A program made the translations under genes and the position numbers. From Macrostomum lignano (lineage: Eukaryota), in NCBI GenBank assembly GCA_002269645.1, contig NIVC01000422.1, positions 550,219-614,218 of the forward strand: a stretch of 64,000 nt of DNA, read 5' to 3'. The notes beneath the pieces are model-generated. The model made no database searches and was not told the DNA's origin. It worked only from the letters and a program-made list of their open reading frames with translations. Positions 1-64,000 of the stretch are shown piece after piece; position 1 is the first letter of the stretch, and each line of letters opens with the position of its first letter.

Positions 1-1
1 G

Positions 2-3000
2 CCTCCGCCGCCTGTGCAGCAACAGCCGAAACAGCAACCTTCACATTCAACAGCGGCTGACGATTTCAATCCTCAAGGATATCTTTACTTGCAACCAGGT
101 CATCTGCAACAGCAGCAACAAGATAGTCAATTGGAACGAACCCTGACTCCGCCTGATAGTCGTCGGGCGATGTATCAGCCTCAGTATTCGCAGCAGCAGC
201 AACAGCCCGTGTCTTCTAGACCACCCTCTGTGCCAGCGGCTCCGTCATCTCAGGCTCAGGCTGCCTTTCATCAATCCAGCCCATTGATACCACAGCAGCA
301 GCAGGCTCAGCCTCAGCCTCATCAACCAAAGGCTCAAATTCGAATGCCTGGCCTATCGGACACTGCTAGGCCTAGCAGCGAAATTCAATCAATTATGGCC
401 GAGTTAAAACCTAGCCGTCAGGTGCTAAGCGTGTCTCAACAGCAGCAACAGTTACAGGCGGCTCGACAGCAGCAGCAGCTACAGCAGCAGCAGCAATTGC
501 AACAGCAGATGCAATTGTTGCAGCAGCAACAGCAACAGCTTCAACAGCAGTTATTGCAACAGCAATACGGTCGCTCGTCTAATAAACACTCTCGTACAAC
601 ATCCAAGACGTCTAGTTTAGCTTCGAATAATTCCATAGAATTAGGCAGTTCGGCTACAGGCTTGCCAAACATGCCATCGGCTGTACAACAATCGCAACCG
701 CAGCCGCAGTTGTACCCGAGTTCCAGTCTGTTTCCTTATCAGCAGCACCAGCAATACGGTTATTCACCGGCTGGTAGCAGGACAGCCAGTAGGCCCACCA
801 GCAGGCCGGCAAGTCGAGCTGGCAGTGTCGCTAGCGAGTTGGCCGCCTCAGCATCCAGCCCGGCGCTGGGCAGCCTTGCCCAACAGTACGAGCAGTACTT
901 TGATAATTGTATCAGACAGCAGCCGCAGAATGCCGCGTATTTTCATCAGCAGCGACAGGAGTATAGGAATTATTTTCTTAACTACATGAACTATGTCCAA
1001 CAGGCGCAGTACGATGGAGATGGCGATGGCGATTATGCTCAACCGTCTGGTCGGTGCACTCCGTTAAAGTTCAATTTGCCTCACGCCAGACTGGGACTGG
1101 ACGCTCCGGGACTTGTTGTACAGGTATATTGTCTGATCTGGATTTTTGTGGAATGGAGTTTTGTGAGAGATAATCGCTCTTAGACTAATTCTATCTGAGT
1201 GAGAATCGGCCTTTACCTACCTGAGAGAGAATCGCCCTTTACCTACCTGAGAGAGAGAATCGCCCTTTACCTACCTGAGAGAGAGAATCGCCCTTTACCT
1301 ACCTGAGAGAGAGAATCGGCCTTTACCTACCTGAGAGAGAATCGCCCTTTACCTACCTGAGGGAGAGAATCGCCCTTTACCTACCTGAGAGAGAATCGCC
1401 CTTTACCTACCTGAGAGAGAGAATCGGCCTTTACCTACCTGAGAGAGAATCGCCCTTTACCTACCTGAGAGAGAATCGCCCTTTACCTACCTGAGAGAGA
1501 GAATCGCCCTTTACCTACCTGAGAGAGAATCGCCCTTTACCTACCTGAGAGAGAGAATCGCCCTTTACCTACCTGAGGGAGAGAATCGCCCTTTACCTAC
1601 CTGAGAGTGAGAGAGAATCGCCCTTTACCCACCTGAGGGAGAGAATCGCCCTTTACCTACCTGAGGGAGAGAATCGCCCTTTACCTACCTGAGAGAGAAT
1701 CGCCCTTTACCTACCTGAGAGAGAGAATCGCCCTTTACCTACCGAGAGAGAGAATCGCCCTTTACCTACCTGAGGGAGAGAATCGCCCTTTACCTACCTG
1801 AGAGTGAGAGAGAATCGCCCTTTACCTACCTGAGGGAGAGAATCGCCCTTTACCTACCTGAGGGAGAGAATCGCCCTTTACCTACCTGAGAGTGAGAGAG
1901 AATCGCCCTTTACCTACCTGAGGGAGAGAATCGCCCTTTACCTACCTGAGAGAGAGAATCGCCCTTTACCTACCTGAGGGAGAGAATCGCCCTTTACCTA
2001 CCTGAGAGTGAGAGAGAATCGCCCTTTACCTACCTGAGGGAGAGAATCGCCCTTTACCTACCTGAGAGAGAGAGAATCGCCCTTTACCTACCTGAGAGTG
2101 ATAGAGAGGGAGAGAATCGCCCTTTACCCAAATTGCTCAGGTACCAGCAGCCAGACCAGATGAAGGCGAGCCAGCCCGCGTGCATCTACTCGAAAGCTCG
2201 TGCGTTGTTAGCGAAGCAGAAAAACTCGAATTCGTCTCCTTTCCCGGGCCGCTAGTTCGCGGTAAAACTTTAAAAAGCGAAGTTCGAGCCTATTTGAATG
2301 GCAAACTGCAACAGCTGCAAGATCGACTGGCTGGCGACTGGGATAGCGCGACTCTGCTTATTGGCTATCTTGACTTTCTCATTCGGAATAATGGGGTGAG
2401 CTGCAGCTGCTACTGACGGGGTGTTAGATGTAATTATTAACAGACGTCATAAAGGCATATTTACACAAATTGCAGGTGTAAAAATATACACTTAATTATA
2501 GTGATATTTAGACAGAAACTTCTAGACCGCCATACAAGGGCAGGCTTATCAAGACTAACACTAACACAGACGCTCGAAGACAGGCACATTAAAACAGACA
2601 CATTAAGATAGGCATACTAAGACAGACACCTTAAGACAGTCGCATTAAGACAGATACCTTAGGACAGTCGCATTAAGACAGATACCTTAAGACAGTCGCA
2701 TTGACACCGGCACATTAAGACAGACACCTTAAGACAGGCACCTTAAGACAGGTGCATTAAAACTGGCACCTTGAGACAGTCGCATTAAGACAGATACCTT
2801 AGGACAGTCGCATTGAAACCGGCACATTTAGACAGACACCTTAAGACAAGCACCTTGAGACATATTTTAAGACAGGTGCATTAAAACTGGCACCTTGAGA
2901 CAGGCGCATTAAGACAGATATATACCTTAAGACAGTCGCATTAAGACAGATACCTTAGGACAGTCGCATTGAAACCGGCACATTAAGACAGACACCTTAA

Positions 3001-6000
3001 GACAGTCGAATTAAGACAGATACCTTAGGACAGTCGCATTAAGACAGATACCTTAAGACAGTCGCATTAAAACCGGCACATTAAGACAGACACCTTAAGA
3101 CAGGCACCTTGAGACAGGCGCATTAAGACAGATAGATACCTTAAGACAGGTGCACTAAGACAGGCACATTAAGACAGTCACCTTGAGACAGACATATTAA
3201 GACAGTCACCTTGAGACAGACATATTAAGACAGTCACCTTGAGACAGACATATTAAGACAGTCACCTTGAGACAGACATATTAAGACAGTCACCTTGAGA
3301 CAGACATATTAAGACAGTCACCTTGAGACAGACATATTAAGACAGTCACATTGAGACAGACATATTAAGACAGTCACCTTGAGACAGACATATTAAGACA
3401 GTCACCTTGAGACAGACATATTAAGACAGTCACCTTGAGACAGACATATTAAGACAGTCACCTTGAGACAGACTTATTGAGACAGTCACCTTGAGACAGA
3501 CATATTAAGACAGTCACCTTGAGACAGACATATTAAGAGAGTCACCTTGAGACAGACATATTAAGACAGTCACCTTGAGACAGACATATTAAGAGAGTCA
3601 CCTTGAGACAGACATATTAAGACAGTCACCTTGAGACAGACTCAGTCACCTTGAGACAGACATATTAAGACAGTCACCTTGAGACAGGTAGCACTAAGAC
3701 TTTACACCCGAAGCCGCGCGCTAATACAAAAGTGCATAATCAATAAAATAAATAATTAAGCACCAGATATTAGTGCATGTGCACTATACAAAGACTGAGT
3801 GTTAATCACCGTCTCCCATCTCTATCTCCCTCTTCCTCACCACCAGATAACAATGGGCGCAGATCTGACCGACCTACTCCTAGAAGGTCACGAGCCTCGC
3901 ACCTCCGAATATCGCGATCACGGCCTCGCTATTCGGACTAATTCGTCCGATAATTTTGCTTCGTTGCCTCCAAGCGAACCGCCTAGCGGCAGGGCCAGCC
4001 CTACTGGCAGCGTGACCAGCATGCGGTCTGCCGGTCTCAGACAGCAGCAGCAGCAGCCGCCGTATTCTCTGCAGTCAAGCCAGGTGGCCCAGTTGATTGA
4101 ACGACATGACGACAGGTTGATTGACAGGTTTCGCAAGTTGCTAATGTACGGACGGAAACGCGAGGCTTTGGAGTACGCTGGCAAACACGGCTTGTGGGGA
4201 CAGGTGAGGTTTTTGTTTCGATTATATATTTGAAATTTATTAAAATATCTCTATCTTTATTCAGTATTTATCATTTATTAAGTGGACACTAATCGCTCCT
4301 GAACTTCAATCGGAATCGATCTTAATCCCTACTCAAAACAGCCCCTAATCCTATTTAGAATCTCTTTAATCTTACTTATGGATTGAATCGCCCCTAATCT
4401 CTAAATAAGTCGCTCCAATACTCACTTAGAGCCGCCCCTAATCCCTACTTAGAAACTCCCTAATTCCCAATTAGAATCTCCATAATCTCCAATTAAAATC
4501 ACCCCTAATCTTTATTCAAAATCGCTCCTTAGTCCGAATTAGAATCGCCCCCAAAATTCCTACTTAGTATCGCTCCTAATTCTTTCTTAGAATCGCCTTT
4601 AATCCTTACTTAGAATTACCTGAATCCCTACTTAGAATCACACCTGATCCCTACTTGCAATCGTCCCTAATACCTACTTATAAGCGCACCTAATCCGTAC
4701 TGAGAATTGCCCCTAAGCCCTACTAAAGATCGCCCTAATCCCCACTTAGAATGACACCTAAACCCTACTAAGAATCGCCCTAATCCCCACTTAGAATGAC
4801 CCCTAATCTTTACTTAAAATCTCCTTAATCCCTAATTAGAATCGCCCCTAATCCCTACTTAGAATTAACGTCATCTTTACTCAAAATCGCCCAAAATCCC
4901 CTAATTAGGAATCACCTATAATGCAGAATTAAAGAACTAATCAAGCAGTATCTCTTACTCAACCGCAACACTGACAGGCGCTGTTCCTATCCTACAACAT
5001 GGACCCTGGCGTGCACGCCAAGATGCTGGTCCGCTTTGCCAATCAAGCGATGCGAATGAACGACCCGCTTCAGACGCTCTACCAGTACATGCAAGGCCAA
5101 ATGCCAGCCGTCACTGCCGGATTAATGGATACGACCGATTCTGCTTGGGGAGACTGGAGGCCTCATCTGGCTATGCTGCTGTCAAATCAGCCAGATAGAC
5201 CCGAACTGGCTTCTCAGGCTATCGCTCAGATGGGCGACACTCTGGCCGCTAGGAGACTGCTGTACGCTTCCCAACTGTGCTATCTTATGGCTGGCGTACC
5301 GTTCTCCCAGTTCGGCTGCGATCGACAGGTATTGTAGCTTGTTTTGCAGCTGATTTCCGGACACCAGTACGTTCACTGCACATCTAGCTTGTTCATTAGA
5401 CACCAAATCCTATTCACCGGACATATTCCTATTCACCGGACACTCATCCCTATTCACCGGACACTTATCCCTATTCACCGGACACATCTTTATTCACCGG
5501 ACACGCATCCCTATTCACCGGACACTCATTCCTATTCACCGGACACTCATCCCTATTCACCGGACACTTATCCCTATTTACCGGACGCTTATCTTTATTC
5601 ACCGGACACTTATTCCTATTCACCGGACACTTATTCCTATTCACCGGACACTTATTCCTATTAACCGGACCCTCATTCCTATTCACCGGACACTTATCCC
5701 TATTCACCGGACACTCATCCCTATTCACCGGGCACTCATCCCTATTCACCGGACACTTATCCCTATTTACCGGACGCTTATCTTTATTCACCGGACACTT
5801 ATTCCTATTAACCGGACCCTCATTCCTATTCACCGGACACTTATCCCTATTCACCGGACACTCATCCCTATTCACCGGGCACTCATTCCAATTCACCGGA
5901 CACTTATCCCTATTTACCGGACGCTTATCTTTATTTACCGGACACTTATTCCTATTCACCGGACACTTATTCCTATTAACCGGACCCTCATTCCTATTCA

Positions 6001-9000
6001 CCGGACACTTATCCCTATTCACCGGGCACTCATCCCTATTCACCGGACACTTATCCCTATTCGCCGGACACTTATCCCTATTTACCGGACGCTTATCTTT
6101 ATTCACCGGACACTTATTCCTATTCACCGGACACTTATCCCTATTCACCGAACACATCTTTATTCACCGGACACTTATCCCTATTCACCGGACACTAATC
6201 TTTATTCACCGGATACTTATTCCTATTCACCGGACACTCATCCCTATTCACCGGACACCCATCCCTATTCGCCGGACACAACCCCATGATACAAACAAGA
6301 ATCTGTATGACCACACACAAGAATCTTTATGACCAGACACAAGAATCTGTATGACCAGACACAAGAATCTTTATGAGCAGACACAAGAATCTGTATAACT
6401 AGACACAAGAATCTGTATGAGCAGACACAAGAATCTGTCGGAGGAGACAAAATAATCTGTATGAGCAGACACAAGAATCTGTATGAGCAGACACAAGAAT
6501 CTGTCGGAGGAGACACAAGAATTTGTATGAGCAGACACAATAATCTGTATGAGCAGACACAGGGATCTGTATGAACAGACACAATAATCTGTATGAGCAG
6601 ACACAATAATCTGTATGAGCAGACACAAGAATCTGTATGAGCAGACACAAGAATCTGTCGGAGGAGACACAAGAATGAGCAGACACAATCTGTATGAGCA
6701 GACACAATAATCTGTATGAGCAGACACAAGAATCTGTATGAGCAGACACAAGAATCTGTATGAGCAGACACGAGAATCTTACTGCTTCTCAAATTTTAAC
6801 CTCTGTCAGGCAAAGATAGTTCTCATCGGCGCCAGACACCACGACTTCGATAGTGCCGCGGCTTCAAGAAGTTCAAACGCCAATTTATTCGCCACCAATG
6901 AAGCTATCCAGCTCACTGAAGTATTCGAATATGCAATGAGTCTGTCCGACAAAGACTACCAATTGGGTCACTTGCTGCCGTACAAGTTCATGTACGCTAC
7001 TAGACTGTTGGATGCGGGCATGATTGAGGAGGCTTTCAGTATTGTCAGGTATTATTGATTGATTTATTGCATCTGAATTTTTTCGTCAAAAATATCCTAA
7101 ATTATTAGAAAAAAATTATCCCCAAAGCTTCAATAAGTATCAGAATAGGGGAGAATCATCCCCAAAGCTTCAATAAGTATCAGAATAGGGAGAACTATCC
7201 CCAAAGCTTCAATAAGTATCAGAATAGGGAGAATTATCGCCAAAGCTTCAAAAGTATCAGAATAGGAGAATTATCCCAAAGATTCAATAAGTATCAGAAT
7301 AGGGAGAATTATCCAAAGCTTCAATAAGTATCAGAATATTATCGCTTCAATATCAGAATAGAGAATTATCCCAAAGACTACAATAGGGTCATCTTGCTGC
7401 CGACAAGTTCATAGTACGCTACAATAGATCTGTTGCTTCATAAGTATCAGGGCATGAATTGAGAGGCTTTCCAGTATTGTCAGGTATTATTGAATTGATT
7501 ATTGCATCTGAATTTCGAAAAATATCCTAAATTATAAGTATCAGAAAAAAATTATCCCCAAAGCGTCAATAAGTATCAGAATAGGAGAGAATTATCCCCA
7601 AAGCTTCAATAAGTATCAGAATAGGGGAGAATTATCCCCAAAGCTTCAATAAGTATCATAAAAGGGGAGAATTATCCCCAAAGCGTTAATAAGTATCAGA
7701 ATAGGAGAGAATTATCCCCAAAGCGTCAATAAGTATCAGAATAGGGGAGAATTATCCCCAAAGCTTCAATAAGTATCAGAATAGGGGAGAATTATCCCTA
7801 AAGCCCCATTAATCCCCATGAATCAAAGGAAAACCCGCCACCCCAAATCCCAGGTGATCGGCAGATCGCTGCTCAACCAGCAGCAGTCTCCAGACCAGGC
7901 CGCATTCGCCACCGACACTCTGGTCCGCGAGACTCTCCGTCTATCCGAGCGGCTTCAGTGCCACCCGGCTTGCGAGATGTCCCTCGACCAGCCTGATTGG
8001 CTGAGCCAGCTCAGGCAGTACTACACAGCTGGCCAGTTGCCATGCCAACTGTCGCAGGACCAGCAGGTGTACCAGTCTCAGTACTGGCAACAGCAGCAAC
8101 AGCAACTAGACGAAGTAGATCCATCAGTAGCGACAGCTCCGTTTTCTAGCTACGCGGCTGCTAAAACACCTGTTAGTTATTCACCTCTGCGTCAGCAACA
8201 ACAGCAGCAGCAGCATAGAGATTCTCCTCTGTCATTTGGCGATGTCAACTCTTATAAACAGCAGCAGCAGCATCTGGCAATGCGCAAGGACTCTGTATCG
8301 AGTGTGTCTCAGCATTCTAACGCTGGTTCCAGTCTGCACCAGCAGCCGCCTCCTCCGCCGCCGCCACCGCCGCAACAGCATCAACCGTCAAGTCCTCCTG
8401 GCACCTCCGGCTCGGGTGGTGGCACCGTATTTGATTATTATGGCGCGGTGCAGAGCAGCGGTCAGCAGGTGAGTGTGTCTAAACTATATTCTATTTACTT
8501 TTCTAGCTCGTTAATATGCCTTGTTTTGTTGTGCTTTCTGTCTTTTATATTGATGCTTTTTTTCATGTCTGATCTTTGAGTTAACCCTTCCATATCCCTA
8601 GTTTCTTGGCCATCTCAGCTCCTCAGTTTCTGGGCCACCAGCCTCCCAGATCCTCAGTTTCTGGGCCACCAGCCTCCCAGATCCTCAGTTGCTGGGCCAC
8701 CAGCCTCCCAGATCCTCAGTTGCTGGGCCACCAGCCTCCCAGATCCTCAGTTGCTGGGCCAGCAGCTCCCGATCCTCAGTTTCTGGGCCACCAGCCTCCC
8801 AGATCCTCAGTTGCTGGGCCACCAGCCTCCCAGATCCTCAGTTGCTGGGCCACCAGCTCCCAGATCCTCAGTTTCTGGGCCACCAGCCTCCCAGATCCTC
8901 AGTTGCTGGGCCAGCAGCTCCCCGATCCTCAGTTTCTGGGCCACCAGCCTCCCAGATCCTCAGTTGCTGGGCCACCAGCCTCCCAGATCCTCAGTTGCTG

Positions 9001-12000
9001 GGTCACCAGCCTCCCAGATCCTCAGTTGCTGGGCCACCAGCCTTACCAGATCCTCAGTTGCTGGGCCACCAGCCTCCCAGATCCTCAGTTGCTGGGCCAC
9101 CAGCCTCCCAGATCCTCAGTTGCTGGGCCAACCTTCGAAATCCCATAGCCTAATATCCTCAAAATGCTTAAAAACTATATTGATGTTCTGTATGCTGCTG
9201 AAGATTATACGCAACTGCCTGCATATAAGAAAAACCTCAATACACCACACGGAACACACGTGTGCACCCGAACTCGCCAGATCCCAGACTATCAGCGCAG
9301 GCGAACTCTATCCAGCGCCTCATCTTCACACGGCGACGCTGCCTCATCGGCTCTTGGCAGCAGCGCTGGCGGCTTGAGCCCGTCAGCCTCTTTGAGCCTG
9401 CAACCGGGTGCCCTAAGGGTAGGAAAAAATAGAATGGTTGTGGCATAGTTGCCGTAGTATCAAAGTAATTCACTGTTTAATACTTGCTTAGTTGATTGTA
9501 GTTTAACAATACCGCAACGGTTAATCTGAATTAATTCTCATTATAATAACACGCTTGTAGTTTCAGATTTTAATATGATATCAATACTACTAATACGATT
9601 GTTTTTGGTGTTATTGCTGTAGCGGCATATGGGCATTTTGTTAGCAATTAAAGTTTTTCGTGTTGATTTAATAATTGTTTGTTTTGTATTTTTGTTTCCG
9701 TAACGCGTAACGTACCCAGCTCACTGCATTATCATTTATTTGCGTACATATATAGTATTTTAACCCGGTTTAATCCCAGGAGCACTTAACACATGCACAT
9801 TGATACTAAAATAGAAGTTAAAACCTCTGAAGACATAATACCGTTAGTCTGTGGTGCAAACCCATGCTTAAAAGTACGATTAATCTATGGTTTAAACCAA
9901 TGCTAAAAAGTCAGTCTATGGTTGAAACCTATGCTTTTCTAAATAAGTTAGTGTATTGTTGAAATGATGTTAAAAAGTTAATTAGTTTATGGTTAAAACC
10001 CGTGCTAAATAAGTCAGTTAGTCTATGGTTGAAACCCATGCTAAATAAGTCTGTTAGTCTATGGTTGAAACCCATGCCAAATAAGTCAGTTAGTCTATGG
10101 TTGAAACCCATGCTAAATAAGTCAGTTAGTCTATGGTTGAAACCCATGCTAAATAAGTCAGTTAGTCTATGGTTGAAACCCATGCTAAATAAGTCAGTTA
10201 GTCTATGGTTGAAACCCATGCCAAATAAGTCAGTTAGTCTATGGTTGAAGCCCATGCTAAATAAGTCAGTTAGTCTATGGTTGAAACTCGTACTAAATAA
10301 GTCAGTTAGTCTATGGTTGAAACCATGCTAAATAAGTCAGTTAGTCTATGGTTGAAACCCATGCCAAATAAGTCAGTTAGTCTATGGTTGAAACCCATGC
10401 TAAATAAGTCAGTTAGTCTATGGTTGAAACCCATGCCAAATAAGTCAGTTAGTCTATGGTTGAAACCCATGCCAAATAAGTCAGCTAGTCTATGGTTGAA
10501 ACCCATGCTAAACAAATCAGTTAGTCTATCGTTGAAACTCGTACTAAATAAGTCAATTAGTCTATGGTTGAAACCAATGCTAAACAAATCAGTTAGTCTA
10601 TCGTTGAAACTCGTACTAAATAAGTCAATTAGTCTATGGTTGAAACCCATGCTAAATAAGTCAGTTAGTCTATGGTTGAAACCCATGCTAAATAAGTCTG
10701 TTAGTCTATGGTTGAAACCCATGCTAAATAAGTCAGTTAGTCTATGGTTGAAACCCATGCCAAATAAGTCAGTTAGTCTATGGTTGAAACCCATGCTAAA
10801 TAAGTCAGTTAGTCTATGGTTGAAACCCATGCCAAATAAGTCAGTTAGTCTATGGTTGAAACCCATGCTAAATAAGTCAGTTAGTCTATGGTTGAAACCC
10901 ATGCCAAATAAGTCAGTTAGTCTATGGTTGAAACCCATGCTAAATAAGTCAGTTAGTCTATGGTTGAAACCCATGCTAAACAAATCAGTTAGTCTATCGT
11001 TGAAACTCGTACTAAATAAGTCAATTAGTCTATGGTTGAAACCTATGCTTTAATTGAGTCAGATGTCTATGGTTTAAATCTGGCATCTAAAGAAGGCCCT
11101 ATTAAAGTATAATTTAAAGTGTACTTTATTACAAATATATAGGCTATTTATGCTCCTAGATTTGCAACTAACCGACTTGACATTCGCACAAAAATTAATT
11201 TATTAAATTAGTAACAAGTTCAACAATACATATGTAACTAAATCACCATGTTCAGTCGCAGTGTTCGCAGTACAGTAGAAGGCGGAGCTCCGTTATGCTT
11301 CCTGGTACTCCTAGCTACGTTGGAACCGGAACTGGAAGCGGTTCCAGCCGGGAAGCCAGCAGCGTGCACAGCAGCAGTATACAAGTGTCGCCAGATAATT
11401 CTTTTTCGCAGAAGCAGCTCAGAATGGCACTGCGTAGCGAACAACAGGTTTCTTAATAGTTATATATCCTTTGCCTGCAATTTCTGTGTTGTCTTCTGCA
11501 CTTTACACTTGAAGCTTTTTTAACGTGACGCTTTTCATTCTTTTAGTTCAACGAGTAGTAAAATTATTAATTGCTTTACAGGCATTCTTTTTTCTCTTTA
11601 GAAAAAGTTGAAAAGTATCTTTTTTGGCTTATTGAACTGACTGGCCTATAGCGCAAAAGTCGCCAAAAAGTCATTGAAAACAACTCACTTTGAGTTGATT
11701 CTTGGCCTGGGTACTGGCAACTCAAATAAATTGGAGCAAACATGCTGTTTTGCTCATAGACAGTGTTCTATTCTGCCCAAAGACAGTGTTTCCGTGACTG
11801 AGAGTGTTTAGAGAACTTTAAAGCAAGCATTCTGGCCCATAGAACTTCATTTCTACGTTTTTTATTGACTTTATAGTCTATGGTCACAAGTGCAGGAATT
11901 CTCCGCCAGCCCCTGTCGTCGGCCAGTCGGGGTTGCAGCAGCCGCAGCAGCACCGGCTCGGACCTGCCGCTCTTGGCCGGCCCAAATATGTCGATCTGCT

Positions 12001-12178
12001 GAGCAGCCAGGCTGTTAAATCGTCATCGTCGCAGCAGCAGCAACAGCAGCAACCTCCTGGAGGTCCGCCGCCGCCTCCGATGCCGCCGCCGATGCCGCAG
12101 CTCTTTAATCCGGGCAGTTCCTCGTCTGGCCCGGCTGCCAATTATAACTTCTTTGTGCCGTCATCTACTGCTGATTGA
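2..12178 (+). CDS. SEC16: Protein transport protein Sec16 (COPII/ER exit site scaffold), 5'-partial. Exons about <2-1123, 2141-2395, 3847-4203, 4978-5328, 6810-7048 (1-bp deletion near 7037), 7854-8468, 9281(or 9149)-9418, 11271(or 11256)-11447, ~11891-12178
   Basis: The spliced translation gives the Sec16 central conserved domain: CTPLKFNLPH, FPGPLVRGKT, NNG|ITMGADLTDLL, LWGQ|ALFLSYNMD, WGDWRPHLAMLLSN, MGDTLAARR, ATNEAIQLTEVFEYA, YKFMYATRL. The C-terminal motifs RPKYVDLL and NFFVP follow. Exons 1-6 have GT..AG boundaries in frame. The poly-Q N-terminus is open from base 2. The last three exon boundaries are uncertain. Confidence 0.9.
1195..2128 (+). repeat. Minisatellite, ~26-30 bp (GA)nGAATCGCCCTTTACCTACCT, SEC16 intron 1
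   Basis: Direct reading of tandem units. Confidence 0.95.
2570..3690 (+). repeat. AAGACAG-based minisatellite, SEC16 intron 2; 3' part a 28-bp unit CAGTCACCTTGAGACAGACATATTAAGA
   Basis: Tandem units, degenerate ~14-bp monomers 5' and a homogeneous dimer 3'. Confidence 0.93.
4290..4915 (+). repeat. Degenerate ~22-bp minisatellite CTTAGAATCGCCCCTAATCCCTA, SEC16 intron 3
   Basis: Recurrent TAGAATCGCCC/CTAATCCCTA motifs. Confidence 0.85.
5405..6285 (+). repeat. 21-bp minisatellite CCCTATTCACCGGACACTCAT, SEC16 intron 4
   Basis: Tandem units. Confidence 0.95.
6290..6780 (+). repeat. 22-bp minisatellite ACACAAGAATCTGTATGAGCAG, SEC16 intron 4
   Basis: Tandem units abutting the 21-bp array. Confidence 0.95.
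7115..7800 (+). repeat. ~40-bp minisatellite CCCCAAAGCTTCAATAAGTATCAGAATAGGGGAGAATTAT, SEC16 intron 5
   Basis: Tandem units, interrupted at ~7370-7560 by a noisy copy of the exon 5 end. Confidence 0.9.
8610..9132 (+). repeat. 31-bp minisatellite CCAGCCTCCCAGATCCTCAGTTGCTGGGCCA, SEC16 intron 6
   Basis: Tandem units. Confidence 0.95.
9860..11070 (+). repeat. 36-bp minisatellite CTAAATAAGTCAGTTAGTCTATGGTTGAAACCCATG, SEC16 intron 7
   Basis: Tandem units (12-aa periodic ORFs). Confidence 0.95.
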
Positions 12179-12700
12179 TTGGTTTATCATTTATTGATTT
12201 ATCTTTCGATTTGTCTATTGATTTATCGATCAATCGGTTTACTTATTAATCAATTAATTGATTTATCCATCGCTTGGTTTATCGATCGATTGATTGATTG
12301 GTTTATTGATCGATTGATTGATTGTTTTTCGATCGATTGATTGCTGGATTATCGATCGATTGATTGCCTGGTTTATCAATCGATTGATTGATTGTTTTTT
12401 GATCGATTGATTGCTGGATTATCGATCGATTGATTTATTTGTTTTTCGATCGATTGATTGATTGGTTTATCAATCGATTGATTGATTGTTTTTTGATCGA
12501 TTGATTGCTGGATTATCGATCGATTGATTTATTTGTTTTTCGATCGATTGATGGATTGGTTTATCGATCGATTAATTGATTGGTTTATCGATCGATTGAT
12601 TTATTTGTTTATCGGTTGATTGATTGATTGGTTTATCGATCGATTGTTTTATCCATCGCTTGGTTTATCAATTGATTGATAAATTTGGTAATCGATTAAT
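12175..12700 (+). repeat. ATCGAT/GATT-rich degenerate tandem repeat just after the SEC16 stop
   Basis: Repeated ATCGATTGATTGATTGGTTT. Confidence 0.85.
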
Positions 12701-13254
12701 TTATATTAATGTTTTAATGCGCTCGATTAGTATAATTATTTTTCTGATTTTAATATTTAAGTTATTGTGCGCTCGGATTCTGTTTAAGCTTTGTTCGCGT
12801 GTCTCGTATTCATTCCAATCAGATTGGGTGGAAAATATTGAAACAATATTTCCCTAAATATTATATAAACTACTTAAAGTAGATAGGTCGTTTTTATTTA
12901 TATTTCTGTGCTCTATCTTATCTAATTCAATTGGCTTATTATTTTATTGCTTCTTGTAGTACGCGGTATCCACTCTATATTCGTTGCTTTGAGTCAATTC
13001 ATTAATTGTTTTTTATGTTTTTTCTTTGTGACTTCACTCACTATTTCTCACTGTTTTGACTCGATAGAAACAAGTGCTGTTTTCTGATCAGTAGGTGCAT
13101 GCATGAGTACATAACTATTAAAGAAAATTTAGTCTGTTAATTACCATTTTAGCTAGGAATTGATTTGATAAATGCGTTTAATTTCAATTATATGTCAGCC
13201 CCTAAAAGATTTTATTAAACTCTTTTGTCGTCTCTAGATTGAGGTTCAGCGCCT

Positions 13255-13825
13255 CTGGATTTGATTTTTGCGCCCTTGGATTGGATTTTGGCGCCTCTGG
13301 GTTTGATTGTGGCGCTCCTAGATTTCATTTTTACGCCCCTAAATTGGATTGTGGCGCCCCTAGCTTGGATTGTGGCGCCCCTAGATTTGATTGTGGCGCC
13401 CCTAGATTTGATTGTGGCGCCCCTAGAGTTGATTGTGGCGCCCTTAGAGTTGATTGTGGCGCCCCTAGCTTGGATTGTGGCGCCCCTGGCTTGGATTTTG
13501 GCACCCTAGATTTGATTGTGGCGCCCCTAGATTTGATTGTGGCGCGCCTAGCTTGGATTGTGGCGCCCCTAGACTGGATTGTGGCGCGCCTAGATTGGAT
13601 TTTTGTGCCCCTAGATTTGATGTGGCGGCCCTAGATTGGATTGTGGCGCCCCTAGTTGGATTGTGGCGCCCCTAGCTTGGATTTTGGCGCCCCTAGATTG
13701 GATTGTGGCGCCCCTAGCTTGGATTGTGGCGCCCCTAGATTGGATTGTGGCGCCCCTAGCTTGGATTGTGGCGCGCCTAGATTTGATGTGGCGCCCCTAG
13801 ATTTAATGGCGCCCCTAGATTGGCT
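13255..13825 (+). repeat. 21-bp minisatellite GATTGTGGCGCCCCTAGATTT
   Basis: Tandem units. Confidence 0.93.
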
Positions 13826-14476
13826 TTAGGGTGCTTTCCTGCAAGTCATGCATATTTGTCATTATATCAATCCTGATACCTTTTGAGTAACTATTTACAT
13901 TATTATTTGAGTATATAATTATCGATATCAATAATTATTTATTCAAATTGATTACTTTCTCTTTCACTGATGTTATCAGTCGAATTTCACTGACTTGTTT
14001 AAATAAAATAATTCTTTCATTTTTTCCGTGACCGTAATTAGTAGAAAGTATGAATTGCTTAGTAATAATACTAATACTAATACTGGTACTAATTATTAAT
14101 TTGCTGTAACCATTAAGTGCAGTGCATGTTTTTGCTTTATTGATATGAATTGCAAATCATTAAGGACAATATAGCAGTTATTAATAATAATTGGTGATTG
14201 GTGTCTTTTTTGCTTTTTGTTATCTTTGTTTTGACACTGTAATAAATGTAATCCGTACATATTTAACCTGGCTAAAGTGTCATTGATTAGAAGACAGAAA
14301 TAATTGGCTAAGAATTGCGTTTTTCTTGAATAATTTTGTGATTTGGGTCGATAGACTGACAGAAGGATTTGCTAGTTCTGAAAAAATAAAACAGAAGACT
14401 GTTTTGTTTGCTCGTAGTTTTCTTTGTCTTTGAATGCAATTTTTTTATAATTTCTAATTGCCACTTACTTATATAG

Positions 14477-15612
14477 TGTGTTATTATGCATATGCAGAAT
14501 AGTAAGCCAGCCTTTACAAAAACCGAAAATTCACAAACCCAAAACTTCCCAAACCCGAATCTTCCCCAAATCCGAATCTTCCACAAACCCGAATCTTCCC
14601 CAAACCCGAATCTTCCACAAACCCGAATCTTCCCCAAACCCGAATCTTCCCCAAACCCGAATCTTCCCCAAATCCGAATCTTCCCCAAACCCGAATCTTC
14701 CACAAACCCGAATCTTCCCCAAATCCGAATCTTCCACAAACCCGAATCTTCCCCAAATCCGAATCTTCCCCAAACCCGAATCTTCCACAAACCCGAATCT
14801 TCCCCAAATCCGAATCTTCCCCAAACCCGAATCTTCCACAAATCCGAATCTTCCAAAAACCCGAATCTTCCACAAACCCGAATCTTCCCCAAACCCGAAT
14901 CTTCCCCAAATCCGAATCTTCCCCAAACCCGAATCTTCCACAAACCCGAATCTTCCCCAAATCCGAATCTTCCCCAAATCCGTATCTTCCACAAATCCGA
15001 ATCTTCCCCAAACCCGAATCTTCCCCAAATCCGAATCTTCCCCAAACCCGAATCTTCCACAAACCCGAATCTTCCCCAAATCCGAATCTTCCCCAAATCC
15101 GTATCTTCCACAAATCCGAATCTTCCTAAACCCCGAATCTTCCCAAAACCGAATCTTCCCAAACCCGAATCTTCCCAAACCCGAATCTTCCCAAACCCGA
15201 CATGCACATGCTGTCTGGGTGTACTGAGTGTACATCGGCTCAGACTTTTTAAGCGTCCAGCATGTACACTCTGTTCCTTGGGCTTTATACTACGAGTATC
15301 TAATATATTTTAATGTTGCTTTATACCTGATAGAGTAAATAAAATGACGACAATTTGCATGATGGCCAACAGCAGTGACAGAACAGAAGAGGCGCCGACA
15401 ACTGAGCCTCAGCAACCAGAAAATACCCAAAACGCTACTAGAGTTACTAACTCCGCTCCAATTTACAAAATCTTTTCCTCAGAAATCAGGAAGTGAAAAC
15501 TTTGCCTGTGGAAGGTGAAAAATTGTTTAAATGGTTTCCTGAAGTGCAACTGTGGCTACCTGAAGATGCAGATATTGAGCAGGTTAAACTGGAGCTATCG
15601 AAACACCAGTGA
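14477..15612 (+). CDS. Possible small spliced gene of unknown function (exons ~14477-14501, 15244-15295, 15334-15442, 15490-15612)
   Basis: Phase-compatible junctions AATA|gtaagc...ctcag|AC and TACGA|gtatct...tgatag|A. The protein-like translation is ...FLSVQHVHSVPWALYYEVNKMTTICMMANSSDRTEEAPTTEPQQ...EVKTLPVEGEKLFKWFPEVQLWLPEDADIEQVKLELSKHQ*. No homology recognised, and the last junction has a weak donor or a 1-bp deletion. Confidence 0.3.
14525..15200 (+). repeat. 17-bp minisatellite AAACCCGAATCTTCCCC
   Basis: Tandem units, flanked by gtaagc (14502) and ctcag (15243). Confidence 0.95.
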
Positions 15613-15859
15613 CGTAGAAAACACTAAGCATTTTTAACATGCTTTTTTTTACTTTTTTCCCTGTGCCTTCTGTTAAAGTAAAGTTCTGAATGATAATTTT
15701 GTAATTTTTAAGTATATCAGACTATGTAACAATTTACGCCAAAACCCAATGTTCAAATACTATATATTTATGGTTAAGAGTTAAGACTTTGATATATACC
15801 AAGTTAAAGTAGTACCACCATTTAGTGGTATTCGTGAATCCTTTAAATTATGTTCATGA

Positions 15860-17475
15860 GAAATGCTCCTCTTAGGACAAGTGAAAAATACCCTAAATAT
15901 TAGTCAAGCAAGAAATACCATATCTCTCATATTAGTCAAGTGAAAAATACCCCTCGTATTAGTGAAATGAGAAATACCCCATCCATTTCGCAAGTGAGAA
16001 ATACCCCTCATATTAGTCAAGTGAGAAATGCCCCTCATATTAGTCAACTGAGAAATACCCCTCATATTAGTCAACTGAGAAATGCCCCTCATATTAGTCA
16101 ACTGAGAAATGCCCCTCATATTAGTCAACTGAGAAATGCCCCTCATATTAGTCAACTGAGAAATGCCCCAAATATAGGGAAAGTGAGAAATACGCCCCTC
16201 ATTTTAATTAACCGAGAAATGCTCCTTATATTAGTCAAGTGAGAAATGCGCCTCATATTAGTCAAGTGAGAAATACCCCTCATAGTAGTCAAGTGAGAAA
16301 TACCCCTCATATTAGTCAAGTGAGAAATACCCCTCATATTAGGTAAGTGAGAAATACCCCTCGTATTAGTCAAGTGAGAAATACCCCTCGTATTAGTCAA
16401 GTGAAAAATACCCCTCATATTAGTTAAGTGAAAAATACGCCTCTTATAGGGAAACGGAGAAATATCCCTCATTAGTCAAGTGAGAAATACCCCTCATATT
16501 AGTCAAGTGAGAAATACCCCTCATAGTAGTCAAGTGAGAAATACCCCTCATATTAGTCAAGTGAGAAATACCCCTCATATTAGTCAAGTGAGAAATACCC
16601 CTCATATTAGTCAAGTGAGAAATACCCCTCATATTAGTCAAGTGAGAAATACCCCTCATATTAGTCAAGTGAGAAATACCCCTCATATTAGTCAAGTGAG
16701 AAATACCCCTCATAGTAGTCAAGTGAGAAATACCCCTCATATTAGTCAAGTGAGAAATACCCCTCATATTAGTCAAGTGAGAAATACCCCTCATATTAGT
16801 CAAGTGAGAAATACCCCTCATTAGTCAAGTGAGAAATACCCCTCATATTAGTCAAGTGAGAAATACCCCTCATATTAGTCAAGTGAGAAATATCCCTCAT
16901 TAGTCAAGTGAGAAATACCCCTCATATTAGTCAAGTGAGAAATACCCCTCATAGTAGTCAAGTGAGAAATACCCCTCATATTAGTCAAGTGAGAAATACC
17001 CCTCATATTAGTCAAGTGAGAAATACCCCTCATATTAGTCAAGTGAGAAATACCCCTCATATTAGTCAAGTGAGAAATACCCCTCATATTAGTCAAGTGA
17101 GAAATACCCCTCATATTAGTCAAGTGAGAAATACCCCTCATAGTAGTCAAGTGAGAAATACCCCTCATATTAGTCAAGTGAGAAATACCCCTCATATTAG
17201 TCAAGTGAGAAATACCCCTCATATTAGTCAAGTGAGAAATACCCCTCATATTAGTCAAGTGAGAAATACCCCTCATATTAGTCAAGTGAGAAATACCCCT
17301 CATATTAGTCAAGTGAGAAATACCCCTCATATTAGTCAAGTGAGAAATACCCCTCATATTAGTCAAGTGAGAAATACCCCTCATATTAGTCAAGTGAGAA
17401 ATACCCCTCATATTAGTCAAGTGAGAAATACGCATCATATAGGAAAAGTAAGAAATACCCCATCATATTAGTCAA
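15860..17475 (+). repeat. 27-bp minisatellite TAGTCAAGTGAGAAATACCCCTCATAT
   Basis: Tandem units, degenerate 5' and near-perfect 3'. Confidence 0.96.
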
Positions 17476-17602
17476 CCCCCAAGGATAAATAAGTTTAGGG
17501 CCGCTGTACACTCCTGTATGAGTGTGTGCCTGCTCAGGGGAGTCGGCGGAATGGGCAGCAATGCCTCTCGCCGGTTGTGTGACAATGTCGCTTAAAGTGC
17601 CT
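17472..17602 (+). mobile_element. 5'-truncated SINE family A copy just upstream of the XRCC1 start
   Basis: Matches the 3' half of 43531-43870 (TTAGGGCCGCTGTACACTCCTGT...GTCGCTTAAAGTGC). Confidence 0.8.
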
Positions 17603-17716
17603 TTAAAAATACCTTCAATCAAGCAACTGAGAGTTATGCTATCTAAGAAACACACCCAATAAGCCAGTGTCAAGAATCCATATCTCCTTATGCATTTATG
17701 CCAATCCTAATCAGTC

Positions 17717-20700
17717 ATGCACACGGTGGATCTCAATAAGGTGTCCAGCTATTCATCAGAGGACCCAGCTTACCCTGCCAGCAACCTGTTAAAGAGCAGC
17801 GGCTCGCACAAATGGAAATGCGCCAAGCCTGGCGAACCGAAAGCTATTGTCTGTTTCCAATTGAAATCGCCGGTTAAAATTGTACAGATTGATGTTGGTA
17901 ATGAAGGCTCCGCGCTTGTTGAAGTGCTAGTTAGCCGGGATGCGGATCCCACGGACACCTGGCAGGTGCTTCTGGCAGCTTCGTCTCTCATGAGCCCGGC
18001 TGATGCTAAGAAGGGCTCCGATTTGAATCGAGTGCGATCTTTCCAATCTGACCAGCTGCACAAGCCGGCTTGCAATGAAAAATGGGATAAGATTAGAGTA
18101 GTTTGCAGTCAGCCATTTAGTAAGTCTCTGCAGTACGGCTTGAGTTTTATTAAGTTTGTCTCCGCTGATGAGGCCGCTACAAGCGGTGGCACCGTTCACA
18201 CCAAGGTGATTTTCGATTTCTTTTCATTCGATTCTGTAGTTTAATCCCTCGTTTGAAAACACAGATTTCCCTATTTACAAAACCCCGGAATTCCCCATAT
18301 AAATAACCTCCGAAATCCCATTTAAAACCCAGAATTCCTTATTTGAGTAACCCAGAATTCCCCATTTGAGTAACCCGGAATTCCCCATTTCAGAAACCCG
18401 GAATTCCCCATTTAAGTAACCCGGAATTCCCTATCTGAGTAACCAAGAATTCCCCGTCTGAGTAACCCGGAATTCCCCATTTGAGAAACCTGGTATTCCC
18501 CATTTGAGTAACCCGGAATTCGCTATCTGAGTAACCCGGAATTCCTCATCTGAGTAACCCGGAATACCCTATCTGAGTAACCCGGAATCCCCCATCTGAG
18601 TAACCCGGAATTCCCCATCTGAGTAACCCGGAATCACCCATTTGAGAAACCCGGAATTCTCCATTTGAAAACCCCATTCGAAGACACGGATTTCCTCAAT
18701 TGAGAACCGCAGAAGTCCCCATTGAGAAACCCGGAATTCCCCATCTGATTAACTTGGAATTCCCCATTTAAGAAACCCGGAATTCCCTATTTGAGTAACC
18801 CGGAATTCCTCATTTGAGAAACCCGGAATTCCCTATCTGAGTAACCCGGAATTTTCCATTTTAGTAACCCCAGGAATCCCATTAAAAACCAGGAATTCCC
18901 CATTTGAGAAACCCGGAATCCACCATTTAAGAACCCGGAATTCCCTACTTGAAAACCCCGGAATTCCCATTTCAGAAACCCCGAATTCCCTATTAACAAC
19001 CCCGGAAATCCCGATTAGAGACCTCGCAATTTCCCTTTTAAAAACCCTGAAATTCCCCATTAAAAAACCGCGGAGTTCCCCATTAGCGACCTCGGAATTC
19101 TCTATTTAAAAACCACGAAATTATAATAGGGAATTTGAGACCCCCGGAATTCCCCATTTGAAACCTCCGGAATTTCCCACTTAGGAACACAGAATCCCCA
19201 TTTCTAAGAACACAGAATCCCCATTTTTAAGAACACAGAATCCCCATTTTTGAGAACACAGAATCCCCATTTTTGAGAACACAGAATCCCCATTTTTGAG
19301 AACACAGAATCCCCATTTTTGAGAACACAGAATCCCCATTTTTGAGAACACAGAATCCCCATTTTTGAGAACACAGAATCCCCATTTTTGAGAACACAGA
19401 ATCCCCATTTTTGAGAACACAGAATCCCCATTTTTGAGAACACAGAATCCCCATTTTTGAGAACACAGAATCCCCATTTTTGAGAACACAGAATCCCCTC
19501 GCCAAATCTCAGGTCGGCGACTTCGCCATTCGCGACGATGACCAAGACGAAATCGACGATCAGAAGAATGGCGTCGGAGACGACAAGAAGAAGCCGGCCG
19601 CCGGCAAGAACGGTTCTGAGGACTCGATAACCCGCCCCGGCGGTTTGTTCTCGTCTAGGGTGAAGAAGGGCGGCGCTGAGGAGGCCGCTGGGGAAGCTAA
19701 AAAGAAGACGCCAGTTGCTGCTGCTGCTGCTGCTGCAACCGCTAAGCCAAAACTGTTCAAAGCATCTTCTGGAGAAGAAGAAGAAGAAGACGATGAAGAA
19801 AAAGACAAAGCAGCAAAAGCAGAAGATCGGCGAGACCGAGAAAAAAAGACAGCCGATAAGAAGGCTTCGTCGAGCAGTGTGGCGGGAGAGGAGTTCTCCC
19901 AGCTGCTCAAAGGTGTGGTGTTCGCCATGTCCGGCTACCAGAATCCCAGGCGGGGACAGCTGAGGGATAAAGCGACTAAGATGGGGGCGAAGTACCGGCC
20001 CGACTGGGGGCCCGGCTGCACCCACCTGGTGTGCGCGTTCGCTAATACGCCTAAGTTTAACCAGGTGAGACTGGCTTGCTTGCTTTGGGTTGAGGGGCAC
20101 TAAATAATCGTCAATCTAGTCAAAAAGAATTCCCATCCACCCCAAAAAGAATCGCCTATCTACCTAGAAAGAATCCCCCTTCTACCCATAGAAAATCACC
20201 TATCCACCCCAAAGAGAATCGCCCATCCACACCAAAGAGAATCGCCCATCCACACCAAAGAGAATCGCCCATCCACAGCAAAGAGAATCGCCCATCCACA
20301 CCAAAGAGAATCGCCCATCCACACCAAAGAGAATCGCCCATCCACCCCGAAGAGAATCGCCCATCCACAGCAAAGAGAATCGCCCATCCACACCAAAGAG
20401 AATCGCCCATCCACACCGAAGAGAATCGCCCGTCCACACCAAAGAGAATCGCCCATCCACCCCGAAGAGAATCGCCCATCCACAGCAAAGAGAATCGCCC
20501 ATCCACCCCGAAGAGAATCGCCCATCCACAGCAAAGAGAATCGCCCATCCACACCAAAGAGAATCGCCCATCCACCCCGAAGAGAATCGCCCATCCACAG
20601 CAAAGAGAATCGCCCATCCACACCAAAGAGAATCGCCCATCCACACCGAAGAGAATCGCCCATCCACACCAAAGAGAATCGCCCATCCACCCCGAAGAGA

Positions 20701-23699
20701 ATCGCCCATCTACTCAAAGAGAATCGTCCATCTACCCCAAAGAGAATCGCCCATCCACCCCAAAGAGAATCGCCCATCTACCCCAAAGAGAATCACCCAT
20801 CTACCCCAAAGAGAATCGCCCATCCACACCAAAGAGAATCGCCCATCTACCCCGAAGAGAATCGCCCATCTACCCCGAAGAGAATCGCCCATCCACCCCG
20901 AAGAGAATCGCCCATCCACCCCGAAGAGAATCGCCCATCTACCCCGAAGAGAATCGCCCATCCACCCCGAAGAGAATCGCCCATCCACCCCGAAGAGAAT
21001 CGCCCATCCACCCCGAAGAGAATCGCCCATCTACCTCGAAGAGAATCGCCCATCCACCCCGAAGAGAATCGCCCATCCACCCCGAAGAGAATCGCCCATC
21101 CACCCCAAAGAGAATCGCCCATCCACACCGAAGAGAATCGCCCATCCACCCCGAAGAGAATCGCCCATCCACCCCGAAGAGAATCGCCCATCCACCCCGA
21201 AGAGAATCGCCCATCCACACCGAAGAGAATCGCCCATCCACACCAAAGAGAATCGCCCATCCACACCAAAGAGAATCGCCCATCTACCCCGAAGAGAATC
21301 GCCCATCCACACCGAAGAGAATCGCCCATCCACACCAAAGAGAATCGCCCATCCACCCCGAAGAGAATCGCCCATCCACCCCAAAGAGAATCGCCCATCC
21401 ACACCAAAGAGAATCGCCCATCCACCCCGAAGAGAATCGCCCATCCACACCAAAGAGAATCGCCCATCCACCCCGAAGAGAATCGCCCATCCACCCCGAA
21501 GAGAATCGCCCATCCACACCAAAGAGAATCGCCCATCCACCCCGAAGAGAATCGCCCATCTACCCCGAAGAGAATCGCCCATCCACACCAAAGAGAATCG
21601 CCCATCCACCCGAAGAGAATCGCCCATCCACACCAAAGAGAATCGCCCATCCACACCAAAGAGAATCGCCCATCCACCCGAAGAGAATCGCCCATCCACA
21701 CCAAAGAGAATCGCCCATCTACCCGAAGAGAATCGCCCATCTACCCGAAGAGAATCGCCCATCCACACCAAAGAGAATCGCCCATCCACCCCAAAGAGAA
21801 TCGCCCATCCACCCCGAAGAGAATCGCCCATCCACACCAAAGAGAATCGCCCATCCACCCCGAAGAGAATCGCCCATCTACCCCGAAGAGAATCGCCCAT
21901 CCACACCAAAGAGAATCGCCCATCCACCCCGAAGAGAATCGCCCATCCACACCAAAGAGAATCGCCCATCCACACCAAAGAGAATCGCCCATCCACCCCG
22001 AAGAGAATCGCCCATCCACCCCGAAGAGAATCGCCCATCTACCCCGAAGAGAATCGCCCATCCACACCAAAGAGAATCGCCCATCTACCCCGAAGAGAAT
22101 CGCCCATCCACACCAAAGAGAATCGCCCATCTACCCCGAAGAGAATCGCCCATCCACACCAAAGAGAATCGCCCATCTACCCCGAAGAGAATCGCCCATC
22201 CACACCAAAGAGAATCGCCCGCATTGACTCCACCGCAGGTCCGCGGCAAGGGCAAGATCGTTCTAGCCGAATGGATCGAGCAGTGCTACAAAGAACGCCG
22301 CTTAGTCGATTGGCAACTCTTTGATCTCGCCGCCAAGGCTGCTGGAGGCGGCGGCCGACCCACCAGAGCGGCGGCCGCCAAGAAGCCGAACTATGTCGCC
22401 GACGACGACAGCGACGAAGACAGCGGCGACGGCAAGGGTCGCCGCGGTGGTAGCAAAAATCGACGATCGACGGCCGCGATAACGTCAACAAGAAAGCGTC
22501 GCCAGCGAGGCGACGTCAGCGACAGCGAAGAAAACGACGACGATTTTGACGACGAAGACAGCGACGCGGACGACAAGCGGGCCAGGGCGCAGCGAGCGTC
22601 GAAAAAGCGTCGACGGGGCGGCGAATCCAGCGACGAAGAATGGCGCGGTCGCGGCGGCGGCGGCGCTGACGAGGACGATGATGAAGACGACGATGAAGAG
22701 TTGCCGGAAGAAGAAGATGACGACAGGGAAGCTGGAGACAGTGACAGCGACTACAAAGTTGGCGGCAAGAAGCGAAAGAAGGCGTCATCTGGCGGCGGCA
22801 AGTCGCCTTTGAAGCGTCGAAAATCGTCGTCTTCGACGTCGTCGAAAAAGAAGAAAACTCAAAAGCCGCAGTTGCCCAGGCAACCGTCGTCAAGGCCGCT
22901 CAGAGCGGCCGCTGTAGTGGCCGCCGCCAAAGCGAAGATCAGCGACAGCGACGAAGATTTCGCCGAAGACAACGACGATGATGAAGAGCGGAGGCTGACT
23001 ACAAAACCGAAGCCGAAAACCGCCACCCCGTCGCCGCCAAAACGATCGCCGAGAAAGCAGAAAAAGGTCGATGATAAAGGCGACGACAAAGATGAAGGCA
23101 GCGACGACAGCGGAGCCGGCTGGTCGGTTGTTCGGCGAAAGAAGGGCGACGGCGATAGCGCCAGCGGTAGTCCGAAAAAAACTGCAAACAAATCGCGACG
23201 CCCAGTTAGCGACAGCGAAGAAGAGGACTCTGTTGCTAAGGACTCTGTCGCTAAGGACGCCGTTGCGAAGGATGCAGTTGCTAAGGGCTCCGTTGCTAAG
23301 GATGCCGTTGCTAAGGACACCGTTGCCAAGGGCCCCGTTGCTAATGACGCCGAATTTGACGCCGATACTGATATCGAAGACGACAAAAAAGCCGACAACA
23401 AACCGGAAGAGTTGCCGGACTTTTTTAAAGGCTCGCATTTTTTTATTTACGGCGACTCAATCGATTTGGACGAAAGGCGTCAGTTGAAGCGAGTGATCTA
23501 CGCCTTCAACGGCTACTTAGATGAGTACAACGGGCCAAGCGTTAAGTACATCGTCACTAGAAACGCTTGGGATAAAAATTTCGACGACGCCCTTGAAGAC
23601 AATGCCAACGTGATGTTTGTTAAACCCGACTGGCTATTTGAATTGGAGAAATCTAGGAAATATTGCCAGCCGCACAAGTACCAGGTGGTGGCCAACTGA
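17717..23699 (+). CDS. XRCC1: DNA repair protein XRCC1; exons 17717-18205, 19513-20064, 22239-23699
   Basis: N-terminal domain (SSEDPAYPASNLL, IDVGNEGSALVEVLV, VVCSQPFSK...YGLSFIKF), BRCT1 (LKGVVFAMSGYQNPRRGQLRDKA...YRPDW...THLVCAFANTPKFNQ|V) and BRCT2 (ELPDFFKGSHFFIYG...FVKPDW). Both introns are GT..AG and in frame. Confidence 0.97.
18260..19498 (+). repeat. Two ~23-bp minisatellites in XRCC1 intron 1: GAGTAACCCGGAATTCCCCATTT (degenerate) then GAGAACACAGAATCCCCATTTTT (19181-19498, near perfect)
   Basis: Tandem units. Confidence 0.92.
20125..22220 (+). repeat. 23-bp minisatellite AAGAGAATCGCCCATCCACACCA, XRCC1 intron 2
   Basis: About 2.1 kb of tandem units. Confidence 0.97.
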
Positions 23700-24039
23700 G
23701 GCCACCAAATTTGTGTTTTTTATTTAACAACTTGATACCAACGTGTTATCAGTAATTCTCAACATTTATTTAAATCCGTTTGTAAAAAGTTTACAGTTTG
23801 TGTACATTTTTGTTTATTAATTTTAATGTGTGTTGCTTTGCGTTTAATGTTAAATTAAATGTGTCTATATAATTAGGAAATCCCCTAATGTCATTTTGCG
23901 TTGTATGTTAGCATAGTTCAGAATGTTTTAATATTTTGTAAGAATAAGTACCGTAAGTACTGTAATGACTTATTTTAAACAAACTTCTAAAGACTTGTTT
24001 GCTCGATCAGCATTCAGGTTAACTAAAATCAATATGTTT

Positions 24040-24630
24040 ATTTGATGTATCGATTGTCCTGAATCGATATTTTTATCGGATTTATCGAATATCAGAAATC
24101 GATCTTTATTAGATTTATCGATTATTTCAAGTCGATATCTTTATTGAATTTATCGATTGTTTAGAATCGATATCTTTATTGGATTTATCGATTATTTTAA
24201 ATCGATATCTTTATTAGATTTATCGATTATCTAAAATCGATATCTTTATTGGATTTATCGACTATCTGAAATCGATATCTTTATTGGATTTATCGACTAT
24301 CTGAAATCGATATCTTTATTGGATTTATCGATTATCTGAAATCGATATCTTTATTGGATTTATCGATTATCTGAAATTGATATCTTTATTGGATTTATCG
24401 ACTATCAGAAATCGATGTATTTATTGGATTTATCGATTATCAGAAATCGATATCTTCATTGGGTTTATCGATTATTTGACATTGATATTTTATTGGATTT
24501 ATCGATTATCTGAAATCGATGTCTTCATTGGGTTTATCGATTATTTGACATTGATATCTTTATTGGATTTATCGATTATCTGAAATCGATATCTATGTTG
24601 GATTAACCGGTGGAGGCTATCTGAAATCGA
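24040..24630 (+). repeat. 35-bp minisatellite ATCGATATCTTTATTGGATTTATCGATTATCTGAA downstream of XRCC1
   Basis: Tandem units. Confidence 0.9.
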
Positions 24631-25280
24631 TGTTTTAATAAGATTTTGCAATTTTTTAAAAGCTTGCATTCTTCAGGAGTCAACTTATGATTTAAAAACA
24701 TTGTAACGTTTTTATACTGGCTTGTTTTATGTACTTGTCTTATATAACTTGTTCTTTAATTTTTCAACTTGTTTACTCAATTGTGAACTAAGAAATAACT
24801 ATCGTAACTATTAAAAATTGTTGTTTTTTTTGCTTTGCGTTGAAACCTGTGACTTTACATCTACCGAAGTTTTTGTGTGCACTTTTAATATTACTGTAAA
24901 TAATTATGCTTAAATATGTTAGTGAAGTCTTTTATAGAATCAATAACCTTTTCTGTACTTTAGTTATTCTGCTTATTGCTTATTTCTACTCGTAGAATAG
25001 TCCATTTTTATTTCTTTATTATAATAAGCTGCATCGCGTTTTCAAATTTTTGAAAGCCATTCATCCTGTCCGTCAATATTATTTGTTGTGCATTGCAAAT
25101 TTTAGTTGAGACTGAACTGTTCTGCTCTGCCGTGTGGCCCTGTGCGCATCTCAAATATACTGCACTCACTGCTACAGTGTGACTTGCGCTTCTTACACTC
25201 TGCTTTTTGTCCTTGCGGTTCATTCGCGCTACTAACAATTACTATATGTTCTTTTTCATTCCTTTGGGTTAGGCTGATTG

Positions 25281-25400
25281 TGTCTGTCTGCCTGTCTGTC
25301 TGTCTGTCTGTCTGTCTGTCTGCCTGTCTGTCTGTCTGTCTGTCTGTGTGTCTGTCTGTCTGTCTGCCTGTCTGTCTGTGTGTCTGTCTGTCTGTCTGCC

Positions 25401-25437
<37 letters not shown>

Positions 25438-25484
25438 GCCTGTCTGTCTGTCTGTCTGTCTGTGTGTCTGTCTGTCTGTCTGCC

Positions 25485-25531
<47 letters not shown>

Positions 25532-25548
25532 GTGTCTGTCTGTCTGCC

Positions 25549-25601
<53 letters not shown>

Positions 25602-25606
25602 GCCTC

Positions 25607-25659
<53 letters not shown>

Positions 25660-25740
25660 GTCTGTCTGTCTGCCTGCCTGTCTGTCTGTCTGTCTATCTG
25701 TCTATCTGTCTGTCTGTCTGTCTCCTGCCTGTCTGTCTGC
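25281..25740 (+). repeat. (TCTG)n microsatellite upstream of GALK1
   Basis: Direct reading. Confidence 0.98.
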
Positions 25741-25861
25741 CTATATTCCGGACAGACCCAGCCAGCAAAGCCACTCTAATTAAAGCAACACAATGAGTTA
25801 AAATTGGTCTGATCAATAAGCTGGCATTGGTTCGCATTACAGCCAACCAGAGCAGGTCACC

Positions 25862-28800
25862 ATGGAAGACTGCCTTGGCCGCACAGCCAGCCTAGAAGAG
25901 CTGCACCACGAAGTGGAAAGTCTGTTTCTGCGCGAGTTTGGCTGCAAACCAGACAGTGTTGTGTACGCGCCGGGCCGGGTGAACATCATTGGCGAGCACA
26001 CTGACTATAATGACGGGTTTGTGCTGCCGATGGCGCTGCCCCTGGTTACTATGATGGCTGGCAAACGAATTGAAAGCAATGTGGTAGGTTGGCGAAAACT
26101 TAGAAAAAGTCTTATAATTAAATGCAAAATTCATCATATTGCTGGTTGCAGTCCTTAAAAGGGCCGTTTTAATACAATCCATAGGTAGTGTTTCGAGTAG
26201 GCCGTAGCCCAGCGGCCCGGGCTCGATTCCAAGTGCAGTCACATTAATTTGGGGTTGAATTGGAATCTCGGCTTGGCTCTGCTCGTGTAATTAACGCCAT
26301 TGAGATGGGCCAACCCCCAAGGCACAGTGAAGTGTACATGCCTAACGATAAATAAATGGCTGCTGCGTACGTATCCACGCGCTTGTGTGCCTGCTCAGGG
26401 GAGTCTACGGAATGGGCAGTAATGCGCCTCGCCGGTTGTGTGACAATGTCGCTTAACCCTAGCCAGGGCGCACACAGCCCAATGCATCCAAGTTATATGC
26501 ATCCATCCTATTTGCCAGGTCAATGTTGTCACAGGCGGCAAAGACGTCACCACCCGCTTAACGCCCGGCTCGCCCAAGGACATCTGCGTCAGTTTTCCTG
26601 TGCCCGATCCTAAACAGGAACGACGCGACGGGGCTCAACGCATCCCGGACGTCGAGTGGGCCAACTATGTGAAAGGAGTGCTGGTCAATTATAAACGATT
26701 GTGCGGCGCGTTCAATTCGGCTATTGTCAGCACTGTGCCGCTTGGCGGGGGCCTGTCTTCGTCTGCCGCGCTCGAAGTTGCCACCTATACTCTGCTTGAG
26801 CAGCTGTTTCCTATCGATCATCCCGTGACGCCTGTGAGTGGAATTCAACTCGCATACCGGAGTGACATGATTGGTGTACCTCACTGACATGATTGATGTA
26901 TTGCAGGGTCATGATTGATGTATCGGAGAGACATGATTGATGTATCGGAGAGACATGATTGATGTATCGGAGAGACTTGATTGATGTATCGGAGAGACAT
27001 GATTGATGTATCAGAGAGACATGATTGATGTATCGGAGAGACATGATTGATGTATCGGAGAGACATGATTGATATATCGGAGAGACATGATTGATAAATC
27101 GGAGAGACATGATTGATGTATCGGAGAGACATGATTGATGTATCAGAGAGACATGATTGATGTATCGGAGAGACATGATTGATGTATCGGAGAGACATGA
27201 TTGATGTATCGGAGAGACATAATGGATGTATCGGAGAGACTTGATTGATGTATCGGAGAGACATGATTGATGTATCAGAGAGACATGATTGATGTATCGG
27301 AGAGACATGATTGATGTATCAGAGAGCCATAATTGATGTATTTCAGGGTCATGATTGATGTATCGGAGAGACATGATTGATGTATCGGAGAGACATGATT
27401 GATAAATCGGAGAGACATGATTGATGTATCGGAGAGACATGATTGATGTATCAGAGAGACATGATTGATGTATCAGAGAGACATGATTGATGTATCGGAG
27501 AGACATGATTGATGTATCAGAGAAACATGATTGATGTATCGGAGAGACATGATTGATATATCAGAGAGACATGATTGATATATCGGAGAGACATGATTGA
27601 TATATCGGAGAGACATGATTGATATATCGGAGAGACATGATTGATAAATCGGAGAGACATGATTGATGTATCGGAGAAACATGATTGATGTATCAGAGAG
27701 ACATGATTGATGTATCGGAGAGACATGATTGATGTATAGGAGAGACATGATTGATGTATCGGAGAGACATAATGGATGTATCGGAGAGACTTGATTGATG
27801 TATCGGAGAGACATGATTGATGTATCAGAGAGACATGATTGATGTATCGGAGAGACATGATTGATGTATTGCAGGGACATGATTGATGTATCGGAGAGAC
27901 ATGATTGATGTATCGGAGAGACATGATTGATGTATCGGAGAGACTTGATTGATGTATCGGAGAGACATGATTGATGTATCAGAGAGACATGATTGATGTA
28001 TCGGAGAGACATGATTGATGTATTGCAGGGACATGATTGATGTATCGGAGAGACATGATTGATGTATCGGAGAGACTTGATTGATGTATCGGAGAGACAT
28101 GATTGATGTATCAGAGAGACATGATTGATGTATTGCAGGGACATGATTGATGTATCGGAGAGACATGATTGATGTATCGGAGATACATGATTGATGTATT
28201 GGAGAGACATGATTGATGTATCGGAGAGACATGATTGATGTATCGGAGAGACATGATTGATGTATCGGAGAGACATGATTGATGTATCAGAGAGACATGA
28301 TTGATGTATCAGAGAGCCATAATTGATGTATTGCAGGGTCATGATTGATGTATCGGAGAGACATGATTGATGTATCGGAGAGACATGATTGATAAATCGG
28401 AGAGACATGATTGATGTATCGGAGAGACATTAGGTACAGCTGAGTGGTATTAAAAGTTAATTGACGTTAATTTGCACCAGAGTGAACTCAATGACACTCG
28501 CCGCAAACCGCTGCAGGTGGAGAAGGCCCTGGCCTGTCAGGAAGCTGAGCACGTGTACGCTAACGTTCCTTGCGGCATCATGGACCAGTTTGTCAGCGTC
28601 ATGGCCACAGAGAATCACCTGCTGTGCATCGACTGCGAGTCAATGCGAGTCACCCAGGTGCCGTTCCAGAATCCTCACGTGGTGGTGCTGATTACTAATT
28701 CAAATGTGCGCCACAATCTGGGCAGCAGCGAGTACCCTGTGAGGCGGCAGCAGTGCGAAGCTGCGAGCAAAGCCATGGGCAAGCGGTCTCTGCGACTGTG

Positions 28801-29891
28801 CACCTTGGAGGATCTGGAAGCTGCCGGCATTGAGGATGAGGTGAGTTCCACCGGGTACATCCTGCGATAGACACATGCAGACACGGCAGTGGACACATTG
28901 TGATATTCATTCAGACACAGCAATGGACACATCCCCACAGACATTCAGACAGCAATGGACACATCCCGACAGACATTCAGACACAACAGTGGACACATCC
29001 GGACAGAAATTTAGACACAGCAGTGGACAAATTTGGATAAACATGCAGACATACAGCGGACACGTTGTGACAGACATTCAGGCACAGCAGTGGACACATC
29101 CCATTAAACATGCAGGCACAGCAGTGGACACATCCCATTGAACATGCAGGCACAGCAGTGGACACATCCCATTAAACATGCAGGCACAGCAGTGGACACA
29201 TCCCATTAAACATGCAGACACAGCAGTGGACACATCCCATTAAACATGCAGACACAGCAGTGGACACATCCCATTAAACATGCAGGCACAGCAGTGGACA
29301 CATCCCATTAAACATGCAGACACAGCAGTGGACACATCCCATTAAACATGCAGGCACAGCAGTGGACACATCCCATTAAACATGCAGACACAGCAGTGGA
29401 CACATCCCATTAAACATGCAGGCACAGCAGTGGACACATCCCATTAAACATGCAGGCACAGCAGTGGACACATTAACAGCCATTAACATCACTCGCTGAT
29501 TTGCCCACCCCAGACCATCAAGCGCCGCGCTCATCACGTGATCAGCGAAAACGCCCGAGTCCAGCAGGCCATCGAGAGCTTGAAGACCACCGACTATTAC
29601 CGACTTGGCGCCCTCATGAACGAGTCGCACGCCAGCCTGCGCGAAGACTTCGCCGTCTCCTGCCCGGAGATCGACCTGCTGGTTGACATCGCCCAGAGGC
29701 AGCCGGGCGTGTATGGCAGCCGCATCACGGGCGGCGGCTTCGGCGGCTGCACCGTCACCCTGGTGAAGCGCAGTCACGTTGACGACCTGATGAAGGCCAT
29801 CTACGATGGCTACGCTTCGCCGGAACGTAGGCCGAACTTCTACGTGTGCAATGCATCTGGCGGGGCAGCGGTGTTCAATACTGGCACATGA
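25862..29891 (+). CDS. GALK1: Galactokinase; exons 25862-26083, 26519-26833, 28517-28840, 29514-29891
   Basis: Galactokinase signature [28 protein letters not shown]-binding loop [31 protein letters not shown] and [14 protein letters not shown]. All three introns are GT..AG and in frame. Confidence 0.97.
26200..26480 (+). mobile_element. SINE family A copy in GALK1 intron 1 (internal deletions)
   Basis: Collinear near-identity with 43531-43870 (GGCCGTAGCCCAGCGG, GCTCGATTCCAAGTGCAGTCACATTAATTTGGGG, GGAATGGGCAGTAATG..CGCCGGTTGTGTG). Confidence 0.85.
26885..28430 (+). repeat. 22-bp minisatellite GACATGATTGATGTATCGGAGA, GALK1 intron 2
   Basis: Tandem units. Confidence 0.97.
28870..29470 (+). 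repeat. 34-bp minisatellite CACAGCAGTGGACACATCCCATTAAACATGCAGG, GALK1 intron 3
   Basis: Tandem units, degenerate 5' and homogeneous 3'. Confidence 0.93.
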
Positions 29892-31761
29892 CTTTGACAT
29901 AATTCAATGCCTGAAGATTAGAAAGTCACAAGGGCCGCTCCTGTATACACACTGTGTGAGCGTGTGTGTGATTTTTTATTTATTTGACTAAATTGACACA
30001 TCATTATCCTGTAGTCTGTTTTGTTGTGTTCTGAATGTTTTTTATTGCGGTCATTTTTGGCGCACTCAGTTGACGTAGGAATATTTTTAAATTAATCAAT
30101 TATGATTTATAATGTTTCAATATTTCCACCCGATAATTTATCGTTGTTTATTTTTTGGTCGCAAGGCCTTGAAAAATTGCGGTTGTCTTCGAACTAGCAT
30201 TACCGTGCCCTTGTTAGTACCTTGGTAACATTCCTACATGTATGTTAATCGTTTTTATTCAATTAGCTTACTTTATAATTATAATGCTGTTTAGAAACTT
30301 TACTATTGAAATATACGAGTATTATGCCAAAGCTGTTTGTTAATTGAAGCTTTTGACAGCAAATACAGAATTAAGACGTGTTGATTGAAGCAGAATTCTT
30401 TAGTTTCAAAATCAGAATCAGTTTTCTACCTTATCAGATCTCATAATTTAGCGAGTTAGAATGTCACAAGAATTTGGTAGTGTTGTAACCGGTGGCTCCA
30501 ACTTAAAGCCTGAGTTGTAGCGTCGGATAGTTCGGGCTGCCACCAGTTCCTTCAGATCTCAGTCTGCGGTCAGGTGAGGGTGTGAGGGTCCCGTTGGAAC
30601 GAACTCAGCCTTTCTGAACAGGCGCTCCAAGGAAACTCGCTTGGAGTACTCCTGAAGAGCTTCAGCAATGAGAGTATTATGAAAATCTCGTTCCGGTGTC
30701 CATAGTCACCTGGTGCCATCTGTTGAAAGTCCATTACCGTAGCAAGTCTTTGTTAGCGAGTCGGCGAGTCCCTGGTAGCAGCTTCTATGTGTCTTAGTTT
30801 TAAAAAAAGACAAATTTGGTTTGCAGTACGCCCACTTCTCAGGGTCCCAGTCCTCAGGTTGAGAAATTTGCAGACAACAATGGAACTCAGCTCTGAATAG
30901 CAGCGCCCAGAATCATCGATTGATGGAGCCAGCCTGAGAGACGGAGTCACGCTTCTTTGGTAGGCTGCATCAAGTCTCCAGGCATTCTTAACAGCAGCTG
31001 TCGCTAAAGCAGGGTGCCCACCTTTCAACTCAAAAGGCTCCCTACCTACATGCAGTGTATTTGAAAGAAACTATGGTTTAGCTTTAGCAACTTTAGCAAC
31101 TTTAGCAACACTTTTGCAATAAAACTTTTTTGCTTGCATCCATTTTCGACTGCGCTGCTTCAAGTGAATACAGAGGAGCCTACATGCAGCTTCATATGTA
31201 GGAGTAAGTTCCCAGCGCAGAAACTCTTCACAATGCAGTTAAAGAGAGATTTCTAAAGCAACCTTTTCTTCAAGTTAAGGAAAAAACTCTGTATTGTTAG
31301 GCAGCCGTGGTCCCGCGCAAATGGAGAACAATGGAATTGCCGAGAAGCTTCGATCCCCAGAATATCGATTGATGAGGCGCCAAAGAGAAGCAGGCGGGTT
31401 TCTTGGAAAGCTCCGCAGTCGTGATTGGTCGGATTTAATATAGCTGGTATAATAGCTGGTTACAGCACTCATTTTCTACTGCTGTTATTTCTGTTATTTC
31501 CACCAAACAGGACAGATTTTTCAAGTCTATGGCAGAAACTCTCTAAATTTGGCGCACTTGACACAGGCAGAGATTGCTTGATTTGAATCAGACAGGAAAC
31601 AGACAGCAGTTCTTAGAAATATCGCAAAGTATGGCTCCGAAGTAGCAGTAGCAGATCGCAATGGGGAATATATACAGTAGCTGACAATTATTAATAACAA
31701 TAAAAACCATTTTATCAAACCGTATCACCTCATTTTTTATTACGTTCTGCAAGTCTACTGC

Positions 31762-33040
31762 TCTTCAAGTCTGCGAGAGCAGGTATCTCATCTATCTCAT
31801 TGTGCATTATCTCATCTTCAAGTCTGCGAGAGCAGGTATCTCATCTATCTCATTGTGCATTATCTCATCTTCAAGTCTGCGAGAGCAGGTATCTCATCTA
31901 TCTCATTGTGCATTATCTCATCTTCAAGTCTGCGAGAGCAGGTATCTCATCTATCTCATTGTGCATTATCTCATCTTCAAGTCTGCGAGAGCAGGTATCT
32001 CATCTATCTCATTGTGCATTATCTCATCTTCAAGTCTGCGAGAGCAGGTATCTCATCTATCTCATTGTGCATTATCTCATCTTCAATCTTGCGGGAGCAG
32101 GTATCTCATCTATCTCATTGTGCATTATCTCATCTTCAATCTTGCGGGAGCAGGTATCTCATCTATCTCATTGTGCATTATCTCATCTTCAAGTCTGCGA
32201 GAGCAGGTATCTCATCTATCTCATTGTGCATTATCTCATCTTCAATCTTGCGGGAGCAGGTATCTCATCTATCTCATTGTGCATTATCTCATCTTCAATC
32301 TTGCGGGAGCAGGTATCTCATCTATCTCATTGTGCATTATCTCATCTTCAATCTTGCGGGAGCAGGTATCTCATCTATCTCATTGTGCATTATCTCATCT
32401 TCAAGTCTGCGAGAGCAGGTATCTCATCTATCTCATTGTGCATTATCTCATCTTCAATCTTGCGGGAGCAGGTATCTCATCTATCTCATTGTGCATTATC
32501 TCATCTTCAATCTTGCGGGAGCAGGTATCTCATCTATCTCATTGTGCATTATCTCATCTTCAATCTTGCGGGAGCAGGTATCTCATCTATCTCATTGTGC
32601 ATTATCTCATCTTCAAGTCTGCGAGAGCAGGTATCTCATCTATCTCATTGTGCATTATCTCATCTTCAAGTCTGCGAGAGCAGGTATCTCATCTATCTCA
32701 TTGTGCATTATCTCATCTTCAAGTCTGCGAGAGCAGGTATCTCATCTATCTCATTGTGCATTATCTCATCTTCAAGTCTGCGAGAGCAGGTATCTCATCT
32801 ATCTCATTGTGCATTATCTCATCTTCAAGTCTGCGAGAGCAGGTATCTCATCTATCTCATTGTGCATTATCTCATCTTCAAGTCTGCGAGAGCAGGTATC
32901 TCATCTATCTCATTGTGCATTATCTCATCTTCAATCTTGCGGGAGCAGGTATCTCATCTATCTCATTGTGCATTATCTCATCTTCAATCTTGCGGGAGCA
33001 GGTATCTCATCTATCTCATTGTGCATTATCTCATCCTTAA
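31762..33040 (+). repeat. 53-bp satellite (~24 units, two variants AAGTCTGCGAGAGC / AATCTTGCGGGAGC)
   Basis: Period measured at 31767, 31820 and 31873. Confidence 0.97.
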
Positions 33041-34536
33041 GTCGGACGCTAATTTTGCTGCCGGCTAGATTTGAACATGATATATGACGGCTAAACCTTG
33101 AAACTCAACTTGAAAAGGCTTCACTAATGTTATTTTTAAACAGTGCTTATAGTTTTAGCGCAGAGCTAATTGCAAGTTCAAACGACTGGCACAGCTGTAG
33201 TTTAAAAGAAAATTTCCGTTTCCAGTAAATGCATAAAAGCTTCTGCCATGGGTCTCAGTTCTAATGAGAAATTTTCCAACTACAATGGAACTCATTTTCT
33301 GAGAATCATCTTTTGATGGAGCTGCCGGCGACTTGGGTTGTTCTGCGACTTAAGTGCACCTGACTTCCCACTCATTCTTGGCAGCAGCTCACTGAGGCAG
33401 GCCACCTCGCTCAACTCAAGGCTTGTCGCACACCTACGCAAAATCATTGATAGATGTTAAATCTTCTAGAAGTTGAGTATACAAAAAGTTTTATTCTAAG
33501 CCGACACCTTCCGTTGCATTTACTTTTATTCTGTACAGTTGAGGCTAATACCAAAAATTACTGCAAACAACGATGACATCCTGCATGCTTCTGCATGTGC
33601 TGCGAGCTGTTTATTGCAAGTGAAACTGCACTGCAAGTCGTTCTGTGGTGGCATCCTGAAGCAGTAGCTGCTGTGAGCACAACCGAGATGTGACTAAATT
33701 AGAGGTGTCAGCCAAACTATCACTAAATGTTGGCTCATACAGACACCTCCAATTCATGCATCATGTTGAGTATTTGCATGGCCTTGTTTCTTCGAGCACA
33801 CGTTGTCCAATTCGAAATTTAAAGAAACCTTGTAGCAAATTTAAGGCTTTTTTTCGGCAAGTCAAATAAAAAAATTTGTAGAAAAAAGTTTCACATTGTG
33901 AGATAGCTCTGTCTTTGGTCAAAGAAAGTTCTTAAACAAAGGAAAGCTATCACACCACGAGCCCTGATTAACCCTTGATCGATTCCGCTGGCGGCAAAAA
34001 AATTAATTGGACACGAAATTTGCCCGCGCCGGTCGATTGATTCATAACCACCAACAGCCAAGGCCAAACCCCAAGGCACACAGAGTGTGCTAATGTCTAA
34101 CGGTCTGGTGTCTGATGGAAAGTCAGAGCCGCTGTGGAATGGGCAGAACTGCCTCAGCGCTTGCTGTGATCGACGACGATAGCCGTCTTGCAATGATAAT
34201 TGTTAATTTTCCTGAAACTCCTGCAAAATAGAGCTCACAAATCATTTTCAGATAAAGCTCCTGAGCCACGAGGACAGCTGCCTGGGATTGGCTGCCTCTG
34301 CTCAGACCTTCTTCCACATCTAGTTGATTTAGTCTCTAGGAGTGGCAAGCGACTTCTCAGCTCCCAGAAACAAGAAGAAGCAAACGAATACTGCTTCCCG
34401 CCTGCCTGCAAGTGTATACACGAGTGGTATATGAGCAATTGATTTGGCATTTCGGTAGCCAAAGCTCTCAAGCATTTTATTTAAGAAGAATCGCAAAATA
34501 TCAAAACTGAAATCAAGCTGCGGGGTCTCTGCAAGC

Positions 34537-35945
34537 ATGGATGATAAAATTCTGTCTTTACAATTGCTTTTCTTATTCGGTAAGTGACTACCACCCTGAC
34601 TTAAAATGGGTTGGTTTGCTCAGTTATTCAATGCATGCTGTGTATTACTGACCGCGCATTGCCCCAACGCAGTTTGCTGCTCTCTCGTGCTTCGAGTACG
34701 AGGCGCCAGTTTGCGGACCTATTCTGTGTGCTCAGAGCAGCAGCTTCACATGCTGGAAGCCGTTCTGAACGCCTACAACAACGTCACGACAACAACCAAG
34801 GCCACTACTGCAATATAGACTGTCTAGCAAAGTGCCAGAGGGTGAGCTGCAGCGCTGCCGTCTCGGTGGAGAGCAATGCCACGTGCGAGATGGTCACCAT
34901 AGCAACCGCCAAGCTGTCAATCTCAGTAGATCAGGTGCAGCAAGTCATCGGATCTCAGGTCGGTGCGAAGGTGTGGAAGGCGGACGACAGCGACTGGCCT
35001 TCGCCTGCAGTGCAGCTTCGGAGTGAGTCATCAATAACATTCTTAGTCCTGTGTGGTTATCATGATTTTGGCTCAGACAGAAATTGCACTCACTCCAGTT
35101 TTGTAACTCGCTGACGCTGCTCCATTGCAGACAGCAGCACAGGCAGAAACGGCTCAATCCAAAGCGTCCTCATCAACACGACCGGCTGCTACCTGATCAG
35201 AGCTGCCGGAGCCAGAGGTGGCGGAAACTTACTGACGAACAAATCCGGAGGACAGGGAGCCCAGGTGAGCGCCAGAGTCAACCTGACAGCCGGCACCCAG
35301 CTGAGCATCGTTGTGGGCCAGATGGGCGGCTCGACCTCATTGGATATCGAAGGAGGCGGCGGAGGCGGCGGCAGCTTTGTGTACCGGACGGGTGACTATC
35401 TGTTGCTGCTGGCTGCCGGCGGAGGCATTTGGATCAGCAGTTCGTTATATTTCACCGTAGGAAAACCGGGAGAGACTGGGAGAAACGGTTCCGACAGCCT
35501 GGGTAGCTACGCCATCTACACGAGATTCGGCGGCACCAACGGTCAGCCGGGCTTCAACAGCCCCGCTGACACCCCAAACAAAAGCAACCACGGCGGCTGC
35601 GGCGCCGGCTGGCTCGGCAGGGCCGTCAGCCCCAGGCGGAGCTCCTCGGACGGAGAGAGAGGCGGCAGTCTGGCCGACGGCTGGGTCGGCGGCAGCGCCG
35701 GAGACGGCAGCGTCTGCCATGGAGGCTTCGGCGGAGGCGGCGGAGGCGGCAGCAGCTCACTGAAAGGCGCCCCTGGAGCCGGCGGCGGCTTCAGCGGCGG
35801 CGGAGCCGGACTGAGCTACGGCCACATCGGCGGCGGTGGCGGCTCCTTCTGCAGGGGCGGCTGCGTGTTCGGCGGCACCTGGACCGGCGACCAGGGCTTC
35901 GTGTCCGTCCTTCTGGAGTCGGCCGCCTGTGACTCGGGCACCTGA
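34537..35945 (+). pseudogene. PAN-like + ALK/LTK-type glycine-rich protein, copy 1 (frameshifted; intron 3 partly deleted)
   Basis: Exons 34537-34579, 34673-35022 (350 nt vs 348 in intact copies, giving TAG at 34816-34818) and 35131-35945. The donor of intron 3 is deleted and the intron tail is read in frame (IWISSSLYFTV). Confidence 0.75.
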
Positions 35946-36679
35946 TGCCACTGCGCTTGTTGAAGTGGGGCTTGGCCAGTAATATTTTAACTTTGACGGT
36001 CACTGTTTAGGATATTCACAACCCTTAATCTGATTAGAACGCTCTTGTATATGTAATCAATATATACATTATGCTGTTGAACCAATAAATCAGTTTCAGT
36101 ACATCAATTCGCAGAACTTTGAATTCAAACATATTTGCAAAATACTACTGCTTGGGATGAGAACATTGTGACTAGTGCTGCACTTCAGAGTTTAGTTGAG
36201 TAGTATGTGTAACTACTCACCAACTTCTCATCACTAGTAGTGTATGCGCATTTTAAAGTGCATAGCTTGAAACCCAAGCGATTTCAAGGCGAATCGTTGT
36301 GACTTTCACTCAAGATTTGTTAGATTTCTAATCAGCTTCGCTTGCATGCTTAAAAACCATTTTGCTGTTTTCTTCCTGAAATCACGTCAAACTGAACTGT
36401 TTTTTAACTGATTCTTGAATCTTTAACTGCCACTGATTTTGCACTCCGACAACTCAAAAGGTTTTCAATTGCGGCTAATTTCAAACTAATATATACTGAA
36501 AGAACTCGTATGTCCCATGCAAGCCGCTCGTCTTTTTTTCCTACCAGAGGATTTCTGGAGGTATTTTTAGACGAGCGGAATAAATTTGTGTGCTCAGCTG
36601 TCTTTTAGTGCCTGCTTTTGGCTTCTAAACGGAAAGCTCTATGAATATCAATCTTCTCTCACTACAAAAATGAACTGCG

Positions 36680-37625
36680 TGTCTGTGTTTCTGTGTGGCT
36701 ATGTGTCTGTGTGTCTGTGTTTCTGTGTTTCTGTGTTTCTGTGTGTCTGTGTGTCTGTGTGTCTGTGTGTCTGTGTGTCTGTGTTTCTGTGTGTCTGTGT
36801 GTCTGTGTTTCTGTGTGTCTGTGTGTCTGTGTGTCTGTGTGTCTGTGTGTCTGTGTGTCTGTGTTTCTGTGTTTCTGTGTGTCTGTGTGTCTGTGGGTCT
36901 GTGTTTCTGTGTGTCTGTGTGTCTGTGTGTCTGTGTGTCTGTGTGTCTGTGTTTCTGTGTTTCTGTGTGTCTGTGTGTCTGTGTCTGTGTTTCTGTGTGT
37001 CTGTGTGTCTGTGTGTCTGTGTGTCTGTGTGTCTGTGTGTCTGTGTTTCTGTGTGTCTGTGTGTCTGTGTTTCTGTGTGTCTGTGTGTCTGTGTTTCTGT
37101 GTGTCTGTGTGTCTGTGTGTCTGTGTGTCTGTGTTTCTGTGTGTCTGTGTGTCTGTGTTTCTGTGTGTCTGTGTGTCTGTGTGTCTGTGTGTCTGTGTGT
37201 CTGTGTGTCTGTGTTTCTGTGTTTCTGTGTGTCTGTGTGTCTGTGGGTCTGTGTTTCTGTGTGTCTGTGTTTCTGTGTGTCTGTGTTTCTGTGTGTCTGT
37301 GTGTCTGTGTTTCTGTGTGTCTGTGTGTCTGTGTGTCTGTGTGTCTGTGTGTCTGTGTGTCTGTGTGTCTGTGTTTCTGTGTGTCTGTGTGTCTGTGTTT
37401 CTGTGTGTCTGTGTGTCTGTGTGTCTGTGTGTCTGTGTGTCTGTGTGTCTGTGTTTCTGTGTTTCTGTGTGTCTGTGTGTCTGTGGGTCTGTGTTTCTGT
37501 GTGTCTGTGTGTCTGTGTGTCTGTGTGTCTGTGTGTCTGTGTGTCTGTGTTTCTGTGTTTCTGTGTGTCTGTGTGTCTGTGTGTCTGTGTGTCTGTGTTT
37601 CTGTGTGTCTGTGTGTCTGTGTGCG
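36680..37625 (+). repeat. (CTGTGTGT)n / (CTGTGTTT) 8-bp satellite
   Basis: Direct reading. Confidence 0.97.
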
Positions 37626-38013
37626 TGGGTGCTACATACAGTACTCGCGCGTAAATTATTGACGCACATCAATGTGCTCAAAAGTCATCGGAATGGGCAG
37701 AATTGGCTCAGCGCTTGTGTGGGAACTACGGCTGCCCTTGGGCAATAATAAAAATTACTGTTTAAGAAACTCCAGCGCTTAATAATCATCGGTAGGTAAA
37801 GCTCCTGAGCGATAAGGGCAGCTTATGTCTGAGATTGGTCGTCCTCTTAGCCGTCCGCTGCTCAGACCTTCTTCCACACCTACTTGTATTAGTCTCTAGA
37901 GTAGCAAACAACTTCTCAGCTTCCAGAGGAAAAGTATATACACTTCTGATATGATAAAATTGATTTGGTATTTCATCACTAAAAAGACAGGTAGAAAAGC
38001 TATCAATCGAGCC

Positions 38014-38425
38014 TTTTATTTGTGTTGGTTTGTGACTGGTCTTGACTAGTCAATAGCCAGTTTTAAAGCCCACTCCTCTGCCCGCCTTGTGTCGCCTTGC
38101 GTACTTTCTCTCTCCTTCTGTTCGCTCTGTGTGGGTGGTGCTTTGGCTCTGCGTGTGTGGGGTGGTGGCCTGGTGGGGTGGGCTTTAGCCTCTGCGCCGT
38201 CGCCCCTTTTATTGGCGTCTCGCTCAGTTGACTCAGCGTTTTTGGCTGCCTGCGTGAGCTCAATTTTTTTTCTTTAAAGTTTTATTTTTCCAATTTTCTT
38301 GCATCGCTGTTTGCTTTCGTAATGCAAAATACACTTTTGATTCGAGCTGTTGCTCTTATGGGGTTGCTTCCGCGCATCCCCTTTCGTGCCAATGCTGCTT
38401 TTGATTCTTCTTTTGGGTTTAAAAA
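38014..38425 (+). mobile_element. Solo copy of the terminal repeat of the 58.7-61.4 kb insertion
   Basis: Reverse-complement homology to 58677-59040. It interrupts the conserved flank motif TTTTATTT^AAGAAGAA upstream of the orphan exon 1. Confidence 0.65.
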
Positions 38426-38462
38426 GAAGAAATGCAAGACATTGAAGACTATCGCTGCAAGC

Positions 38463-38503
38463 ATGACTGATCAAGTTCTGTCTTTACAATTGCTTCTCTT
38501 CAG
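38463..38503 (+). pseudogene. Orphan signal-peptide exon 1 of the glycine-rich gene family
   Basis: ATGACTGATCAAGTTCTGTCTTTACAATTGCTT (MTDQVLSLQLLLF) with the family's upstream flank, but no GTAAG donor and no downstream exons. Confidence 0.6.
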
Positions 38504-39915
38504 TGTGTGGTGCAATGTACATGTAACACTTGTAAGACAGGTATTAGTACAATTTATCACGTAATATTATCAATAATAACTTATTAAATTTAGTATACTT
38601 ATGATTGTAATTTAGCTTATTACTTTTTCCATAGATTATTAAAAGGTAATTACTACAACTTATCAAATATGTACAACAGCTCCCAAAAAGGCGAAAACGG
38701 AAATCTTTTTGAAGTACCCTAAGAGAGAGTCACAGGCATCCAAACCCACGATTTTAAAGACCTTCGAAGTCCTGTGCCTGCTTCAAGGCGTTCTTGGTGA
38801 GGCTAAAATTTGAACAAGTAAGTCGGGCGCCATCTTCATGCTCAAGATTTGAACATGAAATATGACGCCTAAACCTTCAAAAAGTCTGTTTCAAAAGCTA
38901 TAGTGCATTAATTTTTAAACCTTGTTAAAGCTTAAGCCCAAAGCGTATTGTAAGCTAAAACAACTGTCACAGTTCGTTCGTTTTTAATAAATGCATAAAA
39001 GCTTTTTTGGTTTTCAGCCTAGCGCGAAATATTCCAACAACAATGAAACTTATTTCCCACTTCCCATTCATTCTTGGCAGCAGCTCGCTGAAGCAGGGGA
39101 CTTCACACAACTCAAGATTTTTGCCGCACGCCTATGCAAGGTTCAGCATTTTTTTATTCAGCTGGTGTCGAAACCATGCGTGAAACACCCACTATTGAAA
39201 GGTGTTAACTCTTCTAGTTATTGAGTGTGCTAAACTTTTATTCTAAGCCGGCGCCCTCTTTTGCTCTTACTTTTATTCTGCACACTTGAGGCTAATCAAG
39301 AAAATCCTGCCAACAGCGATGACATCCTTCATGCTTATTCATCTGCTTATCCATCTGAATCCATCTGCATTGCCTAGCTTGGTTACTCGAGCACAGGTTC
39401 GTGGCCAAAATTTATTTGGGGTTGTACACGAAATTGTCAGCGGTTGTCGTGCGATTCACAACCAACCACAACAAAGGCCAAATCCCAAGGCACAGAGTGT
39501 GCGTGTAAAGTGCCTGCTCATCAGTAAGCGGAATATGAAGAACTACCCCAGCGCTTTATGCGTGAGACGATGATAATAAAAGTTGAGTCTCCTGCTAATT
39601 GTTATTATTTAAGAAACTCTTGCACCGCAGCGCCCAAGCATTATCGACAGGGCAGCTCATGTCTGGGATTGGCTGCGAACCCGCCTCTGCTCAGACTTCC
39701 TTCCACATCTACTTGATTCAGTCTCTAGCAAGCGTCTCCTCAAAAGCAGCTCCCAAAATAAGGATCAGCGACCGCACTCAACATCCCTACTGCGAGTCTT
39801 AGGATAGTTCATTTAGGATTGAAGTTGAGGAAATACAGTAAAATAACTCTCAAGCCGTTTGTGCCGCAAGAATCACTAGAAATTGCACGTGAACAATCAG
39901 ACTATCGCTGCAAGT

Positions 39916-41411
39916 ATGACTAATAAAATTCTGTCTTTACAATTGCTTTTATTATTCGGTAAGTGACTGCAATCTTGACTTAAAAACCGCTGCTAAAAGT
40001 TATTCAATGCATGCTATTTATTAATGACAACCAATTGCCCCAATGCAGTTTGCTGCTCTCTCGTGCTTCGAGTACAAGGCACCAGTTTGCGGACCTATTC
40101 TGTGTGCTCAGAGCAACAGCTTCACATGCTGGAAGCCGTTCTGAACGCCTACAACAACGTCACGACAACAACCGAGGCCATTGATGCAACCGACTGTCTA
40201 GCAAAGTGCCAGAGGGTGAGCTGCAGCGCTGCTGTCTCGGTGGAGAGCAATGCCACGTGCGAGATGGTCACCATAGCAACCGCCAAGCTGTCAATCTCAG
40301 TAGATCAGGTGCAGCAAGTCATCGGATCTCAGGTCGGTGCGAAGGTGTGGAAGGCGGACGACAGCGACTGGCCTTCGCCTGCAGTGCGGCTTCGGAGTGA
40401 GTCATCAATGCATAGTCTTTGTCGAGGGTGGCTACCATGATTTCGGCACAGACAGAAATTGCACTCACTCCAGTTCTGTAACTCGCTGACGCTGCTCCAT
40501 TGCAGACAGCAGCACAGGTAGAAACGGCTCAATCCAAAGCGTCCTCATCAACACGACCGGCTGCTACCTGATCAAAGCTGCCGGCGCCAGAGGTGGCGGA
40601 AACTTACTGACGAACAAATCCGGAGGCCAGGGAGCCCAGGTGAGCGCCAGAGTCAACCTGACAGCCGGCACCCAGCTGAGCATCGTTGTGGGCCAGATGG
40701 GCGGCTCGACCTCATTGGATTACGAAGGAGGCGGCGGAGGCGGCGGCAGCTTCGTGTACCGGACGGGTGACCATCTGTTGCTGCTGGCTGCCGGCGGAGG
40801 CGGCGGAGCTTGCTTCAAAAGAAATGGTGATCTCATTAACTTTGTTGCTAGAATTGTGAAGTTTCAAAAGCGAAAATTTAACTTGGATAAGCAGTTTGAT
40901 TGATTTCATCGTAGGGCTACCGGGAGGGACTGGGATCAACGGTTCCGACAGTCTGGGTGACTACAAACCAAACGCAGGATTCGGCGGCATCAACGGTCAG
41001 CCAGGCTTCAACAACCCCGCCAATACTCCAAGCGAAAGCAACCACGGCGGCTGCGGCGCCGGCTGGCTCGGCAGGGCCGTCAGCCCCAGGCGGAGCTCCT
41101 TGGACGGAGAGAGAGGCGGCAGTCTGGCCGACGGCTGGGTTGGCGGCAGCGCCGGAGACGACAGCGTCTGTGACGGAGGCTTCGGCGGAGGCGGTGGAGG
41201 CGGCAGCAGGACCAGATCACTGAAAGGCGCCCCTGGAGCCGGCGGCGGCTTCAGCGGTGGCGGAGCCGGACTGGCCCAGGACCACAGCGGCGGTGGCGGC
41301 GGCTCCTTCTGCATTGGCGGCTGCGTGTTCGGCGGCACCTGGACCGGCGACCAGGGCTTCGTGTCCGTCCTGCTGGAGTCGGCCTCAGCCGCCTGCGACT
41401 CGGGCACCTGA
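39916..41411 (+). CDS. Secreted PAN/apple-like + ALK/LTK-type glycine-rich domain protein, copy 2 (intact, 402 aa); exons 39916-39958, 40049-40396, 40506-40826, 40915-41411
   Basis: Signal-like MTNKILSLQLLLLFVCCSLVL, then the PAN-like Cys pattern DCLAKCQRVSCSAAVSVESNATC. The motifs GSIQSVLINTTGCYLIKAAGARGG, GAQVSARVNLTAGTQLSIVVGQMG, GGGGGGGSFVYR..LLLLAAGGGGG, GGCGAGW and GGFGGGGGGG..GAGGGFSGG..GGGGGSF..GDQGFVSV are collinear with the ALK/LTK extracellular glycine-rich domain. Three phase-1 introns; 1209 nt without internal stop. Confidence 0.85.
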
Positions 41412-42430
41412 TGTCACAGAAACCGCTTTTTGAAGTGGGGATTGGCCAGTCGTGTTTTAACTCGATCACTGATTAATACTGCTTATTCCTGTGAACATTG
41501 TCGCTTGTCCTGTGTGAAAAAAGGCTTCGCACAAGGGAGCCGTGGTAGCGATTAGTGGAGTAAATATTTGTGGAACTATCGTTTATAAAAGTAGACAAAA
41601 TGAATCTGAGTTGGCTATTTTTAAATTAATTTAATTCTGCAGTTCTAATTTTCAGTAATAAATTTCTGTTTACAATTTCTCAATTTCCATACGTGCTCCC
41701 AGGTTGGCAATTTGTTTAAAGCATAATTATTAACACAATAATACTGGCAATGCAAGCTTCGTAGGTAGTGTAGGACTTCAGAGTTTGGTAACTCTAAATC
41801 TAACTAAAATACTTAGTAACGTCTCATCACTAGTAGTGTGAGTGGCTTTTAAAGTCCCTAACATAAGACTCAGGCGCTTAACTATTGTGTGGCTTTTTAC
41901 TCAAGACTTGTTATTTTCTATTAATTTAATTATTTTCACGCGAGTAAGCAATTTTTCGTCAATACATTTTTGCTGTTTCTTTCCTTAATCCCTAACTAAA
42001 CAGCTATTTAACTGGTTCTCGAACCTTTCACTGCTACAGACTTGGAACTCAGACAACTCAAACAGTTCTCAATTCCTAATTATTAATAAACACTGAATGC
42101 ACTCGTCTGTCCGAAGCTGCTCGTCTTTTTTCCGGCCAGACAATTTCTGGAGGTTTTTTAGACGAGTGCAAAAGACAATTGTCTGCTTAGCAGTTTTTCA
42201 ATGTCTGCTTTCGGCCCATGCCAAGGCCGCTCGGCTGCAGCTCCCTGCAGTTGCCTTGCTGCACGCATCTGGCATCTGCGCCCTTCCGTACTGCACGCTA
42301 GGGCTCACTGATGGACCACAATTCAGTCAGCAGGATTTAAATTTAAGTTCCAAAAAGTATTTTTATCAGCAGTTGAAAATATAGTCATGAATTCTAATAC
42401 TCGGGTTGCTATCTGCTGTGTCTCAATCTA

Positions 42431-42825
42431 TCTAAAGGGAATTGCCCGTTCGCTACCCTCAATCTTGGGGACGAGCGAAGGATGGCTTCTGCCTTACCGG
42501 CCGAAACGAGTTGAAACCGGGGCGTGAGTTCGCTCCGCGAATCCCGGCACAGTCCTCCCTAATCGCAAATCGAGTTCGTCAGCCAACCACAGAAATCAAC
42601 GTAAAAAGTAGTCCTTGTACCCTTTATCAGGGCGGCGAAAGAAGAAAAGCACCCGCCGCCCTGGCTGACACGAACCACAAGTTTTTTATATTGATGTATT
42701 GTCTGTACGATAAGGGCTTCAGCCTGGAAGGCAGCCGACTTTCTGCTTTTCTTTTTTTCTGATTTTCTCTCTATCGAGCTAAACCTAACTACCGGTTCCC
42801 CAACTCTGCACAATGACTCGCAAAA
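42431..42825 (+). mobile_element. Interspersed repeat family B (SINE-like)
   Basis: Shares the blocks AAACCGG.GCGTGAG..GC..CGCGAATCCCGGCACAGTCC, CCACAGAAAT.AACGTAAAAA, GACGATAAGG and ATGACTCGC with 47745-48120. A deleted copy occupies the paralogous site at 55312-55440. Confidence 0.6.
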
Positions 42826-43419
42826 AAGGACGTCAGGAATGCCATGGTTAAAACATTAAGAAGATGACCAGCGCAATGATGCAAAAGCTCCTAAATTGCT
42901 GAAAAACAACAGCATTCACGGCAGTCAGGACATTTTAAGATTTATACTGAAAGTTTATACAGTGGTAGAGCTTCAGTGCAAAACTAATTGAAAGATTTAA
43001 CGGCTGTCACAACTGTAGTTGAAAAGCCGCAATAGCTGCTGCTGGGCTGTCGGTTGCATATTTTCTCTTTAAGGCAGATTTAATCACTGATTTTTTTTTA
43101 GTTGAAAAGTAAGGAATTTTTTCAGGAAACGCATAAAAGCTTCTGGGTCTCCATAACAATGGAGCTCACTTCTGAGTAGCAGCACCCAGAATCATCTATT
43201 GATGGAGCTGTCTCAGACTTAGCTTGAATTCTGCCACTCTGGTGCACCAGACTGCAGCTGCGTCAATTTCTCACTCATTAATCGCAGCAGCCCGCTGAAG
43301 CAGGGCACCTCAAACAACTCAATATCGATTTGGAATTTTAGTTGTCAGGTAAAATAGCTATTTCTCGAGCCTTTGTTCAAGAAAATCGCAAGAAATGAAG
43401 GCTGACAATCAAACTATCA

Positions 43420-44516
43420 GAGGAGGCACCGAGGCCTCCTTCAATCAAATGGTGATCTCAGTGGCAGCAGTTGCTTGAATTGTAAATTATGAAAATCCGC
43501 AACCACCGAGTAAGCAGATTGATGATGGGGGGCCGTAGCCCAGCGGTAGCGCAGCTGCTCTGGTGTGCCAGCGACCCAGGCTCGATTCCAAGTGCAGTCA
43601 CATTAATTTGGGGCTGAACTGGAATCTCGGCTTGGCTCTGCTCGTGAAATTAACGGCCTTGAGAGCCAACCCCCCAAGGCGCAGTAAAGTGTACATGCCT
43701 AACGATAATATAAAGTTAGGGCCGCTGTACACTCCTGTGTGAGTGTGTGCCTGCGTACGTATCCGCGCGCTTGTATGCCTGCTCAAGGGAGTCGGCGGAA
43801 TGGGCAGTAATGCCTCTCGCCGGTTGTGTGCCTATGTCGCTTAAAGTGCGCCAGGGTGCACACAACCCCCTGCCTCTAAAAAAAGCAGATTGATGGATTT
43901 CACCGTAGAACAACCGGGTGAGGCTGGAATTGACGGTTTCGACGGACTGGACGGCTACAGCCTCAACGCGGGATTCGGTGGCATCAACGGTCAGCCGGAC
44001 GTCAAAAACCCCACTAACACACCTCCGCTAGCACCACGGCGGCTGCGGAGCCCGCTAACTCGGCAGGGCCGAGTTGCCCCAGGCAGGCTGCTCGGAGAGA
44101 GTAAAAGAGAAGCGGCAGTCGTCTGGCCGATGTCTGGTTCGGCGGCAGCGCCGGAGACGGCAGCGTCTTCGATGGACCCGCGGTGGCTTCAGCGTCGGCG
44201 GAGCCAGACTGGGTCAGGGCCACATTGGCGGCTGCGGCGGTGGCTTCAGCGTCGGCGGGGCCAGACTGGGTCGGGGCCACATTGGCGGCTGCGGCGGTGG
44301 CTTCAGCGTCGGCGGGGCCAGACTGGGTCAGGGCCACATTGGCGGCTGCGGCGGTGGCTTCAGCGTCGGCGGGGCCAGACTGGGTCAGGGCCACATTGGC
44401 GGCTGCGGCGGTTCTGCCGGGGCGGCTGCGTCTTCGGCGGGACCTGGACCGGCGTCCAGGGCTTCGTGTTCGTCCTGCTGGAGTCGGCCTCAGCCACCTG
44501 CGACTTGGACACCTGA
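43420..44516 (+). pseudogene. Glycine-rich gene copy 3: exons 1-3 deleted, SINE in the last intron, frameshifts, internal 57-bp repeat x4
   Basis: The upstream flank ends at ...GACAATCAAACTATC (just before the family ATG) and joins the tail of exon 3. The last exon (from ~43909) is frameshifted and contains four GGFSVGGARLGQGHIGGCG units. Confidence 0.8.
43525..43882 (+). mobile_element. Full-length tRNA-derived SINE (family A) with 13-bp target-site duplication
   Basis: Head GGCCGTAGCCCAGCGGTAGC...GGCTCGATTCC has Pol III A- and B-box-like motifs, followed by an A-rich tail. AAGCAGATTGATG is repeated at 43512-43524 and 43883-43895. Other copies are at 26200 and 17472. Confidence 0.85.
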
Positions 44517-46014
44517 TGCTGCTGCTCGATTATTTCTCAGTAGCCATACGAGCGTCGAATGAATTCCATAGGTTGTTTTTACGTATTAACTTGACTGAAC
44601 AATAACGAAGATGTATTCATAGAGCAGATGTATTGATTTAGTGAGCTTTTGGTTGTTTTCATGCTAACGCTGACAATTTATTCTATTTTATCTTCCTTGA
44701 GAAAGTTTCTGATAGTGATAAAAATTAAATATTTTGCATCCCTACGAGCCCAACCCAAACTCAAACCCTAACCCTAACTCGCAACTTAAATTTGGAATAT
44801 GCGATTTAATGCTGGCACCGGTTCAATTGTTTTTTTTGGTCTACTTCTAATTGATCGATTTTTCCTGATACTTTTGTAACAGGTTTCCCGCTATCGACTC
44901 ACAATTGAGCTTGATGGCTTTTATCTGTCTCGGTAGATTTCAAGTCTTGGAAAATTTAGGAACAAAAGACACTTGATTTTGCTGACCACAGTTTCATCAC
45001 GAGTATTTACGATTCAATTCAAAAGAAGAGACGCCAGAGTTATCATCAGTAAGAAAGGGAACAGGTGCAGGAGATTTTATAACTTTGGTTGTTTTAATTC
45101 CTTACGCACGATCTCTGCCATCGTGCTGCACCTGAAACATCGCCTGGAACTTCTGTCAGATAATATCATAGGCGAGCTACTTTTCAACGTATTCGCCTTC
45201 GTTGCTGCAGAGCTAGGAATGTTAAGATTAGCTTGACTTCTATGCTGCTTCTGTTTCGCTCACTTCCCAACACATGAGGGTTATAAAGTTTTCTTTTGAT
45301 CTTGACAAAAATTGTGCAGCTTTTCTGTGTACAAAGAGGGACCCATTGGCACGCAGGTCTGGAACCTTTGCTGAACTAATCAACTACGCATTTGAAACAC
45401 ACTACACCTGTTGCAGTAAAACTAACCTTGAACACAATCGATTTGTACCTGTATGTCACCAGCCGCTTGTCGTTATATCGTACCAGATATTTTCTGGAGT
45501 TTTCTAGACACGCCAAATCAAAATTATTCTTGATTAAGTAAATATTCAGGTAGCCAGTTTATTATCGCCAGCAGCGAACTTGTAAATTGGTATTCATCTG
45601 AGGTGTCTGGGCAGTGCTAGAACTTGATCTTGCGCTTCTGTCGGGGATTCATTCAACTGTAGATGAAACTTTTTGCTGAATTCGAATTCGAAACAAAGAG
45701 TTCTACTCACGATGGAACTGTTCCCACCAGTGGGTCTATTGTCTAATGAAGCCGATGATCATTTGAGATTGGAGACAAACAATAAACAAAAAAACTTGTA
45801 CAAAACTGTATTTCTGCACTAAACACAGTTTAAAATACCTACTGCATGACTATTGCGCGACTCCCACCAATAGCCGTGAAGCATCTCAACTACAAGCTCA
45901 ACCAATTCGACCAATGATGGAGCCTTTCTCCAATGGAGCGCGCACGCAGAGTTAAAACATGTCTAAAAGGCCGATCTTTTAAGGAAACCTTGTTTTATCC
46001 ACGCACAGCATCGA

Positions 46015-46770
46015 ATGAAGCCAAAACGCTCACTGCAGCTGCTGCTCAGTGCAGCCCTCTTCTTCATGCCGATATCGACTCAAAGCCTGTTCCAGACTGT
46101 CAGAACTCGCAGTGCGGTGGCTCCGACAGTCACGGACTCTGCGCCAGGCAGCGTCAGCCTGGAGTGCGCATCGCTCTGCGCCCTGAGACCCGCCTGCTTC
46201 GGCTTCAGCCTGCTGCGGGGCCTCTGCCGCTTCTTCGATCTGTGGGCTTTTGAAAACGGCACTTGGCACAGCTCGAATGAGTGCGACCTGCACATCATGC
46301 TGACTGGTGAGTCCTCACTGCGAACCCGCCCGAGTTTTGGTATGAATCAATAAAATAACTGAAAGGAACTCTGGGACATAGCAGACAAAGCCAAGCTGAG
46401 ATTCATCAGCTGCCAGCAGAGCTCGGTTGAATACGGCTCAGTGTGCGGGAAGGCCATCGATGGAGTCAAAAATCAGAACTCAGGATTTTGTAGTCATACG
46501 GCTAATAGAGCAAAGGGCTGGTGGGAAGGCCAGCTGGCCAGACCTGCCTTCATCTCGCACGTCACCATCTACAACAGAGTTGATTGCTGCATAAACCGCC
46601 TCAACAAGCTGTCGCTGATTGCTGACGGTGTCGAGTGCAACCGGGTGGACCTGACGGTGCCGTTCTCTGTGGTCAGCTTCACCTGCAAGGCTTTTGGCAG
46701 CAAAGTCAGAATTGTCAACCTGCAGGAAAAACCTATGAACCTGTGTGAAGTCGAGATCTACGGGCGTTGA
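46015..46770 (+). CDS. Secreted PAN/apple-like + F-type (fucose-binding) lectin domain protein, ~226 aa; exons 46015-46306, 46382-46770
   Basis: Signal peptide MKPKRSLQLLLSAALFF and PAN-like LECASLCALRPACFGFSLLRGLC. A phase-1 intron (G|gtgagt...catag|CA) is followed by the F-type lectin domain QSS..KAIDG..CSHT..WW..VTIYNRVDCCINRL..NLCEVEIYG. The fucose motif H-X26-R-X-D-X4-R is exact when counted. Confidence 0.88.
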
Positions 46771-47391
46771 TCAATTGATGTACTCATATTACAGGGCTTG
46801 TCTTTTTAGGCATTGGAAGAATGACGAAGCTTAATATTAGGGCTTGTGTGAGGTTAGAAAGGCTGACTGACATTACCACAGTCGCAGATGTCAAGCCTTT
46901 TAAATTAAAGCTCTCGTTTGCCAATAAAAAACGTAAAATGCCTTGTACAGTCATTGCTTTTCTCTGATATTTATAAGGTTTAAACAGTATGAGCAGCCAA
47001 TCTTTCTAGTCAAGAAATCAGCATTCCCTTGAGTCACGGCATCTCAGCAACTTTTGAATAACAATTGATTTACTTCCCAATACTAAAAATGGTCAGTCGG
47101 TAGGTAGGTGTATGTGTGTGATCGATTCTAGTAAATACTAAATATGTACAGGTAAATAAAATGTATAAAATTGGTGTAGGCTCTTTATTCGTTTTAAACC
47201 TAGGTTAGAAAGAAGCGCATGCTCTTGGTACGGAACTACTAAGTACAGACCTGTAGCGTTTAGAACAAAATACCCATTAAATAAAATGCATTCGGCACTG
47301 CACTGTTTGACTAATGACACGCTCGTACTACTAACAGCAAATTCACTTTGATTAAAAGAAATTATTTTACCGCTCATGTTGCTGCGATGCT

Positions 47392-47642
47392 CGTCTGGAA
47401 AACGAAGCTGCCGCCACCGCCGCCTCCTTCCAAATCCAAGGAGGTCGAGCCGCCCATCCGTCCAACAACGGTGTTCAGCTGTGCACCGGCTGTCAGGCAG
47501 ACTCCGGATGTGCAAGTCAGTAAGTTTCTGCCTACTTTTGCGCTGGCATCTTTGATCAGGTAGCAGCCGGTCATGCTGATGACGACGCTTTGGATTGAGC
47601 CGTTTCTACCTGTGCTGCTGTCTGCAATGGAGCAGCATCAGC
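47392..47642 (-). pseudogene. Inverted orphan fragment of glycine-rich gene exon 3
   Basis: The reverse complement reads ctccattgcag|ACAGCAGCACAGGTAGAAACGGCTCAATCC...GGAGGCGGCGGTGGCGGCAGCTTCG with an internal deletion. No other exons are nearby on this strand. Confidence 0.85.
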
Positions 47643-47744
47643 CGGTTGTGCAATTAACTATCTGTGCCAAAATATCCCAGCTTTACTGAGTAGCTGCTCA
47701 AGCCCACAATGCACGGCTACATCATAGCAAGCATATTCCAGCAA

Positions 47745-48120
47745 GGTAGCTGGATTATATGCAGTAATGCGTCGCAGCCTTTATCAAAGAACGCTGGTTC
47801 GATTCCTGTAAGGCGTCATTTCGGGATAGTTCTGCAATTCAATCTCAAACCTCAAACCGGTGCGTGAGGTGGCTTCGCGAATCCCGGCACAGTCCGTCCC
47901 TAATTACGAGGTGCAAGACGAGTTCCCGAGCCATCCACAGAAATAAACGTAAAAACGTATAGCGCTGGAGTGCCTGGATGCCTGGACGATAAGGACTCAA
48001 GCCTGCAAGGCAGCTGACTTTCTGATTTTCATTTTCCTGATTCTATCAATATTGAGCTAAATTTACCAACGGTAGCTACCGGTTCTCTGCAAGCCTTGCT
48101 CTACACGATGACTCGCTAAT
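47745..48120 (+). mobile_element. Interspersed repeat family B copy with B-box-like GGTTCGATTCC
   Basis: GGTTCGATTCC at ~47795 upstream of the blocks shared with 42431-42825. Confidence 0.55.
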
Positions 48121-50399
48121 AGGTTTGGTTAACATGCATCGTGAAAAGATGAATATTCTATCAAATACTAAAAAATTAAACTCCACTTACGCCAAAAAAG
48201 CTCGTATAATAGTCCACTTATTTTTCGGAAATGGGCTTGTCTATGGCCACACTCAAGTATTACTAGACCATTGTTTAGCAATTTGACGATCATTATTTGC
48301 ATATTTTATGCAGAACAATCATTACTACAAACAATGCATTGTCTGTAGGATTGTCAAACAGAAAAACAATGCAAAGCCGACGCCGGTAGGCGCTCGCCAG
48401 ACAATCGTTGTCACGTGCTGCGACCGCTGATTATTTATCCATTATTTAGAAAATGGGCTTGCTGTCAGCAAGACCAGTGCGCTTGTTGGTATATGGTCCG
48501 TAAGTCCATGATGCACATGATGCATGATGCAACATAAAGCAAAAGTGTCTTCAGGAAGTAAAACATATTTATATACTCGTACATATACAAAATAGCAAAT
48601 AATCAAGATAAAAGTAAATAAAAGTTTGATCAACTAGCTTCAACCAAAGTTCATCGAATTTTTTACTAGATTCACTTCAAAAACACCACAACCCTCTCAC
48701 CGTCAATATCCACCTTGTCGACAGAACGTTTGTTTTTTCTCAGCAGCTAGTTGGTACAGTATCCTGACCTGTCGATCCAAGAGGTTTAACGCAAACGTCA
48801 ATCTGTTGAGAGCTGGAGACAACCAGAGACAAAACAGTTCTAGGGATAGTACCATCACTGAGAAGTCTCAGCCATAGGTCGAGCCTGCAAACGAGATGCC
48901 TTTAGATGTCGTCCAGATGTCGTTGTAAATCTTCAGCCGTCAGTATTATTATCAAGCGGTCTCGCAGGTGTGTCATCGTTATTGACTCTTGTCGCATCTT
49001 AAGCTGGCTCCATATCCATAAATAATTGGTCGAACGACAAATCGATTTCGTCAAGATCGACGTATAGCACGAGTTGAAAAGTGGTTCAAGCCTGCTTCCA
49101 GTTAGTCAGCGTGTGTGTGCCTTCAGTAATTTTCCAATACTGTATACATTTGTCTATGGCATTTGAAATTTTGCTAATCGTCCTGCTCATTGAAATCCAT
49201 GCAGTTTGGCGTAAGTGAAGTTTACATACTATAATAGCTCGCCTCAAGACCATTATATGCGACCTCAGACTTTCTGACCACAGAATGCGCATTATAAAGC
49301 TATTATCTTATACTCGTACGTAAGTCTAAATGGGCTGCAAAAAGCTACATTTATAGATAACCTTGGTGCAAGTGCTTGCGCTTTTATGAGCTAGAAACCA
49401 CACAGCGTACCATTGAGCAGGATCCCTTGCAAGCAGTCAAAGTAAGGGAGAAAGCTTTCAACGTCCTGTACATTTAGAATGTTTTTTTTCAAATTAGGAT
49501 TCTACAATTGAGCAAAAAGGACATTCAAGTCGCTGTAACAAATGCTTTTGTTGTTGACGTAAAACCATACACCAGGTAGTAAAATTTGTTGAAGCAGTTA
49601 CAGCTCTCTTACTGAAACAGTTAAGTAGTATTAAAACTACTTATTAATCACCACAGGAAAAGTAGCATCTAAAGAACTTTAATTCAATACGCATTCCGCC
49701 AGGCGACTGGGCGTTCTGGTGTATTCTGCAGTTGCGGCACGCTATGCTGAAGTGATTTTAATATAACCACAAGCGAGCAGACGGCCCCATGTCTCCATGT
49801 CAAGTCCCATCATGTCCCATCAAGTCCCGAATCAAACTAGGGAGATTTCTCAAGTCCACGGCAGAAACTCTCTGAATTTGGTGCATCGGTAACCGACAAG
49901 GATGGCTGGAATTGGGTCAAACAGAAACAGACAACAGTTTCTAGAGATATCGCATGGAATGGCTTAAAAATATGCAGATTGCGATGGCAGAAGATATAGA
50001 TACTTATGATTAGTAACAAATAAACAATGAAAACTATTTAAATAAGCTGTATCATCTTACGAGCTATCATCTATCTGATTGTGCATGCTCTCATCTTCAT
50101 GCCGGGCGGGAGCAGGTGACTCGTCTATCTGATTGTGCATGATCTCACCTTCAAGCTCTTCATCTACAAGCCCAAGGAAAGAATGCGCCGAAGCACCCAG
50201 TACATGCAAAAGTTCTGGCTTCAGGTAGAAGTTAACGTTTATAATCTTAATCAGGCATTTAAATCCCACTGGTTTCAAAGGTATGGAACATTAATTAAGG
50301 ATTATGACAGCTAATATATCTTTGTTGAAATCAGAGAGTATCTGAGTATATAAAAAAGAAAAAGTTTGTTTGCCGGTGTTCAAATTTGATCGCTATGGA

Positions 50400-50590
50400 C
50401 TACCAATTCTCGCCGAGGATTACTGATTTTCGCCGAGGTACCGGCAGGAATGCTGCCATCATATAGCAGGACAAAACTGATGGTCAGTGTGGATCTCAAA
50501 CTTCCGACCTTGTAGATGGTGCTTTAGGCGAGAGCCAGCCGGAACAATGGCTAGGGCTGCTCTGGAGACATGAGTATCCAACCGGATGCA
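50400..50590 (-). mobile_element. More degenerate paralogous copy of the Gypsy RNase H remnant
   Basis: Nucleotide homology to 56070-56215 (CTCGCCGAGGT.CC.GC...GTGCTTTAGGCGAGA...ACAATGGCTA.GGCT). Confidence 0.65.
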
Positions 50591-51700
50591 AAATCACAGA
50601 CCGATTAAACTCCGCAACTCAACAAAATACCAGAAGCAGTTGGAGTTGCTTCTGGGAAAAATTCGGCGGCTCCAGGTGATGTTTTAATGGTAAGTCAGAA
50701 AGATTATTTTGTGCCAGCAATTGCACTGCGCCTCTTCATGTGACTTATTTGATTATTTGATTTGATTAAGATTCAAAATCTACGCCAAGTCCTGCAAAAA
50801 AGTATTGTACTCGTATCTTTCCGAAACCTAAATCGATATTTAGCTTCGGTAAAATATCGATTCTGACCGAGGAGGGCAGTAGTGATGGCGCTGGTCTATC
50901 GGTATTTCCTTTCCTCACTCTCCATGCACGCGGCGGATGAAGCAAGAATCACACAGTGCGAGGAGGGTGGGTGAGTTTAACAAAAGGAGCAGGAACAAAA
51001 GGCATATTCGGTCAAAAGATTGAATGCTGATTTTATTTTTAAAACTTGCCTGTGGTTTTTTAGCGTATTATCCACCGTGTCTTGCTGGGTTTTCAATGCA
51101 GTGAAGTCAAGAATGCCCAACAGGTGCAGAGTGCAGATCTAGAGCGTATGTAAAAAAAAATCGTCCTGCTACCGGATAACATCGAATTTAAAAAGTGAGA
51201 AAATTGTGTTAGCTCCGGTCTCTTATCTTTTCCTCTCTCCTCATGGGTTCAGGCAAGACCACAGCGCAGGACGGGCTCTGGAAATTTTTTCGGCAGCTTC
51301 CGCAGCTACCAAACGAAACAGTCCTTTGTAAAACTGCGGAGGTCCACAGGTTGGATGAAAAAATCGATATTGTTCGTCTCCGGTGTAGCATCGACTTTTT
51401 TCAGAGCAGGGATCACATGCTTTTTTGTTTTTTTCACTCGTTTTAGCCGGAAGCCAACGCGGAAGGCTACAACTACCCAGCTTATGCAGCTCACGTTTCC
51501 GTAGTGTGCTGAGAGTACGCTCACCACATCACTGACATCTTTACATTCTTGCAACATTGTGCCGTTTACCCAACCTACTCGTACCTGTAGCTACCTATAG
51601 TTTCTCCCCACGATTGCCTTCAACCATCCTGAATGCTGTTATAAGCCCAAACGTCTAGACACTATTTACGCGGTATAACTAGTCTCGGTTCGTTTTAACA

Positions 51701-51768
51701 GTTGCCCGATCATTGTAGATTAAACCTGATGATGTACCTTGGTAGTGCGAAACGGTCGAAAATCGCAA
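51701..51768 (+). ncRNA. Paralogous, more degenerate hammerhead-like motif
   Basis: C-CTGATGA-T-GTAC[CTTGGTA]GTGC-GAAAC-G-GTC|G in a flank homologous to 57540-57660. Confidence 0.4.
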
Positions 51769-53005
51769 GCCAATGTTGGTAGTCAGAGAGAGATCTTTCA
51801 AGTCGTGGGACCCTACAGTAACTGCTTGGCAATTCCAGCAAACTTATAGTAGCTGTGAAACCAATAATTATAACTCATTAATTAATAATCCTTAATTATT
51901 ATTCAATATAGTACCCATGCAACCAGTTGGATTTAAGTGCCTGATAAACATTCGAAACTTTCATTTCTACTTGGTGCCAGAACTACTTGTACATTTGTGA
52001 ATCCTTGGGAAACAACTGGAAACATTTTTTGTAAATAATTTTTAAGAGGGTCCATGCTCTGACGGTTGAAAGCTGATGGAATCTATAGTTTTTGAGTAGC
52101 AAAATAATTGTTTGAAAGAATGCGAATTCAAACCGGATAATTGGAGGAATAAACAAGAAGAGAGTAAAGAAAGTAAAAAGAAATCGTTTTTGGGAGATGC
52201 ACACTCTTCTAGATGTGGTAAATTTCATCTCAAGTCGACAGACACATGTCTTGTACTTTTAGTCGTTACAGTTGAAGCTAATCCCAAAAATTATTGCCAA
52301 CAGCGAGGATGCCTGTTTTCTAATATATTTGTTGCTATCTGAAATGATATCTACTGCAAGTGCAACTGCTAGGATAAAGTATATTCGATTCGAAATTAAC
52401 AAAACGCTGATACGAGCTAACATATGTGTAGATTTTTTCAGCAAGTAGAAAAAAAAGTTTCGAATTGTGAGGCAGCTCTGTCCTTGGTTTAAGAAAGTTC
52501 TAAGCAGAAGCACAGGAGAAAACGCTTCTGGCTCTGGTGCAACGAACCCACCACGAATCCTGATTTGATTCCCGCATTAATTTGGTGTTGGACACGAAAA
52601 TTATCTGGCGATTCTGCGTGTGCCACAGGCGACCTTCTTGAACTTATACGCTCGTAATTCTTATTATTCAGGAAACTCCAATAGAATCATCGATAGATAG
52701 ATCGATAGTTCCTGAGCCATGAGGACAGCTCAAGTCTGGGATTGGCTGCGAACCCGCCTCTGCTCAGACTTTCTTCCATATCTATGTGATTTAGTCTCTA
52801 GCAAGCGTCTTCTCAGAAGCAGCTCCCAGAAAACAAGTAGCAGCAACCGCAACCTGCTTCCCGCCTGCAAGTCTATAAAAAACTGAGAGTAACTATTTTG
52901 GAATTTCAGTAGTCAAAGGCCAAGTTAAATAGCTATTTATCAGCCTCCCTTGTTCACGAAGAATACAAAAAATTGAAGGCCGACAATCAAGCTACTCCTG
53001 GAAGC

Positions 53006-54515
53006 ATGAATGATAAAGTTCTGTCTTTACAATTACTTTGCTTATTCGGTAAGTGACTGCAATCTTGACTTAAAAACCTATGCTCACAGTTATTCAATGC
53101 ATGCTGTTCATTACTGACCGCGCATTGCTCCAATGCAGTTTGCTGCTCACTCGTGCTTCGAGTACAAGGCACCAGTTTGCGGACCTATTCTGTGTGCTCA
53201 GAGCAGCAGCTTCACATGCTGGAAGCCGTTCTGAACGCCTACAACAACGTCACGACAACAACCAAGGCCACTGATGCAACCGACTGTCTAGCAAAGTGCC
53301 AGAGGGTGAGCTGCAGCGCTGCCGTCTCGGTGGAGAGCAATGCCACGTGCGAGATGGTCACCATAACAACCACCAAGCTGTCAATCTCACTAAATCAGGT
53401 GCAGCAAGTCATCAGATCTCAGGTCGGTGCGAAGGTGTGGAAGGCGGACGACAGCGACTGGCCTTCGCCTGCAGTGCAGTTTCGGAGTGAGTCATCAATG
53501 CATAGTCTTAGTCGTGCGTGGCTACCATGATTTCGGCACAGACAGAAATTGCACTCACTCCAGTTTTGTAACTCGCTAACGCCGTTCCATTGCAGACAGC
53601 AGCACAGGTAGAAACGGCTCAATCCAAAGCGTCCTCATCAACACGACCGGCTGCTACCTGATCAAAGCTGCCGGAGCCAGAGGTGGCGACAACTTACTGA
53701 CGAACAAAGCCGGAGGCCAGGGAGCCCAGGTGAGCGCCAGAGTCAACCTGACAGCCGGCACACAGCTGAGCATCGTTGTGGGTCAGATGGGCGGCTCGAC
53801 CTCGTTGGATATCGAAGGAGGCGGCGGAGGGGGCGGCAGCTTTGTGTACCGGACGGTCGACCAGCTGCTGCTGCTGGCTGCCGGCGGAGGCGGCGGAGCA
53901 TCAACCGGTGAAAATGGTGAGCTTAGTAGCTGCAGTAGGTAGATTCTACAATATACGAAACAAAAACCGGCATTAGATTACATAGATTACATCGGCAGTT
54001 TGATTGATTTAAATGTAGGACAGCCGGGAGAGACTTGGATAAACGGTTCTGACAGCATCGGAGCAAACAGCGCATACACGGGATTCGGCGGCAGCAACGG
54101 TCAGCCGGGCTACAACAATCCCGCTGACACCCCAAGCGATAGAACCCATGGAGGCTGCGGCGCCGGCTGGCTCGGCAGGGCCGTCAGCCCTAGGCGGAGC
54201 TCCTTGGACGGAGAGAGAGGCGGCAGTCTGGCCGACGGCTGGGTCGGCGGCAGCGCCGGAGACGGCAGCGTCTGCGACGGAGGCTTCGGCGGAGGCGGTG
54301 GAGGCGGCCACAGGACCGGCTCACTGAAAGGCGCCCCTGGAGCCGGCGGCGGCTTCAGCGGCGGCGGAGCCGGACTGAGCCACGGCCACATCGGCGGCGG
54401 CGGCGGCTCCTTCTGTAGTGGCGGCTGCGTGTTCGGCGGCACCTGGATCGGGGACCAGGGCTTCGTGTCTGTCATACTGGAGTCGGCCTCAGCCGCCTGC
54501 GACTTGGGAGCCTGA
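53006..54515 (+). CDS. Secreted PAN/apple-like + ALK/LTK-type glycine-rich domain protein, copy 5 (intact, 402 aa); exons 53006-53048, 53139-53486, 53596-53916, 54019-54515
   Basis: Same exon lengths (43/348/321/497) and phase-1 introns as copy 2, open frame throughout, starts MNDKVLSLQLLCLF. Confidence 0.85.
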
Positions 54516-55311
54516 TGGCACTGCAACCGCTTGTTGAGGTGGGGTTTAACTAGTCGAGTTTTGGCTTGGATGGTCACCGATTAACACCGCTTAGTCTTCT
54601 GAACCTTGACGCCTGCCTTCTGGGACAAGAAGTCGTGATAGTGATTAGGGGAGCATAACACGTAAATGGATTAAAGTTGCTAACAATATAAAAGGGTAGG
54701 ATAATAGAGTAAGCTTAAAGATTGATCAGTTCGCAGTTTCATATTCATCATTTTCGCAGTTCTTTCTGTTAAACCGATGAATTCTATCCATTTCTCAATT
54801 CCAACACCTGAAATCGACGAATCGTTTCGAGCTCTGTTTCGAGACTTGTTTGCACTATACTACTGGCGATAAGAACATTGTAAGTAGTGTAGCACTTTTT
54901 CCTGTTTCCCTCCTAAACTTTTCGAACTAAACTGCCTTGAAATTTTTTTTTAATTTTTCACTGCTACTGAATTTGCACTCAGACAACTCAAACAGTTCTC
55001 AATTCCCAATTATTAATAAATACTGAATGCACTAGTCTCTCCGTAGCCGCTCGTCTTTTTTCCTGCCAGAGAATTTCTGGAGGTTTTTTTAGACGGGCGA
55101 AAAATGTTTGTGAGTTCAGCTGTCTTTCAGTGTCTGTTTTCGGCTCATGCCAAGGCCGCTCGGCTGCAACTCCAGGGCTCATTGGAATTGCATGCTTGAA
55201 ACTTGTTAAGTAGAACGCAAAACTTGTAAACGATAGCTTTCCTTACAAGTTAAACGTTTTGCCTTGAAGGCGAATCCTTGGGTTTCCATGTGCTGTGTCT
55301 GAGACATCTAC

Positions 55312-55440
55312 CTAGAGCGATTTCCCCGTTCACTACCCTAATCTGGGCGGCGAACGATGGAAGGCTTCTACTGACCCGGCTGAAACGAATCACCAGTGTC
55401 ATCTATACTGATGGAGCGCCTGGACGATAAGGGCCATACC
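55312..55440 (+). mobile_element. Internally deleted family B copy
   Basis: CCCGTTCACTACCCT...GGC.GAAACGA...GCCTGGACGATAAGGG, in the same flank position as 42431. Confidence 0.5.
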
Positions 55441-56048
55441 TTGTCATTTTTTCGGGTGCTCAAGTATATCTTCCAGTCCGTTTTGCATCATCGTCACGTG
55501 CTTTTCGCAGCAAGCGAAATCTGCTGCCTTCTGCTCGCTATACACATTTGAGATTGATGTGTGGCTTAAGCGTGCCTACACGCAGGTGTCTACACGCAGA
55601 AGATCGTCGTGCTCTGCGTGCGGGACGACATCGAGGCTGCCATTTTGTGCCAAGGCGCAGATGGACAGGCAACGGAGCTTCCAGTTTGCAGTTGTTTTAA
55701 CAAGTTTCCATTATCGACAGCGCGAGCCTGAGAACAAATCCTGAGAATCAAGTAGAAGTCAACGCTTAGAATGTTAATCAGGCACTTTAAACCCAATGGT
55801 GTCAAAGGTGTAATGGAGTAATAATTGAGGATTATGACAGCTACTATTATAACTTTGTTGCAATCAGAGAAAATCTGTACTCTATACATAAAAAGTCTTT
55901 TTACCGGTGTACAAATTTGATCGCTATGGACTCCTAAACCTGTCAACCAAAAAGCAAAAATATATTTGCACCCATCCTAAACTTACTACGGAAAAGTCTT
56001 TGGCTATTTTTTTAATTTCCTAAAGGCAAGTAATTCAAGTCAGTGTTA

Positions 56049-56258
56049 CTACAGTGCCCATCTACTAATTCTCGCCGAGGTGCCAGCGAGAGTGCTGCAA
56101 CCATACAGCCGGAGCAGCGGCTGATGTTCAGTGTGGAACTCGAACGTCCGATTCTGAAGGTAGTGCTTTAGGCGAGACACAGCGCAAACAATGGCTATGG
56201 CTTCTCTTTCAATATTGGAATGATTTTCCTCTGCCTCTGCCCTGCTTTGTCCTGGCAC
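56049..56258 (-). mobile_element. Ty3/Gypsy RNase H remnant
   Basis: NHSNIEREAIAIVCAVSRLKHYLQNRTFEFHTEHQPLL...SARISRWAL matches the Gypsy pol RNase H pattern NYS.IE.E.LAI..A...F..YL.G..F...TDH.PL...RI.RW.L. Confidence 0.8.
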
Positions 56259-57586
56259 CGAAGTCTTGCAACGAGAACTGATTCTGTACCTGAACGCCTT
56301 CGCAGTTCATATTATTATGATCATCAACATTTAAAATAATGAGAATGAGCAAATGAGAAACTTTCTGACCGAATTATAAATGGGGTAGATCGATTTTTAA
56401 ATGAATCATACGAGCATAGAGATCTGAGGCAGGTTGAACTGCTTGTAATCTATCAGCGTCTGACGCAACTGACTCGGCTGTAGTACTGCAAGTTTCCAGT
56501 TACTGTTGGAGTACGCTACTCTCATTCTGAATGAGTATCGCTGCAAACCGGATGCAAACTCACAGACCGGTTAAATACCTTCTCAAACCAAGCAAACAAC
56601 CAGAAATAATTGGAGTTGGAGTCGCTTCTGCAGAAAATGCTGCGGCTCTGGGTGATGTGTCAATGGTATTTCTTTTGTGCCAGCAATTACCACAACGCAT
56701 CTTTATGCGACTCGGGGGATTAAGCTTCAAATTCTGCGCCAAATCCTGAAAATATAGTTTCGTAGCTTTCGGAAACTCAAGTCGGTATTATTTTGCTATT
56801 ATTGACTGGAATTTTAGGGCTGGTCTACCGATATTTCATTGCCCCTCTTCTCATTGACGCAAGAATCACATCGCGAGGGGGACGGGTGAGTTTAACAGAA
56901 GGAGCAGGAACAAAGGAATATGTGCACAAAAAATAAATGCTGATTCTATTATTAAAACTGGCGTATGGTTTTTGCGTCCTATCCACCGTGTCCGGGCGTC
57001 AATGGAGTAAGACAAGTAAGCCCAAAAGCCCAAAAACCTAAATCTCGGAGCTTATATGAAAAAAATCAATATCATACTGCTGCGGTACACCATCGAATTA
57101 AAAAAAGCAAGACACTTGTGTTACGCCGGTCCCTTTACTTCCGTCTCCACAGAAAGACAGCGCGAGACGGGCTCTAGCAATTTTTTCGGCAGCTTCCGCA
57201 ACTACCAAACCCCTTATGCTGCCGTTTGTGAAACAATGCGGAGGTCCAAAGCTTGGATGCAAAAAATGATATCAATTTTCTCAGAGCAGGAGCCCATTTT
57301 ATTTGTTTTTTCTTCAGTTTTTTTTCACAACAGCCAGGCCGGAAGCCAACGTGGAAGCCCTCAGCACCAAGATTATGGATAGTGGCGTAGCTCACGCTGT
57401 CCGCGTGTGCTGATGATGCGCTCACCGCACCACTGACATTTTAAAATTTGATCAGCATTGTTCTGTTTGACGTTTCCTACCCCTGGCTATTCATTCAACC
57501 TCACAGTTTTATTCAACCATGCTGAATGCCGTTTCCACATCAATATACTGACACTATTTAATACGAATTGTCTCAGTTCGTTTCAA

Positions 57587-57661
57587 TTGTTTAATCAATC
57601 ATTGCAGAATAAACCTGATGATGCACCTTAGTGTGCGAAACGCGTCGAAAATTGTAAACAA
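57587..57661 (+). ncRNA. Minimal type I hammerhead ribozyme-like motif
   Basis: C-CTGATGA-T-GCAC[CTTAGT]GTGC-GAAAC-GC-GTC|G: conserved core, 4-bp helix II, palindromic mini helix III and a GUC triplet. Helix I proximal to the core is poor. Confidence 0.55.
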
Positions 57662-57677
57662 ATTTGATACTTTGAGG

Positions 57678-57685
57678 AGAGAGAA

Positions 57686-57770
<85 letters not shown>

Positions 57771-57772
57771 GA
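57678..57772 (+). repeat. (GA)n microsatellite
   Basis: Direct reading. Confidence 0.98.
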
Positions 57773-58164
57773 GTAATTGCCACACCGCTTTCTGTGTAAT
57801 GCAACGACAACTCTCCTGCAATTATGATTATTATTTAAGAAGCTCCTGCAGAGCAGCACCCAAAAGCCATCGATAGACAAAGCTCCTGAGCCATGAGGAC
57901 AGCTCAAGTCTGGGATTGGCTGCGAACACGCCTCTGCTCAGACTTACTTCCACATCTACTTGATTTAGTCTCTAGCAAGCGTCTTCTCACAAGCAGCTCT
58001 CAAAAACAAATAGCACCAACCCCACTCTGCTTCCCGCCTGCGAGTATATAAGCAACGGATATATGAGTAATTGATTCGCGACTTTAGTAGTCAAAATTAG
58101 CTACCTCTCAAGCCTTCTGCTCAAGAAGAATCGCAAGAAATCGAATGCCGACAATCAAGAGAGC

Positions 58165-61100
58165 ATGACTGATAAAATTTTGTCTTTACAATTACTTTTC
58201 TTATTCGGTAAGTGACTCCCTTCCTGACTCAAAACCGCTGCTCACAGTTTTCAATGCATGCTGTTCATTACTGACCGCTCATTGCCCCAACGCAGTTTGC
58301 TGCTCTCTCGTGCTTCGAGTACAAGGCACCACCAGTTTGCGGACCTATTCTGTGTGCTCAGAGCAGCAGCTTCACATGCTGGAAGCCGTTCTGAAGGCCT
58401 ACAACAACGTCACGACAACAACCAAGGCCACTGATGCAACCGACTGTCTGGCAAAGTGCCAGAGGGTAAGCTGCAGCGCTGCCGTCTCGGTGGAGAGCAA
58501 TGCCACGTGCGAGATGGTCACCATAACAACCGCCAAGCTGTCAATCTCACAAATCAGGTGCAGCAAGTCATCGGATCTCAGGTCGGTGCGAAGGTGTGGA
58601 AGGCGGACGACAGCGACTGGCCTTCGCCTGCAGTGCATCTTCGGAGTGAGTCAGCAATTCATAGTCGTGGGTGGTTTTAAATCTAGAGAAGATACAAGAG
58701 CAGCAATGGCACGTAAAAGCAAAAGTTCGAAATCAAAGTGTAGTTGGCAAAACCAATTAAATTGGTGATGCAAAAAAGAACTTTAGAGAAAAAACATTGA
58801 GCTGTCGCAGGCAGCCAAAACCGCTGAGTAGACGGAGCAAGACGCAAATATAAGGGCGACGGCGCCCAACCCCACCGGGTCACCACCCCATGCACGCAGA
58901 GCCGAGTAACGCCCTCCCCCCCTCTACAGCGCGGGCAGAGAGAGAAAGGACGCACGCAAGGCGACATAGGCAGGGCAGAGTAGTGTTGCCTAAAACTGGT
59001 TAGTAACAAGTCAGAAGCAGTCACAGACCAACGCATTAAACCTAAAGAAGATCAACAGCAGCATTGCCACGAACGGAGATGCGCGGTAGCAACCTGATTC
59101 TAATCAGGTGCTGCCAGTCTCATCTTCCTCTTTGATCTGGAACTCAACCAGCTGTCTTTCTGTCCTCACAAAGAGCGGATTCGTAGTTGCTGACTTCGGC
59201 GACTGATTGAGCTGGCTTTTTGACGATGAAGAATTCATGACGCAGGCTAGTATATTGAAACTATGGTGAGACACCGGGTGAAAAATCGACCCAGTGTCTG
59301 AATTGGTGGCTTTGCCTGGCGGCTTGGCGGGCGGGTTAGATTTTGTGAGTAGTTTAAGAGTGGTGATTAGTTAATCAAAAACTCCCACTTCCAGACCGCA
59401 AGTCTGGGAACAGAATTTAGTGATCACTCACTATTGCGGGCTCTTCAGTTGTCAGACAGATCCATAGAGCTTGTCTTCTCAATGTAGTCTTCCTACGGAG
59501 TTTCTTGGATTCTGAAGTCGGCCGAGTATGAGAGCACTTTAGTGAACGTAACACTTCAATCTGTCGACGTCAATGTATTCTTCGAAATTAGTAATCAAAA
59601 TCAGAGATGAGCCCTATTAGCAAAGTAAACCAGTAACAATAACGAGGTCCTCTGAGAGGGCGTCTTCTGAGGGAGAATCAGAGTCTTGTGCCCCTATCTG
59701 TTACTCTAGGGTACCAAAATCAATCAATCGATAATTGTCTAAGAGTATCGGAATCGGTCCGCAGATCTTATCCAATCCCTTAGAAATAGGGAGGCCTCAA
59801 AGTCAACAACTCTATAGAAATCAACTGATCAGTACGGCCGGCGGTAACAAAGCTCTCAGTAATCAAATAACAAAGACTCCAACAAAGACTTACCGAACGA
59901 TATCTACTTCTCTCAGAGATGTAGCCTCGTAGTTCTTGGTTGTTCTCAAGTCCTCTTGAGGCTGCTCCGAGTCTAAGATTCCATCTCGGATTTTTTGCTT
60001 GTATTTATAAGCAATTTTTGCGAGATATGAATAATACGAGTAGCATGATTCATCTTTTTCATTATAAATGATAACATTATCCATTTCTCCATTTAATTAG
60101 TAACATGATTAACAGTTTAAGTTTTGCTGTGCGTGTTTGCATTAGTCTACTTACAGTAACATTCTATGAATGGATAAACCTCTACATTTGTCAGTAGTTA
60201 GGGCGCCATCAGACGTGACTGTATAGAGTATGAGGAAGGAGGCGAGACGGGATAGAATGAAGCAGTATGCGAGACAGCAGGCAAAGCTGAAGGCGAGGCA
60301 GAGGGTGAGGCAACGTCGATCAGCTTTTTGGGCCCGCGCCTTTGGTGTGCTGATGGACAAAACTCACAAATCCGGCAGGCGTAAGAAAAATTGCAAGGCT
60401 GCCCCGGACCTCCCTGGTTGCGGTTGAAAAAGGCGCAAATCGTCTGGCCCCATTATATTGTTATTAGACGTTGCTACTGGAAGACTTCTTGCTGCTTCTT
60501 CTTTGAAGGTTCGGCGCTGCCGTCATGTGCTTGATACATGGATTATACGAGTAAGATTGAGGTCTGGGCTGTCTGAGTCTCTTTGTAGCTCGTACAGTAA
60601 CAGACATATGTCCTCATCAGATCAAAGGACGATATTCTAATGGTTGTTTGCTGCTATGAGCTGGCGGATATTTATGTTGAAATTGGGGTAAGCCTTCAAG
60701 CGACACACGTCAATACTTCAATCGCTTTCTTTAGAGACGAGCTGGTTGGGGCCTATCAGCTGCAGCATTATTCTGGAGTTTGCAGCGATCCAATGCGAGA
60801 TGAGCCGGCCGCATCTTCGCTGAAAGCAGACCAAAAAGTGTTAAAATCGGGTTAAACTCTACAGCTGTGGCACTTGCAGCTCGATCCACCATCCAGTTTT
60901 CTGAATCTCGCTAATAAGTCTGGGCGATGTTGTCGGGTTGAATATCTCGGATTCTTCCTCGTTCAGCAGCTGATTTATCGCTGCTCTTCTGTTGTGTCTC
61001 CTTCTGCAGCATTTCAAGCCGTTCAATAAGCTCTTGTATACTCGTATTTACCGAAGCCGGCAGGCCATTGTCTCTCAGAGCCGTGAGAACTTGGGCCATT

Positions 61101-62361
61101 TTTAACCGGTCGATATCAGATATGACGGCAAATCGAAAATTTACAGCTAAAGTTTTGAGCTCATACAGACATCCCAAAGCACTGAGTAAACATAGCGAGA
61201 TGCAAATACAAGACGCCGAGGCTAAAGCCCGCCCCCACCAGGCCACCACTCAAGGCACACAGAGCCAAGCAGTCCATACAGCGTGGACAAGTGGAAGAGA
61301 GAACGCATGCAGGGCGACACTGGCAGGCCGAAGATTGGATTCAAAACTGGATAGTCACAGGTTAGAACCAGTCACAAACCAACGCAACTACGATTCTGGC
61401 ACAGACAAAAATTGCACTCACTCCAGTTCTGTAACTCGCTGACGCTGCTCCGTTGCAGACAGCAGCACAGGTAGAAACGGCTCAATCCAAAGCGTCCTCA
61501 TCAACACGACCGGCTGCTACCTGATCAAAGCTGCCGGCGCCAGAGGTGGCCACAACTTACTGAGGAGCACATCTGGAGGCCAGGGAGCCCAGGTGAGCGC
61601 CAGAGTCAACCTGACAGCCGCACACAGCTGAGCATCGTTGTGGGTCAGATGGGCGGCTCGACCTCCTTGGATTTAGAAGGAGGCGGTGGAGGGGGCGGCA
61701 GCTTTGTGTACCGGACGGTCGACCAGCTGCTGCTGCTTGCTGCCGGCGGAGGCGGCGGAGCTTCCTTTAGTAGAAACGGTGAGCTCAGTGGCTGCATTTT
61801 GCTAAAAATATGTAAATTATGAACCGAAAAGCCACTGATAAGCAGCTTGCTTGATTATACCGTAGGACAACAGGGAGAGACTGGGATAAACGGTTCTGAC
61901 AGTCTTGGTGCCGGCACTACCCTGGCTGGATTCGGCGGCACCAACGGTAATCGGGCTCCAACAGCCCCTCTGGAACCCCAAGCCATAGCAACCACGGTGG
62001 CTGCGGCGCCGGCTGGCTCGGCAGGGCCGTCAGCCCCAGGAGGAGCTCCTCGGACGGAGAGAGAGGCGGCAGTCTGGCTGACGGCTGGGTCGGCGGCAGC
62101 GCCGGAGATGGCAGCGTCTGCGACGGAGGCTTCGGCGGAGGCGGCGGATGCGGCAGCAGGACCAGCCCACTTAATGGAACGGCTGGAGGTGGTGGCGGCT
62201 TCAGCGGTGGCGGAGCCGGACTGGGCTTCGGCCACAGCGGCGGCGGCGGCGGCTCCTTCTGTAGTGGCGGCTGCGTGTTCGGCGGCACCTGGACCGGCGA
62301 CCAGGGCTTCGTGTCCGTCCTGCTGGAGTCGGACTCAGCCACCTGCAACTTGGACACCTGA
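58165..62361 (+). pseudogene. Glycine-rich gene copy 6: exons 58165-58207, 58296-58645, 61459-61778, 61866-62361; three 1-bp deletions; 2.7-kb insertion in intron 2
   Basis: All four exons and splice sites are recognisable. There are -1 frameshifts near 58550, 61620 and 61947, and intron 2 homology is split at ~58677/61390. It may be an intact gene with assembly errors. Confidence 0.7.
58677..61390 (-). mobile_element. ~2.7-kb degenerate insertion with partial direct terminal repeats
   Basis: Splits intron 2 of copy 6. Segments ~58810-59035 and ~61145-61390 are diverged direct repeats, both ending AGTCACA.ACCAACGCA. A decayed minus-strand ORF begins near 61100. Family not established. Confidence 0.55.
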
Positions 62362-62999
62362 TGCCGCAGAAACCGCTTGTTGAAATGGGATTTGGCCAGT
62401 CGTGGTTTAACTTGGATGGTCACTGATTAATGCTGCTTATTCTTTTGAACCTTAAGGCTTTTCTTCTGAGACAAAGAGCTTACGCTTGTAGTGCTAGGGA
62501 GGCTGTGATAGCGACCAGTAGACCATTAAAGATAAATAGAATACGCTTCGTATTTGTGCCTAGAGACAATATAGTCTGGTAGGGTTATAAAGTAGCATGA
62601 TGAATCTGATTCGTTCGTGGTTTTACATTAATATTTCTGAAGTTTTCTCGTTAATTCAATTTTTATCCATCATTTATCAACGTCAAAGATGTTAATTTTA
62701 AGATATTTGCGCTATACTGCTGGTGACGGGAACATTGTAGTGTAGCATTTTAGAGTTAAGTGACTCGAAATCTGACTACTCACTAAGTTCTTATCACTAA
62801 ATACACTAAATACACTTCTTTGTCCGTAGCCGCTCGTCCTTTTTTCCTACCGGAGAATTGTCGGAGGTTTTTTTAGACGAGCGGAAAAATGTGTGTTCAT
62901 CTGTCCTTCAATGTCTGCTTTCGGTGCATGCCAAGGCGCTCGACTGCAGCTGCCTTCCTGCTCGCATCTGCGCCCTTCCATACTGCTTGATAAAGCGGG

Positions 63000-63915
63000 A
63001 CGGAAGGATGCAGGGAGCTAGGAGGGATGCAGGGAGCTAGGAGGATGCAGGGAGCTAGAGGGATACAGGGAGCTAGGAGGGATGCAGGGAGCTAGGAGGG
63101 ATGCAGGGAGCTAGGAGGGATGCAGGGAGCTAGGAGGGATGCAGGGAGCTAGGAGGGATGCAGGGAGCTAGGAGGGATGCAGGGAGCTAGGAGGGATGCA
63201 GGGAGCTAGGAGGGCTGCAGGGAGCTAGGAGGGATACAGGGAGCTAGGAGGGATGCAGGGAGCTAGGAGGCTGCAGGAGCTAGGAGGATACAGGGAGCTA
63301 GGAGGGATGCAGGGAGCTAGGAGGGATGCAGGAGCTAGGAGGGATACAGGGAGCTAGGAGGGATGCAGCGAGCTAGCAGGAGGATACAGGGATGCAGGGA
63401 GCTAGCAGGATTCAGGGAGCTAGCAGAGATGCAGGGAGCTAGCAGAGATGCAGGAGCTAGCAGAGATGCAGGGAGCTAGCAGAGATGCAGGGAGCTAGCA
63501 GGATTCAGGGCTAGCAGAGATGCAGGGAGCTAGCAGAGATGCAGGGAGCTAGCAGAGATGCAGGGAGCTAGCAGAGATGCAGGGAGCTAGCAGAGATGCA
63601 GGGAGCTAGCAGAGATGCAGGGAGCTAGCAGAGATGCAGGGAACTAGCAGAGATGCAGGGAGCTAGCAGAGATGCAGGGAGCTAGCAGAAATGCAGGGAG
63701 CTAGCAGAGATGCAGGAGCTACAGAGATGCAGGGACAGCAGAGATGCAGGGAGCTAGCAGAGATGCAGGGAGCTAGCAGGGATGGCAGGGAGCTAGCAGA
63801 GATGCAGGAGCTATCAGGGATGCAGGGAGCTAGCAGAGATGCAGGGAGCTAGCAGGGATGCAGGGAGCTAAGCAGAGATGCAGGGAGCTAGCAGGATGCA
63901 GGGGCTGGCAGAGAT
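63000..63915 (+). repeat. 19-bp minisatellite GGAGGGATGCAGGGAGCTA switching to GCAGAGATGCAGGGAGCTA
   Basis: Tandem units, with the variant switch near 63,400. Confidence 0.95.
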
Positions 63916-64000
63916 GCAGCGAGGTGCAGCGATGTATGAATCCGCAAGTCACCGATCAGTCGGAGATGAAGGAGAGACAGATCGTATAATAAAGTTTATG

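Follow-up and report, generated by a model that had tools for sequence, protein, structure and literature searches.

Tandem PAN-like and glycine-rich domain genes

The 64-kb Macrostomum lignano window (the whole stretch of DNA that was analysed) contains a tandem family of genes coding for a PAN-like module followed by a glycine-rich domain (GRD). In a tblastn map the cluster is bounded by the ATG of copy 1 at 34537 and the stop codon of the last copy at 62361 (Table 1). This map and copy-versus-copy alignments within the window bear out the tandem arrangement reported in an initial annotation of this DNA, which had counted two intact genes and five damaged copies or fragments. The two intact 402-aa genes (copies 2 and 5) stand, but there are four damaged loci rather than five because the two segments listed under copy 6/7 are halves of one gene, and the damaged loci thus make up four of the six in the cluster. 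The cluster region is also rich in repeats.

Table 1. Coordinates of the features in the window
Feature	Coordinates	Strand	Details
Copy 1, PAN-like/GRD pseudogene	34537-35945	+	~93% alignment to copies 2 and 5
Copy 2, intact 402-aa gene	39916-41411	+	exons 39916-39958, 40049-40396, 40506-40826, 40915-41411; TGA stop
Relic, lone last exon (GRD C-terminal)	43885-44516	+	tblastn matches in three different frames
Secreted PAN-like + F5/8 type C (fucolectin-type) gene, 225 aa	46015-46770	+	exons 46015-46306, 46385-46770; GT-AG intron
Relic, lone diverged exon 3 (GRD N-terminal half)	47392-47628	-	tblastn 65% identity, residues 129-217
Copy 5, intact 402-aa gene	53006-54515	+	exons 53006-53048, 53139-53486, 53596-53916, 54019-54515
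Copy 6/7, single gene interrupted in intron 2	58165-62361	+	halves 58165-58653 and 61458-62361
Insertion, 2.7 kb, in intron 2 of copy 6/7	58667-61393	.	~260-bp terminal direct repeats

Splicing of copies 2 and 5, as the initial annotation had proposed, yields four exons and 402 amino acids for each, and all of the introns are GT-AG (90, 109, and 102 nt in copy 5). Both predicted proteins consist of a signal peptide, a Cys-patterned N-terminal module (N-module), and a complete GRD with the stop codon directly after it, in agreement with the architecture described earlier of signal peptide, PAN/apple-like module, complete GRD, and a stop following ...GDQGFVSV. The C-terminus of both is ...GDQGFVSV[LI]LESASAACD... 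and then TGA, placing the stop codon 15-17 residues beyond the GDQGFVSV motif, and candidate poly(A) signals are present 140-250 nt downstream of each stop. The two proteins share 87.6% amino acid identity with a dN/dS of 0.49, and the genes agree in every splice site, in where they stop, and in their Cys pattern, at a dS of 0.14. Neither 402-aa protein has an exact match in a collection of 15 billion proteins.

The damaged loci differ in how they are disrupted. Copy 1 has its reading frame broken in exon 2 by a 2-bp insertion near 34813, and ~70 nt covering the last part of exon 3 and most of intron 3 are missing, which fuses exons 3 and 4 in frame. The last-exon relic contains a 57-nt tandem repeat present in 4.1 copies (44180-44412), and no exons 1-3 were found nearby. 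Copy 6/7 matches the copy 5 region in two blocks (57869-58666 with 52693-53507, and 61394-62474 with 53532-54628), from which it differs by three 1-nt deletions near 58551, 61620, and 61949. Its last exon corresponds to residues 285-419 of UniProt entry A0A1I8HRN4 with 100% identity, and the A0A1I8HRN4 gene model reads through the exon-3 and exon-4 deletion sites (two of the three), so the deletions may reflect indel errors in the assembly or variation from one assembly to another. The insertion that interrupts this gene matches 38017-38289 in opposite orientation at each of its two ends (74-76%), and Pfam searches with the open reading frames of the insertion identified no domain.

A gene coding for a PAN-like and F5/8C lectin-like protein is positioned inside the GRD cluster. 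Its 225-aa product matches PF22633 (F5_F8_type_C_2) with an E value of 1.7e-8 and has a Cys core of C-x3-C-x5-C-x10-C; the UniProt model P0132 joins a paralogue of it to a GRD gene. Pfam partners of the GRD elsewhere include PAN, EGF, the C-type lectin domain, and F5/8C, with WSC indicated by UniProt name.

Divergence between copies 2 and 5 is mosaic, with dS values of 0.03 in the PAN module, 0.11-0.14 in the GRD, and 0.76 across residues 238-282, and the introns vary similarly, intron 3 being 60% identical and introns 1 and 2 87-94% identical. Such an uneven pattern suggests that most of the coding sequence is homogenised by gene conversion. Among the close paralogues, the most variable positions are residues 233-236 and 252-258, where exon 4 begins. 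For copy 2 versus copy 5 the dN/dS of the variable segment is 0.26, which does not indicate positive selection, and the segment may be diverse simply because it is old and was missed by gene conversion. The cluster probably grew by tandem duplication, with gene conversion acting on most of the coding sequence and leaving intron 3 and the variable segment old and divergent, and individual copies decay through indels, deletion, and the insertion of a repeat-flanked element.

Domains of the predicted proteins

In ALK and LTK, which are cancer-relevant receptors, the GRD is what binds ligands of the ALKAL, Jeb, and HEN-1 type. The C-terminal ~270 amino acids of the cluster proteins are a genuine homologue of this TNF-like/glycine-rich domain, upholding the ALK/LTK assignment in the initial annotation. 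The structural comparison used the AF2 model of A0A1I8HRN4, which carries the copy 6/7 last exon and is 86% identical to copy 2, and in which most of the GRD has a pLDDT of 85-96. The first 21 Foldseek matches to this model in the PDB are all ALK/LTK, with E values from 2.7e-11 to 2.7e-6, target-normalised TM scores of up to 0.64, and identities of 18-28%, and the next match has an E value of 0.2. The model and its matches thus predict a TNF-like beta-sandwich with a polyglycine-II lattice. A family profile searched against PDB sequences matched ALK chains (ALK/SCD-2) and nothing else, with an E value of 4.3e-9.

Copy 2 scores 20.7 bits against PF12810 (ALK_LTK_GRD; E 4.5e-4), below the cut-off of 24.5, and this sub-threshold match was obtained with the spliced protein alone, the single-exon open reading frames giving no GRD match. 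Two distant M. lignano paralogues exceed the cut-off (P0013 with 26.8 bits and P0043 with 29.5 bits), the close paralogues P0003-P0005 have PF12810 among their precomputed domains, and LTK is matched by the GRD in phmmer with an E value of 0.044. Both intact proteins contain the poly-Gly motif series GGGGGGGSFVY, AAGGGGGA, GGFGGGGGGG, GAGGGFSGGGAG, and GGGGGSFC, which is almost invariant among 60 homologues. The fold and the poly-Gly run are shared with the TG supradomain (TNF-like plus glycine-rich) of ALK/LTK (PDB 7NX1, 7LRZ, 7NWZ, and 7LIR). In contrast, ALK/LTK have an EGF-like module, a transmembrane helix, and a kinase, none of which was found with the M. lignano copies in the window, and the region N-terminal to the GRD is a PAN-like module in the flatworm proteins but MAM/LDLa in the receptors.

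The N-module is consistent with a diverged PAN/apple-like domain, an assignment weaker than that of the GRD. It has a Cys core, C-x3-C-x4-C-x11-C, that is conserved in the paralogues and in coral PAN domains. The window copies match Pfam PAN_1 (PF00024) at a sub-threshold E value of 0.18, and among ten family N-modules there was one PAN_1 match, also sub-threshold (E 0.035). However, the paralogue P0134 clears the PAN_1 cut-off (23.5 versus 21.4 bits), and it aligns to copy 2 with the cysteines conserved and a pairwise E value of 3e-5; through this paralogue the window copies gain support by transitivity. An hhalign comparison of the flatworm N-module with coral PAN gave an E value of 0.11, a profile search of the PDB with the N-module returned no match, and UniProt names A0A1I8HRN4 'Apple domain-containing'. 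In the AF2 model of A0A1I8HRN4 the N-module (pLDDT 65) forms a helix and then a beta-hairpin, and its top Foldseek matches are all of PAN type, namely the Sarcocystis SML-2 apple lectin, the HGF N domain, and plasminogen. The best of these has an E value of 0.055, with no match below 0.001; the Cys core and the modelled helix plus beta-hairpin tentatively resemble those of PAN/apple lectins and the HGF/plasminogen N domains. Together, the Cys core, P0134, and the Foldseek matches support the PAN-like module of the initial annotation, more weakly than its GRD.

The cluster proteins look secreted and kinase-free, judging from their predicted sequences. The hydrophobic N-terminal signal is the only hydrophobic stretch in the intact proteins, and no transmembrane span follows it, the maximum Kyte-Doolittle value for 19-residue segments past residue 30 being 0.95-1.16. 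The intact proteins contain 7-8 N-x-S/T sequons (eight in copy 2), and the GRD is 29% glycine. No six-Cys EGF pattern was found in any frame downstream of 33000 in the window, and no HRDLAARN, DFG-type, or SDVWSFG kinase motif in the six frames of the full 64 kb; regular expressions for kinases gave three short chance matches (a loose G-loop and VAIK), two of them inside tandem repeats. Pfam searches with the intergenic open reading frames of the window identified no domain. Within the 64-kb window, hydropathy and motif searches thus agree with the initial annotation that a transmembrane span, an EGF pattern, and a kinase are absent, although the last copy could conceivably continue into exons outside it.

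Relatives in animals and viruses

The M. lignano family is already present in UniProt as unreviewed predictions, and UniProt or RefSeq hold uncharacterised predictions with the PAN plus GRD architecture from M. lignano, Nematostella, Stylophora, Pocillopora, and Porites. The impression recorded earlier that the architecture had not been characterised holds in that no functional study was found in the literature searched, but the architecture itself is already among these predictions. That literature offered nothing on metazoan GRD proteins that lack a kinase or on the Macrostomum family and no described function for the cnidarian GRD proteins, and PF12810 was found there once, as a domain of unknown function in a fungus. 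Several kinase-free M. lignano proteins and many phage proteins are automatically named "receptor protein-tyrosine kinase" in UniProt, which is an annotation error. P0134 is one M. lignano entry of 2348 aa with this name, and we rejected it as an ALK because it is a chimeric gene model combining GRD genes with IFT140; Pfam gave no kinase match for P0016 either, which was likewise rejected as a kinase although it is named 'Protein kinase domain-containing'. Homologues of ~300 aa from ENA contigs are probably eukaryotic rather than bacterial, the one contig inspected having a LINE reverse transcriptase and an animal-type HTH gene.

The GRD is about 40-50% identical to those of kinase-free cnidarian proteins (44-47% in a MAFFT alignment), with E values of about 1e-23 to 1e-26. 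The Porites, Stylophora, and Pocillopora proteins have both PF00024 and PF12810 precomputed, and Nematostella 'loricrin isoform X2' (XP_048576998) has EGF and GRD by Pfam and a PAN-like Cys motif seen by eye. Like the window proteins, most of the kinase-free cnidarian proteins have a hydrophobic N-terminus, and in both groups the GRD is terminal, closely followed by the end of the protein, and is preceded by a PAN or PAN-like module. Unlike the flatworm copies, cnidarian members often carry an EGF or other module between PAN and GRD, and the flatworm PAN module is far more diverged than those of the cnidarians.

The GRD fold is also widespread among predicted proteins of phages and giant viruses. 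At E<=1e-3, 70 predicted viral proteins match the A0A1I8HRN4 model (best E value 1.6e-16), many of which are phage virion or tail proteins. Adhesins with TNF-like and polyglycine domains such as gp38 of Salmonella phage S16 and gp24 of cyanophage Pam3 (PDB 7YFW) use a polyglycine-II lattice for extracellular recognition and do not have a PAN module. A glycine-rich domain is used in host recognition by these two tail-fibre proteins, whose structures are solved, and Pam3 gp24, a trimeric, chaperone-assembled part of the virion, is reported to be structurally similar to C. elegans ALK (PMC9608196). The Foldseek match to Pam3 itself in the PDB is weak (E 0.58), and the relationship with the phage GRDs may be very ancient or partly convergent.

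Possible roles of the family

The closeness to the cnidarian proteins, the viral spread of the fold, and the lectin-type partners suggest that the GRD is a general-purpose binding module of extracellular proteins and not something derived from the ALK receptor. Our leading interpretation, to which we give roughly even chances on the predicted sequences, is that the family, which has expanded in this lineage, consists of soluble extracellular proteins that carry N-glycans and serve in recognition or adhesion, with hypervariable patches that differ from paralogue to paralogue. Once secreted, they would bind an extracellular glycan or protein target through the GRD as a rigid scaffold, through the PAN module, or through both, and the patches at residues 233-236 and 252-258 might give each paralogue its own specificity. 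Among the roles suggested in the initial annotation, this pattern-recognition or adhesive one appears better supported than that of decoys or modulators of ALK signalling, in which a free GRD would capture a flatworm Jeb/HEN-1/ALKAL-like ligand or pair with the receptor ectodomain. The apparent solubility of the proteins and the specific fold match to the ligand-binding module of ALK/LTK would suit such a function, but a decoy is expected to derive from the receptor, and the GRD has 18-28% identity to ALK/LTK compared with the much higher values for kinase-free cnidarian proteins. The family is also large and fused to lectin-type modules, no ALK receptor or ligand of M. lignano emerged from this analysis, and we regard a decoy role as unlikely.

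A folded glycine-rich domain might serve just as well in the make-up of a secretion. The proteins could be structural components of mucus, adhesive-gland glue, rhabdites, eggshell, or seminal secretions, the GRD forming a rigid polyglycine-II block and the PAN module cross-linking it to glycans. The signal peptide, the heavy glycosylation potential, and the glycine content of the GRD accord with this, as do the tandem multi-copy genes, which suit high-output secretory products, and the 'loricrin-like' label of the cnidarian relatives in RefSeq. Nevertheless, the GRD is a compact fold rather than a low-complexity repeat, paralogue-specific hypervariable patches suit recognition better than bulk material, and proteomic or in situ evidence was not found in the literature searched; we consider a structural role less probable. 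The locus might instead be a decaying array with no current role, its open copies being recent duplicates still undisabled, as the high share of damaged loci and the insertion of a repeat-flanked element in a repeat-rich region could suggest. This is very unlikely, given that copies 2 and 5 keep their splice sites, stop, and Cys pattern at the dS and dN/dS noted above, that the copy 6/7 deletions may be artefacts of assembly or differ between assemblies, and that the architecture is conserved from cnidarians to M. lignano.

Returning to recognition or adhesion, a broader and rather improbable extension is that PAN-GRD proteins are an ancient soluble recognition family of cnidarians and bilaterians and were the source of the ALK/LTK ectodomain, with a Macrostomum expansion that would be kept diverse at two surface patches. 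If so, the Macrostomum proteins would form a diverse set for innate immunity or for recognising microbes, gametes, or partners. To our knowledge, the ligand-binding domain of ALK/LTK is the sole functionally characterised metazoan use of the polyglycine-II fold. A secreted combination of GRD and PAN that cnidarians share with a flatworm, where it has multiplied in tandem, suggests a general extracellular binding scaffold that is also employed in receptors and in phage tail fibres. Macrostomum lignano is an established laboratory flatworm, and its family offers a route to asking what the GRD binds outside ALK.

Gene content of the cluster

The window is from a eukaryote, the flatworm Macrostomum lignano. 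Mapped onto it by tblastn, the assembled protein falls into seven pieces that exactly reproduce the limits of 34537-62361 proposed in the initial annotation. The exon models of copies 2 and 5 likewise agree with the two intact 402-aa genes described there, having GT-AG introns of about 90-110 nt each and a TGA stop 15-17 residues past the motif GDQGFVSV. The five damaged copies or fragments reported alongside them are actually four loci (giving two intact genes and four damaged loci in total), because the last two pieces are collinear with 52693-53507 and 53532-54628 of the copy 5 region, respectively, and belong to one gene, copy 6/7.

Intron 2 of copy 6/7 is broken by a 2.7-kb insertion (58667-61393) with ~260-bp direct repeats at its ends, which looks like an LTR/TRIM-type element; no recognisable domain was found in its ORFs, and a solo relative lies on the opposite strand at 38017-38289. 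Compared with copy 5, copy 6/7 also lacks a single nucleotide at three positions. The UniProt model A0A1I8HRN4 ("Apple domain-containing protein"), with 100% identity to 61954-62358 and 51253-51348, reads through the positions of the exon-3 and exon-4 deletions, so the two may stem from assembly indels or from assemblies that differ from one another. The segment at 51253-51348, 1.7 kb upstream of copy 5, forms the first 32 residues of that model and lies outside the 402-aa reading frame; it is perhaps a 5' exon, or else an artefact of gene prediction. A diverged counterpart is present upstream of copy 6/7 (57158-57319).

Several repeats accompany the copies. Within the last-exon relic a 57-nt unit (44180-44412, 4.1 copies, 98% identity) multiplies one poly-Gly motif (GGGFSVGGARLGQGHIGGCG), a microsatellite of (CTGTGTGT)n, about 950 bp long, lies past copy 1 (36675-37623), and a satellite with about 50 copies of a 19-nt unit lies past the last copy (63006-63934). 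The genes upstream of the cluster (Sec16, XRCC1 and GHMP-kinase, window 1-34000) are unrelated to it, and that region is rich in long minisatellite arrays (e.g. 5471-6792, 10306-11053, 14308-15313, 16444-17471, 26811-28408 and 31800-33087).

Table. Coordinates of the cluster copies, relics and neighbouring genes in the window
Feature	Coordinates	Strand	Remarks
Sec16	about 4999-5337 and adjacent exons
XRCC1	17717-23699		large tandem array within, 20156-22130
GHMP-kinase (galactokinase-like) gene	28472-29900
Copy 1, damaged	34537-35945		2-bp insertion in exon 2; exons 3 and 4 fused in frame by deletion
Copy 2, intact, 402 aa	exons 39916-39958, 40049-40396, 40506-40826, 40915-41411
Last-exon relic, solitary	43885-44516		contains 57-nt x4 tandem repeat
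Secreted PAN-like + F5/8 type C protein, 225 aa	exons 46015-46306, 46385-46770	+	two-exon gene
Exon-3 relic, solitary	47392-47628	-
Copy 5, intact, 402 aa	exons 53006-53048, 53139-53486, 53596-53916, 54019-54515
Copy 6/7, damaged single gene	collinear stretches 57869-58666 and 61394-62474		split within intron 2
Divergent segment of intact copies	40915-41050 (copy 2), 54019-54150 (copy 5)		plus intron 3 of each

Domains of the encoded proteins

The assignment of a complete ALK/LTK-type glycine-rich domain (GRD; 29% glycine) is secure. The spliced protein matches Pfam ALK_LTK_GRD at E 4.5e-4 (20.7 bits, below the cut-off of 24.5); in the PDB it matches LTK (E 0.044), and a family profile built from 59 sequences recovers ALK-family chains only (SCD-2 at 4.3e-9, human ALK at 5e-8). 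In a structure of A0A1I8HRN4, 86% identical to copy 2, predicted from the family alignment, pLDDT is 85-96 over most of the domain, and each of the first 21 Foldseek matches in the PDB is an ALK/LTK TG/GRD structure (E 2.7e-11 to 2.7e-6), followed by a gap to the next match at E 0.2; the target-normalised TM for LTK 7NX1 is 0.64.

Support for a PAN/apple module at the N-terminus is weaker than for the GRD, with all lines in one direction. The PAN-like reading made initially is favoured by a Cys core (C-x3-C-x4-C-x11-C) common to M. lignano paralogues and coral PAN domains, by top Foldseek matches that are all PAN-type (Sarcocystis SML-2 apple lectin at E 0.055 and probability 0.96, HGF N domain, plasminogen), and by P0134, a chimeric 2348-aa paralogue model that exceeds the PAN_1 cut-off (23.5 vs 21.4 bits) and conserves the cysteines when aligned to copy 2. 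Direct comparisons, however, are sub-threshold for Pfam PAN_1 (E 0.18 and 0.035) and for coral PAN by hhalign (E 0.11), a PDB profile search with the module gave no match, and the AF2 pLDDT of the module is 65.

The sole hydrophobic stretch is the N-terminal MTNKILSLQLLLLFVCCSLVLRVQG, a putative signal peptide, the Kyte-Doolittle 19-residue maximum being no higher than 1.16 beyond residue 30, and each protein has 7-8 N-glycosylation sequons. Scanning every frame of the 64 kb gave no tyrosine-kinase motif, just three short chance matches to the loose patterns for the G-loop and VAIK, of which two fall within tandem repeats; nor was there an EGF Cys pattern downstream of 33000, an additional GRD exon beyond the mapped pieces, or a Pfam domain in intergenic ORFs. 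These scans agree with the earlier view that no hydrophobic span, EGF-like repeat or kinase exon follows the GRD before the flank of the next unit. Each stop is followed at 140-250 nt by candidate poly(A) signals, and copy-to-copy homology ends about 100 bp beyond the stop codon.

Divergence between the intact copies

Copies 2 and 5 share 87.6% protein identity (dN/dS 0.49), and their dS is a mosaic: the PAN part has 0.03, most of the GRD 0.11-0.14, and residues 238-282 have 0.76. Intron 3, adjoining this segment, is 60% identical between them, compared with 87-94% for introns 1 and 2. This mosaic suggests that gene conversion halts at the segment. Upstream flanks of the copies align at only 75-81%, and we infer that the copies are probably old tandem duplicates with coding parts homogenised by gene conversion and one segment kept diverse. 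The dN/dS of residues 238-282 is 0.26, so there is no sign of positive selection there. Variability among close paralogues peaks at residues 233-236 and 252-258.

Relatives and probable role

M. lignano has many paralogues, with N-terminal partners including WSC and Apple (both by UniProt name) and F5/8C-FTP (name and Pfam), and many of their gene models are truncated or chimeric. The best non-flatworm matches are cnidarian. Proteins of Porites, Stylophora and Pocillopora have PF00024 and PF12810 as precomputed domains, a Nematostella protein, "loricrin isoform X2", combines EGF and GRD (Pfam) with a PAN-like Cys motif (by eye), and in a jellyfish a GRD (detected by the family profile, not Pfam) occurs together with six EGF repeats and a C-type lectin domain. 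Scanning 1.84 billion cluster representatives yielded 4013 matches at E<=1e-3, many of them giant multi-GRD proteins, to which a choanoflagellate and a bacterial metagenome-assembled genome each contribute one. The predicted viral structures include 70 matching proteins at E<=1e-3, the best at 1.6e-16; phage virion or tail proteins make up many of them, which fits with the published finding that the Pam3 tail fibre resembles C. elegans ALK in structure (PMC9608196). The automatic name "receptor protein-tyrosine kinase" (UniProt, BFVD) is given to several M. lignano GRD proteins that lack a kinase and to many GRD proteins of phages, a systematic mis-annotation that appears to derive from the GRD alone. 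Pfam, UniProt and RefSeq already contain the GRD family and these same proteins, as uncharacterised predictions. Literature searches turned up no study of metazoan GRD proteins that lack a kinase.

We regard a role as ALK decoys as improbable, because the cluster GRD groups with non-receptor GRDs: cnidarian proteins are about 40-50% identical to the copy 2 GRD, whereas ALK/LTK are 18-28% identical. That the array, with its four damaged loci and two intact genes, is decaying and without function is also improbable. The proteins could instead be a structural component of a secretion, which we regard as possible but rather unlikely.

We give roughly even credence to the cluster proteins being soluble extracellular recognition or adhesion proteins. 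Two facts favour this: inside the cluster, flanked by GRD relics on both sides, is a gene for a secreted protein that joins a PAN-like Cys module to a NedA/fucolectin-type F5/8 type C domain, and GRD partner domains elsewhere are lectin-type. The adjacency of F5/8C and GRD genes may recur elsewhere in the genome, since the UniProt model A0A1I8HRC7 joins a paralogue of this gene to a GRD gene. As recognition or adhesion proteins, they would combine a PAN module with a rigid GRD scaffold, and the variable patches would supply paralogue-specific specificity.
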